Source of the DNA: a virus
Lineage: Duplodnaviria > Caudoviricetes
IMG/VR virus record: IMGVR_UViG_3300036944_001066
Location: 391-64,390 of that record
Length of the DNA stretch: 64,000 nucleotides
Reading direction: 5' to 3' (one strand)
Part shown: positions 1 to 64,000 of the stretch, in pieces
Position numbering within the stretch: position 1 is the stretch's first letter
How the letters are laid out: every line of letters starts with the position of its first letter
The notes under the pieces: generated by a model
What the model saw: only the letters and a program-made list of their open reading frames with translations
What the model was told of the DNA's origin: nothing
Databases searched by the model: none
Program-made: the position numbers and the translations under genes

Positions 1-241
1 GAAATCCGGCCTTTGTCCCGTAGAATGTACCTCCGGTCTCTCTGAATAGCCCTGCCGGGTAGGTGCTACGCAGATAAGCCGTTGATTGGCCGGACGGCAG
101 ACTGCCGCCATCCGCCGTCACGGTTGGCGGTGCAGACATAACGCCTCTGCTACGGATATTATCTCTACGCGCCCTCCGTGCGCAGTCCAGAATGCGGTTG
201 ACTTTAGCAAAGCGTGTGGATCGGAGTTCAATGTCAGCCAT
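1..241 (-). CDS. 5' part of SGNH/GDSL-hydrolase-like protein (copy of 58385-59581), truncated by the window edge
   Basis: Near-identical to 59341-59581; ATG at 241 overlaps the upstream stop (TGATG). Confidence 0.85.
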   Translation of the reverse strand, partial: MADIELRSTRFAKVNRILDCARRARRDNIRSRGVMSAPPTVTADGGSLPSGQSTAYLRSTYPAGLFRETGGTFYGTKAGF

Positions 242-363
242 CAGGCGACCCTCTCAAGCTCGATAGTGCGGTTGCCATTTTCGGTGACGCGATTTCCGTC
301 TTCGGCACCAAATGCCCACCGAAATCCAGATGGAGCGGGGTATGGAGGCACAGGCCCACCCTT
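1..363. repeat. Left copy of direct repeat (other copy 59341-59703); may extend left of the window
   Basis: Base-by-base comparison: 8 mismatches in 363 bp (positions 83, 152, 224, 306-308, 337, 343). Confidence 0.97.
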
Positions 364-438
364 CACGGGGGCGTCACCCAGCGTCTGCGCGCCAGTGAGC
401 CGGCGCCTGAGCTTCAGTCGTGCGGCGAGCCGGCTCAT
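241..438 (-). CDS. Small hypothetical protein (65 aa); C-terminal half shared with 59581-59766
   Basis: ATGA overlap with the 435-707 stop; MSRLAARL...PPYPAPSGFRWAF. Confidence 0.7.
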   Translation of the reverse strand: MSRLAARLKLRRRLTGAQTLGDAPVKGGPVPPYPAPSGFRWAFGAEDGNRVTENGNRTIELERVA

Positions 439-707
439 TCTGCGCTCCAAACATGGGCGGCATTGCCAGCGACATTCCCGGCGACATCGACGCGCATGAG
501 CGGCAGCGCATTGTAGGATGCGATGGGGTTGCTCATGTCGATCGTGTCGATTTTGGCCCACGGCGCATCGATGTGGAGGCGGGCGAGAACGTTGAACTGC
601 ACGTCGAGCGTTTCTGCTTTGACCTGGAACGTCACAACGCCCCCGGCCGGCGCGAATGCGCTGCCCTCTTCCGAGGCTTCGACGGTGGTGGTGCGGATAA
701 CTGCCAT
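435..707 (-). CDS. Small hypothetical protein, probably virion-associated
   Basis: 90-aa beta-rich ORF coupled to the downstream genes; leader carries the late motif. Confidence 0.7.
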   Translation of the reverse strand: MAVIRTTTVEASEEGSAFAPAGGVVTFQVKAETLDVQFNVLARLHIDAPWAKIDTIDMSNPIASYNALPLMRVDVAGNVAGNAAHVWSAE

Positions 708-733
708 GGGGAACTCTCAGCGGGAGTGGACTG

Positions 734-746
734 GCACATCCAGCGC
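734..746 (-). promoter_or_regulatory. Late-leader GGA hairpin, variant GCGC-TGGAT-GTGC
   Basis: 26 nt before ATG 707; -10-like TAGAGT at 760-765. Confidence 0.65.
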
Positions 747-896
747 CTGAGATGGCTGCACTCTAACCGATGCGGCGGCCAATCTCAACGCCTTTGACCG
801 GCATGTTTCTGCTCGCAAAACCGCGTTCGCCGCTCCATTCTCACCCTCCACATCAACCACCCACCACAACCACCTGAAATCGCACCATAAACGCAA

Positions 897-922
897 CGTG
901 GGCGGCATCGCTGCCGCCCACG
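897..922 (-). terminator. Hairpin terminator after csrA
   Basis: Perfect 11-bp stem CGTGGGCGGCA/TGCCGCCCACG, followed by T-rich sequence on the minus strand. Confidence 0.6.
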
Positions 923-955
923 CTTCCCCGCCGCTCCCCTTTTGGACTGCCAGAA

Positions 956-1159
956 CTACCAATCCTCGACCGGATGGGCCGGCGTGCTCGCAACCGGCTC
1001 CGCAGGCACAACTGCGCCCGGTTTCTGAATGCGCACAACCTGCGTTTTTGGCACGTCAATTGCCAGCCGAACACGCCGGCCTGACTTCTCATGCATCGTA
1101 ATTTCCCCGATGCCTTCGAGAACCAAAATTTGTCCCATTTTCATTTCGAGGATCAGCAT
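956..1159 (-). CDS. csrA: CsrA/RsmA-like RNA-binding protein (divergent)
   Basis: MLILEMKMGQILVL...GRRVRLAIDVPK aligns with CsrA MLILTRRVGETLMI...GNQVRIGVNAPK; Bcep22-like phages also carry a head-region CsrA. Confidence 0.8.
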   Translation of the reverse strand: MLILEMKMGQILVLEGIGEITMHEKSGRRVRLAIDVPKTQVVRIQKPGAVVPAEPVASTPAHPVEDW

Positions 1160-1165
1160 CGTGCG

Positions 1166-2092
1166 TCAGCCCTGTTGCAGGTAGCGCTCGTGCGCTGCCG
1201 GGTTGGATTTTTCCAGCTTGGCAAGCTCGCGCTCGAATCCCACGCTGTCTTTCTCGGCCAGGCGATCGAGATAGGCGAATTCGCCGCCATCATCCGCCTC
1301 GCTGATATCGGACGCCGGCACGGATGCCAGTGTCGGCGGTGGCGCCGGCCGCTTCTTGAGAGCCGTTGCTGCCGCCTTCTTGTCGGTCGGCTTGGCTGCG
1401 GGTTCTGCCGGCTTAACGCCATAGGCTGCAGCGACCGTCTTCTGGATGGCCTTGTGGGCACGCTCAAGCAGCGCCGGATTGGTCGGGTTGTTGACGCTCG
1501 CCTGCAGTTTGCGCACCTCAACGTCAAGCAAACCGCGCAGCGGAGAATCCGGGCCGTATTCCGGATGAGCGGTCGTGAAAGCCTTGACCGCGCCGCCCCA
1601 GCTCTTGAGCGCATGCTTCTTCTCGATGTCGGCCGAGATCTGCTGCGTGTCGATTGCGCGCTGCTCGTCGGCAAGGGCTTCCATTTTCTGCAAAAACTCA
1701 TTGCCCAACAGTTCGCCGTCATCGAACTGCTTTGCAATCTCGGCCCGCTGGGCTTTCAGCGCCGCCGCTTTTTCCGCGATGTTTTGATGCAGGATCCAGC
1801 CCGGCACCTCGTCGTCTTCAAGGGGCTCGTCTTCTTCCTCTGCCGCATCGGGTTCGAGATCGGGCACAACTGCGGCATCGGCGACCGCCGCAGCGGCATC
1901 ACCTTCGGCCGCCTGATTGCCTTCGCCGTCATCGTCGCCGTCTTCATCGTCTGCGGCGGCGGCTGTGCCGTCATCCTCGGCGGCGCCTTCACCGCCGTCA
2001 TCGTCGCCGCCTTCGTCGTCTTCGAGCATGCCCTCGCGCTCATCGTCGGTGAGTAGCGCCAGCTCCTCTTCGGTCCACTTCTTGGCCGCCAT
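1166..2092 (-). CDS. Putative capsid scaffolding protein
   Basis: Very acidic N-terminus, coiled coil, directly downstream of the portal. Confidence 0.7.
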   Translation of the reverse strand: MAAKKWTEEELALLTDDEREGMLEDDEGGDDDGGEGAAEDDGTAAAADDEDGDDDGEGNQAAEGDAAAAVADAAVVPDLEPDAAEEEDEPLEDDEVPGWILHQNIAEKAAALKAQRAEIAKQFDDGELLGNEFLQKMEALADEQRAIDTQQISADIEKKHALKSWGGAVKAFTTAHPEYGPDSPLRGLLDVEVRKLQASVNNPTNPALLERAHKAIQKTVAAAYGVKPAEPAAKPTDKKAAATALKKRPAPPPTLASVPASDISEADDGGEFAYLDRLAEKDSVGFERELAKLEKSNPAAHERYLQQG

Positions 2093-2102
2093 GATCAATC
2101 CC

Positions 2103-4346
2103 TCATCCAAGTCCAATTTGCTCCGGTGCCGCCTGGCCGCCCGGTGCGGGTTGCTGTTGTTGTGCCTGCTGTTCTGCCATTGCCTGCTGCTGCTGTGCCG
2201 CCTGCGCTGCGCGCTGCTCGGCTTCCGTGCGCGAGACGTAACCGGCCTCGTGCAGCATGGCGTCGGCCATATCTGCGGTATTGGGGGCTATTGCCGCCGC
2301 TGCCGCTGTCTCGACGGCGGTGCGCTGCGATTCGGTGTTGACCTTGGCCGCACGCGCATCCAGTTCACGGGCGGCGGCCTCATCTCGTGCCGCCTTCGCG
2401 GTCAACGCGCGCAGTTCGGTCATGATCTGCTGCAACTGCATCTGCTGCTGCTGGCCGGCCGCCTGCTTGCGCTCGATCTGTTCCGGATCGTTCTCATCCG
2501 CATCAGGGTCCACCATGCCAGTGACCTGCCGAATGCGCTTCACCAGTTCGTCGCGGCTGGGGATGTCCATGCTTTCGACAATGAGATCGAGGCTCACCAT
2601 GACCACCTGCGGCGCAACGCCGGCAAGCTTGCCCAACAGGTCGAGCAATTCTGCCACCTGCGCCTGCCGCACGGACGCGCGCCAATCCTCCTCGGAGATC
2701 ACGTAATCGGCCTTGGAGCGCACAATGTCGTTTTCGGGCATGCCGTCGTTGATGGTCGGATATTCCGCGCTGCCACGCTGGTTCGTGATGCGGAACTGCT
2801 TTTTCTCGCCCATGAACTGCTCCATGAGGGATAGCTGCTTCTCGCCGCGCACCTGCTGGGCCAGCCGCAGATTGTCAAAAAGGTGCGCGGTGGCTAGCGC
2901 GCCTTGCTCCTGCCTGGCGGTGATAGCCACGCCGGAAACTGCATTGGTGGAGCGGCCAAGGTTTTCGTCGGTGACGCCGCCGACCTGCTGCACCATCTGG
3001 ATGTTTCGCGACATCATTTCGAGGTGGTACTGGGACAGATCGCGATCGGCGTCGATCTTCAGTTCTGATCCCTTTTTCTTGACGATCACTGCATCCGGGC
3101 GGGAAACCTCCTCAATGAACTTGTCGATATCGTCGACCGCGTCATCGTCCATGATGACCTTGTTCGTGGAGAGGATATGCAGCGCTTTCGATGCGCGCTT
3201 GTTGATGTCGATCTGGATATCGCGAATGTTGCGGATGATGCCATACGGCAAGCCGTCACGCCCACGGCGCTTGTTCCAGACCGGGGTAAACGGGAACCGG
3301 TTATGCCGATAAGGGCTTTGGCTCAACCACAGCATGCCATTCGTGGTGAACAGCGCGACGTACATGCGCATGGCGGGCTTCTTGATCACCTCGGCTTCGC
3401 CGCGCTCCACCTGGTCCAAGTGCCCCGGAGAATAGGGGTCATAGACCTCGCCCTGAAACATCCCGCCGCGCATGCGTTCCATCTGAACCGGAAGCTTGAA
3501 CCACAGTTCGATGATTCGTGTGCGCTGGCGCTGATAGCCGGTGATGTGGCTGGAGACCTGCCCGCTCTCTCCCTGCCCTTCATTCTCGATTTCGATCTGG
3601 TCCATCACCTCGTCGCCATAAGTGTCGAGGCTGTGATAGGAGTTTGCGTCATCAACGGAGCGGGAAAGAAGCGCCTTGCGCTTGGGGAACATGGCGCAAG
3701 CCACGTCCAGATCCACCCATTTGCTGCGGCCGATGTAGCGACCGTCTTCAAGATCCAGCTGCGTGGCGCTGCTGTCATAGATCATGTTGCGCCAGTTCTC
3801 ATAGCGCGCGTAAATGGGCTCTCCCTCGTCGTCACCCTGCCAGCCATCCTCCATCCAGCCGAGGCCGACCTTGGCTGCGTCTTCGAACGCACGGCTGACT
3901 TCAAACCCTGTCCTGTTGACGTCAGACAGGTATTTCATCAGTTCGGACTTGCGCCGTGCCGGCTCGCCATCTTCCTTGCGGCGCGGCAGCACCTTGAAAT
4001 CGGTTCGGGCGCGCTTTTCGCTGCCGATCACCCAGTCCAGCGTGGTCGCGACGACGTTGAAGACGAGAGGCACCTGCCCGCGATCACGCAGCACCTGCTC
4101 CTCAATTTCGGTCCACTGAATGTTGTCGTAGAAATCTTCGTCGATCGCCATGGAACGGCGGTTGTCTGCCTGCCGATCAACTTCCCGCTGCCAGATGTCG
4201 AGTAACCGACCGTGCAGGCTTTGCATCTGCGCGCTGTCGAGCTTGTTTCCCGCCAGAGGGCGTTCCATTGGGACGCCATCTGCGGGAATCGGGCTGTCGT
4301 ATTTTTTCTTGCGGACTGATCCGTCATCGGCGCGAAGGTCGAACAT
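2103..4346 (-). CDS. Portal protein (P22-like)
   Basis: 747 aa; FYDNIQW, RGQVPLVFN, SGVAITARQEQG motifs; Q-rich C-terminal barrel. Confidence 0.9.
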   Translation of the reverse strand: MFDLRADDGSVRKKKYDSPIPADGVPMERPLAGNKLDSAQMQSLHGRLLDIWQREVDRQADNRRSMAIDEDFYDNIQWTEIEEQVLRDRGQVPLVFNVVATTLDWVIGSEKRARTDFKVLPRRKEDGEPARRKSELMKYLSDVNRTGFEVSRAFEDAAKVGLGWMEDGWQGDDEGEPIYARYENWRNMIYDSSATQLDLEDGRYIGRSKWVDLDVACAMFPKRKALLSRSVDDANSYHSLDTYGDEVMDQIEIENEGQGESGQVSSHITGYQRQRTRIIELWFKLPVQMERMRGGMFQGEVYDPYSPGHLDQVERGEAEVIKKPAMRMYVALFTTNGMLWLSQSPYRHNRFPFTPVWNKRRGRDGLPYGIIRNIRDIQIDINKRASKALHILSTNKVIMDDDAVDDIDKFIEEVSRPDAVIVKKKGSELKIDADRDLSQYHLEMMSRNIQMVQQVGGVTDENLGRSTNAVSGVAITARQEQGALATAHLFDNLRLAQQVRGEKQLSLMEQFMGEKKQFRITNQRGSAEYPTINDGMPENDIVRSKADYVISEEDWRASVRQAQVAELLDLLGKLAGVAPQVVMVSLDLIVESMDIPSRDELVKRIRQVTGMVDPDADENDPEQIERKQAAGQQQQMQLQQIMTELRALTAKAARDEAAARELDARAAKVNTESQRTAVETAAAAAIAPNTADMADAMLHEAGYVSRTEAEQRAAQAAQQQQAMAEQQAQQQQPAPGGQAAPEQIGLG

Positions 4347-4370
4347 CAGGCGGTCGCCCCGCAGATATGG

Positions 4371-4802
4371 TCATCCGTCGAAAATTTCGGTCTCACGCAG
4401 CACTTCCCCTGTATCCCCGTCGAACAACGTGGCGTCGGCCACGGCATTGCGGTTGTCCGCCTGGTAGGGAGGAATTGTGAGAAGATCGCCGAGCATGTCA
4501 CAGATGAACATCGCGAGCCGAATGACGGTGCGGGGGTTTTCTGCCGAGAGGCCGAGTGTGTGCGCAAAATCCATTGCAAGCGGGGCGGATTGGTCAGGAT
4601 CTCCGATCCTATCGTCCCAAATCCAGGCGCGATCCTGCGTGATAACGCAAGGTCGCATCCTCTCGTCTTTCTCCCTGCCCGCGGGGATAAGAACCATGCA
4701 CGGACGAAAACTCTTTTCGATCCGTATCCAGGTGCCAATAGCTGTAACGCCTTCGCGCGTTTTTGTCCATTGCGCGCGTGTCAGATCTAGATCTGGTGTC
4801 AT
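4371..4802 (-). CDS. Hypothetical protein between terminase and portal
   Basis: 143-aa ORF in operon with RBS AAGGA. Confidence 0.7.
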   Translation of the reverse strand: MTPDLDLTRAQWTKTREGVTAIGTWIRIEKSFRPCMVLIPAGREKDERMRPCVITQDRAWIWDDRIGDPDQSAPLAMDFAHTLGLSAENPRTVIRLAMFICDMLGDLLTIPPYQADNRNAVADATLFDGDTGEVLRETEIFDG

Positions 4803-4823
4803 GATCGCATCCTTTTTCTGTGT

Positions 4824-6377
4824 TTAAACGACAAGGCCGCTTCTGTTGCGGCGCGTGGGGATTGTTTTCCGCCCGCCGGTGACCGCAAGGCGGCGCACCT
4901 CCTCGCGGGCCTGTGCCTTCTGGCGCAGTGCGTCGGCGGCGTGCTGGTGGCCGTTCTTCTTCGGCGTGTCGGACCACACGCCCATATTCTCGTTCCAGCT
5001 TTTGGTATAACCTTCGAGGTGGATGAGGCCGTCCTTGCAGCCTTCCTCGTCGAACACGTAGTTGACGAAATCCTCTTTGAGCGCGGGCATGGCTGCGGCC
5101 ATCAGGTCGGGAGTGCGCTCAACGATGTGAACATTGCGAAGGCCAAGGCCTTCAATCATTTGCTGGGGTGTTTCTATGACCATGGCGCCCGGGCGACGGT
5201 GCGCAGCGTCGTGCGGTAACCAGTGATGACCGTAGACGTAACCGCGCCGTTGGAACTCTGCCATGATGTACGAGTAAGGCTCGCCCGAGCACTCGAAATA
5301 GCCGATGAAATGATCCATCAGCCCCACCGCTTGGTGGAACCATATGGCGATGTCGTCGCCGACGCCGATATCCCAAAATGTGTTGACCGGCAGTTCCGGG
5401 CGATATGGCACGCGCGTGATGCGGTTCTGCTGGCGCGCGATGGAAATTTGCTTTCCGAGGATCAGGCCGTCCGTGCCAACCTTGAACGCTTCCTCGACCG
5501 TTGACGGGTGCTCCTGCCACATTTTCTCCTCGTCGTCAGAGAAGTCGTTGAGGCGGGTGGCGACATACCAGGCGCGCTTGCGCAGCGAGATCGGATGCCC
5601 GATCAGCGCCTCAAGCTCGTCGAAGTATTTGTGGTCCTTCGGCGTGATGATGATGCCTTCGGGCTCTGTCTCATATTCGTCTGCGTCCCACCAGCTGGCG
5701 AAGTGCAAACGATATTCGAGCCGCCCCAGCTTTTTGCCGAGTTCGGCATTGGCCTTGGCCGTCATCACCATGTTGTAGTAGGCGCCGGCGCGGCCTTTTG
5801 CTGTGCTTTCGATAAAGACAATGCCCTGCGCGGCAGCGGGGAGCGCACCAGTGATGATTTTCTCGGCGCGGCGCGGGCTTTCAAAGCAGATAATGCCAAA
5901 CTCGGAGACGTGCAGCCAGTTTAGCGTATCGCCGCGGGCCGATGTGGAGACCTGAATTGACGAACCGTTGGCGAACGCCTTTTCCGTCACGTTGTCCGTC
6001 GTAATCGGCACCGCCTTTCGGATCACCCACGGCAAACGCTCATACGCAAACTCAATCTTGTTGCGCATAATCTTAGACGCTGTTGATGCGTCCTGGGCGA
6101 TGATGGCCGCCTTCTGGTTCTCTTTGAACAGGCATGCGTCGAGGATCAGGATCTGGATCAGCGTCGAGAACCCGCGCTGGCGCGCCTTGGGCACAATGTT
6201 ACGGTGCCAAAGCCGCTTGAGGAGGCGTTCCTGCGCCCGGTTGGGCTTAAACAGGACTGTCTCACCATCCTTGTCGAGGATGTAATAGAGGTTACGCAGC
6301 CGCCACCACTGGTCCTTCAGCTTTTCCATAAGCTGTTGCTCAGACATGGCTGCGAGATGCTCATACATCGTCGTCAT
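4824..6377 (-). CDS. terL: Terminase large subunit
   Basis: KARQRGFST Walker A, LHVSE Walker B, ESTA, WDIG nuclease, HAADALR. Confidence 0.93.
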   Translation of the reverse strand: MTTMYEHLAAMSEQQLMEKLKDQWWRLRNLYYILDKDGETVLFKPNRAQERLLKRLWHRNIVPKARQRGFSTLIQILILDACLFKENQKAAIIAQDASTASKIMRNKIEFAYERLPWVIRKAVPITTDNVTEKAFANGSSIQVSTSARGDTLNWLHVSEFGIICFESPRRAEKIITGALPAAAQGIVFIESTAKGRAGAYYNMVMTAKANAELGKKLGRLEYRLHFASWWDADEYETEPEGIIITPKDHKYFDELEALIGHPISLRKRAWYVATRLNDFSDDEEKMWQEHPSTVEEAFKVGTDGLILGKQISIARQQNRITRVPYRPELPVNTFWDIGVGDDIAIWFHQAVGLMDHFIGYFECSGEPYSYIMAEFQRRGYVYGHHWLPHDAAHRRPGAMVIETPQQMIEGLGLRNVHIVERTPDLMAAAMPALKEDFVNYVFDEEGCKDGLIHLEGYTKSWNENMGVWSDTPKKNGHQHAADALRQKAQAREEVRRLAVTGGRKTIPTRRNRSGLVV

Positions 6378-7074
6378 CTACCGGCAAAATAGACGAATGC
6401 CCGGCGTCATTGCGCTCCTCATGAACTGGCTCGATCGTGTTGCCGGAAATTTCCCGCAGGAACTGGGCGAGCGGGGATTCCGGCGCGACGTCATGCTTGT
6501 GGTGCTGCGTGGTGCGCCATTCTGCCGGCCGGCGGTTGTACAGCCATGCCAGCGCTGCCTTTGTGTCCGGCGGCACGTGCTCGATGGTGTCTAGCCGAAC
6601 CACTTCCTTGTCGACCACGACGATCTTCTCGCTGTCGAACGAATAGCCGACGGCACGGCGGAACAGGCTTTGCTCCACCTTGGCGTCTGCGGCTTCCTTG
6701 CCCATCTCCATCGCGGCGCGGAAATCGTCGTTCTCGATCTTCCAGCGATAGAGCGTGCGCACCGAAACCTCGAAGAACTGCGCCACTTCCAGATCGGTGG
6801 CGCCAAGCTTTGCCAGTTTCTCGGCCTGGGTGATCATCTTCACGTCGAACGACGATGGCCGCCCGCCGAGGTTCTGCACGACGACTGGCAACCTTGGCTT
6901 TTTGGGCGGCTTGCGCTTGGCCGGCGCCTTCGGCTTTGCCTTGGCAACGGGCTTTTTGGCCGCCTTTGGCTTGGCGGCTTTCGTCGTCTTCTCGTCAGCG
7001 ACTGCTGGCTTCGCCTTGGCCTTTGCAGGCGCACGTTTTGGCGTCGTGGCTGGTTGTGCCTTGCGTGGCGCCAT
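6361..7074 (-). CDS. terS: Terminase small subunit with K/A/P-rich N-terminal tail
   Basis: GGRPS..HTH (LGATDLEVAQFFEVSVRTLYRW), HVPPDTKAALAWL motif. Confidence 0.85.
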   Translation of the reverse strand: MAPRKAQPATTPKRAPAKAKAKPAVADEKTTKAAKPKAAKKPVAKAKPKAPAKRKPPKKPRLPVVVQNLGGRPSSFDVKMITQAEKLAKLGATDLEVAQFFEVSVRTLYRWKIENDDFRAAMEMGKEAADAKVEQSLFRRAVGYSFDSEKIVVVDKEVVRLDTIEHVPPDTKAALAWLYNRRPAEWRTTQHHKHDVAPESPLAQFLREISGNTIEPVHEERNDAGHSSILPVDDDDV

Positions 7075-7565
7075 TAGCCGGTTCCTTTCGGGTTCGTATC
7101 CGCGCTGCAGAGGGCGGAGACGTCATGCCGGCCCCTGACGCCAGCGATCAACGCGCGAACCCGGGCAATGGCTTCGGGCGATTTCTTCTCGGGCTTGGGA
7201 GGCGCGATGGATGCGGCCTTGAGCTTTTCGCGTGCCAGATCGTTGGCCATGGTGCGGGCTTCTGCGCGGGCGAGGCTGGCAAGCTGGGCCGTCCGCGGGA
7301 TGTAATCCGGGTTGACGCCCTCGTACTCACCACGGATCAGCTTTGCGACCGTGCGCTTCAGGGCGGGGGCGGGAATGCCAGCAAGCGCGAAGGCGTAGAC
7401 GGCCGGGGCCTGCTGCGGGTCGATCGAGGATGGCAGGACCATTCCGGCGGCCAGCAACGATCTGATGGCGTCGGAAACGTCGGCGTTGGTTGCTGTCGGA
7501 AGGCGCTCAGTGCGCGCGGAAATCTCGGTCTGCGAGGTCGATTGTGGTGCCGGCAAATTCGTCAT
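7074..7565 (-). CDS. Hypothetical protein, possible replication accessory
   Basis: Follows the replication initiator with a short overlap. Confidence 0.55.
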   Translation of the reverse strand: MTNLPAPQSTSQTEISARTERLPTATNADVSDAIRSLLAAGMVLPSSIDPQQAPAVYAFALAGIPAPALKRTVAKLIRGEYEGVNPDYIPRTAQLASLARAEARTMANDLAREKLKAASIAPPKPEKKSPEAIARVRALIAGVRGRHDVSALCSADTNPKGTG

Positions 7566-8343
7566 CGGATGCTCCTGTTGGTTTGCCGTGGCGGGCGAAA
7601 GCGTCAACTGCGGCCTGGTGCCGTTGCTGGTGCGGGGTCGGCGCAGGCGGCCCGGTGTGGCGCGTCATCCCGCCCCTGTCCTGATCGCGCATCAGCCATT
7701 GCACGACGAAGGTCCGCATCCCCCTGACGGTCTTGCGTTTCTTCGGGTTGGCCAGAAGCCATTGCCGGATGCCCTGAAGCTTCAGGGGCACGTCAACGCC
7801 TGGGAAAGCCTTGGCCCATTCGGCGATGTCGGCGGCGGTGATCGCTACCTGCTGATCCTGCGTAGCCGGAAGCTCGATCACCGTCGGCGAGGCCGGGGCC
7901 GATTTCGGCTCCGGGCAAACATCCGAACGAAGTGAGGATGTATCTATGTTGTCGGTTAAAGGTGGCACGCGCGTATCACTGCATTTGCTATCCACATGCA
8001 GTGCATTTGCATTAGGCTTGCTCTTCTCGTGCTTTGCATATCGAGCATTGCTTGCCGCGCGCCGCTTCTCGATGATGTCGTCAGCCTTTGAAAGCTCGGC
8101 ATCAATGCGACGATGCTGCCAGTTCGGGCCAAACAGCATCGCCAGCACATCGCGGCTTTCGTCCCACTGCTCGGCGTTCAGTTTGGCGATGCGGGCTATA
8201 AGCCGCTCGTTCTCGGGCAGATGGCCGTTCTGCCAATAGTGCATGATCAGCAGCAGGTATGCGCCATGCTCCGTCGCCGTCAGGTGGCCCGTGTCGGCGA
8301 GGTAATCCCCGATGTGGAGTGGCATCCAGGCACGATTGCTCAC
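7507..8343 (-). CDS. DUF1376/YdaU-family replication initiator
   Basis: WMPLHIGDYLADTGHLTATEHGAYLLLIMHYW signature. Confidence 0.88.
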   Translation of the reverse strand: MSNRAWMPLHIGDYLADTGHLTATEHGAYLLLIMHYWQNGHLPENERLIARIAKLNAEQWDESRDVLAMLFGPNWQHRRIDAELSKADDIIEKRRAASNARYAKHEKSKPNANALHVDSKCSDTRVPPLTDNIDTSSLRSDVCPEPKSAPASPTVIELPATQDQQVAITAADIAEWAKAFPGVDVPLKLQGIRQWLLANPKKRKTVRGMRTFVVQWLMRDQDRGGMTRHTGPPAPTPHQQRHQAAVDAFARHGKPTGASDDEFAGTTIDLADRDFRAH

Positions 8344-8672
8344 GCTGCCCTCCTCACGATGCCAAGGTCCTCAATCAGCGCAATTGCCTGATCGAGACCA
8401 TAGGTGACGTAGAAGGGGATTCCGCGCGCGATGCAGAGAGACTGAAACTCTCTCTGCGGCCCGGAAAGCTTGCCCGTCGTCGTCTTCAGTTCAAGGTATC
8501 CGTGCAGCCGCGGCGGTCCGATCAGGATCAGATCAGGAAGCCCCGCCGTCAGGCCTGGTTGCCCGAACGCACGCTGGTTCGGGATGGCGCCGATGAACGT
8601 GCCCGGAAGGCCTATCGTGCGCCAGCGATCCACGACAGCCTTCTGAATGTCAGCCTCGCGGACATCACTCAT
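8340..8672 (-). CDS. VRR-NUC domain nuclease
   Basis: EADIQ...GLPDL...LELKT..GKLS..Q. Confidence 0.85.
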   Translation of the reverse strand: MSDVREADIQKAVVDRWRTIGLPGTFIGAIPNQRAFGQPGLTAGLPDLILIGPPRLHGYLELKTTTGKLSGPQREFQSLCIARGIPFYVTYGLDQAIALIEDLGIVRRAA

Positions 8673-9175
8673 AATGTGGATGCCTTCCTGATCGTTCTGT
8701 CCACACGCGGGCTGTAGGCAAGCCGCGCATGGTACTTGCAGTAGACGTCAACAGGAGCGGTGGAGCCGGCGCAGAACAGCATGTGCTCTTTCTCCCCGCT
8801 CACGGGCCACCTGCACTGATTGTCCTTCAGCTGGTACAGCTTCAAACGCTCGACATCGGGAGCGCCTGCATGCGGCACAGCATGAACAACGGGCGCAGGA
8901 AGAGGGGCAGCTGCAGGCTTGGGCAGGAGGCGCGGCAGGCTGTTGAACTTGTTGACCTGCCGGACGGGCGCCGGGCGCTCTACGCGCGGCACCGACGGCT
9001 TCTCGGCAGCGGGGCCACGTTCTGTGATGCCCATGCGGTGCATCTTGCCAATGATGGCATTGCGCGAGATCCCGCCCATTTCGCGGGCGATATCGCTGGC
9101 GCTCTTCCCGTCCGTCCAAAGCTTCATCGCTTTGGCGGTATTTTCTTCGTTCCAGTATCCGGTATCCATGGTCAT
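8669..9175 (-). CDS. gcrA: GcrA-family transcriptional regulator
   Basis: W....LW.DG.SAS.IA..MGGISRNAIIGKMHRMG and CRWP...FC...YC..HARLAY. Confidence 0.9.
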   Translation of the reverse strand: MTMDTGYWNEENTAKAMKLWTDGKSASDIAREMGGISRNAIIGKMHRMGITERGPAAEKPSVPRVERPAPVRQVNKFNSLPRLLPKPAAAPLPAPVVHAVPHAGAPDVERLKLYQLKDNQCRWPVSGEKEHMLFCAGSTAPVDVYCKYHARLAYSPRVDRTIRKASTL

Positions 9176-11088
9176 GCCGCCACCTTCTGTTCCTGCACCG
9201 CCAGGTGGCCGCAATTGGCCGCCACCAGAGCTTTCGCCACCGGCGGGCACACGCTGTTGCCAACGCAGCTGACCTGCACGGATTTGGAGAACGGCACCCA
9301 CAGCGGCCCGCCATTGCGTCCGGTGCGCGCCGTATCGAAATAACCATCGATCTTGTAATCGGGCGGGAAACCCTGAAGGTTGAACAGTTCGCGCGGCGTC
9401 AGCATCCGCATGCCGATATCGACCACCACGAAGGTCACGCCATCCACCTCAAGCGTCACGAACTCGCGTTCATCCCAAACGCCATGGGCGCGCAGGAAGT
9501 CCGCCACCTGCCGCGCGCGGCCCGCCTGCGCTTCGGTGAAGGGCGGCACGCTGACGGTTGCCGCAACATGCCCGAACCGGTCCCGCGACGTCACGGTGCG
9601 GCAGGACTCGTCCTCACGCCCGCCATCGCCCTTCCCGTAATAGGATTGCAGGTAGGGCATCACCAGCTGGCTCTTGCCCTGCCCGTCCGCCATGATGGTG
9701 GCCGAAGGCTCATCCACGCCATGCCCGGTCGAGGTGCCGAACTGGCGGGCCACATAGGCGGAAACAAGCTGCTGCTGGCTGCCGGATTGCGTAATGGTCG
9801 AGGCCGCCTCGTCGAGTGGCCTGCCGGGGTTCACGCCGCCAATGCGCCTGATGTCATTGTTCGCCTGCGCCATGAAGCCGCAGAAAACCGCGTTCTGGTC
9901 CTTGTCGCTGGCCGTGATCGTCTGCGCCTGCCCATCGATAGGCCGGTTTGCGCCACCCTGCTGCGCATAGGTGAGAACCGGGGCAACAAGCACCTGATGC
10001 GCGCCACCAGCGGTCACCGTATGCGCCTGCTCGTCAACGCTGACATAGGGCTTTTGCGCGTTGCGCATCGTCATCACATGCGGCCCCACAAACGCATGCT
10101 TGACCGCACCTGCGACAATGGTGCCGATAGGCTTGTCGACACTCATGCACCGAGGCGCCTGCCCTTCCCGCTCGCCATAGCCGATCTGCACAAGAAATGG
10201 CCGGTTCGCCTTCAGCACATACCGGTCAAACCCGCGCGCAATCCGCGCATGGCTGTTATCGGCCAGCGGGCGCACAGACCGCAGCTGGTGCTTCTGCCAG
10301 ATCTCGTCCGCCGTATCGAAGATCGACGGGCAGGCAATGCTCCAGTCCAGGTAATCGGCCACGATGGGCCATGCCTGCTTGCGCCCGGCAATTACATCCC
10401 TGTCATCAGGTGCGCCATGGGTTTCCTTCGGCCAGACGATCTTCTGCCCGTCGAAACGGATGATGATGAACAGCCGCTTGCGGATGGTCGGCGCGCCGAA
10501 ATTCCGTCCACGCAGTTCCCGGCTTTCCATGCGCCCGCCAAGCTTGCGAATGGTCTTGCACCATTTCCGGTAGGTTTCGCCCTTCTTGTCCGGATCCGGC
10601 ATCAGGCCGCGTGGCGTCTCGATCAGCGGCCCGTAATCCTTGAACTCTTCCACGTTCTCCATGATGACGACATCCACCTTGCCGCCGCTATTCTGGATGC
10701 GCTCTATCCAGCCGGGAATGATCCAGCAGAGGTCGCGAATGTTGCGCTCCACCGGCTTGCCGCCCTTGGCCTTGGAAAAATGTTTGCAATCGGGAGAGAA
10801 CCAGGCGAGCCCGATATGCTTGCCCCGGAGGTGATCAAGCGGGTCGATCCTGTAGACATTTTCCGAAAGATGGATCGTGTCCGGATGGTTCACCTCATGC
10901 AGGCGCAGCGCCCATTCATTGTGGTTGATGGCATAATCCGGCGAGCGGCCAAGCGCCTGCTCGATGCCGGTTGAAGCCCCGCCGCCGCCGGCAAAACTGT
11001 CGATGATCAGCGGGCGGCCAGCGGGTGCGGCGAGAGCAAGGCCCGCCAGAATGGTACCTGCGAAAAGCGTCGGAATATGCGCGTTCAT
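9172..11088 (-). CDS. DNA (cytosine-5) methyltransferase with repeated variable region
   Basis: FAGGGG (motif I), SPDC (IV), ENV (VI), RKR (VIII), LTPRE..QGFP (IX), GNSV (X). Confidence 0.92.
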   Translation of the reverse strand: MNAHIPTLFAGTILAGLALAAPAGRPLIIDSFAGGGGASTGIEQALGRSPDYAINHNEWALRLHEVNHPDTIHLSENVYRIDPLDHLRGKHIGLAWFSPDCKHFSKAKGGKPVERNIRDLCWIIPGWIERIQNSGGKVDVVIMENVEEFKDYGPLIETPRGLMPDPDKKGETYRKWCKTIRKLGGRMESRELRGRNFGAPTIRKRLFIIIRFDGQKIVWPKETHGAPDDRDVIAGRKQAWPIVADYLDWSIACPSIFDTADEIWQKHQLRSVRPLADNSHARIARGFDRYVLKANRPFLVQIGYGEREGQAPRCMSVDKPIGTIVAGAVKHAFVGPHVMTMRNAQKPYVSVDEQAHTVTAGGAHQVLVAPVLTYAQQGGANRPIDGQAQTITASDKDQNAVFCGFMAQANNDIRRIGGVNPGRPLDEAASTITQSGSQQQLVSAYVARQFGTSTGHGVDEPSATIMADGQGKSQLVMPYLQSYYGKGDGGREDESCRTVTSRDRFGHVAATVSVPPFTEAQAGRARQVADFLRAHGVWDEREFVTLEVDGVTFVVVDIGMRMLTPRELFNLQGFPPDYKIDGYFDTARTGRNGGPLWVPFSKSVQVSCVGNSVCPPVAKALVAANCGHLAVQEQKVAA

Positions 11089-11288
11089 GCTGCCTCTCCT
11101 ACGGCGGGTTTGCTGTACCCCTTGCAATCCGGGCTGAAGGCGAAGCACTGAAAATCGCCGGGACCAAAATTGGGAAGAGGATCGGCGCGAAAGAGCCTTT
11201 CAGAAACCCGTGCCGCGTGCGGATGGTTGGCCGCGTGGAGATCGGAAGGCACCATTCCGGCGAATAGAGAAGGCAATTGCATATTCAT
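11085..11288 (-). CDS. 67-aa protein resembling MTase motifs II-IV
   Basis: LHAANHP...SE..FRADP...FSPDCKGYSK parallels the adjacent MTase; ATGA-coupled to it. Confidence 0.65.
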   Translation of the reverse strand: MNMQLPSLFAGMVPSDLHAANHPHAARVSERLFRADPLPNFGPGDFQCFAFSPDCKGYSKPAVGEAA

Positions 11289-11294
11289 TGCGCA

Positions 11295-11564
11295 TCACGC
11301 CTCCGCTTCGTCGGCAACGATCATGCCGAGTGCTGCCAGATACGTGTCGAGGATCAAATCTTCCTCGGCGCGCTCCTGATCGTCCTTCTTGCGCAACGCG
11401 ATGACGCGCTTCAGGATGGCCGTGTCAAAGCCCATGGATTTGGCTTCGCCATAGACGTCCTTAATGTCGTCGGCGATTGTTTTTTTTTCTTCTTCCAGAC
11501 GCTCGATGCGCTCGACAAAGGCGCGGAGCTGGTCGCGGGCAACGCCATTGGCAGTATCAGTCAT
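11295..11564 (-). CDS. gapR: GapR/DUF2312-family DNA-binding protein
   Basis: [39 protein letters not shown]. Confidence 0.92.
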
Positions 11565-11970
11565 CGTATGTTCCTTCGTTGGGGTGCTGCTGTTTGATCC
11601 GTCGGGCGATCCGGCGGATTTTCTGGTGAGCTTCGTTCTCGCTCATCACGCGAAGGCGCTGGTGCGGCCGAAGGCGCGGCTCAATGACGGTGATGACGCT
11701 GAAATTGTCGGAAACACGGATCCCGAACTGCCGGGTCCATATGTTGCGAAGGCCAAGCTTGATGGCTTGGCAGACAAAGGGTGTCCAGATGACGGCGCGA
11801 ACCTCTTCGATCGACGTGCCGGCCGCCGCGCAATGTGCTGCGGCCTCTTCCTGCCTGTCCTCAAAGGTGCCTTCTGCGGCAACGAAAAGAACACGCTGCA
11901 CGTAGCGTGTCACCGCGTGATAGGTGACGCGCTCCGGCGTGAAATATCCGTCACCGTGGGTGATCTGCAT
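11557..11970 (-). CDS. Hypothetical protein
   Basis: Start at MQITHG; overlapping operon arrangement. Confidence 0.6.
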
Positions 11971-12247
11971 CGCCGGCTCCCCTGCGCCTGGGAAGCGCCA
12001 TGTCATAGGCGTGGACGAGGGCCGAGAGTGCGATGCGTGTGTTCTGCACTTCGTGTGCCGGGCGGGCGCGGGGGCCTTGGCCGAACGTGTTGAGCCACCA
12101 GATCTTGCTCTGGATCTGACCACGTAGGCTGTTGCGGATTGCGTCAACGGACATTTCGCGGGTGCGCGCCTGCGCCATCGCGTCATCCAGTTGCGCCTGT
12201 TCGGCCTTGGAAATGAGCCGCTTGATGCTGTCACTCTGCTGTTTCAT
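11951..12247 (-). CDS. Hypothetical protein
   Basis: 98 aa, ATGA coupling. Confidence 0.6.
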   Translation of the reverse strand: MKQQSDSIKRLISKAEQAQLDDAMAQARTREMSVDAIRNSLRGQIQSKIWWLNTFGQGPRARPAHEVQNTRIALSALVHAYDMALPRRRGAGDADHPR

Positions 12248-12897
12248 CGCGCCACCTGCCGCAGTTTGTCGCGCTCGAGGCGAAGACGCTCGATCTCCTG
12301 ATCAAGCTCCAGTGCGCGTTCCGTCTGCGCAGCGCGCTCCATCCACCCGGCAGGGCGCGTCACAGACGTCTGCAACAGCGCCGGCCCGAAGACGAAGATC
12401 AGCCGCACGAAGTGATCGACGGTCGGCCGCGAACGCCCGATCAGCCAGTTCTCGACCGTGGCCGCCGGAATCCCTGTCTCTGCCTCAACGTTCTGGCAGG
12501 TTGAGCGCGGGTATTCCTGGCGCAGCCAGTCGACGAGGCCGTCTCGGGTGAACGCGGCAAATTTCCCGCAACCTTGCGGGAAGGAAGAGGCAGACCCCCG
12601 CCCGCCCTTTGCGGCATCTTGAAATCGTGGGGTTTCGATCTCGCAGAAGCCGAAAGGGCGAGCGGCGTTGGACGGCAGGGCAATCAGGGGCGTGTTGCGG
12701 ACACGGGGATACCCGATCATGGCCTGCCGGCCAAAGCGCGGAAGAAAGCGCGTAACGCTGCGGCAGAAACGAGAGAGCGCGTCTGCTTTCGCGGGCGGGG
12801 GTGTGAAGGCGCCGGCAACGCAATACGAGGAGGCCGGCTTATCCAGCGGACGAGGACCGCTGAAACTTTGGAGAGGGAGGGAGAACTGGGCGTTCAT
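12244..12897 (-). CDS. HTH protein at the CII-like position
   Basis: VEAETGIPAATVENWL HTH; directly downstream of Cro. Confidence 0.6.
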   Translation of the reverse strand: MNAQFSLPLQSFSGPRPLDKPASSYCVAGAFTPPPAKADALSRFCRSVTRFLPRFGRQAMIGYPRVRNTPLIALPSNAARPFGFCEIETPRFQDAAKGGRGSASSFPQGCGKFAAFTRDGLVDWLRQEYPRSTCQNVEAETGIPAATVENWLIGRSRPTVDHFVRLIFVFGPALLQTSVTRPAGWMERAAQTERALELDQEIERLRLERDKLRQVAR

Positions 12898-13130
12898 GAC
12901 GCCTCCACTGCAAACATATCGGGAGCAAGCTCTTGACGCGGAACGCCAGTAACCTTCTCAACCTCGATGACACGCTCAAGAGGTACCCCGTTGGCCTCCC
13001 AACGGGATACGGTGCTTTTATTCACGGGCGGGTCGAACATCGCGCCAAACATGATTTGGCTCATTCCCCGCTCCCGCCTAAAGCGGATCAAGGGTGTGTC
13101 GACATCGTTGTTGCGGGGCGCTTTCGTCAT
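12894..13130 (-). CDS. Cro-like repressor
   Basis: XRE HTH (SQIMFG...VNKSTVSRWE), IEVEKVTGVPRQELAPD; divergent from CI. Confidence 0.85.
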   Translation of the reverse strand: MTKAPRNNDVDTPLIRFRRERGMSQIMFGAMFDPPVNKSTVSRWEANGVPLERVIEVEKVTGVPRQELAPDMFAVEAS

Positions 13131-13140
13131 GACGCGGAAT

Positions 13141-13233
13141 GTTGCATGAAACGCACCACATGGCAATATACCTTGGTGCATTTCATTCTATCGAACCGTC
13201 GTCGCCCGAATGTTAAGTTGCGCGTATTGCAAC
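13141..13233. promoter_or_regulatory. OR-like operators, 17-bp G(T/G)TGC-N7-GCA(A/C)C
   Basis: GTTGCATGAAACGCACC 13141-13157, GTTGCGCGTATTGCAAC 13217-13233, half site at 13175. Confidence 0.7.
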
Positions 13234-13248
13234 GGCACATTTACCCCA

Positions 13249-13596
13249 ATGAATGAAACAACAAAAAATCACTACATTCCGGAGTGGGCGTCACATCGAC
13301 ACCTTACGCGAGCTGATATTTCCCGTGAGATTGGCGCAGATCGCAGCTTGGTGTCCAGGTGGTTCGCCGGCACCATTCCCTCTGAGAGATGGCTTGAGCC
13401 TCTGGCGAACCTTTTCGGAGTGGAAGTGGCGGCGATATTCCGCCACCCTGACGATGACTGGCTTGCCAAATTTTTCCGCGACAAGACAGAAGAGCAGAAG
13501 GAAGCCGCAATAGAGGTTTTAAAGATATTTTTCCGAGAAAACCCCAAAGAAATTGGCGCCGCTGTCAGTGAAAAGGGCAACAGGAGATTGAAGTGA
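13249..13596 (+). CDS. CI-like XRE repressor without S24 peptidase domain
   Basis: TRADISREIGADRSLVSRWF HTH; divergent from Cro. Confidence 0.8.
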   Translation: MNETTKNHYIPEWASHRHLTRADISREIGADRSLVSRWFAGTIPSERWLEPLANLFGVEVAAIFRHPDDDWLAKFFRDKTEEQKEAAIEVLKIFFRENPKEIGAAVSEKGNRRLK

Positions 13597-14357
13597 TTAC
13601 AAAGATTGCTGCCGTCTTGATTTGTCTCATCGCGGGCACGCCAGCCATGGCGGCAGAAGTATCGCTCTCGGAGTGCCGCCCAGCGGAGTGTTTCCCGTAT
13701 GACGGTTTTCTGGTGCTGCGCGGGGCTATACAGAGCGGTGACGCCGCAGCTGCCGCGCTTGAGTTTTCTGGTCGAAAGACGGAAAATGGCGCGTACCCCC
13801 TGATAATCAACTCGCCCGGAGGCTCGGTGGTGGAGGCTATGACAATCGGGCGCTGGGCGCGCCAAGAGCGACTTTCGGTGTCCGTGACCGGGGAGTGCTT
13901 GAGTGCGTGCGTTTATGTGCTCGCGGGCGGCGTGGCTCGGTGGCCCAATGACAAAGTTGGAATTCACCGCCCATACATTGACGCTGCGTCGGATATTGAG
14001 GCTGGCGAGGAGCTGCGAAGGATTGAAATCCTCTCCGGCGAATATTTCAAAGAAATGAATATCCCCATATCGTTATCAGACGACATGTTTTCCACTCCGC
14101 CAGAAGACATGCATTTTTTGTCGCGCAGCGATCTGCGAAAATATCGCTTAGACCAGGTTGACATGGTGGAGGCAGAAGAAAAGTCGCATCGAGACGCCTC
14201 GCGGCTCGGAATTTCAAGAACCGAGTACAACAAGCGCCTGTCGGCACTGAAGCAGTCTGGAGCCATGGCTGATTGCGAAGAGATGGGAAACGAAAGCAAA
14301 CTAACATGCGTGTTTTCTGCGCTTGCGAATTTCGGGCTCCTTTTCCCAAAAAACTGA
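13593..14357 (+). CDS. Exported ClpP/crotonase-fold protein (COG3904-like), lysogenic cargo
   Basis: Signal peptide; INSPGGSV, CLSAC, VGIHRPY; lower GC. Confidence 0.75.
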   Translation: MITKIAAVLICLIAGTPAMAAEVSLSECRPAECFPYDGFLVLRGAIQSGDAAAAALEFSGRKTENGAYPLIINSPGGSVVEAMTIGRWARQERLSVSVTGECLSACVYVLAGGVARWPNDKVGIHRPYIDAASDIEAGEELRRIEILSGEYFKEMNIPISLSDDMFSTPPEDMHFLSRSDLRKYRLDQVDMVEAEEKSHRDASRLGISRTEYNKRLSALKQSGAMADCEEMGNESKLTCVFSALANFGLLFPKN

Positions 14358-14382
14358 AATATTCCCATAAAAGGTGGAATGC

Positions 14383-14405
14383 AGCCCCGTAGTTGGGGCT
14401 TTTTT
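14383..14405 (+). terminator. Rho-independent terminator
   Basis: AGCCCC-GTAGTT-GGGGCT then a T-run. Confidence 0.8.
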
Positions 14406-14418
14406 ATTTGTGCAAAAT

Positions 14419-14469
14419 GTTGCGTTTCATGCATCATTTTTTCTTTACATCTGGTGCATTTGGTGCAAC
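14419..14469. promoter_or_regulatory. OL-like operators and early promoter region
   Basis: GTTGCGTTTCATGCATC 14419-14435 and GGTGCATTTGGTGCAAC 14453-14469 match the OR consensus. Confidence 0.7.
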
Positions 14470-14593
14470 TATCATTCACACAAACGGCGGCGTGAAACGC
14501 AGTCGTGTGGTAGCGCGCTGGATCACAGCGCTTGAGCCCGGTGAATTTCTTGCGTCGGCGAGACTACCCGGGAAGGTCTAAAAGGGCTGTGTT

Positions 14594-14719
14594 ATGAAAA
14601 TCGCCGCATTTTGCGTAGGCGCGCTCGCGCTTGCTTGCCTGTGCCTGCCTGACAGTTCGATGGCGACGTGCCTGAAGCACGCGAGCCTCGATACCTGCCA
14701 CTACACCATGATCCGGTGA
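14594..14719 (+). CDS. 41-aa secreted/membrane Cys-containing peptide (below the ORF-track cutoff)
   Basis: MKIAAFCVGALALACLCLPDSSMATCLKHASLDTCHYTMIR; RBS AAGGG. Confidence 0.5.
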   Translation: MKIAAFCVGALALACLCLPDSSMATCLKHASLDTCHYTMIR

Positions 14720-14727
14720 GGTGCGCG

Positions 14728-15180
14728 ATGTCCATCGGAGCTTTCACCACCTGCGAATGCGGTAATTTCATGCACCATGGGCGCACATGCTCCCATTGCG
14801 GCAAGCTCGACGGCGACCTGCCTGAAGCAGCCCAGCCATTACGCCCTGATCCCGCTGAGTGCGCTATCACCAAGGCGACATGCGCATTTTGCGGCTGGAC
14901 CGATTATTCGGGAATTTTCGAAGACTGCTGCAGCCGGCCAATGTGCGTCGAGACAAGCGATGTCGCCGAGCCCGAGCCCGACTTTGAGCACGAGTTCGAA
15001 GAAGCCATTGCCAACTTCGAAGACGAGCTTGCGGCAGATGCCGGCAACGAGCCGGCGGCAATCCGCCTCTGGATGCGGGGACAACCGCTCCCGCCCGTCG
15101 GCCGGGCCATCATTGACAATCTCTCCCATGGCAATCGCCTGGCGCTGCTCGCCACGATCTATTCCAGCGAGGCGGCATAA
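14728..15180 (+). CDS. Hypothetical Zn-finger protein
   Basis: CECG, CSHC, CAFC motifs; RBS GAGGTG. Confidence 0.6.
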   Translation: MSIGAFTTCECGNFMHHGRTCSHCGKLDGDLPEAAQPLRPDPAECAITKATCAFCGWTDYSGIFEDCCSRPMCVETSDVAEPEPDFEHEFEEAIANFEDELAADAGNEPAAIRLWMRGQPLPPVGRAIIDNLSHGNRLALLATIYSSEAA

Positions 15181-15770
15181 TGGGCATGTACTCAGATTTT
15201 CCCCGCGTTGCCGGTGACCGGTATTTTACGCCTTTCAGCGCGACACTACCTCTCGCCCCTTTTCTTGCCGGCGTGCGCACGTTTGCGGAGCCGTGCAAGG
15301 GCGATGGGGAACTTGTTGCCCATGTCGAAAGCCACGGGCCGCTCTGCATCCACTCCGGCGACATCGCCGAGGGCGTTGATGCGCTCAACGATCCGGAACT
15401 GGAACAGCTGGTGGTCGATCGCATCATCACCAACCCGCCCTATAAGTGGAAGCTGCTCAAGCCCCTCATTCAGCGCTTTGTCACCATCGCGCCGACGTGG
15501 TTGCTGCTTGAAGATCGCTTTCTATTCGGCGAGCGCTCCGGGCCGTTCATGCGGATCTGCACCGACGTCGTGACGATCGGTCGCGTCAAATGGTTCCCCG
15601 ATACTGAGCACGCCAGCAGGATCAACTACGCCTGGTTCCTTTTCGACCAGGCGAAGTGTGAGCCGACGCGCTTTCATCGCAACCCCTACACCGGCCGGCA
15701 AATGCGTTCGATCGCCGCTGCCCGCACCTCATCCCTGTCAGCAACCAAAGGAGATACACATGCTCGATAG
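15180..15770 (+). CDS. Amino (N6A/N4C) DNA methyltransferase-like protein
   Basis: EPCKGDG SAM motif and IITNPPY. Confidence 0.8.
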   Translation: MGMYSDFPRVAGDRYFTPFSATLPLAPFLAGVRTFAEPCKGDGELVAHVESHGPLCIHSGDIAEGVDALNDPELEQLVVDRIITNPPYKWKLLKPLIQRFVTIAPTWLLLEDRFLFGERSGPFMRICTDVVTIGRVKWFPDTEHASRINYAWFLFDQAKCEPTRFHRNPYTGRQMRSIAAARTSSLSATKGDTHAR

Positions 15771-16176
15771 ACCCATGAAGAAGCGTTCGCAACCCGTTGA
15801 TGTTCATGTTGGAATGCGCATTCGCCAGCGCCGCACACAGTTGGGCATGTCGCAGACGACGATTGCCGAAGGTCTCGGCATCACGTTCCAGCAGATCCAG
15901 AAATACGAGAAGGGCACCAACCGCGTCGGCGCATCACGCCTGCAGGCGATTGCCAACATCTTGAAGGTCGATGCCGCCTATTTCTTCGAAGGCAACCCGG
16001 GCGTTCCCGGTGCAGCACCGGCACCGGAGCCGGAACCCGCAATGAGCTATGCGCTGACAAGCGAAGGCATGGACCTGCTGCGCGCCGTCTCTGCCATCCC
16101 CAACGCGGTCGCGCGCCGGCAGATCATCAACATGGCCAAGACGATTGCCGGCCACACGGACGCGGCCACCGCCTGA
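15760..16176 (+). CDS. XRE-family HTH regulator
   Basis: VDVHVGMRIRQRR..LGMSQ...GITFQQIQKYEKGTNRVGASRL. Confidence 0.9.
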   Translation: MLDRPMKKRSQPVDVHVGMRIRQRRTQLGMSQTTIAEGLGITFQQIQKYEKGTNRVGASRLQAIANILKVDAAYFFEGNPGVPGAAPAPEPEPAMSYALTSEGMDLLRAVSAIPNAVARRQIINMAKTIAGHTDAATA

Positions 16177-16255
16177 AACACCCGCTGCGCTGTCCGCCGG
16201 CCTTTGTGTCGGCGGCATGCGGAACGGATGGTTCCATCTCAACTGGAGAAACAGA

Positions 16256-16684
16256 ATGTTTGCAGCACTCAAGAGCAAGATGACCGGAAGCGTGAACAAG
16301 TTTTCCGGCCGCAAGGATTTCCTCGAGGCGGTATGCGCCTCCTGCGCGCTGATTGCCGCCGCAGACGGCGATATCTCGGATGCGGAAGTGGCACAGACGA
16401 TCAAGGCGATCTCGTCCAACGCGAGCCTGTCGGCCGCATTCAAGGCGCCGGAGATCGAGCGGGTCGCCGACACCATGCTGAAGCGCGCGCAGGGTGGCCG
16501 CGTGGGCCGTGCCGGGCTTTACAAGGAAGTCGAGGACGTCGCCAACGATTCCGAATTGGCTGAAACTGTCCTGCTGTCGGCGCTGGACGTGGCCGACCAT
16601 GGCGGCATCAGCCCGCAGGAAAAGCTGGTGCTCGGCAACATCGCCCAGCGCCTCGGCCTCAACCTCGCAAGCTACGACGTCTGA
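16256..16684 (+). CDS. TerB-family protein
   Basis: FLEAVCASCALIAAADG.I...E; VADHGGISPQE..VL..IA..LGL. Confidence 0.85.
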   Translation: MFAALKSKMTGSVNKFSGRKDFLEAVCASCALIAAADGDISDAEVAQTIKAISSNASLSAAFKAPEIERVADTMLKRAQGGRVGRAGLYKEVEDVANDSELAETVLLSALDVADHGGISPQEKLVLGNIAQRLGLNLASYDV

Positions 16685-16685
16685 C

Positions 16686-16829
16686 ATGGGCGGCAAGATC
16701 ATAGCGGCAGCGTCCGCAGGCATCACCCTTCTCGCGCTTCAGTTCGTCCTCTTCGGCGCGCTGTTCGACATGGCAACAAGTCTCGCCTTGTTCGGGATTG
16801 GTTTTGCCGTCGGCCGCTTCGGCCGCTGA
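16686..16829 (+). CDS. Small 2-TM membrane protein
   Basis: 47-aa hydrophobic ORF immediately after terB-like gene. Confidence 0.55.
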   Translation: MGGKIIAAASAGITLLALQFVLFGALFDMATSLALFGIGFAVGRFGR

Positions 16830-16893
16830 TCGGCTCCGATTTCCCCGGCTGGGCCAGCGGCCGGGGGTTTCCGAACCGATGGAGACAATCTTC

Positions 16894-17208
16894 ATGAACA
16901 ACACCCGCAACTACACCCTGGGGATTATCGGCATGATCCTCATCATCCTCGTGATCATCTACGCGCCAACGCAGGCCAATGCCGCCACGTTCGGCCGCGC
17001 GGCGCAGGCCTGCAGCTATGATGCCGTGCAGTTCTGGCTTGTCGGCATGTCTGGCTGGTGGGCGGCGCTGATCCTCCTCGTCGTCATCGTATTCCGGCTG
17101 ACGTCCGGCAATGGCGCTGGCACGGCGGCACGGAAGCGCATCGACAATCTGTGCCGCCAGAATGAGCGGCTGCGCAAGCGGCTGGATGCCCGGGAGAAGC
17201 GCTCGTGA
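16894..17208 (+). CDS. Membrane protein
   Basis: Two hydrophobic segments, RBS GGAG. Confidence 0.6.
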   Translation: MNNTRNYTLGIIGMILIILVIIYAPTQANAATFGRAAQACSYDAVQFWLVGMSGWWAALILLVVIVFRLTSGNGAGTAARKRIDNLCRQNERLRKRLDAREKRS

Positions 17209-18218
17209 GACAGCCCCTTTCCATTCGAATTCACGACGCAACGATTGGCATATGGCAGGATAATCCGAACGATCCGACGCTGCGCACCGACGTTTATGGC
17301 GAGCTTATCCGCCAGATGCGCGCGCGGGGCTGGTCGGTCCATCAAAATCCTGACGTGCGCCGCAGACACAGCTGCTTGAGCCCCACAAGCCGGCTTGGCG
17401 CTTGGGGTACGCTTCGTTGCGGGATTCGCGTGAACGGCCGAGTTGTCGAAGTCGAGTTTTGGTCAACGACTGCGCCGCAAATCAATCGCCACGGTCGGAA
17501 GTACGATTTCGACAAGTTGCGCCGCATGCATCCCATGGACAAGCGCAGGCTGGAACTGGAATTCCGGCGCATCACCACCTGGCTTGAAACTATCGCACCG
17601 GTCACAGTTACCCGCACTATCGAGCGTGACATGGCGCCAATGGCCCGGATTGAAAAGGACTACGCGGAAAGCTGGCATAAAGACAAGGCGCTGGGTCGTC
17701 CGCACTGGAGGTCTGATTACAACCGCCAAGCCAAGGATGGACTTCTGGAGCAAGGCCAAACGGTCTGGATGGTGGACCGTAAGGGCCGCATTTTCAGGGG
17801 CAAGGCCTTTTATAACCTAAACAATATGTGGTGGGTGATCGCCGGCGGCCAGCTGCATAGCGAAAGCTGCGGGAGCCTTTATCTGTCTCCTCCGCAGGAT
17901 CTGCGCACCAAGCGAAATGAACGCGCGCGCCGTGGCCGGCTGGAAAGTGAACTGGCAACAGCGGTGCAGCGCATGAACTATCTGCGCGCCGAGACCCTGA
18001 AGAAGATCCTGTTTGGCAACGAACAGACATTCATGATCCTCAACCGGCCAGACGGCGCTTTCTACCGCTCGAACTATTCCGGCTACACCACATCGGAAAT
18101 TCACGCTGGCAAATACACACGGGCAGAAGCCGAGGCAGAGTGCAAGCGGGCTCCCGACAAACTTGAAATGGTCTGCCCCGATGGGAGCCGTGTGCGGTTT
18201 GATCGGAGCGCAGCATGA
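17205..18218 (+). CDS. Hypothetical phage protein
   Basis: 337 aa, GTGA overlap. Confidence 0.7.
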   Translation: MRQPLSIRIHDATIGIWQDNPNDPTLRTDVYGELIRQMRARGWSVHQNPDVRRRHSCLSPTSRLGAWGTLRCGIRVNGRVVEVEFWSTTAPQINRHGRKYDFDKLRRMHPMDKRRLELEFRRITTWLETIAPVTVTRTIERDMAPMARIEKDYAESWHKDKALGRPHWRSDYNRQAKDGLLEQGQTVWMVDRKGRIFRGKAFYNLNNMWWVIAGGQLHSESCGSLYLSPPQDLRTKRNERARRGRLESELATAVQRMNYLRAETLKKILFGNEQTFMILNRPDGAFYRSNYSGYTTSEIHAGKYTRAEAEAECKRAPDKLEMVCPDGSRVRFDRSAA

Positions 18219-18952
18219 CCGACCGCCCCATCCTATTCAGCGCCCCCATGGTCCGCGCTTTGCTCGCCGGCACCAAGACGCAGACGCGGCGAGCGGTCAA
18301 GCCGCAGCCTATGCCGGATATGGGCCTGATTGGCCTCTATGCGCCGGGTCTCACTGCCGTGTTTGGATACGAAACACCGGATGCCGACCACAAGGTGCGG
18401 CTTCGCTTCATGCCGGGCGACCGCCTATGGGTGCGTGAAAGCGGCCATCTGTTGCGCGAGGCATACGACCACAATCCTTCCACCCGAGAGGATATGTGGC
18501 GGGATGCAGGGTTCAAGCACGCAGCGGACGGTGCCATCGTCAGCGCTCGCGAATACGACCCGCCAATCACTGAATGGATCGATGATTGCAGCATGACTAG
18601 CCGGCCGTCGATCCACATGCCGCGCTGGGCATCCCGCCTGACACTCACCGTCACCGACGTGCGCGTCGAGCGCCTGCAGGACATCACCGAAGCGGATGCG
18701 ATTGCTGAAGGCATAGAGACGAAGACCGTAGTGGCCAAGCTTCCAGGTGGCACACTGGAATGGGAACTTTCCGCAGTACCCGGCGAGTTCGGGGTCATGG
18801 CATCCCCTATTTCAGCCGTCGATTATTACGCCGACCTTTGGAACCACATCAACGGCGCTAGCGCATGGGACGCCAACCCCTGGGTGGCCGCCTACACCTT
18901 CACCGTCGAAAAGCGGAACATCGACCACATCGAGGTGCCGTCCAATGACTGA
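18215..18952 (+). CDS. ASCH/PUA-like phage protein
   Basis: RPILFSAPMVRALLAGTKTQTRR, PGDRLWVRE, PSIHMPRWASR, WDANPWV. Confidence 0.85.
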   Translation: MTDRPILFSAPMVRALLAGTKTQTRRAVKPQPMPDMGLIGLYAPGLTAVFGYETPDADHKVRLRFMPGDRLWVRESGHLLREAYDHNPSTREDMWRDAGFKHAADGAIVSAREYDPPITEWIDDCSMTSRPSIHMPRWASRLTLTVTDVRVERLQDITEADAIAEGIETKTVVAKLPGGTLEWELSAVPGEFGVMASPISAVDYYADLWNHINGASAWDANPWVAAYTFTVEKRNIDHIEVPSND

Positions 18953-19127
18953 CACCCGCGCCGTTTACGGCAAGTGCCCGAAGTGCTCGCACGTGTTCTT
19001 CGTAATCCAACTTCCTGCGCCACTGATCTTGGCCGCAGGAGCGATGCAGAATGCTGCCTGCACGGAATGTGGAACGAAGAAGGGCATCACGATCGCGCAC
19101 TCCACAGAGGTGCCATCCAATGTCTGA
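18945..19127 (+). CDS. Small Zn-ribbon protein
   Basis: CPKC...CTEC. Confidence 0.6.
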   Translation: MTDTRAVYGKCPKCSHVFFVIQLPAPLILAAGAMQNAACTECGTKKGITIAHSTEVPSNV

Positions 19128-19389
19128 CCTTACCACTATTCGGCTACCTCCAATCCGCTGCGCGATTTGCGACAAACTTGTCGATAGCGCTCAGTTCTAT
19201 GCCGATCCGTTCATGAGTGCAGTGCGCATTCGCGTCTGGTGCCATGGAGAGACCGACACAATGGCTCTGACACAGAAGTTCATGGTTGAGATTGGGCCTG
19301 AAGCTTATGAAAACCTCGTTCGCGAAGGTGGGACAGCATTCTTGGCACAGGGTATTGCCTCGCCGCTGCAGGAGATCGCCAATGGCTGA
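19120..19389 (+). CDS. Hypothetical protein
   Basis: CAIC...CHG; RBS GAGGTG. Confidence 0.6.
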   Translation: MSDLTTIRLPPIRCAICDKLVDSAQFYADPFMSAVRIRVWCHGETDTMALTQKFMVEIGPEAYENLVREGGTAFLAQGIASPLQEIANG

Positions 19390-20284
19390 AACCTCCGCAA
19401 TCGAGTGGACCGACGCCACGGTGAACTTCTGGTGGGGCTGCACAAAGGTCTCCCCCGGCTGCGACAATTGCTATGCCGAGACGTGGAATGCGTTTCGCGG
19501 CAACGGCCTTTGGGGACCAGGTGCGCCGCGCCGGCCGATCAAAGGGGCCGCCGCCCTGCTGCGCCGGTTGAACAACACGGCCGACACTTTCGAATCGCAG
19601 CACGGGCGCCCGCGCCGCGTGTTCATGCAGTCCATGTCCGACGTCTTTGACAACGAGGTGGATGATAGCTGGACGTTGGCGCTTTGCCGCGGCGCTGAAG
19701 ATGCGCCTCGCCTTCGCATCCAGATGCTCACCAAGCGCATCGGCAACGTGGAGAAGCGCGTGCCGGATGGCTGGCGGATCGGCGGCTGGCCGCCCCACAT
19801 CGGCCTGATGATCTCGATCTGCACCAATGCCGAGGCGCGCCGCGACGTCAAGAAACTGCGCGACCTGAAGAAGCGCCTGGGCATCCCGTGGGTCGGCATC
19901 AGCGCCGAGCCGATGCTTGAGCCCCTACCCGATCTGGATCTGACTGACATCGACTGGTGCATCGTCGGCGGCGAAAGCGGCAAGCATGCACGGCCTACGC
20001 ATCCACGCTGGGTGCAGCAGATCCGCGACCGGGCGGCGAGATCCGGCACCGCCTTCTTTTTCAAGCAGTGGGGCGAGTGGTTGCCGGATCTGGAAGCCCC
20101 GGCTGATCTCCTCGACGAGTTGCGGCGCACGCGGGTCGAGCGGCAGGAACTGCACTCCGATCCGAACCCATTCGCCACGATGCGCTTCGACACGCGCACG
20201 TTCTATCGCGCCGGCAAGAAGCGGTCTGGATCGCTCCTGGACGGCAACACCTATCACGCATTCCCCAAGGAGATTTTGAGATGA
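19382..20284 (+). CDS. Gp37/Gp68 (DUF5131) radical-SAM-like protein
   Basis: IEWTD, GCTKVSPGCDNCYA, SMSDVF, VGGESG, FFFKQWG. Confidence 0.9.
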   Translation: MAETSAIEWTDATVNFWWGCTKVSPGCDNCYAETWNAFRGNGLWGPGAPRRPIKGAAALLRRLNNTADTFESQHGRPRRVFMQSMSDVFDNEVDDSWTLALCRGAEDAPRLRIQMLTKRIGNVEKRVPDGWRIGGWPPHIGLMISICTNAEARRDVKKLRDLKKRLGIPWVGISAEPMLEPLPDLDLTDIDWCIVGGESGKHARPTHPRWVQQIRDRAARSGTAFFFKQWGEWLPDLEAPADLLDELRRTRVERQELHSDPNPFATMRFDTRTFYRAGKKRSGSLLDGNTYHAFPKEILR

Positions 20285-20706
20285 GCGCGCTCAGTTCACA
20301 ACAGCTGCAAGTCCTTCGCACGATGGACAAATGCGACAAAATTGGCGTCGACGGAGTGGTCGATCTGCTGCAGAAACCGCCAGAAGAATTTGGCGCAGGC
20401 CTCAATGCCATTCAAGCCGGCCTTGTTGGGCTCTTCCTTGGCTGCAAAGCTGATAATTCACAGGACGCTATCTCCAATATGGAGAGTTTTTTTTCCCGAG
20501 CAAAAAAAGTCACCGCGCGCATTGAACTGATGGTTCACCTCGACAGCTTGCCTGTCGATGGTGGCACGAAAACGGCATGGGATGCTTTGATCGTCATGCC
20601 TGTTAACGCTGACGAAACGTGGAGCAATGGCCGGCGCCCTGCCAACCTGGCGTGGGCTCTGGACGATATTATTTCTGTGCTCTCAACGGCAGGAATGGCG
20701 GCATGA
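20281..20706 (+). CDS. Hypothetical protein
   Basis: ATGA-coupled ORF, lower GC. Confidence 0.6.
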   Translation: MSALSSQQLQVLRTMDKCDKIGVDGVVDLLQKPPEEFGAGLNAIQAGLVGLFLGCKADNSQDAISNMESFFSRAKKVTARIELMVHLDSLPVDGGTKTAWDALIVMPVNADETWSNGRRPANLAWALDDIISVLSTAGMAA

Positions 20707-21185
20707 CCGGCAAGTACAAAACCCACTACCTGCCTGGCATCTGGATAGACGAGATTATCCCCTGCCCGCTGGCCAACGTGAATGACTTCGTTCACCGCAT
20801 GCCGGATGGCACCTTCATGATGATGCCGGTGGACCCTGATGAGCAGGATGAAAGCTGGCGCACGCCGCTTGAAGACGGCCAGATCATGCTTTTTGGCGTC
20901 AATGAGCATTACGGGTGGTTCAACGTCACCATTGGTGATGACGGCACCGTCTCTGCGCCTGAATGGCCGGAGAAGGCAAACTGCTTTTGCCTGCATGGCG
21001 ACATCAATTTGCTCGTCGATACCCTCGATGAGGCGATTGCCAATGGCGACGAGAATATGGCGCCGCTCGGGCCGGGCACGCACGACTTCCACGTCTACTG
21101 GTGGGCAGACGACGAGGCGTCGTTCCGCTTCGTCGTCGCCGATGACGGCACCGGGCGTTTCGAGCCCTGCGCCGGCCTGCACTGA
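20703..21185 (+). CDS. Acidic hypothetical protein
   Basis: ATGA-coupled ORF. Confidence 0.6.
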   Translation: MTGKYKTHYLPGIWIDEIIPCPLANVNDFVHRMPDGTFMMMPVDPDEQDESWRTPLEDGQIMLFGVNEHYGWFNVTIGDDGTVSAPEWPEKANCFCLHGDINLLVDTLDEAIANGDENMAPLGPGTHDFHVYWWADDEASFRFVVADDGTGRFEPCAGLH

Positions 21186-21211
21186 ACCCTAACACTCATC
21201 GGAGAATACCC

Positions 21212-21745
21212 ATGGAAGTCATCATTAACGGGGCAGTCCCCAACGATCCTCGCGCCCGTGTCATGGCAATTGAATCCTGCACGCGCGCCATCTGCAAGGC
21301 GTCCGGCGAAGATCCGGCCGACGGCATCATGATGCTGCTGACGGCAGCGGCGCACCTGCACTCGCAATATTCCGGCAAGCCCATTTCGGAAAGCGTTATG
21401 GGCCTCGCGTCCGCGCTTGGGCATGCGACCGTTGCGGCCGAAGGGTTCTTCACCCTGCGTCAAGCAACGCCCACGGTGGCGAACACCTCTGCGCCGGGAC
21501 AGAAGGTGCCCAAAGATCCGCGCGCAATGTTTACCCTCACCATCAAGTCCGCCGAGACACAGGAGATCGGCCGCAAGGCGATTGCTTCTTACGCGGGCAG
21601 TGCCAGCATCGTGATCTTTAGAGCATTGCAGTGGATGAAGCAGGAGGTGCCAAACGCGGAGTTTGTTTCCTTGATTGAGGAGGTAGATCACTCCGAAGCT
21701 TTTCGCGCCGCAGCTATCCAAACCGCAGCGGAGGGCCGCAAGTGA
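21212..21745 (+). CDS. Hypothetical protein
   Basis: 177 aa, RBS GGAG. Confidence 0.65.
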   Translation: MEVIINGAVPNDPRARVMAIESCTRAICKASGEDPADGIMMLLTAAAHLHSQYSGKPISESVMGLASALGHATVAAEGFFTLRQATPTVANTSAPGQKVPKDPRAMFTLTIKSAETQEIGRKAIASYAGSASIVIFRALQWMKQEVPNAEFVSLIEEVDHSEAFRAAAIQTAAEGRK

Positions 21746-22662
21746 TGCCTATCATCCCTGAATATCGTCCCGAGATCTGCATCTATCACGGCGATTGCCT
21801 TGACGGCTTTGGTGCCGCGTGGGCCATCAGCCTGAAGTGGGCATGCGACTTCCGCCCCGGCTGGTACGGCAAGCCGCTCCCGCTTGATGGCGTTGAGGGC
21901 AAGCATGTGCTCTTCGTTGATTTCTCGGCGCCGGCCGCCGACCTGGTCGCGTTGGCGCAGCGCGCGGCAAGCGTCGTGGTGCTGGATCACCACAAAACTG
22001 CGGAGGCCGAACTGGCGCCGTTCCTGCGCAATAAGCACGATATCGATTCTTGCTATCAGCATCTTGCGGATTGCATCAGCGACGACAAGCCGCCGATTGT
22101 TGCCTATTTCGACATGGAGCGCTCGGGCGCATCCATGGCGTGGGAATTGGCCTCTCAGGGCGGGCCATATCGCATGCCGGACCTGTTGGCCTTCATCGAG
22201 GACCGCGACCTCTGGCGGTTCCGCATGGGCGACACCACGCGGGCGGTTTGCGCGGCGCTGCAGAGCTACCCCATGGATTTCGAGACGTGGGGCCGCTGGC
22301 GTCATTCCGCGTCCGATCTTATCAACGAGGGGCATGCCATTCTGCGTGCCAACCGGATGACGGTGGAGAAGCTTCTGCGCTCCACCAGGTGGGAGGAGAT
22401 CGCCGGGCACAACGTCCCGGTGGTCAACGCTCCCTACCAGTTCGCCAGCGACGTCGGGAACGAGTTGCTGATCGCGCATCCTGACGCGCCTTTTGCTGCG
22501 ACCTTCCACATCGGCGCCGACGGAAGCCGTCACTGGTCCCTGCGATCCACCGATGAGCGCCGCGACGTTTCCGCGATTGCAACCATGTTTGGCGGCGGCG
22601 GCCATCGCAACGCCGCCGGCTTCAAGCAGACGGTCTACCGGCCGGAGGAGGTTTCGCCATGA
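21745..22662 (+). CDS. DHH/DHHA1 phosphoesterase
   Basis: YHGDCLDG, VDF, LDHH, DRDLW, SLRS, GGGGHRNAAG. Confidence 0.9.
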   Translation: MPIIPEYRPEICIYHGDCLDGFGAAWAISLKWACDFRPGWYGKPLPLDGVEGKHVLFVDFSAPAADLVALAQRAASVVVLDHHKTAEAELAPFLRNKHDIDSCYQHLADCISDDKPPIVAYFDMERSGASMAWELASQGGPYRMPDLLAFIEDRDLWRFRMGDTTRAVCAALQSYPMDFETWGRWRHSASDLINEGHAILRANRMTVEKLLRSTRWEEIAGHNVPVVNAPYQFASDVGNELLIAHPDAPFAATFHIGADGSRHWSLRSTDERRDVSAIATMFGGGGHRNAAGFKQTVYRPEEVSP

Positions 22663-23012
22663 AACCCAAGGAATTCCGCACAGAACTGGTGAAGATCATG
22701 CCGTTCTACGACTGGACCGTTTCCAAGACGTCCACCGAAGAGCGCATGGTTGGCACGGGCACGCAAAGCAGCGGCTTCAACCGGCTTTCCACCTTGCAGG
22801 TGATCCGCACAGACAAGGGCGCTGACGTCTTCTACGAGGCGCGCTCGGCAGGCCACGGAACGCGCTCCCCGTGGCTTGCCGCGCACACAGACACGACGCT
22901 CGCCCGCGCGCTTCGCGGCCTGCAGGGTCACTACGAGCACATGGCCGGGCAGTACCGCGCGCACGCCGCCGCGATGCAAGCTGGGCGGAAAGGCAGAGGG
23001 GCCAAGCCATGA
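22659..23012 (+). CDS. Hypothetical protein
   Basis: ATGA-coupled. Confidence 0.65.
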   Translation: MKPKEFRTELVKIMPFYDWTVSKTSTEERMVGTGTQSSGFNRLSTLQVIRTDKGADVFYEARSAGHGTRSPWLAAHTDTTLARALRGLQGHYEHMAGQYRAHAAAMQAGRKGRGAKP

Positions 23013-23455
23013 CCACGCTCACACCTCAAGACGTTCTTCGCCGCGCTTGCGACCTGCTGCAGGAGGAACGCGACGAAATTTTCAACTCGCACCAGGTCAA
23101 TGGAAAGCTCGAAGTCACCGACGTCTTCACAGCCAGCGCCAACGATCGTGTCCTGCACTTCGACGCCATCATTCAGGCGGCGCAAACCGCAATCGCTCAA
23201 ATTGATGCGGCGATGAAGGATAGGGCTCGCCTAGATTTTCTCGATCGGTGCAATGCCAGCCTCAATGCGCACTACGGCACAAAATACGGCTGGAAGATGG
23301 TCATGAACCACAATGTCAATCGCCTCATGGTCGGGCACCTTGCTGTTGATCTTAGCGATGAACACGCAGGGGGGGCGAGATCCTGCCGCAATGCGATTGA
23401 CGGAGAAATGGTTCGTATCGGTTCCATCGCGCGCCAGCCTCCTGTTGCCACATGA
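23009..23455 (+). CDS. Hypothetical protein
   Basis: ATGA-coupled; DRARLDFL motif. Confidence 0.6.
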   Translation: MTTLTPQDVLRRACDLLQEERDEIFNSHQVNGKLEVTDVFTASANDRVLHFDAIIQAAQTAIAQIDAAMKDRARLDFLDRCNASLNAHYGTKYGWKMVMNHNVNRLMVGHLAVDLSDEHAGGARSCRNAIDGEMVRIGSIARQPPVAT

Positions 23456-23688
23456 CCACGCGCTGCCGCTGGCACAAAGATCAGGACGTCCCCGGCGGGA
23501 GGTTCCTTGTTCCAGGATGCTGGAACCGGGTGATCAACGGCGATGCCGCCGAATGCCATTGCCGCGGCGGCCCGATCAAAAGCCCAACGCCGGAAGAGAT
23601 GATGGAAAAAATCTTGGACCGGCTCGAAAAACTCGAAACCACCATTGCAGCTATGCAGAAACCCAACAGGAGCACGAATAAGTTATGA
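23452..23688 (+). CDS. Hypothetical protein
   Basis: ATGA-coupled; Cys cluster and coiled coil. Confidence 0.55.
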   Translation: MTTRCRWHKDQDVPGGRFLVPGCWNRVINGDAAECHCRGGPIKSPTPEEMMEKILDRLEKLETTIAAMQKPNRSTNKL

Positions 23689-24296
23689 GCATTGATGTGA
23701 TACTTGACCAGTCTTGGGAGACCCTTCTCAACCAGGATGACCGCACCAGCCCGCCGGAATATCCGGATATGTGCCTGATCACGCGCGACGAACTGCAGCA
23801 GTTTCTCAACTCGGCCCAGTTCACCTGGCACGAACAGAAGCGGCACGGCATTTCGATTGAGGAATTGCGCGAGTTGGATTCGGGCAGCGCCATGGGCTAT
23901 TTTGCGCGCGGCCATTTCGAGCGCTACCAATTTGCAGCGGCCTGTAACGACTATACCGGCGCGGATGAACGTTACGATCGGCGCCACGTCCGGCCAGATG
24001 ATTGCCGCCACGAGTGGTGGCGCACTGTCCCGGTCAGCGGCGAGCCGGGCGTCACCTCCTACCACGGTGCTGAGCCGCGCTCACGGGGCGCCTTTGCCGT
24101 GACAGTCACCACAGTAATTGAGGACCGCGAGCGCAAGAACACTCAGCGTTGGATCGACGAGCACAATAAGGGCATCACGCGGGGATTCTCTGACGGCCTG
24201 AATTGGGCGCTGCGCCAGCTGGACCGCATCAATCCCGACACAGGCGGCGAGCTTCTTCGTCTGTACCGCGAAACCAACAAGGCGACAAAGCCATGA
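23685..24296 (+). CDS. Hypothetical protein with DDRTSP.EYPD module
   Basis: ATGA-coupled. Confidence 0.65.
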   Translation: MSIDVILDQSWETLLNQDDRTSPPEYPDMCLITRDELQQFLNSAQFTWHEQKRHGISIEELRELDSGSAMGYFARGHFERYQFAAACNDYTGADERYDRRHVRPDDCRHEWWRTVPVSGEPGVTSYHGAEPRSRGAFAVTVTTVIEDRERKNTQRWIDEHNKGITRGFSDGLNWALRQLDRINPDTGGELLRLYRETNKATKP

Positions 24297-25618
24297 CCGA
24301 CACCACACCCATGCCAGAAGACATCACGATGGCAGCGCACGATGCAGCATTGGCGTTCGTAATGCTGACAGATCGGGAAGAGAGCTTAAGCACTCTGCAC
24401 GTGGCAGAGCAGGAGAAGCTTTTCCACATCATCGCCAGTGCGCTTAAGGCGGAGAGGGAGAAATCCTCGACCATAGCGGCGAATGAAGCCGAACGCCGGA
24501 TCGACAATGAAGAAGGCTATGACGGCGTCAGGGCTTTCGATGCCGCGGTTACCGCTCGCCGGATACAGGCGGCCATTTCAGGCACACCAAACGCGCACTT
24601 AAGCGATGCTGTGCGCGAACGGATAACCGACGACAAGACCCATCCCCGCTTCATCGCGGGTTACGATGCCGGCCTCGCCGACGGCAAGCGCGAGCGCCAT
24701 GGTACCGATGCCCGCCTGCCGCAGGACGTCATCAACCTCGTCATCGCCGCCCGCGAGGCATTCGACACCGGTGACCTTCCAATGATCGAGGAACGCGCAC
24801 TCGACGAGGCGCTGGAAGCTTTCTCCGAGCGCGTGCCTTACGAGAACCAGCCCGACGACGAGGAACCAGCCGTCGCCCTCACCGGCCTCCGGTACCGCCC
24901 CAACGAGTTCGACGACTGGGGCCAGATCCGCAACGCCGACGGCAGCATGTTCGCCAGCGTGCGGCGGCCGGCGTCGGAGGAAGAGCTCGCCGAGCATCGC
25001 CGCGCCGGCACCGATCCTTATGAGGATCTGGCCCGGCGGCTGATGTCCACCTTCGACGCGCCCGCGCCACCGGCATCGCCTGACCCAATCTCTGTGGCAA
25101 AGGCCGCGCTGCAGGCCTGCATAGGCTCGATGGAGGGCGAGTGCGCTGGCAGTCATAAGATCGCGCTGCACCAGGCGGACAAGGCATGCCAGATGATCGC
25201 GGGCCTTGCCCGGCCTGCATCCCCTGACCCCATCGGCTGGTGGTACGAGGACAAGCACGGCTGCATCCTCATGTCGCTCGACATGGCGCTCGGCCGCCGG
25301 CACGAAGCCGAAAACGGCGCCCAACTCAACCTGCTTTACGGCAAGCCGCTCCCGGGCACCGCCCCCACACCCTCAACACATGTGGTGGTGTCAACCACGG
25401 CTGTTGACCACAACGGCGAGCACATCGAAGCACTCGTTCCAGCCAGAGAAATCCTGATCGCTGACGAGATCGAACGCGTCGTGCAATCCGTCAACGAATG
25501 GGACGATCGCACATCGCCCGACGACTATCCCGACCATCTGCTGATCACGTCGGAGGAACTGACCGACATCTTGTGCAACTTCGCCGAAACCCTCGCTACC
25601 TCGGAGGCATCACGATGA
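24293..25618 (+). CDS. Mosaic multi-module hypothetical protein
   Basis: 441 aa; repeated PASPDPI linkers; C-terminal DDRTSP module. Confidence 0.65.
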   Translation: MTDTTPMPEDITMAAHDAALAFVMLTDREESLSTLHVAEQEKLFHIIASALKAEREKSSTIAANEAERRIDNEEGYDGVRAFDAAVTARRIQAAISGTPNAHLSDAVRERITDDKTHPRFIAGYDAGLADGKRERHGTDARLPQDVINLVIAAREAFDTGDLPMIEERALDEALEAFSERVPYENQPDDEEPAVALTGLRYRPNEFDDWGQIRNADGSMFASVRRPASEEELAEHRRAGTDPYEDLARRLMSTFDAPAPPASPDPISVAKAALQACIGSMEGECAGSHKIALHQADKACQMIAGLARPASPDPIGWWYEDKHGCILMSLDMALGRRHEAENGAQLNLLYGKPLPGTAPTPSTHVVVSTTAVDHNGEHIEALVPAREILIADEIERVVQSVNEWDDRTSPDDYPDHLLITSEELTDILCNFAETLATSEASR

Positions 25619-26346
25619 GCCTGCCTATTCTCACGATGACCGGAATTGACGCGAAGACCGACCCGAAGTGGATCAGGTCGATGCTCGGGAATTATGTCTT
25701 GAAGAACGGATACAGCGGCCTTGAGTTTGCGATCCTCCGGTCTCCAAAGGTCGACCAGTCCCCGCGATACCCCACTCGGGACGTCATCAAGCGGCTGGTC
25801 AGCGAAGCACATCCCGGCGATTTCGCCTTTCACCTTTGCGGCAGGTATGCCCGCATGGTTCATAGCCTCGAATGGGCAGAGCTCTGCGACATCATAGATT
25901 TCAGCATGGTTGGTCGCGTTCAGGTCAACTCGACGGAGGCGGACGAGAAGGCCATTCTGACGCTTTGGCGGTTCAGCCAGCACATCAACAAGCCCGTAAT
26001 CATGCAGTGGCGAGCCGATGAATTTCCGTCGGTTCCTCACACGGTCCACCTGCTGCAGGACCGTAGTGGCGGGACCGGCCTTGCTGAAACAAGATGGGCC
26101 GTCCCTGACCAGTCAACGCAGCGGGGCCGAAACTATGCACCCATCGGTTACGCCGGTGGCCTTAGCCCTATCAACGTGGCCGACGCCCTTGCCAAGATCA
26201 AACCGCTCTCGCGAGGCCGGCGCTTTTGGGTTGACTGCGAAAGCAGCCTCCGAACTGACGACTGGTTCGATCAAGCGAAAGCTGAGGCTATGGCGGACGC
26301 TGTTCACGCCGCGCTACCGGATACGTTTCAGGAGGTTCGGCCATGA
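25615..26346 (+). CDS. PRAI (TrpF)-like TIM-barrel phage protein
   Basis: TMTGID, HLCG, RVQVN, DRSGGTG, GYAGGLSP.NV, WVDCESSLRTDD. Confidence 0.75.
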   Translation: MSLPILTMTGIDAKTDPKWIRSMLGNYVLKNGYSGLEFAILRSPKVDQSPRYPTRDVIKRLVSEAHPGDFAFHLCGRYARMVHSLEWAELCDIIDFSMVGRVQVNSTEADEKAILTLWRFSQHINKPVIMQWRADEFPSVPHTVHLLQDRSGGTGLAETRWAVPDQSTQRGRNYAPIGYAGGLSPINVADALAKIKPLSRGRRFWVDCESSLRTDDWFDQAKAEAMADAVHAALPDTFQEVRP

Positions 26347-26380
26347 CCCCATCGCCCCAACCGAGGGAGGGGGTGCCGGA

Positions 26381-26671
26381 ATGACCACCCGGATTACCTG
26401 CTGCGTGCCTTTCTGCAAACGCAGCTATCACAACCGAGAGGAATATACGGCTTGGATCTGCGCGCCTCATTGGCGCGCAGTTTCTGTTTTGAAGCGCCGT
26501 CGCTGTAGCAAGATGCGGCGGCAGTATCTTCGGAGATTTGGCGCCAACCCGCCGTGGGCCTACAAGGGCGGTTCGCCCGATCGCCTGGCGGCTGCGAAGC
26601 TCTACCGTCTTCGCAACAAGGCATGGGATTCGTGCATGCGGCAGGCTATCGAACGGGCAATGGGCATCTGA
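26381..26671 (+). CDS. Basic Cys-rich hypothetical protein
   Basis: CCVPFC...ICAPHW. Confidence 0.6.
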   Translation: MTTRITCCVPFCKRSYHNREEYTAWICAPHWRAVSVLKRRRCSKMRRQYLRRFGANPPWAYKGGSPDRLAAAKLYRLRNKAWDSCMRQAIERAMGI

Positions 26672-26699
26672 TTTCGGGAATAAATGTGGAAATCCTAGC

Positions 26700-26965
26700 C
26701 CCGTCAAAAGCGGGTATAGAGGCGGGTATTATTCGAATTTGCCCTTTTTATTTTCCAGCAAAATCAACACCCTGCGGACCTTAAGTCGAAAGACACCTCT
26801 TCCGCCATTCTTATATCCGAGATTGTCCATATACGTCCTTAACCCCCTTGAAAACCTAGCTTTTTTGCTGCACTTTAGTCCGTATGTGTCCGGGATAAAC
26901 CGGATTAATCCGAAGCAAAAGCGGGTATAATGGCGGGTATAGAAATCAAAAAAGGCGGGTATAGG
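26700..26965. other. Putative intact attP: tRNA-Ser-like core flanked by integrase arm sites
   Basis: Core CACCTCTTCCGCCA 26794-26807; GCGGGTAT at 26710, 26722, 26921, 26933, 26955; 10-bp-phased TCC repeats. Confidence 0.8.
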
Positions 26966-26973
26966 AGAAATGC

Positions 26974-28248
26974 GTGGCGGCGCTGACGGATACCCAATGC
27001 CGCAAGGCGAAAGCGGCCAAAAAGAACTACAAACTACCCGACGGTCGCGGGCTTCAGCTATTCATAAGTCCGACCGGACTTAAGTCGTGGCAATATCGCT
27101 ATAAGCTGAAAGGCGGTTCCGAAAAGGTATTGACGATCGGCAACTATCCAGAGGTGTCGCTGGCTGACGCACGAACCCATCGAGACAAAGCGCGCGCCGA
27201 ACTGAACGCCGGGAAAGATCCAGCCATCGTCAAACGGCTCAGCAAGCTGACTGCGCAGCGCAACGGCGAACACACATTCGAGGTTGTGGCGCGTGAGTGG
27301 TGGGAGTTCCAGAAACCGAACTGGGTCGCGCAGCATGCGAAGGACGTTCTCGACAGCCTTGTCGAAGAGGTGTTCCCTCATATCGGATCGGCACCGATAA
27401 AGGATCTGTCCCCGGTTGAGGTGCTGGCCGTCCTGCGCATGATCGAACAGCGAGGCGCGATCGAGACAGCACGTCGAGTGCGGCAGCGCATGTCGGCCGT
27501 GTTCGTCTATGCCATCGCTTCAGGTCGCGGCGATACTGATCCAGCCGCCGTCGTGCAGAAAGCAATGTCCCCTCTCATGAAGGGACGTCAGCCGGCGATC
27601 ACCAACCTGTTGCAGGCACGCACCATGCTGCGGCGGGTAGAGACGAACCCCAGTCACCCGGTAACGCAGCTGGCAATGCGCATCCTCGCGCTCACGGCAG
27701 TTCGCCCAGGCTCGCTGCTCACCACGCCTTGGAGCGAATGGACGGATGAGGTGCTGGAAGAGGGCCTGTGGCTCATTCCGGCCGAGCGCATGAAACTGAA
27801 GATGGCGCAGAAGGTGAACGACGAGAAATCGCACATCGTGCCATTGTCGAGCCAATGCGTCGAGGCGATCCGGGCGGTGCGCCGCATCACCGGGCGCGGT
27901 CCCTATGCGTTCCCGAATGGCCGCAGCGCGCACAAAACGATGTCAGGCAACGCCTTGGGGTATCTCCTCAACCGATCCGGATATCATCACAAGCACGTGC
28001 CGCACGGATGGCGCGCGACGTTCTCATCAGTGATGAATGAGAATTTCCCGGGAGACAAGCACATCATCGACCTGATGCTGGCACACGTGCCGAAGGACAA
28101 GGTGGAAGGCGCCTATAACCGCGCGCTGCACTTGAAGCGCCGCATCCAACTGGCGCAGGAATGGGCAGACCTCATAATGAAAGACGCCCCCGCAGCGGAT
28201 AGTTTGCTGCCGAGGGCGCGTAAAATTCTAAAAGACGCCGAGAACTAG
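26974..28248 (+). CDS. int: P4-like tyrosine integrase
   Basis: Arm-binding domain (DGRGL, IGNYPEVSLADAR); catalytic R (TAVR), HGWR, LAH, AYNR. Confidence 0.95.
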   Translation: MAALTDTQCRKAKAAKKNYKLPDGRGLQLFISPTGLKSWQYRYKLKGGSEKVLTIGNYPEVSLADARTHRDKARAELNAGKDPAIVKRLSKLTAQRNGEHTFEVVAREWWEFQKPNWVAQHAKDVLDSLVEEVFPHIGSAPIKDLSPVEVLAVLRMIEQRGAIETARRVRQRMSAVFVYAIASGRGDTDPAAVVQKAMSPLMKGRQPAITNLLQARTMLRRVETNPSHPVTQLAMRILALTAVRPGSLLTTPWSEWTDEVLEEGLWLIPAERMKLKMAQKVNDEKSHIVPLSSQCVEAIRAVRRITGRGPYAFPNGRSAHKTMSGNALGYLLNRSGYHHKHVPHGWRATFSSVMNENFPGDKHIIDLMLAHVPKDKVEGAYNRALHLKRRIQLAQEWADLIMKDAPAADSLLPRARKILKDAEN

Positions 28249-28439
28249 GACCGCTTTTCGGTTTTCGTATCGCTACCTGTCTGAGCCCAAAAATCACTTG
28301 GATTAAGTACAGCGGCGTGATCGCCCGTCATAAGCATTATTGCAGTGCCGTGCTGGCAAACAGACCGATAAATCTGATCAAGAAGCCGTTCCCGGCTTGG
28401 ACGCAGCACATCTTCCAGCGCCTGTTCTATCTTATTCAT
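28245..28439 (-). CDS. Hypothetical protein
   Basis: Last gene of the xis operon, convergent with int. Confidence 0.5.
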   Translation of the reverse strand: MNKIEQALEDVLRPSRERLLDQIYRSVCQHGTAIMLMTGDHAAVLNPSDFWAQTGSDTKTEKRS

Positions 28440-28873
28440 CACTTCACCTCCCGCTCCACATCGAGCGCGCGGAAAAGTGCCAGCAAAATAGCGATCGGTG
28501 CGGTTCCGACACGCTGCTCTTCGCCATCGACGATCTTGGTACAGAATAGCTGACATCTCGGCCCTTTAAGCCGCGCCATCCATCCGCCCTTTGATTGGCG
28601 CTTGAACAGTTGCAGATCCCAATCGGGCAGCATCCGTTCTACAAGGGCAATGGCGGCATCGATGGAGGCGGTGCATTCGTCAGGTATGAGAAATGTATAG
28701 CCTCCAAACCCGCCCAAATACCATGTATCAGATCGCTCACCCCATGCGTCCGTTTCCATAAACATCGCTTCCATTGGCATGCTACCAACGGCCATAGCGA
28801 TTAGGCCATTTAGTCTCGGGTCCGGCTCCGTCGCCTTCTCCAGGCGCTCAATAATATCCTGAAACTTGCTCAT
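28439..28873 (-). CDS. Hypothetical phage protein
   Basis: IERLEKATEPD...TASIDAAIALVERMLP...AILLAL motif. Confidence 0.7.
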   Translation of the reverse strand: MSKFQDIIERLEKATEPDPRLNGLIAMAVGSMPMEAMFMETDAWGERSDTWYLGGFGGYTFLIPDECTASIDAAIALVERMLPDWDLQLFKRQSKGGWMARLKGPRCQLFCTKIVDGEEQRVGTAPIAILLALFRALDVEREVK

Positions 28874-29133
28874 ATCGGTCTCTCCGGTCTCCGGCTCCAG
28901 CCTTTTTCATTGTCGCTTTTCGCGCCGCGGTAAATGGCCCATTTATCTACCGTCGGCGAGGATTCTATGCCGTCGCGCCGCAGCCAGTAAAAGAACGTCT
29001 CGTCTCGATCGAGCATCAACGCATAGCCGTCTGGCATCTGCACGATGCCGAGGCTCTTACTCACATCAGTGCAGCCCATCGACACGTGATCGGCAACGAC
29101 GGCGGCCATGACCTCGGCGCGGTCATCCATCAC
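28870..29133 (-). CDS. Hypothetical protein
   Basis: Coupled ORF. Confidence 0.55.
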   Translation of the reverse strand: MMDDRAEVMAAVVADHVSMGCTDVSKSLGIVQMPDGYALMLDRDETFFYWLRRDGIESSPTVDKWAIYRGAKSDNEKGWSRRPERPI

Positions 29134-29849
29134 TTCCCCTTCCTCTGTTCGTTCAACCGATGGAGCCGCAGCGCTGCGGCACTGCCGGCGTGATGCTTCG
29201 CGGCTTCTGCCGCCTTCAACTGCCCCAGCGTCCCAACTCTGACGTCGTGGCGCATTTCGTTGAAGGTGCGAGCCTGCTTGTCGTGCCAGTCTGCGACAAC
29301 ATCGAACGGATCTCTTCCTACGTCAGCCGCTTCGCCGGCGCCCATAATGGCTGAGACTACGTCCATGATGCGACCTGGCCCGCATCCATACTCGCCGCAG
29401 CCTTCGCCAGTTTTCTCCAACCCTTCCTTCAATCTGCGGATGGCGGCACCGACGATGTGAGCGTGGCTAGGAAGCTCGTAGACATTTGCGGCCTCTGCCA
29501 CCGCCGCTGCGCTCTCAAGCGCCGCCGCAAGCCTCGCCTCCAACTCCCTCACCTGCCGCCGTAACCGGCAGACTTCCGGCAGGTGCGAGTGCGTATCGTC
29601 AATCGCGATGCCCTTGGCGGCCGATGCCTTAACGGCGCATGGCCCGCATCGAACGCGGTCGCCAAACTCGAAGCAGGAATCAGGGTCAGGGCATACCCCG
29701 ATAACATCGCCTCTCTTGTCGACATCGCAAAGTGCCTGGCGCCCGATGTGCGGGCAGTGCCCGACGTGCATGCCGCCTTGCTCGGCCGACCATAACGCAG
29801 CGAACGGCACCGGCATCGCGCCATAACGGAGAATGTTCGCCTGCATCAT
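29130..29849 (-). CDS. Mosaic hypothetical protein
   Basis: Coupled ORF, RBS GAGGGG. Confidence 0.55.
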   Translation of the reverse strand: MMQANILRYGAMPVPFAALWSAEQGGMHVGHCPHIGRQALCDVDKRGDVIGVCPDPDSCFEFGDRVRCGPCAVKASAAKGIAIDDTHSHLPEVCRLRRQVRELEARLAAALESAAAVAEAANVYELPSHAHIVGAAIRRLKEGLEKTGEGCGEYGCGPGRIMDVVSAIMGAGEAADVGRDPFDVVADWHDKQARTFNEMRHDVRVGTLGQLKAAEAAKHHAGSAAALRLHRLNEQRKGK

Positions 29850-30565
29850 TCCGACACCCCCTCCCTCGTTGCGGGTGGTGGGGTGCGCAGTACCAGTACC
29901 GGCACTTCGCGATTTGGGCCGCGTGACGCGATCCTGGCAGCGATCACCATGGCCTCCTCAAGAGTTTTGGCGCGCTCAATGGTCACGCCCTCAGCCATGA
30001 GCCGGCCATTGATGTATCGGTCAAATTCGTAGGTAAGGGCGCGGATCGCGACGGCCAATTTCTCGATAGCCACGGTCTCTGCGCCGACCTGTTTCGCTCG
30101 GGCATAGTCGCGGACTTCGCGCAAGCCCTGGACTACGTGCTTGGCCTCGGCGGCGTGCTTGTCAGCCAGCGCGGCCGCAAGCTCGATACCGTAGGCTACG
30201 GCCTTGGCCTTCTCGTCACGCATCCGCTTCATGCTGTAGCGGGGGCCGTCGTCACCGATCACATGTGTTGAGGGTGTGGGGGCGCCAGCCTTCAGACGCT
30301 CCACCTCGGCCTTCAGCCTCGCAACTTCCTTCTCGGCCGCCAGCGCCCGCCTGAGCTGACTTGGCTCCATCGTGGAGTTTTCGATGACGTTGGCCTTCCA
30401 GGAAGAGAACGTCGCCCAACCTTCGTAAGTAGGGGATTTTCCGGCGGCCTCGGCTCTCGCTCGCTCAAAGTCCTGCAAGATCCGCGCAAGCGGGATAATC
30501 GGCTGTCCTGCGGCCATGCCTTCAAGCATCACCATCTCTTCATACGTGAGATCTGAGAGTTTCAT
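29846..30565 (-). CDS. Mosaic hypothetical protein
   Basis: ATGA-coupled to xis; APTPSTHV linker. Confidence 0.6.
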   Translation of the reverse strand: MKLSDLTYEEMVMLEGMAAGQPIIPLARILQDFERARAEAAGKSPTYEGWATFSSWKANVIENSTMEPSQLRRALAAEKEVARLKAEVERLKAGAPTPSTHVIGDDGPRYSMKRMRDEKAKAVAYGIELAAALADKHAAEAKHVVQGLREVRDYARAKQVGAETVAIEKLAVAIRALTYEFDRYINGRLMAEGVTIERAKTLEEAMVIAARIASRGPNREVPVLVLRTPPPATREGVSE

Positions 30566-30780
30566 GACGGCACCCGCTGGCCGTCCTGAATCCACGCCTC
30601 GATGTCGGAGGAAAGCCAGCGCGTGCATTTCTCGCCGCGGCGGTGCGCCTGCGGGAATTTGCCGTCGCTCATCCACTTATAGATCGTGCTTCGGCCGATT
30701 TTCGTTCGGTCGCTCACTTCGTTGATGTTGAGATATTCCGCCACGATGGGCGATCCGCGTGTTGCGGCTGCGTCGTTCAT
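30562..30780 (-). CDS. AlpA-family excisionase/RDF
   Basis: YLNINEVSDRTKIGRSTIYKWMSDGKFP...WLSSDIEAWI. Confidence 0.9.
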   Translation of the reverse strand: MNDAAATRGSPIVAEYLNINEVSDRTKIGRSTIYKWMSDGKFPQAHRRGEKCTRWLSSDIEAWIQDGQRVPS

Positions 30781-30879
30781 ATCCGGGCTCCTGAAATAGA
30801 GGAAAGGAGCGCTAAAAAGCGCTCGCCCGTGTCCGCATGGACAAACTCGGCCAAATACGGCCAAATGTCAATGCTCGTT

Positions 30880-30990
30880 TTAGGTGGAGCCGATTGCGAT
30901 CCAAATCACGAATATGACCAGCGCAACCGCCAAGTATCTGCCTTGGGGTTTTGCTGCCTGTGTCACGTGTCTGGCCTTAAACCGGCTCAT
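30880..30990 (-). CDS. 36-aa single-TM peptide at the end of the lysis cassette
   Basis: MSRFKARHVTQAAKPQGRYLAVALVIFVIWIAIGST; overlaps the end of the holin gene. Confidence 0.4.
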   Translation of the reverse strand: MSRFKARHVTQAAKPQGRYLAVALVIFVIWIAIGST

Positions 30991-31318
30991 CAACCTTCTC
31001 CGCCTTCAGTTCGTTGCGACGAATCTTCCAGGACGCGAGAATGATTTCGGCGATGACCACTCCGCCGACGCCCATGAGGAAACCTCCTGCGCTGGCGGAA
31101 TGTTCCACGCTGATCGTCAGAACATGCCCCAGCGACCATTGCACAAGGGGCACGCCAATGGGCGCTGTGAAGTATGCCGTCGTGAACCCGACGAACAATT
31201 TTCGTGCGCCAGATCCCCAGCCGCGCCACTCCATTGCGACCGATACCGCGGCACCGGCAAAGCCTGCCAGCGCAATTTCGCCCCGCCCCGAGGCAAGCCA
31301 GTCCCACGGATTGCTCAT
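30977..31318 (-). CDS. Putative holin
   Basis: 3 TM segments, basic C-terminus, in the lysis cassette. Confidence 0.65.
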   Translation of the reverse strand: MSNPWDWLASGRGEIALAGFAGAAVSVAMEWRGWGSGARKLFVGFTTAYFTAPIGVPLVQWSLGHVLTISVEHSASAGGFLMGVGGVVIAEIILASWKIRRNELKAEKVDEPV

Positions 31319-31328
31319 TCGCCTGCCC

Positions 31329-31847
31329 TTAGCGCTTCACACTGCGCAGCAACGTATTGCCGCCCATGTAAAGCCCTGTGTAAACCGTAAAGATCGTGAT
31401 GAAGGTCGCGACATCAAGCCCGATTTCGATCTGAACGCCCGTGCCCATTGCCCACAGAGCGGCATTGATCATCGGCCGCACCATGACATACCAGGCGATG
31501 CAGCCGAGCATCAGCCACATGCCGGCAGGCCGCCACAGCCAGCCGAACCCGCTGTCCTTTTGCATTTCTGCCAGCTGCAGCTTATTGCCTTCGCGCTGCG
31601 CCTCAAGCGCGGCCATCATGATCTGCGGCAGATCACACTCCGCCTGCTGCACTGCGGCTTCCAGCTGCGGCGCCGGCAACGAGGGAAGTTCTTCCGGCTT
31701 TACGCCTGCCTTCTCGGCAATGACGTCAATGACGGTCCCGCCGATCTCGCCGGCAGTGCCACCGACCTGCTTGGTCAGGATTTCCTTGAGGAGCGGCGCA
31801 CCGATGCGCACCGCAGTATCGAGGAGAATTGCTGCGATGGCGCTCAT
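31329..31847 (-). CDS. Holin-like membrane protein (GTA 3TM-holin-like)
   Basis: WRPAGMW...YMGGNTL with two TM segments. Confidence 0.65.
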   Translation of the reverse strand: MSAIAAILLDTAVRIGAPLLKEILTKQVGGTAGEIGGTVIDVIAEKAGVKPEELPSLPAPQLEAAVQQAECDLPQIMMAALEAQREGNKLQLAEMQKDSGFGWLWRPAGMWLMLGCIAWYVMVRPMINAALWAMGTGVQIEIGLDVATFITIFTVYTGLYMGGNTLLRSVKR

Positions 31848-32188
31848 GGTGCCGGCTCCGGTTCGAGATCAGGAATTTCGACAGTCTGCCCGGCGAGCGC
31901 ATGCGTGGTGTCGCCGAGGAACTGGATGCGCCCGTCGGTGACATAGGAATGGCACCGGTGGTGAATGTCTTTTGCTGGGTCGTCGAACTCTTCGGCTTTG
32001 TCGCTCGGTTCGTTCCATGTCACCAGAATGGAGGGCGTGAAGGTCGGCGCTTCCGGATTGCCGTTGTATTCCCAACGGGGGCCGAGCCCGACACCGGTTC
32101 GCACCTGGTGGCGCTCGTTGCAGCCGGGACACCGGAAGAACAGCCGGCCGTCTTCGCCTTGTCGAAGTATGCGGCTTAACGCGCTCAC
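31844..32188 (-). CDS. DUF6527-like metal-binding protein
   Basis: FRCPGC..H, WEYNGN..PTFTPSI, RCHSYVTDGRIQFLGD. Confidence 0.75.
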   Translation of the reverse strand: MSALSRILRQGEDGRLFFRCPGCNERHQVRTGVGLGPRWEYNGNPEAPTFTPSILVTWNEPSDKAEEFDDPAKDIHHRCHSYVTDGRIQFLGDTTHALAGQTVEIPDLEPEPAP

Positions 32189-32991
32189 TCCTCCGCCCCT
32201 TTTTGGACGACAAGCTGAGGGCCGCTGCTGGCAAGCGCGTCATATGCCAAGGCGCGCTCGGCGGCTGCGCGTTTGCGCACGTTGATGACGATCAGCACCA
32301 GGACGAGGATTGCCGCAACACCGCCCATCACCGCGATGGCCGTGTAATAGTCAAAGTCGCTCACAGTCGTCGGCGACGAGGCGGCGACCGCAGAACCGGA
32401 GCCGCTACCAGCAGCGCCGGCGGCAGTAATCTTTTCGGTTCCTGCGGCATTGTTCTTCGCATGGGTCGCGTCAACGGCATGCGCCGCGGCTTCCGTGCGG
32501 ATCACGGTCGGCGTGGCGCCCATGGCGGCCATAGCCATTGCCACGCCGCGCACCTCGATGTCAGCAACGCGACGGCCCCAGCCTTTACCGAACGTTTTCC
32601 AGATCTTCAGGGATTGCATGAAGGACAGGCGGGCGCGGCAGATCTTGCGCACCGTCTCGGAATGATCGTTGGAGCCCATAGCGGCCCAAAGCCATTTCTT
32701 GCCGCGGGAAACGCCCGAATTGACCGACGCATCATAAACGGCAAGATCGACGCCCGGGAACAGGTTCGGCGCACCGCATGCTTCCCAAAATTCGCTGCGA
32801 TAAAAGGTGAGCGCTTGCGCTTTGGTAACATTGCGCACCGGGGAAAGCTTCATCCCCATTTTGCGCTGATACTCGTGCCAGCGCACTTCGGTAATGCCGT
32901 ACATCGTCTTGCCACCGGGGTCGGCGGGATGGTCGCTCCATCCGCCCTCCCATTTGGAGGTGATCGGGTGGCACACTGGAAAACGGTCCAT
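32185..32991 (-). CDS. GH108 endolysin with C-terminal TM segment
   Basis: WEGGWSDHPADPGGKTMYGIT, DASVNSG, FGKGWGRR; RBS AAGGAG. Confidence 0.92.
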   Translation of the reverse strand: MDRFPVCHPITSKWEGGWSDHPADPGGKTMYGITEVRWHEYQRKMGMKLSPVRNVTKAQALTFYRSEFWEACGAPNLFPGVDLAVYDASVNSGVSRGKKWLWAAMGSNDHSETVRKICRARLSFMQSLKIWKTFGKGWGRRVADIEVRGVAMAMAAMGATPTVIRTEAAAHAVDATHAKNNAAGTEKITAAGAAGSGSGSAVAASSPTTVSDFDYYTAIAVMGGVAAILVLVLIVINVRKRAAAERALAYDALASSGPQLVVQKGAEE

Positions 32992-33016
32992 GACGGCGGG
33001 GCTCCTTGGTGAACCC

Positions 33017-33113
33017 GCACGTCCTGCGCAGCAATGTTTTTCATTACCACGCACCGTGTATTGCAACAATCCCGCAAGAAAGGTAATAAGGAAAGAGTAG
33101 GCGCAGGACGTGC
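33017..33113. promoter_or_regulatory. Divergent late promoters, each followed by the GCGCAGGACGTGC hairpin
   Basis: Plus strand: TTGCAA-17-TAATAA then motif 33101-33113. Minus strand: TTGTTG-17-TAATGA then motif 33029-33017. Confidence 0.75.
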
Positions 33114-33138
33114 TAATTTTCCATCAGGAGTTAGCACC

Positions 33139-34236
33139 ATGCCCACAATTGTACCTTTCGGCGATCCGAAGGCACAGAAGAAGTGGTCCGGCCAGTTGAT
33201 GGTCGCCACCATCCAGCAGTCCTACTGGGATCGCCGCTTCATCGGCGAATCCGATGAGAACTGCATCCAGAAGCTCACCGACCTCGAAAGCGCCGCCGGC
33301 GACAAGATCACTTACGATCTGTCCGTCCAGTTGCGCAACAAGCCGACCTACGGCGACAACCGCATGGACGGTTCGGAAGAGGCGCTGAAGTTTTTCACCG
33401 ACGAAGTGAACATCGACCAGATGCGTAAGCCGGTTTCGGCTGGCGGCAAGATGTCGCAGAAGCGCACCGCGCACAATCTGCGCATGATCGGCAAGAAGCG
33501 CCTCGCCGATTACTGGTCTGCCTTCATGGACCAGATGCTGTTCATCTACCTGTCGGGTGCGCGCGGCATCAACCAGAACTTCATCGAAGACACGGCATGG
33601 ACCGGCCACGCGGCCAACCCCATCCAGGCGCCGTCGAGCGACCACATCCTTTACGGTGGCGATGCCACCAGCAAGGCGACGATCGACAGCTCGGACAAGA
33701 TGTCCCGCAACCTGGTTGAACGTGCCGCCGTCGCCGCGACCATGATGGCCGCCACCGACCCCCGCAACGCTCGCCTCCTGCCGCTGAACATCAACGGCGA
33801 GAAGCATTACGTCTGCATTATGTCGACCTTCCAGGAACATGACCTGCGCACGTCCGATACCGCCGGCTGGCTGGAAATCCAGAAAGCGGCGGCGGCGGCC
33901 GAAGGCAAGTCCAATCCGATCTTCAAGGGCGGGCTGGGCATGATCAACAACGTAGTGCTCCACAGCCATGAAGACGCGATCCGCTTCAGCGACTACGGCG
34001 CAAGCTCCAACGCTCCGGCGGCCCGCGCGCTGTTCCTCGGCCGTCAGGCTGGCGTCATCGCATTCGGCGCCGTTGGCGGTTTCCGCTTCCAGTGGACCGA
34101 AGAAACCAAGGACCATGGCAACGAGCACGTCATTGCCGGCGGTCTGATGGTCGGCGCCAAGAAGGCCCGGTTCAACAACCGTGACTTCGGCGTCATGGCC
34201 CTCGACACCTACGCCAAGGATCCGAACGCGGCTTAA
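33139..34236 (+). CDS. Major capsid protein (N4-gp56/DUF4043 family)
   Basis: GDPKAQKKWS, IQKLTDLES.AGD.I.YDL, NPIFKGGLG, RALFLGRQAG. Confidence 0.92.
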   Translation: MPTIVPFGDPKAQKKWSGQLMVATIQQSYWDRRFIGESDENCIQKLTDLESAAGDKITYDLSVQLRNKPTYGDNRMDGSEEALKFFTDEVNIDQMRKPVSAGGKMSQKRTAHNLRMIGKKRLADYWSAFMDQMLFIYLSGARGINQNFIEDTAWTGHAANPIQAPSSDHILYGGDATSKATIDSSDKMSRNLVERAAVAATMMAATDPRNARLLPLNINGEKHYVCIMSTFQEHDLRTSDTAGWLEIQKAAAAAEGKSNPIFKGGLGMINNVVLHSHEDAIRFSDYGASSNAPAARALFLGRQAGVIAFGAVGGFRFQWTEETKDHGNEHVIAGGLMVGAKKARFNNRDFGVMALDTYAKDPNAA

Positions 34237-34275
34237 TCGCCGCGCTCGCCCTCGATCCAATCGGAGAACCTGGCA

Positions 34276-34737
34276 ATGACCATCTTTCAGAGCAAATACG
34301 CAATCGGGCAGCTGGCCACGCCCTATCCTTCGTCGGCTGGCGCCGTCACCGGCAAGCGCTACACCTATGCTGTCGCGGCCGCTCCCGGCGTCGGCGACAT
34401 CATCGAGCTTGCCCCCATCCCGCCCGAATGCCGCATCCTCGACCTGATCCTGACGGCGACGGACATGGATACCAACGACTCCCCCGCCATCGTCTTCGAT
34501 GTCGGCGTCATGAGCGGCGAATGGCAGGATGAATCCCAGTCCCGCACCTGCGGCGCTGAATTCTACTCGGCTTCCACGCTCGCCCAGGCTGGCGGCATGG
34601 CCCGCCCTACTCTGCGCGGTGCGTTCGAAGTGGCGCCCTCCGGCGTCTATCGTTCGATCGGCATCAAGATCACCACCGCCGCGGCAACGTTCGCGGCCGG
34701 CACGTTCGGTCTGACGGTTCTCTTCGCCACCGACTGA
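34276..34737 (+). CDS. Capsid decoration/virion protein
   Basis: Follows MCP; GDIIEL..IP, DMDTN, FDVG. Confidence 0.7.
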   Translation: MTIFQSKYAIGQLATPYPSSAGAVTGKRYTYAVAAAPGVGDIIELAPIPPECRILDLILTATDMDTNDSPAIVFDVGVMSGEWQDESQSRTCGAEFYSASTLAQAGGMARPTLRGAFEVAPSGVYRSIGIKITTAAATFAAGTFGLTVLFATD

Positions 34738-34766
34738 CGCGCCCCCGCAAGCAGTGATGTTTCAAC

Positions 34767-34795
34767 AAGGGGGCGTTTTCATGCGCCCCTTTTTC
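34767..34795 (+). terminator. Rho-independent terminator
   Basis: AGGGGCG...CGCCCCT followed by a T-run. Confidence 0.75.
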
Positions 34796-34811
34796 CTATG
34801 AGAGGTTCAAC

Positions 34812-35198
34812 ATGCCGCTGATCGAATGCAAGCTCGGCCCCACGACGCAGCACGTCGCAGGCACACCCTACACCTTCGAATATGACGAGCACCGCCGGGC
34901 CGTGGCAGAGGTTCACAACCTCGTGCATGTCCAGTGCTTCCTCTCGGTGGAGCACTATCAGGAAGCCCCCGCAACGCCGGCACCGGCGCCCGTGTCTCCC
35001 GACGACATCACCGAACTGCCGTGGTTGCCACGCGCCGGCCTGATCCTTGGCCTTGGCGAAGATGCGGCAGCGTCTGAAGAAGATGGCGAAGGCGCTGGCT
35101 CACAGGACGATTCCGCGCCGGACGATGAAGCCGCCCCCGCAACGCCGGCACCGGCCGCCAAGCCTGCGCGCAAGCCGCGGAGCAAAAAGGCCTCCTGA
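34812..35198 (+). CDS. Hypothetical virion-region protein with duplicated APATPAPA linker
   Basis: RBS GAGG; GCCCCCGCAACGCCGGCACCGGC occurs twice. Confidence 0.7.
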   Translation: MPLIECKLGPTTQHVAGTPYTFEYDEHRRAVAEVHNLVHVQCFLSVEHYQEAPATPAPAPVSPDDITELPWLPRAGLILGLGEDAAASEEDGEGAGSQDDSAPDDEAAPATPAPAAKPARKPRSKKAS

Positions 35199-35899
35199 TG
35201 CTTTCCGCAAAGACCATCATCGATCGCGCCGGCACGTTGCTCCTCGACGAAGACTACGTTCGATGGACCGTGCCGGAACTGGCCGGATGGATTGAGGAAG
35301 GCATTTCTACCATTGTCCTCGTCAAGCCGTCGGCGTCGAGCGGCGCGTTGCAGCTGGATCTCGTATCCGGCACGCGCCAATCCCTGCCCGATGACGAGCA
35401 TGTCCTTCTGATTCTTGACATCCCCCGCAACGTGAATCGTGTCAGTCACGCACCAGGTCGCGCGGTCAAACCTGTGTCGCGCGATAGCCTCGACGCCACG
35501 CAACCGGATTGGCACGATGGAACGAAGGTGCCGTTCAAGTCTGCGGTTCGCCACTTCGTCTATGACGAAGCAATCCCCCGTCTCTTTTACGTCTATCCGG
35601 GCAATGACGGAACAGGATCTGTTGAGGCGCACGTTTCCATCCTGCCGCCTGCCATTTCGACGCTGATAGCTGGTGGCGCTGACGTCGGGCTGCCTGCCAC
35701 GTGGGATGTGGACGTTGGAATTGGCGAGGAATACCAGTCTGCCCTGCTCGACTACGTCATGTACCGCGCCTTCAGTAAAGAAGAGCCGGCCGCAGCGCCG
35801 GGCCGCTCGAATGCATTCTATCAGTCGTTTGCGACAGCACTCGGCATCAAGACGCAGGTCGAAGCCGCGCAGGCGCCCCGCGCCAACAGGAGCAAGTAA
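35198..35899 (+). CDS. Head-tail adaptor (DUF6682-like)
   Basis: LLDEDYVRWTVPEL, GTRQSLP, FYVYP, LLDYVMYRAFSKE. Confidence 0.8.
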   Translation: MLSAKTIIDRAGTLLLDEDYVRWTVPELAGWIEEGISTIVLVKPSASSGALQLDLVSGTRQSLPDDEHVLLILDIPRNVNRVSHAPGRAVKPVSRDSLDATQPDWHDGTKVPFKSAVRHFVYDEAIPRLFYVYPGNDGTGSVEAHVSILPPAISTLIAGGADVGLPATWDVDVGIGEEYQSALLDYVMYRAFSKEEPAAAPGRSNAFYQSFATALGIKTQVEAAQAPRANRSK

Positions 35900-35902
35900 C
35901 CA

Positions 35903-36529
35903 ATGGTGGACATGGTCGACATCGACGACTTTCTTCCAGAGGTGCTGCAGTACGCGCCCGGCGTCTCCGATCCGGTCGCCTTTCGCCATATCATCGCGGT
36001 GGCGCGCGAACTGTGCGAGCGCTGCAAGATCTGGCGCGAGACGGTGACGATCACCATCACCGCGCCAAGCGGACAGGGCCTATCTGTCATCGACAATGCC
36101 GAAATTGACACGATCGAGCATGCGACCATCGACGGGAACCCGCTTGAACCTGTCACAGTGCCTTGGCTTGATGCGAAATACCCCACATGGCAGACATCGA
36201 CCGATGAGGGCGTGGCCAAGTACATCACGCAGACGGAAGAAGACACCATGGCGGTCTATCCCCGTCAGTTTGCTGACGTGTCCGTCCGCCTGATCTTAAA
36301 ACCTGCCCGGAACGTCACCGAACTGCCTGCCCTGCTGCTGCGGTCCTATGCCGAAGAAATCGGTCGCGGCGCGGCTGCACGCCTTCTTGCGCTCCCCACG
36401 GATGCTGCAAACCCGCAACTGGCGCTCGACCACCGCGCATGGTTCCAAGCCCGGCTCGGCGAGCTTTCCGTCAAAGTCACACGCGGACAGCAAAACGCGC
36501 CGCTGCGCACAAAAATGAGGGACTTCTGA
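35903..36529 (+). CDS. Virion adaptor protein
   Basis: FLPEVL..APG, ELCERCKIWRE; position in the tail module. Confidence 0.7.
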   Translation: MVDMVDIDDFLPEVLQYAPGVSDPVAFRHIIAVARELCERCKIWRETVTITITAPSGQGLSVIDNAEIDTIEHATIDGNPLEPVTVPWLDAKYPTWQTSTDEGVAKYITQTEEDTMAVYPRQFADVSVRLILKPARNVTELPALLLRSYAEEIGRGAAARLLALPTDAANPQLALDHRAWFQARLGELSVKVTRGQQNAPLRTKMRDF

Positions 36530-37266
36530 TGGCCGTCAAGCTCGCGAACAACGCCACCAGCACACTGGCCGCACCGATAACCGACACGGGTACCGTTGTT
36601 ACCGTCCAGATCGGCGATGCCGCCAAGTTCCCGGCATTGGGCGCTGGCGAGTGGTTCCCGCTTTCTGTGGTGGATAGCTCGCTCAATCGCGAAATCATGA
36701 TGGTCACGGCAATCAGTGGCGCGAGCCTCACTGTTACCCGCGCGCAAGAGGGCACGATTGCTCTCAGTTTCGCGGCCGGTTCCAAATGCGAATTGCGGGC
36801 GACGGCGGTGGTCTTTACGTCGCTGACAACGATGATCTCCGACCTTCTCACGGACCTGCAAGCGCTCGAAACATCAACGACCGAAGCCCTTGCCGGCAAA
36901 GCCGCCAGTTCGCACACGCATCCGACCTCGCAAGTCACTGGATTGGATGCAGCCCTTGCCGGCAAAGCCGCCAGTTCGCACACGCATCCGACCTCGCAAG
37001 TCACTGGATTGGATGCAGCCCTAGCAAGTAAGCAGGACGCTGCGGCTTTGCCTTGGGCAATCGGTTCCATTGGAACTGGCGGCCCCGGGACATATGCGTT
37101 TGCAGCCTATACCGGCAGCGATGCGCCTCCTGGCTTGTATGTCGGCGGTGGTAGCCTTCACTGGGGCGACCGTAACGGCTACGGAGGAGCGATTGGATAC
37201 GGGACGTGGGCTTGCGCCGGGCAAGCCGCGATCGGGCAAACTACGCTATGGAAAAGGGTTTCGTGA
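36529..37266 (+). CDS. Short tail fibre
   Basis: LANNATSTLA...EIMMVT...TVTRAQEGT anchor; HTH repeats; GTWAC..TTLWKRVS tip. Confidence 0.85.
   Translation: MAVKLANNATSTLAAPITDTGTVVTVQIGDAAKFPALGAGEWFPLSVVDSSLNREIMMVTAISGASLTVTRAQEGTIALSFAAGSKCELRATAVVFTSLTTMISDLLTDLQALETSTTEALAGKAASSHTHPTSQVTGLDAALAGKAASSHTHPTSQVTGLDAALASKQDAAALPWAIGSIGTGGPGTYAFAAYTGSDAPPGLYVGGGSLHWGDRNGYGGAIGYGTWACAGQAAIGQTTLWKRVS
36885..37022. repeat. 66-bp tandem repeat (2 copies) in the tail fibre
   Basis: ALAGKAASSHTHPTSQVTGLDA x2, identical DNA. Confidence 0.95.
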
Positions 37267-37517
37267 TGGCGATTAATGATGCGCTTATCAAATATCGCAA
37301 TGCTCGCTGGGCGACCGCTGATCACGCCACGATTTATGCGGAGATATTCTTGGATAAGGCAGTAAATCCTGCATGGGAAGCCTTGCACGGGCAGTGGGTT
37401 CCTTTCGGCGCATCGCCGCTCGACCCCGAGGGGTATGGCCGCGCTCTTTTCGCCCGCATTGTCGCCGAAGGCGATATCGCCCCTTATGTTCCTCCTGTGA
37501 CAGGATCAGAGGGCTGA
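37266..37517 (+). CDS. Tail fibre assembly chaperone
   Basis: YRNARW...WVPFGASPLDPEGYGRALF...IAPYVPP. Confidence 0.75.
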   Translation: MAINDALIKYRNARWATADHATIYAEIFLDKAVNPAWEALHGQWVPFGASPLDPEGYGRALFARIVAEGDIAPYVPPVTGSEG

Positions 37518-37518
37518 T

Positions 37519-39261
37519 ATGGCGGTCATCAAGGTTGCCGCATTTGCCGGTGAAAAGCCGCAGATCACATCTCGGCTTCTGCCCGAGACTGCGGCCAAGA
37601 CTGCATCGAACGTACGCTTGAATGACGGCGCGTTGACGCCGACGCACCAAGCGCTCGACGTCGGTGGAGATGCGGCAAGCCTTGCGACCAAAACAATCTA
37701 CCTGCACGCAGACACATGGCTTTCATGGGACACAGAGGTTTGGGCGTCACCTGGTCCGGTGGCGCAAGACCGACTTTACTACACCGGCGACGGCGCACCA
37801 AAGATGCGGGCTTCCGGCACGGTCTACCCGCTCGCCCTCCCCCGCCCTTCCGTCGCTTTGACCGCTACCCCGTCAGGATCTGGCACCGGCGACGTCCAAA
37901 GCCGCACCTATGCCTATACCTATGTCACCAGCTTTGGCGAGGAATCCGCGCCTTCGCCGGTTTCCGCAATTATCAACTGGCAACCGGGCCAGACCGTCAG
38001 CCTTTCCGGATTCGTGTTACCTGCTTCTGGCCGTGGGGTCACGCTGCAGCGCATTTACCGCTCGCAGACCGGTTCCGGCGGCACTTACCTCTACCTGATC
38101 GCTGAGCGGGCTGTGGCCAACACCGACTATGTCGACAGTGTCGCCGTCGATGGTTTCCAGGAGGCGTTGCCAAGCGCAGACTGGAACGAACCACCGGACG
38201 ATCTGCAAGGGCTCATCTCGATGCCGAATGGCATGATGGCGGCCTTCAGCGGACGCCGCGTGTATTTCTGTGAGCCCTATCGTCCGCACGCATGGCCCGA
38301 GAAATACGCCATGACGGTCGCGAGCGACATTGTCGGCCTTGGCGCTATTGGGTCCAGCCTCGTTGTAATGACGAAGGGCAACCCTCATCTGATGAGCGGG
38401 TCAAGTCCGGACACGATGCAGGCCGTGAAGCTCGAGGCGACATATCCGTGCATCAATTCGCGCGGCATCGTCGATCTCGGGTTCGCGATCGTCTACCCCT
38501 CCGAACTTGGCTTGGTTGCCGTGCGCGGCGATGGCTCGATCGGCATTGCGTCGGAAGAGCTGTTCGGTCGCGATGAGTGGCTGGCGCTGTCCCCACAGAC
38601 CGCGATCGCCGGCCGGCACATGGATCGCTATGTGCTTTTCTACGACACCGTTCTTGAAGATGATTCCCGGGGTTCCGGCGCGCTGCTGATCAACATCAAC
38701 GCTGCGCAGTTTCTTGTCAGATCTGCCGAGACGGCAAGTGCCGTGCATATCCCGGCGGATGGCTCGGCGCTGTATTTCACCCGGCCGGATGATGTCAATA
38801 TTCGCCGCTTCGATGCACCCGACGGCTCGCCTGAAACCTATTACTGGCGGTCAAAAGAGTTCTGGTTCACCGTGCCGCAGAATTTTGGCGCTGTGCTTGT
38901 CGATCTTGGCAATGGCATAAGCCTACAATCGGGGGCCGCGATCGAGACCGAACGGGATGCGATCATCGCCGCGAATGAGGCGATAATCCTGGGCGACACG
39001 GGGGGAGACCTCGGCGGCGCTGCGCTGAATGTGTATCCCGTGAATGGCGACGCCCTGCTGGGCTTCCCGATCTATGACGAGGTGACCGTCAACATCTATG
39101 CCGACAAGGTGCTGTTCCACACGCTCACCAACATCAACCAGGTGCGCCGTCTGCCGGCAGGCAAAAAGGCGCGCGTGTGGGAATTTGACGTCAGCGCCAA
39201 CATCCAAGTGACGCAGGTGATCATGGCAGGCACGGTGGACGAGTTGAGGAGCACGCAATGA
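37519..39261 (+). CDS. Tail tube/nozzle (stabilisation) protein
   Basis: 580-aa beta-propeller-like; YAYTYVTSFGEESAPSP, FCEPYRPHAWP, WRSKEF. Confidence 0.8.
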   Translation: MAVIKVAAFAGEKPQITSRLLPETAAKTASNVRLNDGALTPTHQALDVGGDAASLATKTIYLHADTWLSWDTEVWASPGPVAQDRLYYTGDGAPKMRASGTVYPLALPRPSVALTATPSGSGTGDVQSRTYAYTYVTSFGEESAPSPVSAIINWQPGQTVSLSGFVLPASGRGVTLQRIYRSQTGSGGTYLYLIAERAVANTDYVDSVAVDGFQEALPSADWNEPPDDLQGLISMPNGMMAAFSGRRVYFCEPYRPHAWPEKYAMTVASDIVGLGAIGSSLVVMTKGNPHLMSGSSPDTMQAVKLEATYPCINSRGIVDLGFAIVYPSELGLVAVRGDGSIGIASEELFGRDEWLALSPQTAIAGRHMDRYVLFYDTVLEDDSRGSGALLININAAQFLVRSAETASAVHIPADGSALYFTRPDDVNIRRFDAPDGSPETYYWRSKEFWFTVPQNFGAVLVDLGNGISLQSGAAIETERDAIIAANEAIILGDTGGDLGGAALNVYPVNGDALLGFPIYDEVTVNIYADKVLFHTLTNINQVRRLPAGKKARVWEFDVSANIQVTQVIMAGTVDELRSTQ

Positions 39262-39515
39262 CCACGACACGGTATGAAGAACAGTCGCTGAAGGAGAAGA
39301 TTGAAACGCTGGACGGATCTCGCTCCAAAGACAGACAGCGCGCAGCGGTGCGCATCACGGATCTGTCCGAGCTTATGCGCCTCTCAACGGTCCGCTCCTC
39401 TGATGTCACATCGGCACCGACGGCAGCGGAATACAATAAGCTGCGCGCTGACGTGCTTGAACTGAACAACCGGCTGCAAGCGGTCATCCTTGACCTGCAG
39501 GAGCGCCTGCGTTGA
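39258..39515 (+). CDS. Small coiled-coil virion protein
   Basis: APTAAEYNKL..DV motif; ATGA-coupled. Confidence 0.7.
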   Translation: MTTTRYEEQSLKEKIETLDGSRSKDRQRAAVRITDLSELMRLSTVRSSDVTSAPTAAEYNKLRADVLELNNRLQAVILDLQERLR

Positions 39516-39964
39516 AGTCCGTCATTTACCAGCCGGTAGACACTATGATCGAATGGGCAGTGAAGCGATGCGGCGGCTTCCCTTTCCGGGATGATGCAAC
39601 CGCGATCGGAACAACGGACGCCGGCCAGTTGGCCGGCGTTGTCGTGTTTGACAATTTCTCACCCGGTGGGTGTTACATCAGCGTGGCGTCCGATGGGTCG
39701 CGGCGCTGGCTGAATCGTGAATTTTTGATCCGTGCAAGCGCCTACCCATTCATCCAGTTGAACCAACGCCGCATCACTGGCCTGATTTCCGCGCATAACA
39801 GCGACAGCATCGCGTTCTGCAAATCCTGCGGGTTCCAATTTGAAGGCACGATGCGGCAGGGCGGCGTCTTTGGCGAAGATCTCCTGCTTTTCGGCTTGCT
39901 CAAAGAGGAATGCCGATGGCTTCCGAATAGGATGGCTGGAAAGCATAACCCGGCTGGGCTATAG
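39512..39964 (+). CDS. GNAT acetyltransferase
   Basis: YPFIQL..RRITGLI...N......GFQFEGTMR. Confidence 0.85.
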   Translation: MKSVIYQPVDTMIEWAVKRCGGFPFRDDATAIGTTDAGQLAGVVVFDNFSPGGCYISVASDGSRRWLNREFLIRASAYPFIQLNQRRITGLISAHNSDSIAFCKSCGFQFEGTMRQGGVFGEDLLLFGLLKEECRWLPNRMAGKHNPAGL

Positions 39965-39974
39965 TGCCATCGTC

Positions 39975-39987
39975 GCGCAGGACGTGC
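39975..39987 (+). promoter_or_regulatory. Late-leader GGA hairpin GCGC-AGGAC-GTGC
   Basis: TATAGT at 39960-39965; 27 nt before ATG 40015. Confidence 0.75.
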
Positions 39988-40014
39988 GGCCTCTCCTTTT
40001 CATGAGGCCACACA

Positions 40015-41271
40015 ATGGGCAAATTCAGTTCCTCTGCACCCGCAGCAGATCCCGCGATCGGCGAAGCCGCTCTTAAAGAGGCGCAGACTGGCGAGGCGTG
40101 GCTTGCCTTTGCGAAAGATTCCTTTGCTGTTTCGCAGGAGCGTCAGAAAGAACTAGACGCCCTCACGACAAAAGTGACGGAGCAACAGCTTGGCCTCGCG
40201 ACCGATCAGGCAACATGGTCAAAAGAGGATCGCGCGCGCTACAACAGCGTCTATAAGCCGATTGAGGATCAATACATCGCCGAGGCAACCAATTATGCTT
40301 CGGACGAAAAGCAGGCAGAGGCGGCGGCTGGCGCCCGCGCAGACGTGCAAACTGCCGCGGCCAATGCACGATCAGCCACCGAACGCCAGGCGGCATCGAT
40401 GGGCATTGATCCCACGTCCGGCCGGTTTGCCGGCGTGCAGGCCACCACCGACATGAACGCCACACTGGCCGAGGCTGGCGCGGCGAATGGCGCGCGTGAG
40501 GCAGTGCGTGACAAAGGGTTGGCGCTGAAGGCCGACGTGGCGAACATGGGCCGTGGTTATGCGTCCAGCGCGGGCACAGCTGCCGGAGGCAGCGTCGGCG
40601 CCAGCGCAACAGCACTTTCTGGCGCCCAGTCCACCAATAGTCAGTCGATGGCGGCAAACAACATCATGGGTGCCGGCTTCCAAGGGGCAATGCAAGGCTA
40701 TTCCGGGCAGGCGGCGACCTTGAACCAGCAGTTCGGCATCCAGTCCAACAACTGGCAGGCACAGCAGAGCGCGAACGCCCAGGGCGCCGCCGGCATCGGA
40801 ACTTTTTTGGGTGGCCTGTTTGCCAGCCCGATCTTCAAGTCCGACGAAAACCTGAAAGAGGACATTCAGGATATCCCCGAAGGCGAGGGCATCAACGCCA
40901 TGCGCAAGATGCCCGTGAGCGAGTGGAGCTACAAAGAGGGCGTCGAGGATGGCGGCCGGCATGTCGGCACAATGGCGCAGGATTTCCAGCGCGCCACCGG
41001 CAAGGGCGATGGCCAGTCGATCCCTGTCGTCGATGCCATCGGCATCACCATGAAGGCGGTGCAGGATCTCGACCAGAAGGTGGAAAAGCTGGCCGGCATG
41101 ATCGGCCTTGGTGACCACGAGAAGGCGGAAACCGCCGAGGAAGAGGCGGTTGAGGACGATGAAATGTCCGAAGAGGAGGATGCCGCCGCACCGCCGCCCA
41201 TGCCAGCCAAGCGCCGCGCCAAGCGCAACACGCCGATGATCGGCATCAACTTCGAAAAGGAAGCCGCGTAA
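40015..41271 (+). CDS. Putative ejection protein with C-terminal peptidase S74 (ICA) domain
   Basis: A/G/Q-rich body; SDENLKEDI...WSYK...HVGTMAQDF. Confidence 0.75.
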   Translation: MGKFSSSAPAADPAIGEAALKEAQTGEAWLAFAKDSFAVSQERQKELDALTTKVTEQQLGLATDQATWSKEDRARYNSVYKPIEDQYIAEATNYASDEKQAEAAAGARADVQTAAANARSATERQAASMGIDPTSGRFAGVQATTDMNATLAEAGAANGAREAVRDKGLALKADVANMGRGYASSAGTAAGGSVGASATALSGAQSTNSQSMAANNIMGAGFQGAMQGYSGQAATLNQQFGIQSNNWQAQQSANAQGAAGIGTFLGGLFASPIFKSDENLKEDIQDIPEGEGINAMRKMPVSEWSYKEGVEDGGRHVGTMAQDFQRATGKGDGQSIPVVDAIGITMKAVQDLDQKVEKLAGMIGLGDHEKAETAEEEAVEDDEMSEEEDAAAPPPMPAKRRAKRNTPMIGINFEKEAA

Positions 41272-42512
41272 TGTTGTTGGGTATTGGCCTTGGCGCTGCG
41301 ATGGAAGGCTACCAGCGCACGAAAAAGATGCAGCAGGATAAGGCCATTCAAGATCAGCAGTTGGCGCGGCAGAAGGCGGCCGACGAGCGTGCCAAGGTCG
41401 TGCAGGGGCGCGAAGATACCGAATACAATCGCGAGATCGGCCAGCGCAATGAGATTGACCAGATCAATGCCGACGCGAAGAAAACGTTCGATCAACGTGT
41501 CGCCGCCGGGCAGGAGAAGCCGGATAACTTTGATGGCTTCTGGAGCGGCTATGCACTGCCCAAGCTCAAGAACACCTATCTGACGCAAGGCAACCCCGAA
41601 ATGGCTGAAAAGGTCCAAAAGTGGGGCGACAGTCAAGACGCGCGCGCCGGCGCCAAATTGTTCATGAGCGCAGTCAGCAAGGCGCAGACCGGCGATGCGG
41701 CAGGCGCACTTTCGGATGCCATGGCCGCTGGCAAGCTCAAGGGCTATCTCAGCCACAACATGGAAATTCTTGGGCAGGACACCATCCTTGATCCCGATGG
41801 CAAGCTGCAGGGCTATCGCCTGAAAATCAAAGGGCAGGACGGCAAGGAGGTCAATGAGGATGTGCCCCTTGCCCAGGTGCCTAAGCTCATCGCCACATAT
41901 CTCAATCCGGAAGCAGCTTGGCAGAGCCAGATCGACGCGCAGAACAATGCCGCAAAGACCGGCAATGAACTGAAAACTTACGAGGCAAAGAAGGTTATCG
42001 ATAAGCGCTACGACAATTCAAGCGACAAGGATCGCGGATCCGCAATCACGTCGCTGCGCAAGCGCATGGATGGCGGCATTACCGGCCGCGACCAGAAGTT
42101 CGACGATTTGCCGCGTGAAGAACAGGAAAAGATGATCGCCGACGAGGTCGCGCTGCAGAAAGGCTCGATCGGGCTTGGCGATGCGGCGCCGGCACCAAGT
42201 GCAGCTGGCGCACCGGCTGGGGCCGGTCGCAAGGTCGTTGTTGACAAGGCAACCGGCAAGCCGGTGCAGGCCAGCCCACCGGCCGCCACGCCCGCACCGC
42301 AGCGGCCAGCGCCGCAGGATCAGTCAGGAAGCCGCGAATCCGCCATCACGCTTGCGGTTCAAGATGCTGAAGCGGCGATGCAGGACGGCGTGCCGGTCTC
42401 ACGCATCGTCGAGCGGCTTCGCATGGATGGCATTCCGGAAGAAGTCTGGCCGCAATCCGTCCGCCGCGGTTATGCAGCGGCTCAAGAACGCGCAATCGGT
42501 CTGGCTCAGTAG
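41271..42512 (+). CDS. Putative ejection/internal virion protein
   Basis: Helical Q/A/K-rich, 413 aa, coupled to the previous gene. Confidence 0.65.
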   Translation: MLLGIGLGAAMEGYQRTKKMQQDKAIQDQQLARQKAADERAKVVQGREDTEYNREIGQRNEIDQINADAKKTFDQRVAAGQEKPDNFDGFWSGYALPKLKNTYLTQGNPEMAEKVQKWGDSQDARAGAKLFMSAVSKAQTGDAAGALSDAMAAGKLKGYLSHNMEILGQDTILDPDGKLQGYRLKIKGQDGKEVNEDVPLAQVPKLIATYLNPEAAWQSQIDAQNNAAKTGNELKTYEAKKVIDKRYDNSSDKDRGSAITSLRKRMDGGITGRDQKFDDLPREEQEKMIADEVALQKGSIGLGDAAPAPSAAGAPAGAGRKVVVDKATGKPVQASPPAATPAPQRPAPQDQSGSRESAITLAVQDAEAAMQDGVPVSRIVERLRMDGIPEEVWPQSVRRGYAAAQERAIGLAQ

Positions 42513-42515
42513 CGA

Positions 42516-42806
42516 TCAGTAGCAGATATTGCCGGTGCAGGTGCGGCTGAATGGCCGCCCTTCCTTATCCGTGCCCGTCGTCATCGTCGTACTCCCGAAC
42601 TGGTGCGTCTGCATCGACCAGTTACTCCCGGTGCGCGCGTTCATGCCCTGCGTATAGCTGCTCGTGCCCAGGCGCTGGGTGTTGTAGCTATTGCCGCTTT
42701 GCAGGTCATAGCAGGTCTGGAACGTGTCGGTTCCAACGCAATTGGCAAACGCGGGTAGTGCGCTCGCGGCCAGCATGGCAGCAGCCATTCTCATAATCTT
42801 TGGCAT
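42516..42806 (-). CDS. Small secreted Cys/Thr/Gly-rich protein
   Basis: Signal peptide ending AFA; four Cys; G(N/S)S(Y/W) repeats. Confidence 0.7.
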   Translation of the reverse strand: MPKIMRMAAAMLAASALPAFANCVGTDTFQTCYDLQSGNSYNTQRLGTSSYTQGMNARTGSNWSMQTHQFGSTTMTTGTDKEGRPFSRTCTGNICY

Positions 42807-42856
42807 TTTGTCCCCACAGACACGCCCGTCGTCATGTCGGGCGTGTCGTGAGCCTA

Positions 42857-45800
42857 TCAGTCGTAGATCCGTTCTGACAAGGCGCCGCGCAAGCGCTCGC
42901 CCAGCAGTTCGTTGCGAATGAGCGTTCCCTGCTCATCGCGGTTCGCCGAGTTCTTCATGCGCGTCTTGACCGAGCGCTTCAGCGTGTCCGGCTTGATCGG
43001 CACCGCCTGGTGCAGCGGAACGTCATTCCACTTGTCGATTGCCTTCGTTGCCTTGTCGATCTCCGCGTCTTCGCCCTCGATGACGGACATTGCCCACTTC
43101 GTGACCAGGCGCTGGCGCTCGCGCATGATGCGGGTTTCCGCGTTCTTCAGCGCCGTGTTGCGGTCCCACGTCTCGGCCACAGACGCCGGCGTAAACCCGA
43201 GCGCCTGCGCGACGATGCCATGAACCCCGATCTGATCGGCCGTCATGACGGTGGTGCCGTCAAACGACGTCAGCCCCTCGCTTGCGTAGCGGTAGGACTT
43301 CATCAGATCGCGAACAACTTTCGGAGCCGCCGTCTCGATACCGCGCGCTACCTCACCATCCATTACAAGGTTGAAGCCGTTATAGAGGTTTTCACCAAGG
43401 CCAACGGTGGCGCCGAGCGACTGCGAAAGCCAATACTGATACTCATCCTTGCCCTGCAGTTCGCGGTTCGGCGAGCGGAACCACAGATCCGGCATGCCGA
43501 TGCGCGTCGTGAGGTCGATCCCGAGATAATGGCCGGGCACGCCATTGAGCACCACCCCGCCAAGTTCCGGGCCGAGGATGTTGACCATGTCCGTGCGAAA
43601 CGCCTGCTCAAAGCCCAGCGGGTCATCATCCTCGTCGCCGAAGATCAGGCCAGCAACCATCATCGCGAGATTGAAGCCGGCAACACCCGACACGCCGGCA
43701 AACAGCGCCTGCATCCCGACGACGCCGGCCAGCTGGTACCGGGCTTCCTTGCGGGCCGCCGGGGTCTCGCCTTTCAACGACTGATGAATGTCGCGGAACA
43801 TGCGGTAGAGCATGTTGACGTTGTAGTTTCGGAACACCAGCGCGACCTTGGCAATATCGTTCTGCATGATCGCCGGCCGCGACGAGTTCGAATAATCGAA
43901 ATGTGTTTTCCACGTCAGGTCATGGGCCGTATCGATGGCGGCCAGATGGTCCTGTCCGGATCCGCGCGCCATGCGATAGGCGGCGAGCGCCGTGACTTCG
44001 CGGTTCCATACCTCGGCACGATGGAACGCCCAGGAGATGACGCCCATGACGCGGGCGCGCAGCGGGCTGTAATTGACGCCAGTGTCACCGACGCCGGCCA
44101 ACTCATGGCTTTGCGTGCGGTCGATCAGGCCACTGTCATAGAATGCCTGGATTGCGTCCTTCTCCTCGCGGGAGAGGTTGGCATTCGTGATGCTGCCCCT
44201 GCCCTTGACGCTGTCCATCGACGCCTTCATCAGCGCTTGCCCTGCCATCTTCATCCCGCCGAACCGGCCGGCGAGGATCGGCATACCCATCATGACTGTC
44301 TGCGTCATATTGAGCGCGGCCGAGGCAGGGGATGCGGCGAGGAACCACACGAAGGCGGCGCTTGTGAGCACCTGCGCGGCTTTGCCGCCCGTTGGGTTCA
44401 TCACCCAGTCGTGACGCTTGGCAAGCTCATTCGACAACGTCATGCCGCGCGTCGGGTCATCCGCTTCACGTGCCTGATCGCGGGCTTGTTGCACCAGTTC
44501 CTGCAATTCGAGGCCATACTTGACCTTCGCCATCTGGTGGGCGGCATGGAACATGTGCGACGAGAACACGCGCAGCGCATCCCGGTTGAAGCCGGCCGTT
44601 CCCTTGCGGTGGATGAAACGCTTGCGGGTCGAAAGATCCGGCATGGTTTCGAGATACCGCTGCCAGATCATGTCCATGACTTCGCTATCGACGCCGGCAC
44701 CGCCAAGAATCGTCTCGATCTCGGCCACCATGCGTGGGTCCATGGAGTTGCGAAGGTCTGCCCCCTCCTCCATCACACCCTTTTCGACCGTGCCGCCCGG
44801 ATACTCGCGGCCGACTTCAGACGCGAAGCGGTCACGATCAGCAGCCTTCTCAAACTTCGAGAACGTCAGCACCGAACCATCGACGTCACGCACGGTGACG
44901 AAATACCGACCAAACCGGCCGAGCGGGAAGTATGGCGCCGGCACGCGGCTGCTTTCGAATGCGATCCGCAGCTTCGTCATCCGGGCCTTGGCCGCCCATG
45001 AAGATTTGGTGGTCTCTGCCTGGTATGCGCTTTTGGCGTCTTCTTCTGCCTTGCGGCGCAGATCCATGGCAAGGCCGGCATCGCGGATCTGCTCGAGCGA
45101 TTTCTTATACCGGCGCTCCGCCTGCTCACGTGCGATCTCCTGCGCCTTGCGCACGTTGTCCAGCAGGATCTCATCCAGTTCGGCCGCCTGCGCGCTATAG
45201 GCATTACGGACCTTATTATAAAGCTCGCGTCCGGCCGGCGGCAGGGCGAGGTAGCGCTGGCGAAGGGCGGCATAATGGCCCTTGGCCTTCTCCTCATCTT
45301 CCGTGCTCGACGGATCAACACCAAAGATGGTGCTGTCGTGCATCAGATCCGAGAGGGCCTGCGCCTTCGCCTTGTCGCGCGAGGCAAATCCCAGGCGGGT
45401 GAACTTGAGCCACTGTCCGGCGATCTCGTCGGCATCGGCGTGCTTCTGACCACGGAAGGCGTCCATGAGCCGCTTCACGCGCAGATATTCGCCGACGGCC
45501 ACCATGTTTGGCCGCGCCAATTCGGTGAAATAGTTGAGGGGGATCGTTTTCAGGACTGCCGGCGTGAGGTCCGTCAGCCGGCCGCTCAGTTCACGGGTAA
45601 TCCGTTCCCGATTGACCGTTCGGCGCTTTTCAGGCGAATAGTCTCGCGCGCCTGCTTCAGCAAGTCCGCCCGATTTGGGATTCGCGCCGACATCGCCTCG
45701 ACCTGCGACAGCCATTCCTTCCATTTCTGCAATGTGTCGAACGGGCTTGGCGGATCGATAAATCCCGGCATCAGCAGTTTTTGCTGTTGTGTCATTGAAA

Positions 45801-48800
45801 ACTGCCCCTTCAAGGCGTTTTGCAGCCTCATTGATCTTCGCGTCCATGCCGGGCACGCTGGCGAAATCATATGACTGGTTGGTGAAATAAGCAATGATGC
45901 CTGCTCGCTGTGCGACTTCTTGGATAGCGTAGCCGTGCGCCTCATCTGCCACGGACGCCACAGTGTTGCCGTTGTTGACCTGGCGCTGCAGAAATTCGGT
46001 CATAAACTGGCTGATTTTCGCCAAAGCACTTGTCATGTCTGCAAGTCTGTAGATCTGCGTGCCGGTATCATCCGAGAACTTGGCTCGCCATGCCTTCATC
46101 CTGTCGGTTGGCTCGTAACGGGTGTTGCGGCCACCTGCTCCAATAGCCCACGTGGCATGGAGACCTGGCATCACAGAGAATGCAATGTCGGCGCCACTCA
46201 GCGGGCTATTCCGCGGATGGTTGTGGAATATCACGATCTGCCGATCCGGGTTACTCATGGCCGAGGCGAGCTTGTTGCTCATCCCTGTCATGCTTGGCCT
46301 TCCGGCGGTGCCATACTCGACCACGGCGCCATCATCATCGATCGCCACCAGATGCTCATTCCCGGATTTAAGGCCCGGCTCCGAGACGACACGGAACGCC
46401 CACTGCATCAGGCTTTCTTCGGCATTTCGCGGCGGTACCGGCAATGAGCGCAAATCCTGCGTGGACTTCACCACCGGATCCGGGCGCTTATCGGCCTTGG
46501 CTGGCAGAACGTCGGCATCCGCCGGCGCAGCGACTGGCGCGGTGCCGGGCTTCTTTGGCTTCAGGGCATCGAGCAACGCGCGGTGCTTGGTCGCCGTCTC
46601 TTCCAGTTCGGCTGCGTTCGGCCACGGGCCGATCTGCTTTGCGATCAACGGGATCTGCTCTTGCACATCCGCTGCCCGCGCCTCGTCGCTGGCCGGCAAC
46701 TTTGTCAGCCTGCGCACCTGATTGGTGATCGACATGGCAAGGCCGGTCGGGTCTTGCTGGCCGACGTCCTCGATCGTCAGATGGTAGGAGCGCGCGCCTT
46801 TGATTTCGACGTCGAACTTTGCCTCGTACATGTGATCCATGCGGATCGTGAAATCGCCGTACTTGCCGACGGTTTCCGCGCCGCCCATGCCATCGACAAT
46901 GCCCTTGCGCATCCGGGCCAGCAGTGCGGCACCGAACTCTTTCGGTTTCTCAAAGGTCTCGCCATCGACGATGGCTTTGAACGGCTGGTCGGCCAGCTTT
47001 TCGGCGTTGGCCGCATCGGTGCGCTCACCCGGCAGGCGGGCGTTGATGGCCTCGATCTCCTCACGTGCCTGGCGGATCTTGTCGCGGATCCGGTGCTGGT
47101 TGCGGTTATGCTCAGAGGCTTGGCCTTCCAGCGTCCGCAGCTTGCGCCGTGTTTCCATCTCTTCCAGGATCAGCGGGTTACCGGATGCCGCGGCCTTCAT
47201 TTCGGCAGCATTGGCCGCTTCGCCGGCAATGTCCTCGATCTGGCGCGTTTTTACGTCGCCCTTGCGCACCTGCCCGATGAAACGGGCTTTTGCCTCGATG
47301 CCCTGCCACTGACGCGCATCGAGCGTGTTCTTCGTGGCATAGCGAAGGATTTCGACCTCGAAGCCGTTTGGATCTTCGTCGTAAAGCTCATTGCCCTGCC
47401 GGATGATGCGCCCGTCGCGCTGCTCAAGGTCAGATGGCCGCCACGGCGCATCGAGATGGTGCAGCGCCACAAGGCGGTTCTGCACGTTGGTGCCAGCGCC
47501 CATCTTGGCGGTGCTGCCGAACAGGAAGCGGGTCCGGCCCGAGCGAACCTTGCCGAAAAGTTCTTCCTTCTGGATCTCCGTGTTGGCGTCGTGGATAAAC
47601 GCGATCTCATCGGCCGGCACGCCGCGGTCAATCAGCTTTTGCCGCAGATCGTCATAGACCGAGAATTTCGACGTAAGAGCAAGGAACTCGTCGGGGCTCA
47701 TGGCGTCGAGCTTTTCCTGCGCCGCCTCGTCGCCCTCCTCCGCCTTGCGCATCAGGTCACGCAGTTCGCTTTCCTGCTTCGCCTTGGCTTTCTTGGGCGT
47801 GGACAGGTCGATGAACACCAGCTGCGCGCCGCGCTTGTCGCTCCACTTGTCGTAGATGCGCTTCATCTCGTCGGCCGCACGGCTGACTTTGCTATCCGGA
47901 TTGTCGGCATAGGCGGGATCGATCAGGCGCATGTCGAGCGCCGCCTTGCGGGCGTCCGACATCACTTTCAGCATGTTGTCGGCGCCCTTCTCTGCCTTCT
48001 TCGGCAGATGCTCAGCGCGATAGACCAACGATCCTTCCGGGAACTGCATCTCGCCGTTGGCATCCATTCGGCCCTCGCCGATGAATGCCGCCTGGTCCTG
48101 CGAACGCTCGACGGTGATGTTGTTGGGCTTGCCGCCCATGACCTTCGGCAATGGCAACGTCTTGCCCTGCGCGGCAAGCTGCGCCTTGATGTCGTCGTTC
48201 GAAATGACGTCGGCAAAGCCGAGATACATCTTCATCAGTTCGGGGATGTTCACGAACTTGGCGAAGCGCGTGTTGAGCTTGTACTGGCCGCTCGGGCTCA
48301 GTTCCCAGTCGGTGACAGCCTCACCGAACACACGTGCCCATGCGTCGAAGTGCGACAGGCCAAGGTTCCCGAGGCGCTTTTTGTCGAGATAGCGCTGCAC
48401 TGTGTACATTTCTGCCATCGTGTTCGACAGCGGAGTGCCGGTGGCCACGACGATGTTGCCGCCGGTTCGATCGAGAACGTTCTGGATCTTGATGAACATG
48501 TCGGTGGCTTTTTTGCTGCCAGTTGGGTTCCCGAGGCCGGCGACACGCTGCATGCCGGTGACAAACGGCAGGTTCTTGAACTCGTGGAACTCGTCGACAT
48601 AGAGCGCATCGACGCCGAGATCATCGAAATACAGCCCGTCATCCTTGCGGCCGGCGTCGAGGAGCCCCTTGATCTTGCTTTCAAGGTTCTGCCGCTGCTT
48701 CGCCAGCTGCGCCACGTTGCGCGACTTCTCGCCCGTTTCCCTGCGCATGTCTGTAATGGACTGCTCAAGGTCGCCGATCTGCTGCTGGATGAACGCGGCT

Positions 48801-51800
48801 TCGGTCTCAGGCGTGACGCCAATCAGGCCGAATTGCGAGTGAGCGACGATCACAACATCCCAGTCACCGGTCGCCACGCGGGCGAACAGGCGCTTGCGGT
48901 TCTGCTTCTCGAAGTCGCGTTTGGTCGGGGCCAGAACCTTTGCGCCCGGGTAGAGCTTCTGGAAGTCGGCGGCCCACTGTCCGACAAGATGGTTCGGCAC
49001 AGTGAGGACAGGCTTCTTTGCCTGCCCGGTACGGCGCTTCTCCATGATGGACGCGATCAGGGCGAATGTCTTGCCTGCACCGACGGTATGGTCCGCCAGC
49101 GCGACAGATGACTGAAGCGTGCGCCAGACAAACGATTTCTGGTGCGGGCGCAGCGTTACGATGTCGTCGCCGACCTTGCCCGGCAACGACAGGTGCGCGC
49201 CGTCATAGACGCGGATGACGTCGGTGTTGAAAGTATCGTTATAGAGCCGAGCCAGTTCGACGCGGCGTGCATCGTCCTGCCAAAGCCAGCGGTTCCACTC
49301 TTCCTTGACGCGCGAGACCTTCTCGTTGGCGGCCTCCGTTGCCGCCTGGTCGATCACGTCTTTGCCTTCGGCATCCTTCGTGTAGACCTGCGCCGACTTG
49401 CCGTTGATCGCAGCGTTGACGATCTGGCTCACCGATGCCCGTCCGGTAGCCCACATGGCATCAGATGCCGGCGTCGAGCGGGGCACGTCCAGCACCCAGA
49501 TGCCGTTGCCCCTGGAGTAAACCGCGCGTGCGCCTTTGCTCCCGGTGATGTGCTCGATGAAGTCGCCGACGTGCTTCGGCGGCACCCAGGGCGAACCCGC
49601 CTTCACATCGATGTCGATTGCCTCGATATCTTCCGGCTGCACATCCCGCAGGGCAGCAACGTTGCGACGGAATGTCGGGTCAGAGACGGCGGCACGCTCG
49701 GCCTCGGCCAGCTTTTGCTTAACGTTTCCGGACAGGTAGGCGTCGGCCGTTTCATAAGTGCCGGCCGGCGTCTGATAGAGAAGCGAACCCAGCTCATCGA
49801 CGATGGCGTCGGCAGGCTTGCCGTACAGCCGCGACATTTCATCAAGGTCAACACGGCCACGGTCATTTAGCACCTGCGCCAGCGCATCTTTCGCCGATGC
49901 GGCCGAGGTCGGGCGCTGATACGGTTGCTGGGTGCGCTTGGTGAAGATTGGAGCCTTGTCGGCCTTCGGCGGGCGGGCCTTCTCGCCCGTCTTCTTGGCG
50001 ACTTCGGCGGAAATGCCCTTGTCGTAATTGTTTTCCAGCGCCGAAATCTGCGGCCACGTCGGATCGTCGCGGAACAGGCGCTTGTTGGCGTCGTGGTTGA
50101 TCGGCCCGTTCTTGCCAACGAAGGCGTCATATGCCTTGTTCAGCCGCTCGCGCAGGTTCTCGATCTGCTTATCGGTCGCTGTGTCGCTGATCTGCGCACG
50201 ACGGAGGCGCGCGAACCCATCACGGACGCGCACCATTCCCTCGACACGTTCTTTGGCCTTGTCGCTGGCGAACGCCACCGGCTTTGACTGGGGCGTGCCC
50301 AGGCTATCGGCGATGCGCTCATGGACCGTGCCATCCGACGACAGGAACATCGAGCCAACGGATGCAGCCTCGACGCCATCGACGACGGTTTCGGTCGGGC
50401 GCATTTCCACGCCCGGCTCCGGCATCAAATCCTTGGGCAACGTCGCGATTGCAGCGCGCAGTTCCGCTGGCAGATCCTGCCCCTCGCGCGCGACAAGCGC
50501 GGGCTCATCCGGGCCGTACATCGTGCCATAGGCGCCGAAATCGCCCAGCATCATGCCGGGGTTGGCAATGAAGTAGCGGTTGAGCGGAACCGTCTTGCCG
50601 TCTTTGCCGCGGTAGTCGGCCACATCCACCCACGCGCGATCGCCCGGGCCGTCTTCTGCCGTGCGCTTGCGCAGGATGACGATATCCGTGGTCACTTCGG
50701 TGCCGGCGTTCTTCAGAAACGCATTGTTAGGCAACCGGATTGCGCCGACGAGGTCCGCCTGATTGGCAATCATCGTGCGCGCAGCGGCATTGTTGCCGTC
50801 GAGGAAGCGGTTTGTCACCACCATTGCCAGCACGCCGCCGGGGCGCAGCGCCTCAACAGCCTTGGCAAAGAAGAAATTGTGGATCGAAAGCTTGTTGAGG
50901 TGGCGACGGTTCTTGTCGTACAGCCGCTCGGAGCCGAAAGGCGGGTTGCCAATGACCAGGTCGAAATAGTCGTTCGGCACCACAAGCGTCTCGAATCCCA
51001 TCGGCGCCTGAATATTGGTCGCGGGGTAAAGGTTCTTGGCGATGCCGCCCGTGATGTGGTCAAGCTCGACGCCGGTCACATGCGATCCGGATTTCGCGCC
51101 AGCCGGCATCATGCCGATGAAGTTGCCGGCGCCGACCGACGGTTCAAGCACCTGCCCGCCCTTGAAACCAAGCTGCTGCGCGACGTTCCAGACGGCATCG
51201 ACGATTTCGGGCGAGGTGTAATGCGCGTTGCGTGTCGAGGATTCGGCCGCACGGTATTCTTCCGGCGTCAGCAATGCCTTCAACTCGGCGGCCTGCTTCT
51301 CCCAGCCCTTGTTCGCTGATCCGTCATCACGGAAGAACGCGGCACGGAGGCCGCCCCAGCCTACCCACTTCGCAAGCACCGCCTGCTCTTCGCGGGTGGC
51401 CGGCCGGTTCTCATCGGCAAGCGTGCGCAAAACCTTGATGGCCGCGACGTTGCCAGCGAACTTGGCCTTCGATCCGCCTTGGCCGATCTGGTCGCCATCC
51501 GTGATGGCATAGTCGGCCGGCAGGTTCTGCGCCGGCGTGGCTGCGCTCTCGACGCCCTTGAGGGCATCAAGCGACGACTGAGGGGCTACTCGGCGTCCAT
51601 CGACCGTTGGCCGGCCCGCATTGCGTCCATCATCGCCGCGCTGATCGACGTCGGGCTCTGCGGCTGCGTTCCTTCCGGTGGCGGGAACAGATACTCCTCC
51701 CGCGTCATCTGCCACGCCTCGTCCGGACTGAACCCGCTCTGCTCCAGCGCGTCCGTCTCCCGAAACGTCATCTCGGCCGCCTGCTGCAGGGCGCTCTCCA

Positions 51801-54800
51801 ACTGCCCGGCGTCCTTCAGCGCCTGGTACCGCGTCGGCTGGAATTCCTTCCAGTGCTGGCGCGCCTGGCTGATCCAGTTCTGCAGGTTCATCTGCGGTCT
51901 CCTTACCAATCGCGTTGACATCGGCGCTATCCACCTCGGCCGCGCTCGACATGCCGTCAAAGCCAGTAGCGCGAGGATCATATTTCACACCCATATACCA
52001 TGATTTCAGGTATGGGCGCGCTACCTCGCCGAGGTCACCGATCATCGCGGAGGCGTAGGCGGCAAACGTGCGTGCGCCCTTCTCGATGTGGTAGCCGGCA
52101 AGCGTGATACCAGCCTGCATGATCTCTGGATCGATACCGCTATTAAGCTGATTGAGTTTGGAGCGCAGCAACGCACGGGCCTTATCGGCCGCGCTTTCCG
52201 TAAAGATCTTGTTCTCGCTGACGGCCGGCGCGGCCTTCACCGCCGCCTGCTTCTCCGGGACCAGGTTTGTCTTTTCCCATGCGGACAGTTCGCGGTCCGT
52301 GGGGATGGACGAATGGGTGCGCTCGCGATCAAGCGAACCGTCCTTCTTGACCTCGGCAACTGTCACGGTCCATTCGGTCCCGTTGCGGTTGAAGCTGATC
52401 ACGCGATCTTTGCCGCCGCCATAAGCATCGACGTCTCGGCCCGGCTGAAAATAATTCTCGTAGCGGTCCACGCGCTGCGCTTGCGTCAACGGTTTGGGAC
52501 GTGGTGCGGCTGACGGCTTCGCAACAGATGCCGGTGCCGGGGCAGTTTTCTCCACCGACGGCTTCGCTGCGGCAACCGGCCGAGCCGTCTCCGCCTCGTA
52601 GATCTGCATCGCCGATTGATAAACATCATCCGCCTGCGAAGCACGGACCTTGAGACCGGCGCCATCGCGCGCACCGATGTAACCCATCAGGTACGGCTCG
52701 ATCGGGTCCGTCGTGCCACCGTGCGGTGCGGGCTTCGTTGGCGGCTTGCCTTCCTTCTGATCGAGCCAGCCGGCAATCATCTGGTATGCGACCGAGCTTT
52801 CGCGGTGCGGATCCATCGGCTTGATTTCGGCGCGGAACTTGCGGAATGCCGGCGTGGCCCAAACGGCTTTCACCTCATCGTCCGTCACCTGACGCATGCG
52901 CGCCTTGTCCTGATCCGGCACGCCGGCGCTGCGCTCGCTGAATCGCTTTGCCGTGTTGCCGGTCTCAAGCCACTGCTTGAATTCGCCCAGCGTCGTTTCC
53001 GTCACCGGACCCAGCTTCCAGCCGTCGCTGTAGTTGTCGAGATAGCCCTGTTCTGCCTCGGCCTGTGCGTTGAAGCCGAGCATCACCTTGTGCTCATCCC
53101 ACTTGCCATCGGGGCCGACTTGGTCGACCACGAAAACCGGCGCGGCATCAGTCAGCGTCTCTGTGCCTGGCTTCACGAACACGTCGATGTGGTCTTTGTC
53201 GCGGCCCACGGTGCCCTTGATGTAGCCATAATGGCTTTGCATCCGCACCGACCACTGCTTGCCGCCCTTGTCCACGCCCTTGCGATCGGAGCCGGCCGGG
53301 TTCTCGATCGAGATGTCGAGCCCGCCAATGCGCGCATGGCCGAGCTTGTAGTTGCCGGCTTCCTTCTGCGCCTGCGTCGGCTCCGGCCGCTCGTTCTCCG
53401 GCGACGTTGCGGCTTCTTTGGCTGCTTGGTCGACGGTAAGTGCAACGTCGCCAGCCTCGCGCAGGTAGTTGATCCCTTCCCGAACCGCAGCATTGCGGAC
53501 AGCCTGCAAGGTTGCTTGCGCAGCGGGTGAAATTGGCCCGCCAGCGTCTGCGCCAATCTGGTCCCCGTAGCTGGAAAGCTTGACGTAACCGTGATTTTCA
53601 ACTGGAATAAGGTCCGCCTCAAATAGGCGGCCAAGGAATTCAGCGTGATCACCGGACGGATTGCTGGTGGGCTTCAAGACGTAAAGCTTTCCATCTGGCT
53701 CGATGATTGCGGCTTCTTCGCGCCGAGGGTGCTCAACAATCCTGCGAACATATTCGATAGGCGACATGCGTTCGCCCATTTCTTTGTAGATGGCCGTCAA
53801 TTTTTGTTTGGTATTCTGCGCCGGCTTTGCAGCTTCCGCTGTCTGAATGTCCGTGATGGAGTTGCCGGCATGCATCCGCGCAAACGCGGTATAGCCGGGG
53901 ATGTCGTTGACCTCATTCCAAAGTTCAAGCGGATAGCTGCCGATCTTGGCAACATCGGTAAACGGGATATCCCGCGAGCCGGGAGCGATGCCCCAGCGGT
54001 TTTCCTTTGCGTTCCATGTGACCAACGATGCGGTGTTGCCGCGAATGACGACGCGCGAGCCCTTCTCGCCAACGCCGCTCAGACCGGCAGAACTCAGAAC
54101 GCTGGCGTTTGTGTCGAGGAAGATTGTGCGCGCGCTGCGAGGCTTTAGCCCCTTGTCGCCTTCATGGCCCGGATCGGCACGTTCGGCCTTTACGCGCGTC
54201 GTGGTGCCGTCCGCATGCAAGGTGTAGCGGCTACCTTTCGCAGTCGTGAAAGTCTGCTCGCCGCCGCTCGCCGAATCCTCCTGCACCGCGCCGCCATTAC
54301 GTACCGCGTCGATCTTGGCGCGGATAGCGGGCGTGAACGTGCCCCACATCGCGTTTTCGCTGCGCTTGACGCCTGCCTCGTCGAGGATGCGCTTGCGCTC
54401 CGGTGCCGTCAGTTCGGCATCCCACCACATTTCGTTGCCGACCGTGTTCGTCGTATCTGCGTCGGCCTTGGACCGCTCAAGCTGCCACTGCTTCAGCCGG
54501 CGCTCGTTGACCGGTGCAATGCGCTGCGGCAGATCAGATCCAGCCGTCTTTGCCGCACGCTGCGCGCGGTACCGATAATCATCGGCCATGCTGCCGAGCG
54601 CCTGCGGCGTCACCTTGAAGGCATCGGCCAGCGCTTTGTGTTCCGGCACGTCAACCGAGCCAAGATCCAACTGCGACGAACCGCTTGCCTTGGAGATCGC
54701 CCGATTAAGGCCGAGATCGAAAAGCCTTGCGTGGTTTTCGTCCGGCATGACAAGCGTCTTGCCCATGACTTTGCGCATGGTCGGCCCGGCAACAGCGGCC

Positions 54801-57514
54801 TTCTCTTCGGTGCGGTCCACCGGCGGCACGCGCCGCGCATCTTCTGCCGCCACCTGCTTTGGCGTCTGCTTGTTGACCTTCAGGCTTTCGAGCGGAACCT
54901 GGTACGACTTGCCGTCATCGGCGCGCACGACGGCGTCCGTGCCGTCCCACGTTTCAACGGTACCGGCAAACCGGCCGGCCTTCTCGTCGTTGACGATGAT
55001 GCGCTGGCCCGGCGGTGGTGCGCTGGGGAAGCGCATGTTGGCTTCCATGTCCTGCGATGCGGGCGCCAGTCCCTCATTGGTCACCGTTGCAGAAACCGGT
55101 GCTGCCGGCTCCAACGCCGGATCGGTCGAAAACTCGGGCAGGCTATCGCCAATCGGGATTGGCCCGGTTTCGGGCGGGTTATCGGCCGCGATCTTCTCCG
55201 GCGAATCCGCAATCTTCGACAGGTTGGCGAGCGGGATCTGGTAGACCTCGCCAGTGCCGCTATCGACGATGACAGCTTCATCGCCTTCGTAACTGTCCAC
55301 GCGACCCATGAAAGGCTCAATGCCATCCGCATCGACGCGCACCGTGGCGCCGACTTCCGGTGCGCCATCTGGCATCGCTGCGGCGGCCGGCATTGCCACC
55401 GGCACCGCTGCTGCGGCGCGTGCCGCCTGCTGCTCTGCCGCATGCTGGGTGGCTCTGCCAATCGGCCCGCTTGCCGTTGTCTGCACCGTGGGTGCGGCTG
55501 GTGCGCCTGCATCTGCCGGCATCGCCTCGCCTTCGGCTCTCGGCCTGGCTGCACCACCGACGCCGCCGAGCGTGCCGCCCATGGCTCCACCACCGGCAAG
55601 GCCAGACGCAACCGCCTCGCCGACGCCTTCCGTAATCTGCTGATCCGGGTTCACCCGCTGCACGCCGGCATTCTCGGCCATCGTCTGCAGCGCGCTCTGC
55701 GGCGCCTCTTCAAGCACGCCCTCGCCGATCATGCCGCGCACCGTACCTGCCAGCACACGCTTTGCCACGTTGCCGCCGACACCCTCGGCGAGGATCTTTG
55801 CCAGCGCACGATCGCCCATGCCGCCGAACATGCCGGTGGCAACGCCTGCCATGAGGAACGACTGCGTTGCTGCGTCCTCGGTCACTGCCTTGATTGCCTC
55901 TTCCTGGCTCATGCCGCCATCGACGAGTGCCTTGACGGCATCGCTTTCGGCCAGTTGGTCCGGCGCAATCTGCCCGATCCGGTCGCGCACGTTCTTCGCA
56001 GCGTCCGCACCGCCCAGGATGCCTTCCGAGATCGCGCCGGCAACCGTGGCCGTGCGTGCGGCGACTGCTGCGGCCTGCACCTGCGATCCGGTTGCCGCCA
56101 TGGTGCGCAGATACGCGCCACGCGCCAGAATGCCGCCGGGGAGCATCGTCACCAGTGTGCTTGGCGCACTTTCGCCCACCACGCGCAGATAGCTGCGAGG
56201 ATCGCGCCACGCCGGGCCAAACCGCTTGTTGTCGGCGTCCCACCAGTTTTTGGCGTCCGCATCCTGCTGTGCCTGCGTCACCGACGCATTGGCCTGCGTC
56301 TGGCTCTGCGACAGGCGCTGATCCAGCGTCTTGCCCATCGCCCAACGGTCAATATCGTCGGATGCCTGCAGGAACGCCTCCCCGCCTGGCAGTTTGCGGA
56401 ACACGGTGTCAGCGAGCGAAGACAGGGACTGCCCAAGGCCGATGGTGCCGGACTTGAGGATGCGTCCGGTATCGCCGAACACGCCACCGGAACGGTTCTC
56501 CTCTTCCCACTTCTGCTGCCAGTCGCCCAACTGCGATTCCGCGATGGTCTCGTAACGGCCCGGATCTTTCGCCTCGAGCGCTTCGACGCGCTGCGCGGCC
56601 TCCGCATTGTGCTGCTCATTGAGCGCGTTGATGCGATTGGTTTCCGACTGCGTTGCCGCTGCCTCTGCGGCGGCCTCGATCTGCGCGCGCCGCTGCTTGG
56701 CCATGTCGTCGAACGGATTTCCGCCGGCCATCAGCCCCATGGGGTCCGAAGCCTTGAAATTCTCGTCGACCACGATCGAGTTACCAGACGCGCTGGCCGA
56801 GACCGGGCCAAGTGGCGCACGTTCAACGCGGCCCAAGGCGCGATTGAACTTTTCGCCATAGGCGCCAATGCTGGTTCCCAAAGAATCCTTGCGCTCTGTC
56901 TTGCCAACGCCCCCAGCTCCGCCAAACCATGCCTGCGCAGCGCCCTCCGGTCCAAAGCGTGCCACGTATTTTCCGAACTGATGGTCGAAAACGGCATCTT
57001 GAATATCGGGATTTGCAAGAAACTCTTCTGCGGTTACCTCTCGCCCAATTGCCGCCTTGGACCACGGGCCAACATTGGCTTCCATGACCTGGTACCGGCC
57101 GAGAGCATACCCCATAGAACGATGTTTCGGCCCGATTGCAGAGTAGTCTCCGCTCCCTTTGCTTTCGATCGATGCGATAGCCTCACGATAGGCTGGCATT
57201 TCAGGGAACTGCGGCGTGAACACCTCTTTGCGCGCTGGCTTGGGCGCATATGTGCCATCGCGCAGCACGGCTGCGAACGGATCAGCGCCCTCATCGCCGA
57301 GACCGGGCATTTCTGCAATCCGGCTGGTTTTTTCCGCGCGCGGTGCCTTGGTCACATACGGGTCGCGATAGCTGCTTTCGGACTTGGCTGCAGGTGCATC
57401 CGCCTTCTCCGCCGGCGTTGCCTCAACCGGCTTCTCGGCCGCTGCGCTCGGCTTCCCGCCATAGATGTTGAGCGGGTCATTCCAGTCGCCGTCGAGGCCG
57501 AGGATAACAGGCAT
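42857..57514 (-). CDS. Giant DarB-like polyvalent virion protein (~4885 aa)
   Basis: Lysozyme-like (IASIES, GRYQVM), InPase-like (HYGYIKGT..RDKDHIDVFV), N6-MTase (LEPSVGAG, NPPF), SNF2 (VGAGKT, DEFH, PWRPSDLEQRDGR), HNHP domain, YFPLGRFG; RBS GGAG. Confidence 0.93.
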   Translation of the reverse strand: MPVILGLDGDWNDPLNIYGGKPSAAAEKPVEATPAEKADAPAAKSESSYRDPYVTKAPRAEKTSRIAEMPGLGDEGADPFAAVLRDGTYAPKPARKEVFTPQFPEMPAYREAIASIESKGSGDYSAIGPKHRSMGYALGRYQVMEANVGPWSKAAIGREVTAEEFLANPDIQDAVFDHQFGKYVARFGPEGAAQAWFGGAGGVGKTERKDSLGTSIGAYGEKFNRALGRVERAPLGPVSASASGNSIVVDENFKASDPMGLMAGGNPFDDMAKQRRAQIEAAAEAAATQSETNRINALNEQHNAEAAQRVEALEAKDPGRYETIAESQLGDWQQKWEEENRSGGVFGDTGRILKSGTIGLGQSLSSLADTVFRKLPGGEAFLQASDDIDRWAMGKTLDQRLSQSQTQANASVTQAQQDADAKNWWDADNKRFGPAWRDPRSYLRVVGESAPSTLVTMLPGGILARGAYLRTMAATGSQVQAAAVAARTATVAGAISEGILGGADAAKNVRDRIGQIAPDQLAESDAVKALVDGGMSQEEAIKAVTEDAATQSFLMAGVATGMFGGMGDRALAKILAEGVGGNVAKRVLAGTVRGMIGEGVLEEAPQSALQTMAENAGVQRVNPDQQITEGVGEAVASGLAGGGAMGGTLGGVGGAARPRAEGEAMPADAGAPAAPTVQTTASGPIGRATQHAAEQQAARAAAAVPVAMPAAAAMPDGAPEVGATVRVDADGIEPFMGRVDSYEGDEAVIVDSGTGEVYQIPLANLSKIADSPEKIAADNPPETGPIPIGDSLPEFSTDPALEPAAPVSATVTNEGLAPASQDMEANMRFPSAPPPGQRIIVNDEKAGRFAGTVETWDGTDAVVRADDGKSYQVPLESLKVNKQTPKQVAAEDARRVPPVDRTEEKAAVAGPTMRKVMGKTLVMPDENHARLFDLGLNRAISKASGSSQLDLGSVDVPEHKALADAFKVTPQALGSMADDYRYRAQRAAKTAGSDLPQRIAPVNERRLKQWQLERSKADADTTNTVGNEMWWDAELTAPERKRILDEAGVKRSENAMWGTFTPAIRAKIDAVRNGGAVQEDSASGGEQTFTTAKGSRYTLHADGTTTRVKAERADPGHEGDKGLKPRSARTIFLDTNASVLSSAGLSGVGEKGSRVVIRGNTASLVTWNAKENRWGIAPGSRDIPFTDVAKIGSYPLELWNEVNDIPGYTAFARMHAGNSITDIQTAEAAKPAQNTKQKLTAIYKEMGERMSPIEYVRRIVEHPRREEAAIIEPDGKLYVLKPTSNPSGDHAEFLGRLFEADLIPVENHGYVKLSSYGDQIGADAGGPISPAAQATLQAVRNAAVREGINYLREAGDVALTVDQAAKEAATSPENERPEPTQAQKEAGNYKLGHARIGGLDISIENPAGSDRKGVDKGGKQWSVRMQSHYGYIKGTVGRDKDHIDVFVKPGTETLTDAAPVFVVDQVGPDGKWDEHKVMLGFNAQAEAEQGYLDNYSDGWKLGPVTETTLGEFKQWLETGNTAKRFSERSAGVPDQDKARMRQVTDDEVKAVWATPAFRKFRAEIKPMDPHRESSVAYQMIAGWLDQKEGKPPTKPAPHGGTTDPIEPYLMGYIGARDGAGLKVRASQADDVYQSAMQIYEAETARPVAAAKPSVEKTAPAPASVAKPSAAPRPKPLTQAQRVDRYENYFQPGRDVDAYGGGKDRVISFNRNGTEWTVTVAEVKKDGSLDRERTHSSIPTDRELSAWEKTNLVPEKQAAVKAAPAVSENKIFTESAADKARALLRSKLNQLNSGIDPEIMQAGITLAGYHIEKGARTFAAYASAMIGDLGEVARPYLKSWYMGVKYDPRATGFDGMSSAAEVDSADVNAIGKETADEPAELDQPGAPALEGIPADAVPGAEGRRAVGERPAAGGRDDVSGDGRAGAERVQSGRGVADDAGGVSVPATGRNAAAEPDVDQRGDDGRNAGRPTVDGRRVAPQSSLDALKGVESAATPAQNLPADYAITDGDQIGQGGSKAKFAGNVAAIKVLRTLADENRPATREEQAVLAKWVGWGGLRAAFFRDDGSANKGWEKQAAELKALLTPEEYRAAESSTRNAHYTSPEIVDAVWNVAQQLGFKGGQVLEPSVGAGNFIGMMPAGAKSGSHVTGVELDHITGGIAKNLYPATNIQAPMGFETLVVPNDYFDLVIGNPPFGSERLYDKNRRHLNKLSIHNFFFAKAVEALRPGGVLAMVVTNRFLDGNNAAARTMIANQADLVGAIRLPNNAFLKNAGTEVTTDIVILRKRTAEDGPGDRAWVDVADYRGKDGKTVPLNRYFIANPGMMLGDFGAYGTMYGPDEPALVAREGQDLPAELRAAIATLPKDLMPEPGVEMRPTETVVDGVEAASVGSMFLSSDGTVHERIADSLGTPQSKPVAFASDKAKERVEGMVRVRDGFARLRRAQISDTATDKQIENLRERLNKAYDAFVGKNGPINHDANKRLFRDDPTWPQISALENNYDKGISAEVAKKTGEKARPPKADKAPIFTKRTQQPYQRPTSAASAKDALAQVLNDRGRVDLDEMSRLYGKPADAIVDELGSLLYQTPAGTYETADAYLSGNVKQKLAEAERAAVSDPTFRRNVAALRDVQPEDIEAIDIDVKAGSPWVPPKHVGDFIEHITGSKGARAVYSRGNGIWVLDVPRSTPASDAMWATGRASVSQIVNAAINGKSAQVYTKDAEGKDVIDQAATEAANEKVSRVKEEWNRWLWQDDARRVELARLYNDTFNTDVIRVYDGAHLSLPGKVGDDIVTLRPHQKSFVWRTLQSSVALADHTVGAGKTFALIASIMEKRRTGQAKKPVLTVPNHLVGQWAADFQKLYPGAKVLAPTKRDFEKQNRKRLFARVATGDWDVVIVAHSQFGLIGVTPETEAAFIQQQIGDLEQSITDMRRETGEKSRNVAQLAKQRQNLESKIKGLLDAGRKDDGLYFDDLGVDALYVDEFHEFKNLPFVTGMQRVAGLGNPTGSKKATDMFIKIQNVLDRTGGNIVVATGTPLSNTMAEMYTVQRYLDKKRLGNLGLSHFDAWARVFGEAVTDWELSPSGQYKLNTRFAKFVNIPELMKMYLGFADVISNDDIKAQLAAQGKTLPLPKVMGGKPNNITVERSQDQAAFIGEGRMDANGEMQFPEGSLVYRAEHLPKKAEKGADNMLKVMSDARKAALDMRLIDPAYADNPDSKVSRAADEMKRIYDKWSDKRGAQLVFIDLSTPKKAKAKQESELRDLMRKAEEGDEAAQEKLDAMSPDEFLALTSKFSVYDDLRQKLIDRGVPADEIAFIHDANTEIQKEELFGKVRSGRTRFLFGSTAKMGAGTNVQNRLVALHHLDAPWRPSDLEQRDGRIIRQGNELYDEDPNGFEVEILRYATKNTLDARQWQGIEAKARFIGQVRKGDVKTRQIEDIAGEAANAAEMKAAASGNPLILEEMETRRKLRTLEGQASEHNRNQHRIRDKIRQAREEIEAINARLPGERTDAANAEKLADQPFKAIVDGETFEKPKEFGAALLARMRKGIVDGMGGAETVGKYGDFTIRMDHMYEAKFDVEIKGARSYHLTIEDVGQQDPTGLAMSITNQVRRLTKLPASDEARAADVQEQIPLIAKQIGPWPNAAELEETATKHRALLDALKPKKPGTAPVAAPADADVLPAKADKRPDPVVKSTQDLRSLPVPPRNAEESLMQWAFRVVSEPGLKSGNEHLVAIDDDGAVVEYGTAGRPSMTGMSNKLASAMSNPDRQIVIFHNHPRNSPLSGADIAFSVMPGLHATWAIGAGGRNTRYEPTDRMKAWRAKFSDDTGTQIYRLADMTSALAKISQFMTEFLQRQVNNGNTVASVADEAHGYAIQEVAQRAGIIAYFTNQSYDFASVPGMDAKINEAAKRLEGAVFNDTTAKTADAGIYRSAKPVRHIAEMEGMAVAGRGDVGANPKSGGLAEAGARDYSPEKRRTVNRERITRELSGRLTDLTPAVLKTIPLNYFTELARPNMVAVGEYLRVKRLMDAFRGQKHADADEIAGQWLKFTRLGFASRDKAKAQALSDLMHDSTIFGVDPSSTEDEEKAKGHYAALRQRYLALPPAGRELYNKVRNAYSAQAAELDEILLDNVRKAQEIAREQAERRYKKSLEQIRDAGLAMDLRRKAEEDAKSAYQAETTKSSWAAKARMTKLRIAFESSRVPAPYFPLGRFGRYFVTVRDVDGSVLTFSKFEKAADRDRFASEVGREYPGGTVEKGVMEEGADLRNSMDPRMVAEIETILGGAGVDSEVMDMIWQRYLETMPDLSTRKRFIHRKGTAGFNRDALRVFSSHMFHAAHQMAKVKYGLELQELVQQARDQAREADDPTRGMTLSNELAKRHDWVMNPTGGKAAQVLTSAAFVWFLAASPASAALNMTQTVMMGMPILAGRFGGMKMAGQALMKASMDSVKGRGSITNANLSREEKDAIQAFYDSGLIDRTQSHELAGVGDTGVNYSPLRARVMGVISWAFHRAEVWNREVTALAAYRMARGSGQDHLAAIDTAHDLTWKTHFDYSNSSRPAIMQNDIAKVALVFRNYNVNMLYRMFRDIHQSLKGETPAARKEARYQLAGVVGMQALFAGVSGVAGFNLAMMVAGLIFGDEDDDPLGFEQAFRTDMVNILGPELGGVVLNGVPGHYLGIDLTTRIGMPDLWFRSPNRELQGKDEYQYWLSQSLGATVGLGENLYNGFNLVMDGEVARGIETAAPKVVRDLMKSYRYASEGLTSFDGTTVMTADQIGVHGIVAQALGFTPASVAETWDRNTALKNAETRIMRERQRLVTKWAMSVIEGEDAEIDKATKAIDKWNDVPLHQAVPIKPDTLKRSVKTRMKNSANRDEQGTLIRNELLGERLRGALSERIYD
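45586..45795 (-). CDS. Nested 69-aa gene in the +1 frame of the giant gene
   Basis: RBS AAGGGG; PPSPFDTLQKWKEWLSQVEAM amphipathic helix. Confidence 0.55.
   Translation of the reverse strand: MTQQQKLLMPGFIDPPSPFDTLQKWKEWLSQVEAMSARIPNRADLLKQARETIRLKSAERSIGNGLPVN
51586..51891 (-). CDS. Nested 101-aa gene (TnpV-like) in the +1 frame of the giant gene
   Basis: RBS AAGGAG 7 nt upstream; ARQHWKEFQPTRYQALKDAGQLESAL...EAWQMTREEYL. Confidence 0.65.
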   Translation of the reverse strand: MNLQNWISQARQHWKEFQPTRYQALKDAGQLESALQQAAEMTFRETDALEQSGFSPDEAWQMTREEYLFPPPEGTQPQSPTSISAAMMDAMRAGQRSMDAE

Positions 57515-57541
57515 GGGTGTGGCTCCGGTTGAATTGGAGCC

Positions 57542-57554
57542 GCACGTCCTGCGC
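57542..57554 (-). promoter_or_regulatory. Late-leader GGA hairpin GCGC-AGGAC-GTGC
   Basis: TATAAA at 57573-57568; 27 nt before ATG 57514. Confidence 0.75.
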
Positions 57555-57588
57555 GACAAGTGCATGATTTATAGATGGCGGCGGGGCA

Positions 57589-57624
57589 TAAGAAAAGCCC
57601 GCCGGGGCTATCCGACGGGCTTCT
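57589..57624 (-). terminator. Rho-independent terminator
   Basis: AGCCCGTCGG...CCGGCGGGCT followed by TTTCTT on the minus strand. Confidence 0.75.
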
Positions 57625-57641
57625 GCGCGATCTTATCTCGA

Positions 57642-57956
57642 TTAAGCCGCGGCGCGAACGCGGGCTTTGTCCCCGGGCTTGACGTAGACGTCGTGGCTGT
57701 GGCTGTCATTGACCATCAGCAGCAGAGACGGAGCCGCATCCAAGTCGCCGCTGCCAACGTCGAGGTACGCATCTGCCTGGATGGTAACGCGGAAAACGGG
57801 CCGCAATCCATCCTTGTCGGTTGCAGCCTTTGTGGTGCTGGTCCCAAGCGCCGGGGTCTCGGACCACTGCACCAGGCCGAACAACGGCTGCTTGGCGCCG
57901 AACGGTGCATCTGCCGGCGCGAAGCCGCATGCGATATGAACATCAGGTAGAGCCAT
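57642..57956 (-). CDS. Small beta-rich putative virion protein
   Basis: FRVT...DAY..VG...VYVKPGDK; own promoter, motif and terminator. Confidence 0.7.
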   Translation of the reverse strand: MALPDVHIACGFAPADAPFGAKQPLFGLVQWSETPALGTSTTKAATDKDGLRPVFRVTIQADAYLDVGSGDLDAAPSLLLMVNDSHSHDVYVKPGDKARVRAAA

Positions 57957-57979
57957 GGGCGTGCCTTTCGGTTGATTGA

Positions 57980-57992
57980 GCACGTCCTGTGC
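57980..57992 (-). promoter_or_regulatory. Late-leader GGA hairpin GCAC-AGGAC-GTGC (perfect stem)
   Basis: TGATAATAT upstream; 23 nt before ATG 57956. Confidence 0.75.
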
Positions 57993-58061
57993 AGTTGGAG
58001 CATATTATCACGCTTGGATGTCATTTGCACGCGGCCCCACAGTCGATGATGGGGTGGTGGT

Positions 58062-58286
58062 TTAAACCGCCGAGCTTGCTATAGCCTCCAATGCGGCACG
58101 CGCCAGCAGTTTCCAGCTTTCGAGCGCAAGGTCTTCCGCGCTATCCCAAGGCTCAAAGTCAGGATCTTTCTGTAGCAGAAGGTGAGCGGCTTCCGACTCT
58201 ACGTAGAGCGACACAGGCATGTTGAAATTACTGGCACGTGCTTGCATGGCCTTTGCCGCTGCCGTTATCTGCTCTTCCGTAAACAT
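58062..58286 (-). CDS. Hypothetical protein
   Basis: RBS AAAGG; W..LARAALEA motif. Confidence 0.55.
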   Translation of the reverse strand: MFTEEQITAAAKAMQARASNFNMPVSLYVESEAAHLLLQKDPDFEPWDSAEDLALESWKLLARAALEAIASSAV

Positions 58287-58384
58287 TATTAACCTTTCGT
58301 TGCCGACAAACGCGGCCATTGCAACTGCCGATAGGGGCAGTACACTTGATGTGAGTGTGGTAGGTTAAGCCGAGCTTGCAATAT

Positions 58385-59581
58385 TCAGGCAGCCATGGCT
58401 TCCAGGACCTCCAGCGTCCGATCTGCGTACCATTGGCCACCAGCAAGGCACCCTGCCGTGTTGAGATGTGCATCATCGGCCATTAAAGGATGGCCTGTCG
58501 CCGCGCCAATAGGAATATAAACACCGCCAACGGCCTCGATAACCGGCACAAAAGCAATAAGGCGATCTGAGGTAAACTGGTCGACTGCGGCCTTAACGGC
58601 GGCTTCGTTGGCCGCGAGACTGAGCGTCCCGGTTTGCCCCGCTTGCGCCGGCTGCGTGCCAAAGACGATAATCGGGATGTCGGAATATCGGCTACGCAAC
58701 AGGTTGATTGTCGCGGCGCATCTCGACGTGATGTTGCTGGCGCTGCCAAACTTGTCGTTGATAGACCCTGACAGGAATATGGGTCCTGTAGGAGCACCAT
58801 TCAACGCCTCGTCACCGTTGGCAACGCGCTGGTCAAAACGGTAAAGCGTAGTCGTAGTTTGATCCCAGCCGGTGCCACCAACGCCGGAGTTCATATGAGC
58901 TTTAAACCCAAGAATGTCTGCCATGACGGCAAACACGCTGTCTCCAAGCGCTGTGGCTGACGCGCCATAGCCCCAACTGTCGGAAATGATGACCGACCGG
59001 AATTCCGCAGGCGGCAGTTTCGTGACCCGCTCTGTCGCACCGACATAAACACCAACGAAAGATGAGCCCGCTTGACCTTCGAGAATGATCTCACGGCTTT
59101 TCCGGCCACCTACAGAGGCAAAATCAAGAGAGATATATTGCGTCCCGCTACTGGCGGTGGTCACTGTTCCAGTAGCGTCAACATACTGACCGTCAACGAT
59201 GAAGCGGTAAGGGGTGGTTGTTCCATTGACACGCCACGTTACCTTGGCCGCGTCTGCGCGAATTCCAATCCGGAACCAATTCTGAACGCCCCCTGCGCTA
59301 TCGCCAATGTTGCCGCCTGTCGTCCATTCCACGGCCGACCGAAATCCGGCCTTTGTCCCGTAGAATGTACCTCCGGTCTCTCTGAATAGCCCTGCCGGGT
59401 AGGTGCTACGCAGATAAGCCGTCGATTGGCCGGACGGCAGACTGCCGCCATCCGCCGTCACGGTTGGCGGTGCAGACATAACGCCTCTGCTGCGGATATT
59501 ATCTCTACGCGCCCTCCGTGCGCAGTCCAGAATGCGGTTGACTTTAGCAAAGCGTGTGGATCGAAGTTCAATGTCAGCCAT
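58385..59581 (-). CDS. SGNH/GDSL hydrolase-like protein (possible tail-associated esterase)
   Basis: ISDSWG (block I), GVGGTG (II), GSIND (III), DDAHLN (V). Confidence 0.85.
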   Translation of the reverse strand: MADIELRSTRFAKVNRILDCARRARRDNIRSRGVMSAPPTVTADGGSLPSGQSTAYLRSTYPAGLFRETGGTFYGTKAGFRSAVEWTTGGNIGDSAGGVQNWFRIGIRADAAKVTWRVNGTTTPYRFIVDGQYVDATGTVTTASSGTQYISLDFASVGGRKSREIILEGQAGSSFVGVYVGATERVTKLPPAEFRSVIISDSWGYGASATALGDSVFAVMADILGFKAHMNSGVGGTGWDQTTTTLYRFDQRVANGDEALNGAPTGPIFLSGSINDKFGSASNITSRCAATINLLRSRYSDIPIIVFGTQPAQAGQTGTLSLAANEAAVKAAVDQFTSDRLIAFVPVIEAVGGVYIPIGAATGHPLMADDAHLNTAGCLAGGQWYADRTLEVLEAMAA

Positions 59582-59703
59582 CAGGCGACCCTCTCAAGCT
59601 CGATAGTGCGGTTGCCATTTTCGGTGACGCGATTTCCGTCTTCGGTGACAAATGCCCACCGAAATCCAGATGGAGCAGGGTACGGAGGCACAGGCCCACC
59701 CTT
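59341..59703. repeat. Right copy of the direct repeat of 1-363
   Basis: See left copy; spacing 59,340 bp. Confidence 0.97.
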
Positions 59704-59766
59704 TCCGGGGGTGGTGGGCGTCGCCAGCAGATCGCGGAACAGCGGTCTAAACAGCGGCCTAAGCAC
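59581..59766 (-). CDS. Small protein; C-terminal half as in 241-438, N-terminus different
   Basis: GTG start overlapping the 59759-60022 end. Confidence 0.6.
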   Translation of the reverse strand: MLRPLFRPLFRDLLATPTTPGKGGPVPPYPAPSGFRWAFVTEDGNRVTENGNRTIELERVA

Positions 59767-60022
59767 TGAACACCCCGCACGTTGCGCCAGCGCGCCGCGT
59801 AAAACGATATGTGCCGGGCGCCGCGATCGCGATGGCGCGACGATACGGCGAAAGCTCGCCGACATCTGCATACCCGCCCGCGTCATCCTTTAGAAGGATG
59901 CGCACAAATGCCGCGCCGTCCGTGTCGCCTTTTAATGCGACCGTGACCGTTGACCCGTCAGAGACAACAAGGTCAGACGAGTCGGCTGCCGTGCTGCCGG
60001 TAGCAAGTAGTTCTGTTGCCAT
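59759..60022 (-). CDS. Small beta-rich phage protein (second phage)
   Basis: RBS CAGGAG; APGTYRFTR..G..CGVFSA. Confidence 0.75.
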   Translation of the reverse strand: MATELLATGSTAADSSDLVVSDGSTVTVALKGDTDGAAFVRILLKDDAGGYADVGELSPYRRAIAIAAPGTYRFTRRAGATCGVFSA

Positions 60023-60040
60023 ATTGGTCTCCTGTTGCCG

Positions 60041-60355
60041 TTACTCGCCAGCTGCCCGACGAGGGCGCGGCTTTGTTTGGGATTCGTGCATGGCGTCGAT
60101 GCGCGTGCCGAGGTGGCGCACGTCATCGCGGATGCCTGATACGGCACCCAAGATCTCGTCCTTGATTTCTTTCATGCCGGACTTGGTGACGTAAGTTTCT
60201 GCCGTGTGCAGGCGGTGCGACGCAAGATCGCGCGCGACTTCATCTGCCTTGTCTCGGGCAGACGCAACGCGGCCCTCAAAATAGCGCCAGTAGCCGAAGG
60301 CTGCACCGACAAGGCCGGATATACCAACGAGTGCGGCAAGCAATTCGGCGCTCAT
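60041..60355 (-). CDS. Single-TM coiled-coil protein (holin-like)
   Basis: N-terminal TM; HTAETYVTK motif. Confidence 0.65.
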   Translation of the reverse strand: MSAELLAALVGISGLVGAAFGYWRYFEGRVASARDKADEVARDLASHRLHTAETYVTKSGMKEIKDEILGAVSGIRDDVRHLGTRIDAMHESQTKPRPRRAAGE

Positions 60356-60762
60356 TTGCGCGACCTGATGGCAGATGCCACCGCCTGCACGCCCATGCCC
60401 GCAGCCCCCGTGTAAAAAATATTGCCGAACACGACGTCTGCGTATTCTTTCAGCTGCGGCGGCAATGCGGCCACATCGGGTAGCGCGCCGTTGCACAGAC
60501 TGTCCAGCATGCCCCAACCAAACCAACCGGCAGTCGGGACTGCGGCCACAAGCCACGGCACCCAAAACGCCTTGTGCTGCATGCCCTCGCGAACGACGCC
60601 AGCGCTTGCCGAGGATGCCGCCATTTGCGCTTCGATTGCCTTGATAGAGACGTCGGCAGCAATGCGGTCGGCGTCATTGGCGGCCTTAAGCTTTAGCTCG
60701 TAGGCCTTAGTGAGGGATCCGGCCAACCCGCCGGACACCCAATTCAGTAGCCATTTGATCAC
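60352..60762 (-). CDS. Holin-like membrane protein
   Basis: GTGA overlap with the lysin; FWVPWL...VAALPP. Confidence 0.6.
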   Translation of the reverse strand: MIKWLLNWVSGGLAGSLTKAYELKLKAANDADRIAADVSIKAIEAQMAASSASAGVVREGMQHKAFWVPWLVAAVPTAGWFGWGMLDSLCNGALPDVAALPPQLKEYADVVFGNIFYTGAAGMGVQAVASAIRSRK

Positions 60763-61700
60763 ACCGCGACCTCCTTGCCGCGCCACGTATTCCAGCGGCG
60801 GATAAGCACATCGCGGTTGCGATAGGCGACATAGGCCAGCACGATGACGACAGCACCGCTGGCAATCCAAGCCCACGGAAGGCCGGCGGTCCACGCGGTT
60901 GCGGCAACACCGACGCCACTTCCTGCGCCCTTGGTGATGGCTTCGCGGGCCGCCGTAGCGTCGCGCCGCAGTTGTGCCAGCGTGGCCGGGCCGATGACGC
61001 CGTCCGCCACAAGGTGTGGGTGCGCCTTCTGGTAGGCGATGACAGCTGCCTTGGTCTGTTCGCCCATCCAACCGTCAATGGCGCCGGGATTCAGGCCCGC
61101 CGTGGTCAGAAGTTCTTGCGCCTCACGGACGACCGGATCCTGCAGCGCTGGCTTCTTGTCGCGCGCAACGCGCGGCTCGCCTTCGGCAGCAGCCACGGCA
61201 ATGCCGCCGTAATTCCCGTTAAGGAACAGTTCCGCCTCTTCCTTGCGCCGTCGTACCAGGCCGGCCAGCTTCTTGCCGCCAGCCGTGTTGTAATGGCTGG
61301 AGAGATAGGCTGCGGCCTCCTTCAGCGAACCAGCGCGCCAAAGCTTTGCCCACTGCCATCCCATCGCGCCGGCCCCAAGATTATAGGCGACGCTGGTGGC
61401 GGCATCCATCTGATGTTGCGTGCGATCGGCGGGCGACTGTGCGACAACGGCGGGCTCGAATTCGGCGGCAAGCACTTCCGACAGGACGGCATCAATCTGC
61501 GCATCTGTCAGCTTTGTCTTGCCGGGCACAAGTTCCGTGATGCCGAGCCGTGCCAAGGCTTCGCGTACGGCCTTGCTGCGCATCGTGAAGCCAACGCCTA
61601 TGGTTCGTATCTTGACGGGGTCGAGATAACAGGTGCGCACCGTGCCCTCATGGGAACGCAAAAACGCGCGCCCACGCGGTGACGTGGTCGTGATTGGCAT
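60759..61700 (-). CDS. GH24 lysozyme with PG-binding domain and C-terminal TM (second phage)
   Basis: HEG....YLD....TIGVG, GLVRRRKEEAELF, IDGWMG.QT..AV..YQ. Confidence 0.92.
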   Translation of the reverse strand: MPITTTSPRGRAFLRSHEGTVRTCYLDPVKIRTIGVGFTMRSKAVREALARLGITELVPGKTKLTDAQIDAVLSEVLAAEFEPAVVAQSPADRTQHQMDAATSVAYNLGAGAMGWQWAKLWRAGSLKEAAAYLSSHYNTAGGKKLAGLVRRRKEEAELFLNGNYGGIAVAAAEGEPRVARDKKPALQDPVVREAQELLTTAGLNPGAIDGWMGEQTKAAVIAYQKAHPHLVADGVIGPATLAQLRRDATAAREAITKGAGSGVGVAATAWTAGLPWAWIASGAVVIVLAYVAYRNRDVLIRRWNTWRGKEVAV

Positions 61701-61781
61701 GGTGGTCTCCTTTTGGTGGTGGTGGTGGGCTTGCGCCGTGTTCTTCGCTGTTGTATGAAGAAATAAATAGGGGGCAAACTA

Positions 61782-61880
61782 ATGGCCGATAGCATTCAAT
61801 TACTAGCAGTATGGGCGCTTGTATTCTTGGCGTGCTCAGGCTGCTTCATCGCGACTCGAAAATACGAGCCGGAAGAATAA
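61782..61880 (+). CDS. 32-aa membrane peptide, opposite strand
   Basis: MADSIQLLAVWALVFLACSGCFIATRKYEPEE; RBS AGGGG; AT-rich. Confidence 0.35.
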   Translation: MADSIQLLAVWALVFLACSGCFIATRKYEPEE

Positions 61881-61914
61881 GTGCAAATTCATTGGTTGAT
61901 ATATACTTACGCGC

Positions 61915-63207
61915 CTAGCGCCTGCCGAGTAGTTGCGCGTACCCGGTGACGAATGTCCCGGACGCCAAGAACAGCATAAAGTTCGTTGCTCTTGCCGTTG
62001 CGGTTACGCAACGGCAATCAAACAGCCACGTTTCCCAAACTCCGCTAGGCGATACGCTGTTGGCCCTACCCCAAAAATGGACAAACTCGGATGCTGACCC
62101 GGGCTGGATATTGACATGCGACACCATAAGCCCGCCAGGTGGAGTGAGCGGCATGCTCGCCGCACTGACAGAGGCAAAATTTACTGTTGCCGGTGCCAAG
62201 CCCTGGAGGCGGGTAAATTGGTAACTGTCGGCAACTGATTGGTATGTCGCGCCATCATCAAACGACACCCTTGTGTATACCGCCGAGTTATCTGTCGAGT
62301 TTACGTCACGCAGCCGAAGCTCAAACTCCTTGAATTCTGCCGGAAGTGCAAATGAAGCCGAAGACAACCCTGCCAAGTCCACCTCTGCAACGATAGGCTC
62401 CCAAACGGTCCCGATATTTGCGCGTACTTGAGCCGGGGTCAGGAATTTGATTGACTTGCCCGTCGTGCCGTCAGCGGCGGCGACCGTCCCATCCACAGCA
62501 CCAGTTGGGCCGACAACGTCCCCCGTACCCATACCATCTGTCCCTTTGATTGCCAGAAGCGACCAATAGGCGGTTTCGGTCGTGGGTAGTGTCGGCGGCG
62601 CGTTGCCGGTGGTCGCCTGAAGCGCCACAAACGATGATCCATTGTAGAGGACGTTGTCGTTCGCCGCGTAGGTCGTTCCGGCGCTGTAGGTGCCCATGGG
62701 GTTAAGTGTGCCAATCGGCCCTTGAATACCCTGCGGGCCTGTCCCGTAAGCGAACGGCCCAGCCCAATCACCACTTGTCGCGGACAGTTTTACATAAAGC
62801 TCCGGGTTGTCACTATCGATGACCAGATAAGAAAACCCTTTCGACTGAGTGTCAAACACATCACGGCCAGCCAGAGTGCCCGCCTGATCGTACTTAAAAA
62901 GCGTTCCCTGACGCATTTCCGAAAGCAGATAGGCCAGGTTCTGACTATTGGTGTCGAGTGTCTTCAGATAAGCCGTATCACGCTGGATACGATAATTATA
63001 TGTTCCGGTTGCCCCGGCCCATTGCAGTTCAGACGTAATTTGCGTGTTGCTGTCAACCGTCGCAATCGGCATCGGATTACCTATTGCTTGCACGAAAACA
63101 TTTCCTCCCGTAATTAGAGCGGTTTCCCATGCCGTGCCCGTGCCGGAAATCGTCGTGCTGCCGTTGGTCACAGTCACCGTTCCGGTTGAATAAGAGGATG
63201 TGGTCAT
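61915..63207 (-). CDS. Tail fibre protein (second phage)
   Basis: YSTGTVTVTNGSTTISGTGTAW anchor, GPQGIQGP collagen, CBM-like GTY..GTTY..ND.V.YNGSSF. Confidence 0.85.
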   Translation of the reverse strand: MTTSSYSTGTVTVTNGSTTISGTGTAWETALITGGNVFVQAIGNPMPIATVDSNTQITSELQWAGATGTYNYRIQRDTAYLKTLDTNSQNLAYLLSEMRQGTLFKYDQAGTLAGRDVFDTQSKGFSYLVIDSDNPELYVKLSATSGDWAGPFAYGTGPQGIQGPIGTLNPMGTYSAGTTYAANDNVLYNGSSFVALQATTGNAPPTLPTTETAYWSLLAIKGTDGMGTGDVVGPTGAVDGTVAAADGTTGKSIKFLTPAQVRANIGTVWEPIVAEVDLAGLSSASFALPAEFKEFELRLRDVNSTDNSAVYTRVSFDDGATYQSVADSYQFTRLQGLAPATVNFASVSAASMPLTPPGGLMVSHVNIQPGSASEFVHFWGRANSVSPSGVWETWLFDCRCVTATARATNFMLFLASGTFVTGYAQLLGRR

Positions 63208-63222
63208 TTGCGCGCCTTTGTG

Positions 63223-63606
63223 CTATAATTGTTCATAAATATGATAATCGACAATGATGGCGGTTCCAACATACCAATTATACACCGTTAAAATCCCTGT
63301 TGTTGTTTCTAATCTGCACCAGTAGCTAAACCTACTCGGAAGGGTATTAGTATTTGATTTTAATACAATCATTGGTGTTTGAGAATATGTCTTGCCAACA
63401 TTGACGGAAGTTTCACCCGGAACGCCGGAACTTGTGCTTGCACGCGGCGAAATGGTTAAAGAACCTTTCACAAAGGGAACCATTGCGGTCATGCCTTCGT
63501 AAATTAAACAATCCTTTTCGTCTGCTGTCGATGCGTCAAACCCAACTTTAGACAAACGAAATCTAAAGACACCAGCCGTCAAACCTGTAAAAAATCTTAA
63601 AGCCAT
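63223..63606 (-). CDS. Tail-tip associated protein
   Basis: FRLSKVGFDASTA motif; AT-rich. Confidence 0.65.
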   Translation of the reverse strand: MALRFFTGLTAGVFRFRLSKVGFDASTADEKDCLIYEGMTAMVPFVKGSLTISPRASTSSGVPGETSVNVGKTYSQTPMIVLKSNTNTLPSRFSYWCRLETTTGILTVYNWYVGTAIIVDYHIYEQL

Positions 63607-63610
63607 TTAT

Positions 63611-64000
63611 TTAACTTCTCGGGTTTTTAAATATTATGTATTGGATATCTAGTTCTGTGATCAAAGCTGCACTAGTTGTGAAAGTTCTGGCGTAAGCCCT
63701 GATATTAGACGTGTCCACGTCGCAAGACGAAGAATCTAGCCGAATTGCTAGGGTCGGCGCACCTTGAAGGCTGTTATCTTGCGGATAATACGCGTAGTTG
63801 GTATTTCGTTCAATGAAGCAGAACCAGTGCATAGGGACGTATGGAAGCGCCGGAAAAGTCCAAGCGCCTTGAAACTGTCTGCCGTTTACACTCCCAATGA
63901 TCGGCACATTTTCGCGACCGTAAGCGTGAACCTGCATATTTGAAAAACGACTGTCCAACAACAAAGCTTTGGTAGGGTTGTCTAAGTCGTCCCCTGGTTG
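63611..64000 (-). CDS. Tail-tip associated protein, 5' end beyond the window
   Basis: Frame open to the window edge; LLDSRF, FPALPYVP, YIIFKNP. Confidence 0.6.
   Translation of the reverse strand, partial: QPGDDLDNPTKALLLDSRFSNMQVHAYGRENVPIIGSVNGRQFQGAWTFPALPYVPMHWFCFIERNTNYAYYPQDNSLQGAPTLAIRLDSSSCDVDTSNIRAYARTFTTSAALITELDIQYIIFKNPRS

Follow-up and report, generated by a model that had tools for sequence, protein, structure and literature searches.

The leaders of the late genes of this phage carry a short conserved box. Our central reading is that the box is a two-form RNA switch, read by the phage's own CsrA-like protein, that controls late translation; judged from sequence comparison, we hold this reading at about even confidence. 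The arrangement looks like a phage-owned switch for the translation of late proteins. A phage csrA gene as such is no novelty: CsrA homologues have been known from phages for years, and the literature examined regards them as host-directed "morons" whose roles are unknown (PMC9144972). What is offered here is a concrete box in the phage's own leaders as a candidate target, together with an alternative pairing of the leader RNA and a set of cultivable phages (PBC5, Atu_ph08, POI1126, PEp14, JC1/Bcep22, and Ralstonia phages). If the reading is true, temperate phages would possess a post-transcriptional late-gene switch, and the regulator would be a CsrA-family protein with changed RNA specificity. 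The sequence-only reading, in which a phage CsrA coordinates the late units through GGA-loop hairpins, is partly supported by the analysis.

Six boxes in the leaders of the window

The pattern GCRCWGGAYGTGC occurred exactly 6 times in the window (the whole stretch of DNA analysed, 64,000 nt) against 0.05 expected, and none of 100 shuffles contained 6 or more. The matches lie at the positions and on the strands given for the 13-mer in the sequence-only reading, and the features are summarized in Table 1. All six copies are non-coding on a rough gene map; as 11.9% of the window is non-coding, the probability of six out of six is approximately 3e-6. Each box is on the strand of its downstream gene, at the reported distance of 23–27 nt from the start codon. 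The reported stem variant was also confirmed in the copy at 57980-57992, which reads GCAC..GUGC with an A-U pair replacing the G.U pair. The box of leader 1, located 209 nt after the csrA-like stop codon, is the sole copy in the window with U at box position 5. A broader family-wide consensus, GCRCWNGANGTGC, gave 8 matches in the window, and the two extra matches (12046 and 27469) lie within coding sequence. The half-box GCGCANGA by itself is common (43 versus 29 expected) and is not diagnostic. No Rfam family matched at the gathering score over the whole window.

Table 1. Positions of the CsrA-like and GcrA-like genes and of the six box-bearing leaders.
Feature	Position	Strand	Box	Box position	Box to start codon (nt)	Gene or remark
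Leader 1	705..746	(-)	GCGCUGGAUGUGC	734-746	26	ATG of 90-aa ORF (435-707)
csrA-like gene (67 aa, P0001)	956..1159	(-)				final gene of terminase-portal-316-aa-protein run
GcrA-like gene	8696..9154 (record 9086-9544)	(-)				PF07750, E=3.8e-32
Leader 2	32989..33029	(-)	GCGCAGGACGUGC	33017-33029	25	endolysin ATG (32185-32991)
Leader 3	33101..33141	(+)		33101-33113	25	major capsid ATG (33139-34236)
Leader 4	39975..40017	(+)		39975-39987	27	ATG of virion structural protein (40015-41271)
Leader 5	57512..57554	(-)		57542-57554	27	ATG of giant polyvalent protein (42857-57514)
Leader 6	57954..57992	(-)	GCACAGGACGUGC	57980-57992	23	ATG of 104-aa ORF (57642-57956)

The genes behind the boxes were identified by domain and PHROG searches. 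The endolysin was recognized by a GH108 domain and PHROG 315 (endolysin), and the major capsid protein by a match to Phage_capsid_3, so that these two labels of the sequence-only reading stand, as does that of the CsrA-like ORF. The unit behind leader 4 (40015-41271, then 41271-42512) matched PHROG 8003 and 9667, which are "virion structural protein" families; this is the form in which the earlier label "ejection proteins" is retained. The 90-aa ORF and the 104-aa ORF, which had been labelled the SGNH module and a small virion protein, matched no family in either search, so that neither label was confirmed.

A TAnnnT/TAnAAn hexamer was seen by eye 9–13 nt 5' of each of the six boxes, as had been noted. 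These "-10-like" hexamers are weak, and scanning the divergent endolysin/capsid region (32700-33300) for promoter consensus sequences yielded no site of the sigma-70 type. The scan flagged the capsid box together with a T-run as terminator-like. By eye, GGA also lies within the Shine-Dalgarno (SD) sequence of 3 of the 6 leaders (capsid, endolysin, and giant protein).

A divergent CsrA-like protein

On the evidence of profiles and a structural model, the 67-aa ORF is a genuine, divergent member of a phage CsrA-like family, and the claim that the phage encodes its own CsrA is upheld in this form. The ORF matched PHROG 8397 ("CsrA-like regulator") with E=8.6e-6 and Pfam CsrA (PF02599) with E=1.3e-4; the Pfam score was 22.3 bits (21.6 bits on repeat scoring), under the curated cut-off of 27. 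A protein homologue search with the ORF returned itself alone, and tblastn against phages returned four weak rows; the family model was therefore built from syntenic ORFs. The resulting profile (A1) matched RsmE (2jpp) with E=1.1e-11, and 17 of the 21 family members matched Pfam CsrA (E<=0.01).

The AF2 model of the ORF (pLDDT 79) predicts the five-strand beta fold of a CsrA chain. The 12 best Foldseek rows listed for this model (ranks 1-13) were all CsrA, RsmA, or RsmE chains, with an rmsd of 1.0–1.5 A over 37–45 columns and TM-scores of 0.52–0.62 (query-normalised) and 0.57–0.83 (target-normalised). Their E-values were modest (0.03–0.2) because the protein is small. The C-terminal alpha-helix is absent from the model, in which residues 51-67 have low confidence.

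L4 and R44 are described as critical RNA-binding residues of CsrA (PMC7652899). The window protein has L4, Arg at position 43, and Ile at the R44 position. The caveats attached to the protein in the sequence-only reading, namely this Ile and the missing helix, thus both hold. In the family, column 43 is R/K in 18/21 members and column 44 is R/K/H in 11/21, and a basic residue follows the invariant I/V42 in 18/21. Other conserved columns are L2 (16/21), R/K7 (19/21), K25 (20/21), and G27 (21/21). The Ile at the R44 position, the score under the Pfam cut-off, and the boxless neighbourhood of the csrA-like gene in PBC5 and Atu_ph08 count against the CsrA reading.

The box in related phages

A clade of temperate podophages that includes PBC5, Atu_ph08, POI1126, PEp14, and the Bcep22-like and Ralstonia phages shares a conserved leader box, of which the 13-mer is the version found in the window. 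In 35 near-complete relatives, the box gave 124 matches against 9 for a reversed control pattern, and 34 of the 35 records carry at least one box. Across the family, the conserved sequence is GCGCA-N-GA-(N)-GUGC, which makes GGA a local variant. At loop position 6, 99 unique leader copies from relatives have U (62), G (26), A (10), or C (1), and the GGA loop had therefore been wrongly taken as the conserved feature. The first strict pattern gave only two matches in PBC5 and Atu_ph08, both within coding sequence; the variant box was found in these phages by direct reading of the leaders. The homologous leaders in PBC5, Atu_ph08, POI1126, and PEp14 carry the box with AUGA or AUGAC loops, and the giant-protein leaders of the first three carry it as well. 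Of the 80 IMG/VR capsid loci listed, nearly all have a box in the capsid leader. The distance from the box to the best-scoring -10-like hexamer is variable (mostly 8–17 nt, range 3–30), and that to the start codon is 17 to 50 nt in relatives. This variable spacing disfavours a fixed promoter element.

No published description of the box was found, and the box string was absent from the literature searched, which did not cover Gill et al. 2011 (Bcep22/BcepIL02). The phrase "phage-encoded CsrA" was likewise not found in that literature, and a text search of the Atu_ph08 and POI1126 papers returned neither CsrA nor a motif.

Two alternative pairings of the leader

We examined two pairings of the box. 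P1 is a 4-bp hairpin (GCGC:GUGC, with one G.U pair) that places A-N-G-A in the loop. In P2, the box loop and 3' arm pair with a stretch at or just before the start codon; in the capsid leader, for example, GUGCUAA (33110-33116) is complementary to UUAGCAC (33131-33137). The predicted minimum free energy of this leader is -18.8 kcal/mol in the closed form versus -9.2 kcal/mol with P1 forced. Five of the six leaders in the window fold closed, and forcing P1 costs 4.4–9.6 kcal/mol; leader 1 alone has P1 as its minimum-energy fold. With P1 forced, an inner SD hairpin remains in the endolysin, ejection, and giant-protein leaders, and opening may therefore be partial.

The P2 partner follows the box variant. 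The box:partner pairs include CAUGAGUGC:GCACUCAUG, CAUGACGUG:CACGUCAUG, AGGAGUGC:GCACUCCU, GGAGUGU:ACACUCC, GGAGUGUG:CACACUCC, CAUGAUG:CAUCAUG, and GGAUGUGC:GCACAUCC. Among 87 unique leaders, the start region paired with its own box variant at a mean of -8.6 kcal/mol and with the other variants at -6.3 kcal/mol, and the own-variant pairing sum was reached by none of 5000 label shuffles. The own variant was best or tied in 29 of the 87 leaders, with 13 variants in play. P2 cells were paired in 97% of cases versus 31–70% with the partner slid, and on the model-fitted alignment in 96.8% versus 20–60%. Within the beta-type set, P2 covariation was not above shuffles (150/500). Such tracking of the box by its partner speaks for an RNA switch between P1 and P2, and the claim that the boxes lie in late-gene leaders and behave as RNA is supported by this comparative evidence.

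P1 is a short stem of four or fewer pairs, and its cells were paired in 120/120 cases. The outer pair varies (GC 26, GU 2, AU 1, CG 1) with a score reached by 0/500 shuffles; the other three of the four pairs are invariant, so the support for P1 rests on one pair. RNAalifold returned P2 for 10 beta-type leaders and P1 only for 16 alpha-type capsid leaders, because the MAFFT alignment misplaces the partner when boxes of 12 and 13 nt are aligned together. A strand-asymmetry count of G.U against A.C (RNA against DNA symmetry) gave 19 versus 36 and did not favour RNA; this count is confounded by helix ends and by one shared A.C position.

Linkage of the csrA-like gene and the box

A link between gene and box is supported, on comparative grounds, by synteny and by joint presence or absence, and the co-occurrence represents few independent evolutionary events. 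The csrA-like gene was present in 34/34 near-complete relatives. Of 68 unique capsid leaders, 40 have the end of this ORF 21–104 nt ahead of the box, and in three other genomes the gap to a box is 11 nt; PBC5, Atu_ph08, and three IMG/VR genomes showed no box within 420 nt downstream of the gene. Both gene and box are missing from three distant relatives. The sequence-only reading had named persistence of the motif in relatives lacking csrA as an outcome against it, and the near-complete genomes and outgroups do not show this; one 24-kb fragment (40% complete) does have a box with no csrA-like gene seen.

The Pseudomonas Hollowayvirus BR208a, whose capsid protein is 24.7% identical, has a phage-type csrA-like gene with three copies of GCGCAGGAGUGC beside it on the structural-gene strand. 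In one of these copies, the AGGAG is itself the SD, which suggests repression there. Phages that infect Erwinia, Klebsiella, and Pseudomonas carry the same gene module, and the argument from a host without CsrA is thus not general.

Proposed mechanism and alternative explanations

In the proposed mechanism, the CsrA-like protein would be made from the terminase-portal operon, and the box would be transcribed at the 5' end of the late messages. P2 and the SD hairpin would close the ribosome landing site, and binding of the protein to the P1 hairpin would control how the capsid, lysis, internal-virion, and giant-protein messages are translated. A P1 held by the protein would withdraw GUGC from P2 and might thereby activate translation, by analogy with CsrA at the ymdA hairpin or Com of phage Mu at mom. 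Among the CsrA-like models, we lean slightly toward activation as the direction of control. GGA was 100% conserved in SELEX-selected CsrA ligands (PMC7652899), whereas the relatives mostly have UGA or AGA, and the protein would need a different specificity. In a stronger version, which we put forward tentatively and consider more doubtful than probable, the divergent phage CsrA with relaxed NGA specificity would be a dedicated translational activator that unlocks the ribosome sites of the capsid, lysis, and virion genes, in the podophage clade and independently in Pseudomonas Hollowayviruses, with no need for host Csr.

The leader might instead be an RNA switch without a CsrA-like partner, either acting alone or read by another phage or host factor, a reading that we consider rather unlikely. 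Acting alone, P1 might form first during transcription and leave a brief window for ribosomes before P2 closes, or the 5' pairing might shield the message from RNase E. P2 pairing and the tracking of variants need no protein, the window protein has no R44, most relatives' boxes lack GGA, and no box lies near the csrA-like gene in PBC5 and Atu_ph08. However, A5, G7, A8, and the stem are near-invariant across phages of alpha-, beta-, and gamma-proteobacteria, which suggests a phage-borne factor that reads the sequence, and the csrA-like gene is found in 34/34 relatives, adjoins the box in most, and is absent with it from three outgroups. An improbable alternative is a DNA operator at about +3 to +25 of each late promoter, bound by a transcriptional repressor or activator of the late genes that is not GcrA, with the RNA pairing as a separate, secondary feature. 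The box is a near-palindrome close to -10-like hexamers, its stem hardly varies, and the G.U/A.C count is not in favour of RNA; yet the spacing to the hexamer is variable, a single genome can have half-sites separated by either 12 or 13 nt, every box lies on the sense strand, and the start-codon partner, which varies in distance and extent, tracks the box variants. The BR208a copies, moreover, are found inside an operon, either within coding sequence or 5 nt away from a start codon. GcrA, the activator suggested in the sequence-only reading, was rejected as the regulator of the box: of five named box-bearing relatives searched, only Atu_ph08 has the gene and none was found in the other four, and a GcrA-dependent methylated promoter does not fit a box that has no GANTC.

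Still less probable is a nut/boxB-like hairpin that loads an antiterminator on RNA polymerase at each long late operon. The hairpin is small, has a loop of 4–5 nt, and lies just 3' of each putative late promoter, and long operons follow it, one of them with a 14.6-kb gene. boxB has an extruded loop base, which the optional fifth loop base of the box resembles. Against this reading, no boxA-like sequence was seen by eye beside the six copies, a non-systematic look identified no N-like protein, and it is the translation start region that has been selected to pair with the box. Finally, the hairpins might be ordinary sites or decoys for host CsrA/RsmA, which we regard as the least credible of these explanations. 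All six loops in the window are WGGAY, and CAGGACG resembles the CsrB repeat cited in the sequence-only reading; but GGA is missing in most relatives, and the box persists in phages that infect Burkholderia and Sinorhizobium, hosts reported to be without chromosomal csrA (PMC7366521).

Comparison with known systems

The phage CsrA-like protein that we favour as reader of the box has partial counterparts. Com of phage Mu is a small zinc-finger protein that binds a hairpin beside the start-hiding structure of mom and turns translation on. The late leaders resemble this system in having a small phage protein (here a candidate), a hairpin, and a hidden late-gene start; in contrast to the zinc finger that acts on one gene, the protein here would be of the CsrA fold, and several late units carry the site in their leaders. 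In E. coli, CsrA opens an SD-sequestering hairpin in ymdA and activates translation (Renda et al. 2020, via PMC7652899). Here too a leader hairpin is predicted to hide the SD, and a CsrA-family dimer bound at or 5' of the hairpin would open it. The candidate regulator, however, is encoded by the phage and has neither R44 nor the C-terminal helix, and the putative site is GCGCA-N-GA-(N)-GUGC instead of GGA and occurs on up to six phage messages.

The SELEX consensus of CsrA is RUACARGGAUGU, in hairpins mostly of four or fewer base pairs (PMC7652899). The canonical targets of CsrA/RsmE repression (glgC and hcnA) share with the box a short hairpin with an (N)GA loop upstream of the SD; the window loop is A/U-GGA-C/U, and one BR208a copy has AGGAG as the SD. 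They differ in that GGA is not conserved in the phage family, that the loop is 4–5 nt and not 6, and that the box has a pairing partner around the start codon, a feature that canonical targets can do without. The Bcep22-like phages have an annotated csrA that the JC1 paper describes as a moron of unknown role (PMC9144972). This "CsrA-like regulator" (PHROG 8397) belongs to the same family and occupies the same place, between the portal-scaffold genes and the capsid gene; it differs in being treated as a host-acting moron, with no target box in the phage's own leaders mentioned in the literature searched. CsrA also protects the 5' end of flhDC from RNase E (PMC7652899). The sites there lie at the extreme 5' end of the message, as the box is proposed to do, whereas here the translation start region has been selected to pair with the box.

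Occurrence of the box in the window and in related phages

We scanned the window, which is nearly the entire 64,390-bp IMG/VR virus record, with the pattern GCRCWGGAYGTGC. Six matches were found, with exactly the coordinates and strands reported in the sequence-only reading, against 0.05 expected from shuffled sequence, and this observation of six 13-mers (the boxes) is confirmed. All six boxes are non-coding, the non-coding share of the window being 11.9% on a rough gene map. Read on the motif strand, a TAnnnT-type hexamer lies 9–13 nt before each box and an ATG 23–27 nt past it; as −10-like elements, the hexamers are weak when scored by the E. coli consensus. The genes downstream of boxes include those for the endolysin (GH108, PHROG 315), the major capsid protein, two virion structural proteins, and a giant protein of 4,885 aa (14.6 kb). 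Two small ORFs downstream of boxes gave no family match in domain and PHROG searches; the earlier labels of endolysin and major capsid stood, and those of an SGNH module and a small virion protein are thus unconfirmed. No Rfam family matched in the window, and a literature text search found no paper containing the box string.

PBC5 and Atu_ph08 carry GCGCATGAGTGC or GCGCATGACGTGC in the corresponding leaders, which are those of the endolysin, the capsid, the internal-virion gene, and the giant gene. The box occurs in five leaders of POI1126, in the capsid and lysis leaders of Erwinia phage PEp14, and in the capsid leader only of BcepIL02; of the 80 listed IMG/VR capsid loci, almost all have it upstream of the capsid gene. 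Across 35 near-complete records, GCGCANGAN{0,1}GTGY was matched 124 times, against 9 times for the reversed pattern; 34 records have at least one match, and the sole record without a match has the variant ACGCAGGAGTGT. The conserved form across relatives is GCGCA-N-GA-(N)-GUGC. Among 99 unique leader copies, position 6 is U in 62, G in 26, A in 10, and C in 1, and the extra loop base is missing from 54 and may be any base where present; a relative at 75% capsid identity (L008) has AAGA and AUGA loops. Because position 6 varies and the loop base is optional, GGA, which had been proposed as a conserved loop feature, is a lineage variant of the box.

Positions of features in the window and, where named, in other loci
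Feature	Position	Strand	Description
Box	734-746	-
Box	33017-33029	-
Box	33101-33113	+
Box	39975-39987	+
Box	57542-57554	-
Box	57980-57992	-
Capsid box hairpin	33100-33124		Followed by AATTTTCC; flagged as terminator-like by a simple scan
csrA-like ORF	956-1159	-	67 aa; last gene of the terminase-portal run
GcrA-like gene	8696-9154	-	PF07750, E=3.8e-32; upstream of the terminase genes
Integrase start	26974		Box absent; preceded by three GCGGGTATA repeats
Box at integrase start, PBC5 (L001)	961-972		Full GCGCATGAGTGC overlaps the annotated start; box AUG is the start codon
Box at integrase start, L014	285-296		As in L001
Direct repeat copy	1-282
Direct repeat copy	59341-59622
398-aa ORF	58385-59581	-	Matches a 'head decoration' PHROG
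Second lysozyme	60759-61700		PG-binding domain
CBM5/12 protein	61915-63207
vB_Pae_BR208a (L138)	MK511045.1 21500-30200		Hollowayvirus; also L139

Alternative pairings of the box

The box loop and 3′ arm are complementary to sequence that overlaps or immediately precedes the start codon, and this partner sequence differs along with the box. The observed box-partner pairs are CAUGAGUGC with GCACUCAUG, CAUGACGUG with CACGUCAUG, AGGAGUGC with GCACUCCU, GGAGUGU with ACACUCC, GGAGUGUG with CACACUCC, CAUGAUG with CAUCAUG, and GGAUGUGC with GCACAUCC. In 87 unique leaders, the start region paired with its own box variant at a mean of −8.6 kcal/mol compared with −6.3 for the other twelve variants, and the own variant was the best or tied in 29. 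The observed total was reached by 0 of 5000 label shuffles, a figure that is not a probability because the shuffles ignore relatedness; the distinct box-partner states are the sounder evidence.

Across 30 capsid leaders, the small 4-bp box hairpin (P1) is fully paired. Its outer pair has changed on both sides in two cases, to C-G and to A-U, and the other three pairs are invariant. For the closed form (P2), in which the box pairs near the start codon, 97% of cells were paired compared with 31–70% for slid partners, and a model-fitted alignment gave 96.8% compared with 20–60%. The beta-type subset shows little variation in P2, with 150 of 500 shuffles equally high. By folding, five of the six window leaders are closed at minimum energy, with the SD inside an enclosed hairpin, and forcing P1 costs 4.4–9.6 kcal/mol.

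The csrA-like protein

Taken singly, the product of the csrA-like ORF matched CsrA below threshold (22.3 bits; cut-off, 27), and no close relatives were found in a large protein database. The protein matched PHROG 8397. The ORF is syntenic with small ORFs of PBC5, Atu_ph08, POI1126, and PEp14, which follow the portal and a gene of ~320 aa; the syntenic ORF is annotated 'CsrA-like regulator' in PEp14 and BcepIL02. A profile of 21 such syntenic ORFs matched RsmE (2jpp) at E=1.1e-11 and E. coli CsrA at 3e-9, and 17 of the 21 members matched Pfam CsrA at E≤0.01. The AF2 model of the window protein (pLDDT 79) contains no helix, and the 12 best Foldseek rows listed for it (ranks 1–13) are CsrA/RsmA/RsmE chains, with rmsd of 1.0–1.5 Å over 37–45 columns. 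A review names L4 and R44 as critical CsrA residues (PMC7652899). In the window protein, Arg aligns with H43 and Ile with R44, and the divergence that the sequence-only reading had cautioned about is real. The conserved basic residue of the family sits at the H43-aligned column (18 of 21 members) and not at R44, where 11 of 21 have R/K/H.

Phage csrA homologues are already on record. Sobrero and Valverde tabulated 30 csrA+ phages, Bcep22-type phages among these, and point out hosts without chromosomal csrA (PMC7366521). In the JC1 paper, the gene is termed a moron, and a single peptide is reported from virions (PMC9144972). The CRISPRi-ART paper describes the role of phage csrA in the phage life cycle as previously untested and reports small plaques upon knock-down of PTXU04 csrA. 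No mention of a target box was found in these three papers or in the Atu_ph08 and POI1126 papers.

Linkage of the csrA-like gene and the box

All 34 near-complete relatives searched gave a csrA-like match. Sufficient upstream sequence was available for 68 unique capsid leaders; in 40 of them, the end of the csrA-like ORF lies 21–104 nt upstream of the box. In the window, 209 nt separate the csrA-like stop from the nearest downstream box, and in PBC5, Atu_ph08, and three other genomes, no box lies within 420 nt downstream of the csrA-like gene. Three alpha-type loci (L091, L092, and L093; records G002, G003, and G006) have the box 11 nt past the csrA-like stop codon within an extended hairpin, GGGCGC-AAGA-GUGCCC, with no start codon close downstream; this box may be a 3′-end or autoregulatory site. 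In Stx phage SH2026Stx1, Vibrio D80, and Achromobacter CF418P1, which are distantly related and share the capsid family, a scaffold-like gene abuts the capsid gene, and both the csrA-like gene and the box are absent from the whole records. On a 26-kb fragment (G040, the record behind L109/L114), csrA-like was matched twice and two leaders carry the box, one box lying 11 nt past a csrA-like ORF and upstream of a non-capsid gene resembling that of BR208a. When motif-plus-partner patterns were scanned across all IMG/VR contigs, the 14 and 33 stretches obtained adjoin csrA-like ORFs or belong to records of this clade, where there is enough sequence. A 24-kb fragment, 40% complete (L055/L052; G038, G039), has a capsid leader with box and partner; no csrA-like ORF was found in the 10 kb upstream or in the fragment, and the genes upstream of its capsid gene are unlike the usual portal-scaffold set.

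Pseudomonas phage vB_Pae_BR208a (capsid identity, 24.7%) encodes a canonical CsrA of 123 aa and a separate phage-type CsrA-like protein of 68 aa. GCGCAGGAGUGC (GCGCAGGAGTGC) occurs three times in this phage, always on the strand of the structural genes. One copy falls within the 3′ end of the csrA-like ORF, with the next start codon 26 nt on; another is 5 nt upstream of a start codon, with AGGAG as the SD; and the third has another start codon 26 nt on.

Proposed mechanism and alternatives

These phages have a conserved leader box on the sense strand, alternative pairings of that box, and an adjacent gene for a CsrA-fold protein. We rate the system as a candidate for phage-borne leader control of the CsrA type in which the site is altered and an anti-start pairing is built in; the earlier interpretation was right in outline and wrong in its GGA detail. 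The box would be transcribed as part of the leader, and the csrA-like protein would bind the P1 hairpin, whose loop would present the invariant A5, G7, and A8, and so move the P1/P2 balance. We lean toward translational activation because little translation would be expected of a capsid message whose ribosome site is closed. Mu Com/mom is a phage precedent for activation. The activation reading also resembles the ymdA precedent of CsrA described in a review (PMC7652899). Repression is kept as an option because the inner SD hairpin stays in three window leaders when P1 is forced in folding and because, in one BR208a copy, the SD lies inside the box.

An RNA switch working without a csrA-like partner is unlikely, and is the alternative that we take most seriously. 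That the box is a DNA operator is distinctly less probable, and the count of G·U against A·C was of no help to the RNA case. The sequence-only reading had offered GcrA as an example of a DNA-binding alternative, and Atu_ph08, like the window, encodes GcrA; no GcrA-like gene was found in PBC5, POI1126, PEp14, or BcepIL02, all of which keep the box, which excludes GcrA as the general regulator. We consider a nut-like antitermination site very improbable, and the reading of the boxes as host-CsrA sites hardly credible. Nor is the module confined to hosts lacking CsrA.

Other features

By eye, the late promoters of BcepIL02 and many beta/gamma-type loci share an extended −10, TAtAAT-CGnACC. A direct repeat in the window is exact over at least 282 bp (258 common 25-mers); one copy spans the start of an ORF running off the left end and the other spans the start of the 398-aa ORF. 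The second lysozyme and the CBM5/12 protein are encoded past 59.6 kb.

Follow-up and report, generated by a model that had tools for sequence, protein, structure and literature searches.

A 13-nt box lies in the leaders of five genes of the phage described here and is very probably a genuine leader element of translation, able to form either of two helices. A divergent CsrA-family protein encoded by the same phage may, more tentatively, shift these leaders from one helix to the other. The window, that is, the whole stretch of 64,000 nucleotides that was analyzed, represents a complete PBC5/Bcep22-like podophage, and its capsid protein shares 72.5% identity with the PBC5 major head protein. The box (GCRCAGGACGTGC) occurs in five mismatch-free copies, all in sense orientation, and ATG start codons follow 23-27 nt downstream (25, 25, 27, 27 and 23 nt in coordinate order) in these genes:

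32185..32991, minus strand: lysin-like gene (Glyco_hydro_108; Pfam PF05838, E 7e-23), 268 aa
33139..34236, plus strand: major capsid gene (Phage_capsid_3; Pfam PF13252, E 2e-65), 365 aa
40015..41271, plus strand: gene 40015 (g40015), with a Peptidase_S74 chaperone domain of tail-fibre or spike type (Pfam PF13884, E 3e-11), 418 aa
42857..57514, minus strand: giant polyvalent (DarB-like) protein gene (Pfam LPD39, InPase, Eco57I, N6_Mtase), 4885 aa
57642..57956, minus strand: 104-aa gene (g57956), with zero Pfam matches

The lysin ATG occupies 32991..32989 and not 32992, and the giant gene begins at ATG 57514 (MPVIL...) rather than at the first ATG of its open frame (57565). The first-pass annotation counted six leaders, of which we identify five, with boxes that all match exactly:

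33029..33017, minus strand: lysin leader box GCGCAGGACGUGC, with HP1 GCGC/GUGC and loop AGGAC, -4.6 kcal/mol alone
33101..33113, plus strand: capsid leader box
39975..39987, plus strand: gene 40015 leader box
57554..57542, minus strand: giant-gene leader box
57992..57980, minus strand: 104-aa gene leader box GCACAGGACGUGC, in which the third pair of HP1 is A-U and not G.U

Relaxed searches of the window stayed at chance level, both for an 11-mer with 1 mismatch (7 matches against 2.9 expected) and for a 13-mer with 3 mismatches (86 against 77), and consequently only the five exact copies were counted.

All five window boxes conform to GCRC-AGGAC-GUGC and can fold into a short hairpin (HP1) with GGA in its loop and a stability of -4.1 to -4.7 kcal/mol when folded alone. 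An alternative stem (HP2), formed between the 3' part of the box and the region preceding the start codon, had been described for each leader from the letters alone. Every one of these stems was recovered, and in 5/5 leaders it was the MFE fold (z-scores are relative to 200 dinucleotide shuffles of each leader):

32992..33023, minus strand: lysin HP2, GACG.GCGGGUUC ... GAG.CCCGCCGUC, ending at position -1 relative to the AUG; MFE -18.0, HP1 enforced -13.8 kcal/mol, z -1.41
33110..33137, plus strand: capsid HP2, GUGCUAAU..UCC....GGAGUUAGCAC; MFE -12.3, HP1 enforced -8.0 kcal/mol, z -2.40
39984..40013, plus strand: gene 40015 HP2, GUG.GGCCUC ... GAGGCC.CAC; MFE -19.6, HP1 enforced -16.2 kcal/mol, z -3.39
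57517..57545, minus strand: giant-gene HP2, GUG.GGCUCC ... GGAGCC.CAC; MFE -18.7, HP1 enforced -15.7 kcal/mol, z -3.16
57957..57987, minus strand: g57956 HP2, GG.CGUGCU ... AGGCACG.CC; MFE -10.8, HP1 enforced -5.8 kcal/mol, z -1.46

HP1 and HP2 share GUGC and are mutually exclusive, and in the computed folds the ground state is HP2, which covers the SD and the AUG-proximal bases, in agreement with the default fold proposed earlier. The computed folds contain a hairpin that sequesters the SD and AUG and shares bases with a candidate CsrA-type site; in the capsid leader, for example, the SD GGAG lies within the 3' arm of HP2 and the AUG follows at 33139. The two competing folds are not iso-energetic, HP2 being favoured by 3.0-5.6 kcal/mol in the window. 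Enforcing HP1 lowered the cost of opening positions -13 to +3 in the five window leaders (7.2 to 2.8, 9.3 to 6.0, 8.0 to 5.1, 11.4 to 5.9 and 7.0 to 1.4 kcal/mol) and across the family (median 9.5 to 4.0 kcal/mol, n=76). The idea that HP1 frees the RBS is upheld to this extent only, since a 6-bp GC-rich upper stem survives HP1 and keeps the SD in the lysin, gene 40015 and giant-gene leaders (residual cost 5.1-6.0 kcal/mol), so that there the RBS is only partly freed. Measured over positions -15 to +4, opening costs 9.8-13.4 kcal/mol in the five leaders and a median of 7.8 (maximum 18.5) kcal/mol at 54 other ORF starts of the window; the leaders are above the median without being extreme, with 5 to 18 of the 54 other starts equally or more closed.

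The two arms of HP2 match each other across relatives. The window, 11 full relatives and 80 capsid loci of IMG/VR together yielded 77 distinct leaders after curation. Pairing of four or more nucleotides from the 3' half of the box with the AUG or the final 14 nt of the leader was seen in 65 of them. The other 12 belong mostly to a PEp14-like clade, and there the 3' arm is shifted upstream and adjoins the SD, not the AUG. Cognate arms paired at -14.9 kcal/mol against -11.0 kcal/mol for swapped arms, and none of 10000 permutations was as good. Within HP2, the variable box position N6 forms U-A (38), G-C (12), A-U (2) and U.G (2) pairs and is unpaired in 23 leaders, spacer pairs are C-G (16) or U-A (4), and all pair types are found at positions +1 to +4; many of the G.U pairs are possible only in the sense RNA. 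Note that these counts derive from per-sequence MFE folds, since MAFFT alignments (including a second one, of structure-trimmed leaders) were out of register, and contain canonical pairs only as a consequence, so that significance rests on the swapped-arm permutation. For the same reason, the 3' arms of HP2 not being in register, RNAalifold on the MAFFT alignment recovered HP1 alone. A covariance model built from nine leaders was discarded as too narrow; it also matched the reverse strand. HP1 is nearly invariant and comparison consequently lends it little support: in 40 leaders all 160 cells were paired, a compensatory C-G and an A-U occurring once each, and its co-variation score was reached by 17 of 500 shuffles. 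Further variants of HP1 include A-U closing pairs (leaders L065 and L189) and a G-C third pair (L198).

At the family level the box reads GCGCA-N-GA-(0-2 nt)-GUGC, and N in the 77 leaders is most often U (45), followed by G (21) and A (11). This position co-varies with its HP2 partner and changes even within single genomes, two of which (G001 and G002) each carry both A and U. The label of GGA hairpin given in the first-pass annotation consequently fits the window, with its AGGA loop in 5/5 boxes, and not most relatives, in which the first G is U or A. Canonical A-N-GGA-N loops occur in few members (AUGGAC in L063 and, by eye, AUGGAU in L197 and AUAGGAC in L200). Conservation of the GCGCA segment is stricter than a CsrA site normally needs.

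The box might instead be read as DNA by a transcription factor for the late genes, serving as an operator, a roadblock or a promoter element in the initially transcribed region, with the stems as secondary features, which we consider highly improbable. The box is a quasi-palindrome, relative Atu_ph08 encodes a GcrA-like sigma-70 cofactor (PMC6630229), and each copy lies just downstream of a -10-like box that has no evident -35, as follows:

33046..33041, minus strand: TAATGA, lysin leader, read from the sequence
33084-33089, plus strand: TAATAA, capsid leader, read from the sequence
39960..39965, plus strand: TATAGT, 9 nt upstream of the gene 40015 box, a putative late promoter
57573..57568, minus strand: TATAAA, giant-gene leader, read from the sequence
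58009..58004, minus strand: GATAAT, g57956 leader, read from the sequence

Such boxes (at least 5/6 matching) were present in 24 of 72 upstream segments of the family and in 2.1% of controls, and a consensus promoter scan gave a full sigma-70 match at gene 40015 only. However, the distance from the -10-like box varies from 8 to 22 nt in the family, which fits an RNA element better than a promoter element, and the link of the box to the AUG region is maintained by compensatory changes and by G.U pairs available to the sense RNA alone. In addition, the conserved G3/T11 breaks the symmetry of the DNA, yet makes a G.U pair in RNA. A GcrA/GANTC site was ruled out because the box lacks GANTC. Other candidates were also rejected: a sigma-54 or ECF promoter (spacing unfit, by eye), an intrinsic terminator (T-run at the capsid copy only) and an RNase III site (stems too short by the customary criterion).

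A candidate reader of the RNA element is encoded in the portal operon, of which it is the last gene:

2103-4346: portal gene (PF16510, E 1e-181), in the same operon as the CsrA-family gene
1166-2116: 316-aa ORF between the portal and CsrA-family genes in the operon
956..1159, minus strand: CsrA-family gene P0001, 67 aa (PF02599 below the cut-off; profile match to RsmE)

The window protein scored 21.6-22.3 bits against PF02599, below the cut-off of 27, which is passed by 8 of 34 relatives. When the window protein was combined with other phage homologues in a profile (29 sequences), the match extended over the full beta1-beta5 core of solved structures, namely RsmE 2jpp (E 3.7e-12, positions 1-54), CsrA 1y00 (5e-8) and 7 further CsrA chains. 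The gene is present in all 34 complete relatives (Pfam detects it in 29 of them, P0001 in 4 and profile A1 in the last one) and also in BcepIL02, Atu_ph08 and PBC5. A related-locus search of viral contigs with the CsrA-like protein alone returned zero relatives; these were found by Pfam and profile searches of whole records. Since box and gene are in every member of the family, their co-occurrence discriminates little; the two outgroups checked lack both. Prediction of a complex of two copies of the protein scored 0.24 against a mark of 0.42 and was counted neither for nor against a dimer.

Residues L2, L4 and R44 are important for RNA binding by CsrA. The MLxL motif is kept; by alignment the window protein has R43-I44 where CsrA has H43-R44, and R44 is retained, again by alignment, only in a clade with a ...VPI[KR]R strand and in few others. 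Loop type follows this strand: AGGA loops were found in 6/6 relatives with the CsrA-like ...VPI[KR]R sequence, and GGA in only one (G017) of 27 other relatives, the window itself (QVVRIQ) being the second exception. Canonical CsrA requires the first G of GGA. One could imagine that a shift of loop specificity away from GGA, towards UGA or AGA, accompanied the drift of the beta-5 strand, and that the CsrA homologues of Bcep22/PBC5-like podophages are not morons but master translational switches of their own phage's late genes, governing a mini-Csr regulon through a box that all late mRNAs share, a generalization we regard as doubtful.

On balance, the proposition that the CsrA-like protein reads the box stands about as strong as its denial. 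The hairpin could act independently of it, as an attenuator, a 5' stabilizer or a kinetic (co-transcriptional) or temperature switch, or GCGCA..GA could be read by another host or phage factor while the csrA-like gene plays its role elsewhere, for example on host mRNAs. This alternative, which we hold to be rather unlikely, draws on the conservation of the box well beyond the needs of a CsrA site, on the lack of a conserved GGA in the family, and on genome papers that class the gene as a moron of unassigned role in the text devoted to it (PMC9144972, PMC10269572). It must however accommodate the presence of the gene in 34/34 relatives, its position adjoining the capsid leader in several clades (directly upstream in G032, G034, G018, G024 and BcepIL02), and the correspondence of loop type with the beta-5 strand. 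Moreover, no other RNA-binding family was found by Pfam among the 41 window proteins scanned, the CsrA-like one included. Four of the five host genomes checked that carry such prophages had no Pfam CsrA match and the fifth had only that of the prophage gene, so that these hosts would lack a Csr regulon (PMC7366521).

We propose that each late transcription unit would start with the 13-nt box, placed a few nucleotides from the presumed 5' end of the mRNA. In the ground state, the 3' half of the box, (N)GA(C)GUGC, and the next bases would pair just before or including the AUG, and HP2 would close the whole 5' UTR of about 40 nt as one hairpin over the SD and start codon. Formation of HP1 (GCGC/GUGC, with loop A-N-G-A-(N)) would release the AUG-proximal arm. 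The CsrA-family protein made from the portal operon may bind the loop of HP1 and shift the leaders from HP2 to HP1, and translation of the capsid, tail-fibre-like, polyvalent and lysin genes would increase. A flip of this kind, activating late leaders in the manner of ymdA, is a credible but tentative hypothesis; given binding, activation rather than repression is the reasonably likely outcome.

In classical repression, a CsrA-like dimer would grip the box hairpin on one face and GGA in the SD on the other and block ribosome entry, limiting or delaying the synthesis of capsid, tail and lysin or silencing leaky late transcripts in the lysogen. Repression through the bridging of two GGA sites is the common mode of CsrA action (PMC7492729), GGA is found in the SD of 3/5 window leaders (AAGGAG, CAGGAG, CCGGAG), and many relatives expose an SD GGAG in the loop of HP2, within reach of a CsrA-type protein. 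We nevertheless judge repression unlikely: a repressor would add little to leaders that HP2 keeps closed in any case, and the SD lacks GGA in gene 40015 (GAGG) and in g57956 (AAAGG). Furthermore, knock-down of the csrA homologue of E. coli phage PTXU04, a phage whose kinship to the present family is not established, lowered fitness and gave smaller plaques (PMC11879866).

The precedent for the activating switch is E. coli ymdA, for which CsrA-mediated translational activation is proven (Renda et al. 2020, PMC7492729). In both cases the SD is held in a leader hairpin whose own sequence overlaps a CsrA-type site, and the ribosome is proposed to gain access once binding has destabilized that hairpin, as described for ymdA and as predicted here. 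Unlike in ymdA, the protein is a divergent one of phage origin whose binding and activation are predictions, at least five phage mRNAs carry the site as one fixed 13-nt box at their putative 5' end, and the loop in most relatives is A-N-G-A and not GGA. Canonical repression by CsrA/RsmE, as in the RsmE-hcnA complex (2jpp), uses the consensus A(N)GGA in a loop. The present system resembles it in its protein, which is small (60-70 aa) and likewise of the CsrA family, in a short hairpin displaying (A)GGA and in the second GGA of the SD in those three window leaders. It differs in a family box whose first G may be replaced by U or A, in the conservation of the stem sequence itself, in a site that competes with a second helix, and in checked hosts that have no chromosomal Pfam-detectable CsrA. 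Phage Mu Com activates translation of mom, a late gene, by binding beside an inhibitory stem-loop and opening it, so that the SD and AUG become accessible. Here too a phage protein would open a translation-inhibitory stem-loop of a late gene; however, Com is of the zinc-finger type and serves a single mRNA, whereas a CsrA-family protein would here act on a box common to all late units.

CsrA-like 'moron' genes are reported in Bcep22, BcepIL02, DC1, JC1, CSP3, GP4 and PEp14 (PMC7366521, PMC9144972, PMC10269572). These belong to the same phage family, with the gene similarly positioned after portal and scaffold-like genes, and the passages of these papers that treat the gene call it a moron or regulator without an assigned role and name no target. 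The Atu_ph08 paper mentions CsrA zero times, and the divergent homologues of the Rhizobiales clade are absent from it (PMC6630229). The conserved, co-varying leader element on capsid, tail, lysis and polyvalent mRNAs offers a candidate target set for a phage CsrA. A survey of 2020 asked for loss-of-function tests of phage csrA homologues (PMC7366521). Two culturable pairs, PBC5 with Sinorhizobium meliloti and Atu_ph08 with Agrobacterium C58, carry the gene along with 4-5 boxes, which makes the role of these homologues directly testable. If confirmed, the box would provide a portable protein-responsive translational switch and a case in which translation sets the timing of late genes; should the reading of drifted specificity be true, CsrA-family proteins with a reprogrammed recognition motif, in hosts without a Csr system, would be seen here for the first time. 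In BcepIL02, a box and its HP2 (GGAUGUGC/GCACAUCC) are located between csrA and the major head gene.

The 13-nt RNA motif GCRCAGGACGTGC, hereafter the box, occurs five times in the window without mismatches and always sense-oriented, 25 nt upstream of the ATG of the lysin gene, 25 nt upstream of that of the capsid gene, 27 nt upstream of those of g40015 (the Peptidase_S74 gene) and of the giant DarB-like gene, and 23 nt upstream of that of g57956, which encodes 104 aa; counts of relaxed box patterns in the window were no better than chance. The first-pass annotation had described pairing stems in these leaders, and every one of them was present when the window leaders were folded. Three corrections apply: its six leaders are reduced to five, the lysin ATG occupies 32991..32989, and the giant gene starts at 57514. 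The open frame of the giant gene begins at 57565 (-), but both the leader and the orthologues (MP[IVL]V[IL]GLG) indicate 57514 as the real start. Between the 104-aa gene and the promoter-like box of the giant gene there is a hairpin followed by a T-run that resembles a terminator (57596-57609, -), so that the two look like separate transcription units.

The IMG/VR virus record behind the window is 64,390 bases long, is rated complete by CheckV and is almost entirely contained in the window. Judged by homology, the phage is a member of the Bcep22/PBC5-like podophage group. Its major capsid protein (PF13252) shares 72.5% identity with that of Sinorhizobium phage PBC5 and 58-70% with those of Atu_ph08, POI1126, Itty13, PEp14, Ralstonia GP4-like phages and BcepIL02, and further genes (portal, integrase, lysin, Peptidase_S74, DarB-like) agree with this assignment. 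Prophages akin to it reside mainly in Rhizobiales and Rhodobacterales genomes.

Annotated genes of the window, including accessory genes
2103-4346 (-), P22-type portal
9172-11148 (-), C5 cytosine methylase, accessory
16145-16684 (+), TerB-domain protein, accessory
19286-20284 (+), DUF5131 protein, accessory
26974-28248, tyrosine integrase
32185-32991 (-), GH108 lysin
40015-41271, Peptidase_S74 protein
42857-57514 (-), polyvalent DarB-like protein of 4885 aa with LPD39, InPase and Eco57I/N6 methylase domains

A second muralytic gene (60759-61700, -; Phage_lysozyme and PG_binding_1) lacks a leader box, and either its product or the GH108 protein may be the true endolysin. The RefSeq capsid CDS of Atu_ph08 (locus L205, 1459-2589) has its annotated start at a GTG that belongs to the leader box and precedes the conserved ATG by 36 nt, and the window capsid open frame (33034-34236) also extends upstream across the box; both look like start-codon over-extensions.

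Two folds compete for the box. In HP1 it folds on itself into a 4-bp hairpin (GCRC/GUGC, loop AGGAC; -4.1 to -4.7 kcal/mol for the window boxes), and in HP2 its 3' half, GA(C)GUGC, pairs with a segment ending 0-3 nt ahead of the AUG and encloses the SD. Since GUGC is common to both, the folds are mutually exclusive. HP2 was the minimum-energy fold in 5/5 window leaders, with z-scores against dinucleotide shuffles of -1.41 (lysin), -2.40 (capsid), -3.39 (g40015), -3.16 (giant) and -1.46 (g57956), and forcing HP1 carried a median penalty of 5.4 kcal/mol (window leaders: 3.0-5.6). With HP1 forced, the median cost of opening the ribosome site (positions -13 to +3) was 4.0 instead of 9.5 kcal/mol (n = 76 leaders), the drops in the window being 7.2 to 2.8, 9.3 to 6.0, 8.0 to 5.1, 11.4 to 5.9 and 7.0 to 1.4 kcal/mol. 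The anti-RBS stem of the first-pass annotation stands as the predicted ground fold covering the SD. In the lysin, g40015 and giant leaders release is partial, as the SD remains within an upper stem of 6 GC-rich base pairs that persists under HP1. Among the window's ORF starts the five leaders lie above median closure without being extreme: they cost 9.8-13.4 kcal/mol to open, the 54 other starts have a median of 7.8 and reach 18.5 at most, and 5-18 of those 54 are equally or more closed.

Relatives were represented by 80 loci around capsid homologues (60-76% identity) and 11 complete relatives. A strict pattern followed by an ORF yielded 92 candidate leaders, from which 15 were removed (inside ORFs, without leader context); correction of two start codons and addition of the window GCAC variant gave 78 leaders, 77 with distinct arms. 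The family consensus of the box is GCGCA-N-GA-(0-2 nt)-GUGC. In 65/77 minimum-energy folds, the box 3' half contributed 4 nt or more to pairing with the last 14 nt or the AUG. Arm duplexes averaged -14.9 kcal/mol for own versus -11.0 kcal/mol for swapped partners, and none of 10000 permutations was as good. Variable positions of the predicted HP2 stem show compensation, with pair types that were counted in minimum-energy folds and so can only be canonical: U-A 38 (the A being that of AUG), G-C 12, A-U 2, U.G 2 and unpaired 23 at box position N6, C-G 16 and U-A 4 in the spacer, and G-C, C-G, A-U, U-A and G.U at +1 to +4 after the box. Because of this restriction, and because neither MAFFT nor a narrow covariance model aligned the leaders in register, the permutation test is the statistical basis for HP2. 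The pattern recurred in 25/28 loci of further lineages from bacterial genomes, with arms such as GGAUGUGCU/AGCACAUCC and GGAAGC/GCUUCC, and in BcepIL02 (GGAUGUGC/GCACAUCC) between the annotated CsrA-like gene and the major head gene. The first-pass observation of the box and its alternative stem is confirmed and extends to the phage family. Twelve of the 77 leaders, mainly of the PEp14-like clade, have a 3' arm placed more upstream, next to the SD and not to the AUG. In four loci of this clade (L062, L047, L059, L069) the box is wired differently: its 3' half pairs with a segment some 20 nt ahead of the AUG, and the resulting 13-bp hairpin stops at the SD and leaves the start codon free.

HP1 was paired in 160/160 cells (40 leaders) and is near-invariant apart from a single C-G and a single A-U change; other variants include A-U closing pairs (L065, L189), G.U (L070, L077) and a G-C third pair (L198). 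Given this near-invariance and a co-variation score reached by 17/500 shuffles, HP1 is compatible with the comparative data but only weakly proven by them. The two-state switch proposed in the first-pass annotation is supported by energetics and, for HP2, by comparison. G7 and A8 of the box are invariant though their HP2 partners could compensate, and GCGCA is invariant though unpaired in HP2, which suggests sequence-specific recognition of the box by some factor.

A -10-like hexamer (at least 5/6 matches) lies at most 28 nt upstream of the box in 24/72 distinct segments, against 2.1% of random controls, at spacings of 8-22 nt; all five window leaders have one, of which only that of g40015 fits the consensus in full. 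Three features, namely the variable -10 distance, the compensatory changes that tie the box to the AUG region and the frequency of G.U pairs, indicate an RNA element located right at the inferred 5' end of every late mRNA. Relatives with N = U (e.g. L014, L039) have AUGA variants that put an AUG in the box, only a few nt into the predicted mRNA; their CAUG motif pairs with the CAUG of the true start, and in some leaders the box AUG opens a 4-codon mini-ORF.

A candidate reader is encoded by a 67-aa ORF (956-1159, -) whose Pfam CsrA match (21.6-22.3 bits) falls under the cut-off of 27. CsrA-like homologues occur in 34/34 complete relatives (29 by Pfam, 8 of these above cut-off, 4 by the window protein and 1 by the family profile) and also in BcepIL02, Atu_ph08 and PBC5. 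Since a profile of 29 CsrA-like phage proteins matches RsmE (2jpp; E 3.7e-12, positions 1-54) and eight other CsrA chains, their predicted CsrA-family membership is sound. The CsrA-like gene comes after the portal gene and an ORF of about 320 aa, an order shared with BcepIL02. It is directly upstream of the capsid leader in four complete relatives (G018, G024, G032, G034) and in BcepIL02; in the clade of the window it is no longer next to the capsid module, which has moved. Neither gene nor capsid leader was found in two outgroups (30-31% capsid identity), Stx-type phage PA28 and Vibrio phage D80; an F116-like phage carries a canonical CsrA elsewhere in its genome and has no capsid leader. Four of five host genomes carrying such prophages had no Pfam CsrA match, and in the fifth the prophage gene was the only one, in agreement with passages of PMC7366521 describing Burkholderia and S. 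meliloti as lacking chromosomal csrA.

The logic of the proposed leader switch is also that of Mu Com acting on mom. The activation of ymdA by CsrA, as outlined in PMC7492729, follows the same logic. The CsrA-like genes of Bcep22-like phages have been annotated and surveyed, and passages of these papers describe them as morons or regulators of unknown role (PMC7366521, PMC9144972, PMC10269572); the Atu_ph08 paper makes no mention of CsrA. A 2025 screen reports smaller plaques upon knock-down of a phage csrA homologue, whose role its authors present as previously untested (PMC11879866). In the titles, abstract openings and passages covered, neither a late-leader box common to several genes nor a target of CsrA was described for these phages.

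Several observations argue for the CsrA-like protein as reader. Its gene adjoins the capsid leader in several clades, and rare loops are canonical A-N-GGA-N (L063, L197, L200). The loop base is often uniform inside a genome, while orthologous leaders differ among genomes (G x5 in the window, G x3 in G018, U x5 in G023, U x4 in Atu_ph08, U x5 in PBC5; A and U mixed in G001 and G002). AGGA loops occur in 6/6 relatives whose protein retains the ...VPI[KR]R strand, which contains R44 by alignment; outside this group GGA is found only in G017 among the other 27 and in the window. As these cases are phylogenetically related, the association is a lead and not a test. Against this reader, GGA is unconserved in the family, the stem sequence is more conserved than a CsrA site requires, and the window protein has R43-I44. 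Activation by CsrA, raised in the first-pass annotation, is a plausible, now testable and as yet unproven hypothesis for the putative protein-box binding. In the relative G002 a box copy, GCGCAAGAGUGC (base 24135, +; locus L133), lies 11 nt past the CsrA-like stop codon with no nearby start codon after it, and could be an autoregulatory or decoy site.

Follow-up and report, generated by a model that had tools for sequence, protein, structure and literature searches.

A conserved small gene that probably lies within a DarB-like giant phage gene, in its +1 frame

Introduction

Can a short open reading frame (ORF), lying out of frame inside the gene for a giant virion protein, be a gene in its own right, and, if so, which of the two frames is the older and what might the small product do? 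The question is raised by the DNA analysed here, a window of 64 kb (64,000 nucleotides) that makes up a complete, podophage-like genome. It contains a polyvalent gene whose homologues carry the annotation 'DarB-like antirestriction' and are described, in the accessible text of two papers, as virion-packaged anti-restriction proteins (PMC6630229, section 3.11; PMC9144972). In the interior of this gene lies the small ORF (Table 1). No description of such a gene within a gene was found in the published literature, and the arrangement appears to be unannotated, yet recurrent in dozens of sequenced phages.

The explanation that we consider best, and likely to be correct, is a true gene within a gene: the 4,902-codon gene for a DarB-like virion protein contains, in its entirety, a gene of about 100 codons whose product is small, acidic and made up of four helices, and selection keeps both frames open. 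The small gene is probably the older of the two, and its product may have an accessory role.

Results

The small ORF begins with the ATG at 51891 and ends with the TAG at 51588-51586, and its translation is P0001, an acidic protein (pI 4.57) of 101 amino acids. The distance to the start of the giant gene is 57565 − 51891 = 5674, and 5674 mod 3 = 1, from which follows that the small ORF is in the +1 frame of the same strand. A preliminary description of this DNA had pointed to a same-strand +1-frame ORF of 101 amino acids, to AAGGAG 7 nt before its ATG and to a position just before the methyltransferase (MTase) domain. All of this is present in the sequence: coordinates, frame and translation agree, AAGGAG at 51904-51899 is separated from the ATG by the spacer ACCGCAG, and about 20 codons separate the end of the ORF from the conserved N terminus of the MTase region. 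The length of the ORF is in itself unremarkable at 62% GC, with other same-strand ORFs in alternative frames of the giant gene, e.g., one of 211 amino acids at 55710..56345.

Table 1. Positions of the embedded gene, its start signals and the surrounding parts of the giant gene
Feature	Position	Strand	Description	Basis
Giant DarB-like polyvalent gene	42857..57565	(-)	4,902 aa	ORF, Pfam and homologue annotation
Helical domain directly upstream	51932..52213	(-)	Giant residues 1785-1878; conserved; '..GIDPE..YHIEKGARTF..PYLKSWY'	
Shine-Dalgarno-like AAGGAG	51899..51904	(-)	7-nt spacer ACCGCAG, then the ATG of the embedded gene	
ATG start codon of the embedded gene	51889..51891	(-)	Letters split over giant-frame GAT-GAA (Asp-Glu)	
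Embedded +1-frame gene (putative)	51586..51891	(-)	101 codons + TAG; product P0001	ORF list and translation
Overlapped giant-frame stretch	51585..51892	(-)	About residues 1892-1993; Gly/Ala/Arg/Asp-rich linker, stop-free	
N6-adenine methyltransferase region	50222..51526	(-)	Giant residues 2014-2448; begins about 20 codons past the embedded gene's stop	

The giant protein has Pfam matches to LPD39 (4.5e-60), InPase (1.1e-52), Eco57I/N6_Mtase and SNF2/Helicase_C, of which N6_Mtase and Eco57I fall at residues 2113-2307, and a tblastn search with the MTase region (residues 2014-2448) returned 122 phage records, P1 darB among them. No Pfam family matches the helical domain directly upstream of the overlap (residues 1785-1878). 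Two further labels, an N-terminal lytic-transglycosylase-like region and a PLxRFG region, come from sequence reading and from related-phage annotations, with no Pfam match here. Across the small ORF the giant frame translates as ...ADEPAELDQPGAPALEGIPADAVPGAEGRR..., with the composition G19 A18 D13 R13 among 102 residues, and the earlier characterization of this stretch as low-complexity G/A/R/D read-through is thus accurate. The evidence supports a view of the giant frame over the overlap as a spacer that separates the N-terminal half from the methyltransferase-helicase half, with stop avoidance as its probable main constraint.

The preliminary description proposed that the ORF be judged by its homologues, by frame-specific selection and by stops in its relatives, and each of these now speaks for it. 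The giant (-1) frame has no stop over the small ORF, so that both frames are stop-free, in 99 of 107 distinct related loci, a count which does not represent independent events because the loci are phylogenetically related. Of these 99, 78 count as embedded, since on either side of the small ORF the giant frame runs on without a stop for 400 codons or more, or until the locus ends. Eight records (Atu_ph08, VvAW1, PEp14, LASTA, Bcep22, Gerry, 8P and JC1) served to verify the +1 phase from the position of the small ORF relative to the start of the giant coding sequence.

Selection in the two frames was analysed in a non-redundant set of 57 loci with less than 90% nucleotide identity. Over the overlap the entropies at codon positions 1/2/3 of the small frame are 0.869/0.823/1.151, while in both flanks the most variable position is the third position of the giant frame, at 1.310 and 1.472. 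The frame whose third codon position is the variable one is thus the giant frame in the flanks and the +1 frame precisely within the overlap. The mean pairwise amino-acid identity there is 0.515 in the small frame as against 0.355 in the giant frame, which supports a selection on amino acids that acts, as judged from these alignments, mainly on the small frame. In the window, GC1/2/3 over the overlap is 0.627/0.465/0.911 for the small frame and 0.912/0.634/0.465 for the giant frame, and for the whole giant gene it is 0.656/0.464/0.747. When the synonymous codons of the small gene were resampled with the codon usage of the flanks, a mean of 3.4 giant-frame stops per locus resulted, with 0 observed in a set pre-selected for an open giant frame, for which the corresponding unselected count is the 99 of 107 given above. 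Because the giant frame is free of stops in so many loci although about 3.4 per locus are expected, its openness appears to be selected as well.

The amino-acid sequence of the small ORF is conserved at 33-68% identity across phages or loci of Alpha-, Beta- and Gammaproteobacteria, Chlorobiota, Planctomycetota and Verrucomicrobiota. It persists also at low GC, in an Acinetobacter locus (L096, GC 0.38) and in VvAW1, where 79-114 codons are open in a +1 frame that is otherwise full of stops. From these comparisons, the ORF is supported as a real, conserved gene in the +1 frame. Bcep22-like and Ralstonia phages have a divergent counterpart in the same position. No +1 ORF before the MTase domain was found in the DarB of P1, of a fecal phage contig or of a Streptococcus phage.

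A start codon is present at the equivalent place in all 57 non-redundant loci (ATG in 53, GTG in 4), and 54 of them have a Shine-Dalgarno (SD)-like motif (GGAG, GAGG or AGGA at -16..-5), the background frequency of which is 0.109 at any position and 0.088 (229/2,588) at other +1-frame ATGs. In 8 of the 57 a small-frame stop stands at most 2 codons 5' of the start, and these loci therefore have no room for entry by frameshift.

Three different gene architectures place the small ORF directly 5' of the MTase domain. The giant frame of ten Verrucomicrobiota-type loci becomes open fewer than 400 codons before the small ORF and continues uninterrupted far downstream. In the five of this type that were examined, the N-terminal half is unfused, the 5' end of the MTase-helicase gene contains the small ORF in its +1 frame, and the first ATG of the MTase-helicase gene is about 35-110 nt upstream of the start of the small gene. 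In-frame fusions of the small domain with the upstream helical domain occur in both orders (P0047, P0132 and P0148 in one; P0029, P0135 and P0164 in the other). Stand-alone relatives that have no MTase nearby also exist, their neighbours being unrelated helicases, an AAA_5 ATPase or an integrase.

The earlier reading of the small product as globular and helical agrees with an AlphaFold2 model of P0001 from a 14-row alignment, which has four helices and a mean pLDDT of 79.6, with about 90 over residues 1-70; P0001 is predicted to be a soluble helical protein. A profile search with it found a family of 1,142 clusters at E<=1e-3 (366 at E<=1e-10), most of them of 75-130 amino acids with a match beginning at residue 1. 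The family is acidic, with a median pI of 4.93 and 70% of 121 members below 5.5. Hydrophobic, apparently membrane-spanning C-terminal tails were seen by eye in P0072, P0025, P0041 and P0019. P0001 itself has no Pfam match at E<=1 and no NCBIfam match.

A resemblance to TnpV had also been suggested, and of this suggestion the distant likeness stands while membership does not. TnpV is a small protein of Tn4451-type clostridial transposons, and to our knowledge it has no established function. Of 121 family members, 33 match PF14198 (TnpV) at E<=0.01, with a best E-value of 4.5e-6, but none reaches the 27-bit cut-off. The two are alike in size, in being helical and in being carried by mobile elements, and the relatives align to about profile positions 16-86 of 111, but the small protein is embedded in a phage MTase-helicase gene. 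It is therefore best called distantly TnpV-like in sequence, not a demonstrated member.

Discussion

Consider now in what other ways the locus could be read. In a programmed +1 ribosomal frameshift, the N-terminal half joined to the TnpV-like domain (about 2,000 amino acids) would be made beside the full-length giant protein, and no small protein would exist in free form. Just such a joined product is encoded in PBC5, where an insertion of 8 nt, some 40 nt upstream of the ATG, brings the N-terminal half into frame with the domain; the fused ORF is GenBank orf33 (2,185 aa) and RefSeq PBC5_gp22, both of which end at the stop of the small gene. PHROG 938 has the domain at profile positions 2084-2183 of 2185, and the metagenomic P0047, P0132 and P0148 terminate in it. 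As the domain is found in frame at the C-terminal end of the N-terminal half in PBC5 and in a few metagenomic proteins, a fused form is viable. A frameshift, however, needs neither the start codon, which is kept at the homology boundary in every non-redundant locus, nor the SD-like motif, finds almost no place to shift in the eight loci with a stop just before the start, leaves the ORF of the Verrucomicrobiota-type loci, which lack the fused N-terminal half, unaccounted for, and is accompanied by no slippery motif seen upstream that is conserved across lineages. It is improbable. The giant ORF might also not be one chain at all, the real genes being the N-terminal half, the small gene and the MTase-helicase gene, with the giant frame open but unused. 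PBC5 is divided in this way, the MTase-helicase gene is separate in the Verrucomicrobiota-type loci, and the codon signature of the giant-frame segment is atypical. We hold this to be very improbable in view of the stop-free giant frame in 99 of 107 loci, where the small-protein sequence and the local codon usage predict some 3.4 stops each; in the window, moreover, no giant-frame ATG, GTG or TTG was seen by eye between the stop of the small gene and the conserved MTase N terminus, and the 4,515-aa homologue is described in the accessible text of the JC1 paper as a single virion protein, for which 51 unique peptides are given (PMC9144972). That the small ORF is open by chance, as GC-rich DNA allows, and codes for nothing would fit the abundance of alternative-frame ORFs of 60-211 amino acids in the giant gene and the want of a Pfam or NCBIfam match for P0001, but is already refuted by the comparative data: the identity kept across distant bacterial groups, the persistence at low GC and the shift of third-position variability to the +1 frame, to which the confidently predicted fold is added.

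For the preferred gene within a gene, translation of the small protein would start independently on the mRNA of the giant gene, at an SD and an ATG of its own, and ribosomes already on the giant gene would read through in frame 0. The preliminary description took the small gene to be overprinted within the giant one, but the direction is probably the reverse: because it is the small frame that shows a normal codon signature and belongs to a wide family, the giant linker looks like an overprint on an older small gene. The downstream MTase-helicase gene may have been extended 5' across the small gene, the state seen in Verrucomicrobiota, and may then have been welded to the upstream gene, with the out-of-frame small gene as linker. 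Most likely, then, an old small gene read out of frame supplies the Gly/Ala/Arg/Asp linker of the giant protein, while it is still translated itself.

The nearest known parallel is Rz/Rz1 of lambdoid and Bcep22-like spanins, named as embedded genes in this phage group in the accessible text of the JC1 paper (PMC9144972). There, too, Rz1 lies wholly within Rz, in the +1 frame of the same strand and with its own start signal, and one stretch of DNA serves two products, both needed. Here, in contrast, the host is the 4,900-codon gene for a virion protein, the two genes overlap at an inter-domain linker, the embedded frame seems older and is widely distributed, and its product is predicted to be a soluble helical protein instead of a lipoprotein. 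P1 darB shares the MTase-helicase core, with 32.8% identity over query residues 110-299, but lacks the +1 ORF. The JC1 paper (PMC9144972) and the Atu_ph08 paper, in the text accessible, name DarA, Hdf, DdrA and DdrB as helper proteins of DarB and give a DarA homologue as absent from Bcep22- and PBC5-like phages.

The preliminary description saw in the small product a dedicated partner or inhibitor of the MTase-SNF2 module. From the genomic context the small protein may tentatively be proposed, at somewhat less than even chances, as a candidate accessory partner of the MTase-helicase module, such as an assembly or packaging cofactor or a regulator, with which the overlap would ensure joint inheritance and transcription. 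Alternatively, the giant gene could just carry an independent effector (for example a DNA mimic, a regulator or an anti-defence protein) with no action on the MTase-helicase. The acidity of the family, the stand-alone relatives in islands without MTase and the apparent membrane tails all point that way, but the constant position before the MTase domain in three architectures, the fusions, in either order, with the giant protein's preceding helical domain and the analogous place of DUF1896 in three of six loci make such an effector unlikely.

The best structural match to the P0001 model is a DUF1896 member, PG0816 of Porphyromonas gingivalis (2apl; Z 7.9, rmsd 2.0 Å over 64 residues, model residues 1-72), although, as the search tool itself warns, helical bundles may reach such a Z simply by sharing a common arrangement; the next match has a Z of 5.4. 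Profile-profile comparison with DUF1896 is weak and not significant (hhalign probability 1.8%, E 0.027). DUF1896 proteins differ in having about 150 amino acids, with an extra C-terminal half, and a separate gene in place of an embedded one. Among six Bacteroidota-type loci examined, three have no annotated MTase next to the DUF1896 gene, and in the other three it lies immediately 5' of a DarB-like or N6-MTase gene: it overlaps that gene by 11-14 nt in Bacteroides phage BKO1-TP4 and a B. fragilis plasmid, and is 5 nt from the MTase match in contig MT835707.1.

An Additional Reading Frame within the Giant Gene

The window is the 64,390-base virus record minus 390 bases, rated complete by CheckV, and its largest gene is the giant ORF, which encodes the DarB-like polyvalent protein. 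The small ORF lies wholly inside this gene, on the same strand and in another frame; the offset between the two starts is 5674, i.e., 1 modulo 3, which places it in the +1 frame. Over the same bases the giant frame reads as a stretch rich in Gly, Ala, Asp and Arg. The elements named in the preliminary description (the ORF, AAGGAG at a spacing of 7 nt, the +1 frame and the G/A/R/D-rich giant frame) are thus all present in the sequence.

When the giant gene is taken as a whole, the GC contents at codon positions 1, 2 and 3 are 0.656, 0.464 and 0.747. Over the overlap they are 0.912, 0.634 and 0.465 in the giant frame and 0.627, 0.465 and 0.911 in the +1 frame, which means that the normal coding signature moves to the +1 frame over exactly the overlap. 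The length of the ORF was discarded as an argument for a gene, since alternative-frame ORFs of similar size are common in the giant gene with its GC content of 62%. A 211-codon ORF in the +2 frame, regarded as a chance ORF, sits in the most GC-rich (0.68–0.70), Ala/Gly-rich part of the giant gene.

Features discussed in the text, with their coordinates
Feature	Sequence	Position	Strand	Remarks
Giant gene	window	42857–57565	−	4,902 codons
Small ORF	window	51586–51891	−	ATG at 51891, 101 codons, TAG at 51588–51586
AAGGAG	window	51904–51899	−	7 nt ahead of the ATG of the small ORF
Chance ORF	window	55710–56345	−	211 codons, +2 frame of the giant gene
Divergent +1 ORF	L122 (Bcep22)	1711–2031		directly before MTase domain; 90–107 codons from ATG in L122–L124
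Divergent +1 ORF	L123 (Ralstonia phage Gerry)	1708–2028		directly before MTase domain
Divergent +1 ORF	L124 (Pseudomonas phage 8P)	1711–1980		directly before MTase domain
DUF1896 gene	L129 (Bacteroides phage BKO1-TP4)	1148–1597		14-nt overlap with start of DarB-like or N-6 DNA methylase gene
DUF1896 gene	L133 (B. fragilis plasmid NZ_OR675140.1)	1114–1566		11-nt overlap with methylase start
DUF1896 gene	contig MT835707.1			5 nt from MTase match
TnpV-like domain with hydrophobic tail	L099 (Pseudidiomarina sediminum)	2971–3759		followed by a 198-aa ORF, then an AAA_5 (McrB-like) ATPase
Stretch with opposite-strand CDSs	L007 (Itty13, NC_070969.1)	5596–8823		two 'hypothetical protein' CDSs

In the giant protein, Pfam finds InPase, Eco57I/N6_Mtase (residues 2113–2307), SNF2-rel/ResIII/Helicase_C and LPD39, so that an N6-adenine MTase, an SNF2/DEAD helicase and polyvalent domains are joined in one chain, as in DarB-like polyvalent proteins. 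Homologues in phage records are annotated as 'DarB-like antirestriction', and the MTase region of the window is 53–70% identical to homologues annotated as DarB-like. Residues ~3690–3720, where Pfam has no match, contain '..FHNHPRNSPLSGADI..', a stretch which we take to resemble a JAB/RadC-type metal-binding motif. PHROG matches near the small ORF are to major head, internal virion, virion structural, tail fibre and endolysin proteins. The homologue gp69 of phage JC1 has been found in virions by mass spectrometry (PMC9144972), and by analogy with such published relatives the giant protein of the window would be packaged in the virion and protect against restriction.

Relatives of the Small Protein and Their Arrangement

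The preliminary description had named homologues of the small ORF, and the absence of stop codons from its frame in close relatives, among the points on which the proposed gene would stand or fall. Relatives of its 101-aa product (P0001) were found by protein, tblastn and profile searches alike. In a set of 5.8 billion proteins there are 11 matches of 73–113 aa with 55–68% identity, from which it can be seen that some pipelines have called the small ORF in MAGs as a hypothetical protein. With tblastn, P0001 matches one Brucella pseudintermedia plasmid record and 21 phage records, which carry 12 phage names (Atu_ph08, PBC5, VvAW1, POI1126, PEp14, Pavtok, Stean, LASTA, SJM3, SopranoGao, Mwe-JY07 and Itty13). 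A search with the 14-sequence alignment A1 gave 58 IMG/VR loci and 53 loci of species-representative genomes, spanning Alpha-, Beta- and Gammaproteobacteria, Chlorobiota, Planctomycetota, Marinimicrobia, Thermodesulfobacteriota and Verrucomicrobiota. Among 1.84 billion cluster representatives, 1,142 clusters matched the family profile at E ≤ 1e-3, of which 366 did so at E ≤ 1e-10; most are of 75–130 aa and match from residue 1.

The phase is conserved. In Atu_ph08, VvAW1, PEp14 and LASTA the match begins 1 modulo 3 from the annotated start of the giant CDS, and the +1 phase is the same in the eight phage records where the position of the small ORF was compared with the CDS start. In nine of ten fetched phage stretches the giant frame is free of stops over 3.2–3.3 kb, and in the same nine the +1 frame is crowded with stops except for a gap of 107–176 codons at the match. 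The start of the small ORF reads ATGAACCT in eight of these nine phage stretches and ATGGAAGCC in that of POI1126.

For a census of architectures, 122 stretches (121 loci and the window) were compared over the initial 180 nt of the match and reduced to 107 distinct ones; as the loci are phylogenetically related, the counts that follow are not independent. In 78 the small ORF is embedded in a frame that stays open on both sides for 400 codons or more, or as far as the locus extends (L116, one of these loci, is cut at its 5' end). Ten are of a Verrucomicrobiota type, where the open part of the giant frame begins fewer than 400 codons upstream and continues far downstream; in ten others it is open across the ORF and short on either side; in PBC5 alone the N-terminal half and the small ORF share one frame; and the remaining eight have a giant-frame stop within the ORF and are stand-alone genes. 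Both frames are thus stop-free over the ORF in 99 of the 107 distinct loci. In the five loci of the Verrucomicrobiota type that were examined there is a separate MTase-helicase gene, which has its first ATG ~35–110 nt upstream of the start of the small gene and keeps the small ORF embedded in the +1 frame near its own 5' end.

Four loci with GC contents of 0.42–0.47 (L082, L097, L034 and L107) are without a long giant ORF. In the last three the frame that lags the small ORF by one base has no stop over the entire ORF and is open for 157–245 codons; in L082 the open part of this frame measures 111 codons and covers nearly the whole ORF, with a stop just inside the 5' end. An open second frame is unexpected at such GC contents; these loci could be remnants of recent date, or they could constitute an independent two-frame module.

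The arrangement extends to more divergent phages. A tblastn search with the MTase region matches 122 phage records. A +1-frame ORF of 104–137 codons, whose end coincides with the beginning of the MTase match or falls shortly ahead of it, occurs in each of Bcep22, Ralstonia phage Gerry and Pseudomonas phage 8P. The similarity of the Bcep22 ORF to the family profile is weak (E 4e-4, in a small database), as is that to TnpV (E 0.045). ORFs of this type are kept, by tblastn, in 41 records (10 Burkholderia, 31 Ralstonia), in all of them unannotated beneath the giant CDS, and the +1 phase is also found in JC1 when the gp69 coordinates in the paper's table (PMC9144972) are combined with the tblastn position. 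No such +1 ORF precedes the MTase in P1 darB, in a fecal contig of low GC content or in a Streptococcus phage.

Codon-Position Variability in the Overlap

When a gene is under purifying selection, the most variable codon position is expected to be the third position of its own frame. Entropies were calculated for loci where the giant frame is open from −1200 to +1500, with alignments anchored on a motif of the small protein; of 87 such loci, three without the HW anchor were dropped, and the other 84 were de-duplicated at <90% nucleotide identity to 57. In the core of the overlap, the entropies at positions 1, 2 and 3 of the small frame are 0.869, 0.823 and 1.151. The corresponding giant-frame values are 0.663, 0.566 and 1.310 in the upstream helical domain (25 loci) and 0.838, 0.731 and 1.472 in the MTase N-terminus (57 loci). 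The wobble position of the giant frame, most variable in both flanks, is accordingly the least variable in the overlap, where the maximum has moved to the third position of the small frame; purifying selection at the amino-acid level thus acts on the embedded frame. Mean pairwise amino-acid identity in the overlap is 0.515 in the small frame versus 0.355 in the giant frame.

The third position of the small frame has less freedom than wobble positions normally show (1.15 versus 1.31–1.47), in agreement with an additional, weaker constraint imposed by the giant frame. When the small gene was resampled synonymously with the flank codon usage of each locus, a mean of 3.4 giant-frame stops appeared, versus none observed; the loci resampled had been chosen beforehand for their open giant frame, and the figure without such a choice is the 99 of 107 in the census.

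How the Small Frame Is Entered

At the edge of N-terminal homology the start codon is ATG in 53 and GTG in 4 of the 57 loci, and GGAG, GAGG or AGGA occurs at −16 to −5 in 54 of them. The background for such Shine-Dalgarno-like motifs is 0.109 at any position and 0.088 (229 of 2,588) ahead of other +1-frame ATGs. A small-frame stop is found at most two codons ahead of the start in 8 of the 57 loci. Taken together, the comparisons of loci, codon positions and start regions support a conserved protein-coding gene that is embedded in the giant gene in the +1 frame and has a start signal of its own, both frames being maintained.

Two modes of entry can be considered. If ribosomes initiate independently at the small gene, a conserved start codon with a Shine-Dalgarno-like motif ahead of it is what one predicts; a +1 frameshift from the giant frame would not require either, so that the small protein is probably translated by internal initiation. 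What keeps the frameshift idea alive is solely that the fused form is viable. In Sinorhizobium phage PBC5 an 8-nt insertion ~40 nt before the ATG, absent from Atu_ph08, the window and two other loci, splits the giant gene and brings its N-terminal half in frame with the domain; the fused product appears in annotations as orf33 and as PBC5_gp22, both terminating at the stop of the small gene. The insertion may be real or a sequencing artefact. The order N-terminal part and then domain, in one frame, also recurs in PHROG 938, where the domain stands at the C-terminal end of a 2,185-column profile, and in the metagenomic proteins P0047, P0132 and P0148. A search of the 5.8-billion-protein set for longer in-frame fusions found P0164 alone, which is weak evidence.

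The MTase-helicase half of PBC5 (L009/L128) is without an obvious start, as the MTase homology has already begun where orf23 of GenBank starts.

Fold and Family Resemblances

AlphaFold2 on A1 predicts four helices followed by a low-confidence acidic tail, with a mean pLDDT of 79.6 and ~90 over residues 1–70. The pI is 4.57 for P0001 and has a median of 4.93 among 121 relatives; invariant or nearly invariant residues include H13, W14, P19, G29, L31, A38, T42, G53, A59, W60 and R64. P0001 has no match in Pfam (to E ≤ 1) or NCBIfam, its predicted structure has none by Foldseek in the PDB at E ≤ 0.001, and a profile search of PDB sequences gave nothing relevant, with one chance row at E 0.94. The sole Foldseek match in BFVD is the PBC5 orf33 fragment Q8W6J4_2. 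PHROGs returned phrog_938 alone, whose label 'endolysin' is irrelevant to the small protein, since the aligned part is the last 100 columns (positions 2084–2183 of 2185), just as the 2,185-aa PBC5 orf33 has the domain at its C-terminal end. The ESM Atlas lists unnamed clusters of ~100 aa first, and a Verrucomicrobiota cluster with 11% TnpV at rank 30.

Like TnpV (PF14198), a small helical protein of ~110 aa on a mobile element, P0001 is short, has four confidently predicted helices and is encoded in a complete phage genome. The TnpV model matches 33 of the 121 relatives at E ≤ 0.01, the best at 4.5e-6; none reaches the Pfam gathering cut-off of 27 bits, and the best relative listed with a score, P0099, is at 26.0 bits. 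The TnpV model has no match in the window's genome and likewise none in control genomes, which makes this comparison uninformative.

The other resemblance is structural. In an exhaustive VIA search of 48,161 chains PG0816 (2apl) came out on top, with Z 7.9 and an rmsd of 2.0 Å over 64 residues, and the next chain had 5.4, where it must be kept in mind that helical bundles can reach such Z values by common arrangement. Foldseek gives 2apl an E value of 2.4 and a probability of 0.63. 2apl is a DUF1896 protein; gp2 of Bacteroides phage BKO1-TP4, annotated DUF1896, matches it at E 2.6e-34. Alignment by hhalign of the family alignment A2 with a five-row DUF1896 alignment was not significant (probability 1.8%, E 0.027), nor was that with a single DUF1896 sequence, and the profile search of PDB sequences had no 2apl match at E ≤ 1. 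The possible structural link to DUF1896 is of moderate strength.

In four stand-alone relatives (P0072, P0025, P0041 and P0019) the TnpV-like domain is fused to C-terminal hydrophobic segments which by eye are apparently membrane-spanning, and a gene with such a tail is found in Pseudidiomarina sediminum.

Possible Origin and Function

The small frame is probably the older of the two, because it has the normal codon signature and belongs to a large family with stand-alone members, and because the giant frame over the overlap is of low complexity. A possible history would begin with adjacent, barely overlapping genes, as for DUF1896 and the MTase in Bacteroidota; the start of the MTase-helicase gene would then have shifted upstream across the small gene, as in Verrucomicrobiota, and fusion with an upstream virion-protein gene would have led to the arrangement in proteobacterial podophages. 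In this history PBC5 would represent a variant that became split or fused secondarily.

As to function, the neighbourhood is informative. The small ORF is always flanked by the helical domain of the giant protein ('GIDPE..YHIEKGARTF..PYLKSWY') and the MTase domain, and in the two Bacteroides loci and contig MT835707.1 DUF1896 stands immediately 5' of a DarB-like or N6-MTase gene; three other plasmid DUF1896 loci have no MTase annotated alongside, which is not firm as the PLSDB gene tables are incomplete. We tentatively prefer the reading that the small protein is an accessory partner of the MTase-helicase module, while giving it somewhat less than an even chance. That it acts instead as an independent effector is the main rival, and a rather improbable one. 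Stand-alone TnpV-like genes adjoin helicases, an AAA_5 ATPase or an integrase, which counts against an exclusive link to the MTase. The helical and TnpV-like domains occur in one frame in either order, one in P0047, P0132 and P0148 and the other in the relatives P0029, P0135 and P0164. Pfam gives no consistent family for 29 members of the helical domain, and complex prediction for this domain with the small protein (alignments A2 and A5) scored 0.01 and 0.01 against a mark of 0.32, which is evidence neither way.

The accessory-partner reading can be sharpened to a bolder one, which we consider unlikely: that TnpV/DUF1896-like helical proteins are the obligatory, hitherto unrecognised small subunit of DarB-type methyltransferase-helicases across phyla, the giant protein being welded together via an out-of-frame linker. 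They would then be the counterpart of the helper that is seemingly missing in PBC5-like and Bcep22-like phages, since those phages are without DarA. If this were true, a 4,900-residue virion protein would be made by reading an older small gene out of frame as a flexible linker between two large proteins, and one stretch of DNA would encode a structured cofactor together with the disordered tether of the protein this cofactor serves.

The gene order in L129 and L133 is topoisomerase III, DUF1896, and then the DarB-like or N-6 DNA methylase; 2apl is without an assigned function.

Relation to Known Overlaps and to Annotation

An embedded +1 phage gene is as such already known from Rz/Rz1. What appears to be new here is that the host is a giant polyvalent gene, that the embedded frame is apparently the older one and that the host frame is merely a linker. 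The polarity of the overprinting would be unusual, with the structured, widespread protein embedded and the host frame as the disordered newcomer, and the case would be a concrete example of a giant polyvalent protein assembled by reading through an intervening gene. No description of the embedded gene was found in the literature searched, and an earlier mention elsewhere is possible. By term search, TnpV, DUF1896, overlapping, Bcep22 and PBC5 do not occur in the polyvalent-protein survey (PMC5512222), and term searches of the JC1, Atu_ph08 and LASTA papers (PMC9144972, PMC6630229, PMC10052179) gave no description of the gene.

The practical consequence is that at least 62 phage records (21 of the P0001 type and 41 of the Bcep22 type) would lack a conserved protein in their proteomes. 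Among them are phages under study for therapy or biocontrol, with Klebsiella, Burkholderia, Ralstonia, Erwinia and Agrobacterium as hosts. The small protein is also a candidate cofactor for DarB-like anti-restriction enzymes, and a mutation that is silent in one frame may serve as a knock-out in the other.

In the deposited annotations inspected, the giant CDS alone covers the small ORF, except in PBC5, where the ORF is fused to the upstream half, and in Pseudomonas phage Itty13. In the latter, CDSs are annotated on the opposite strand only, and the frame that is open over the whole 3.2-kb stretch codes for a DarB-like MTase region with 56% identity to that of the window, so that the giant gene seems to have been missed or mis-stranded.
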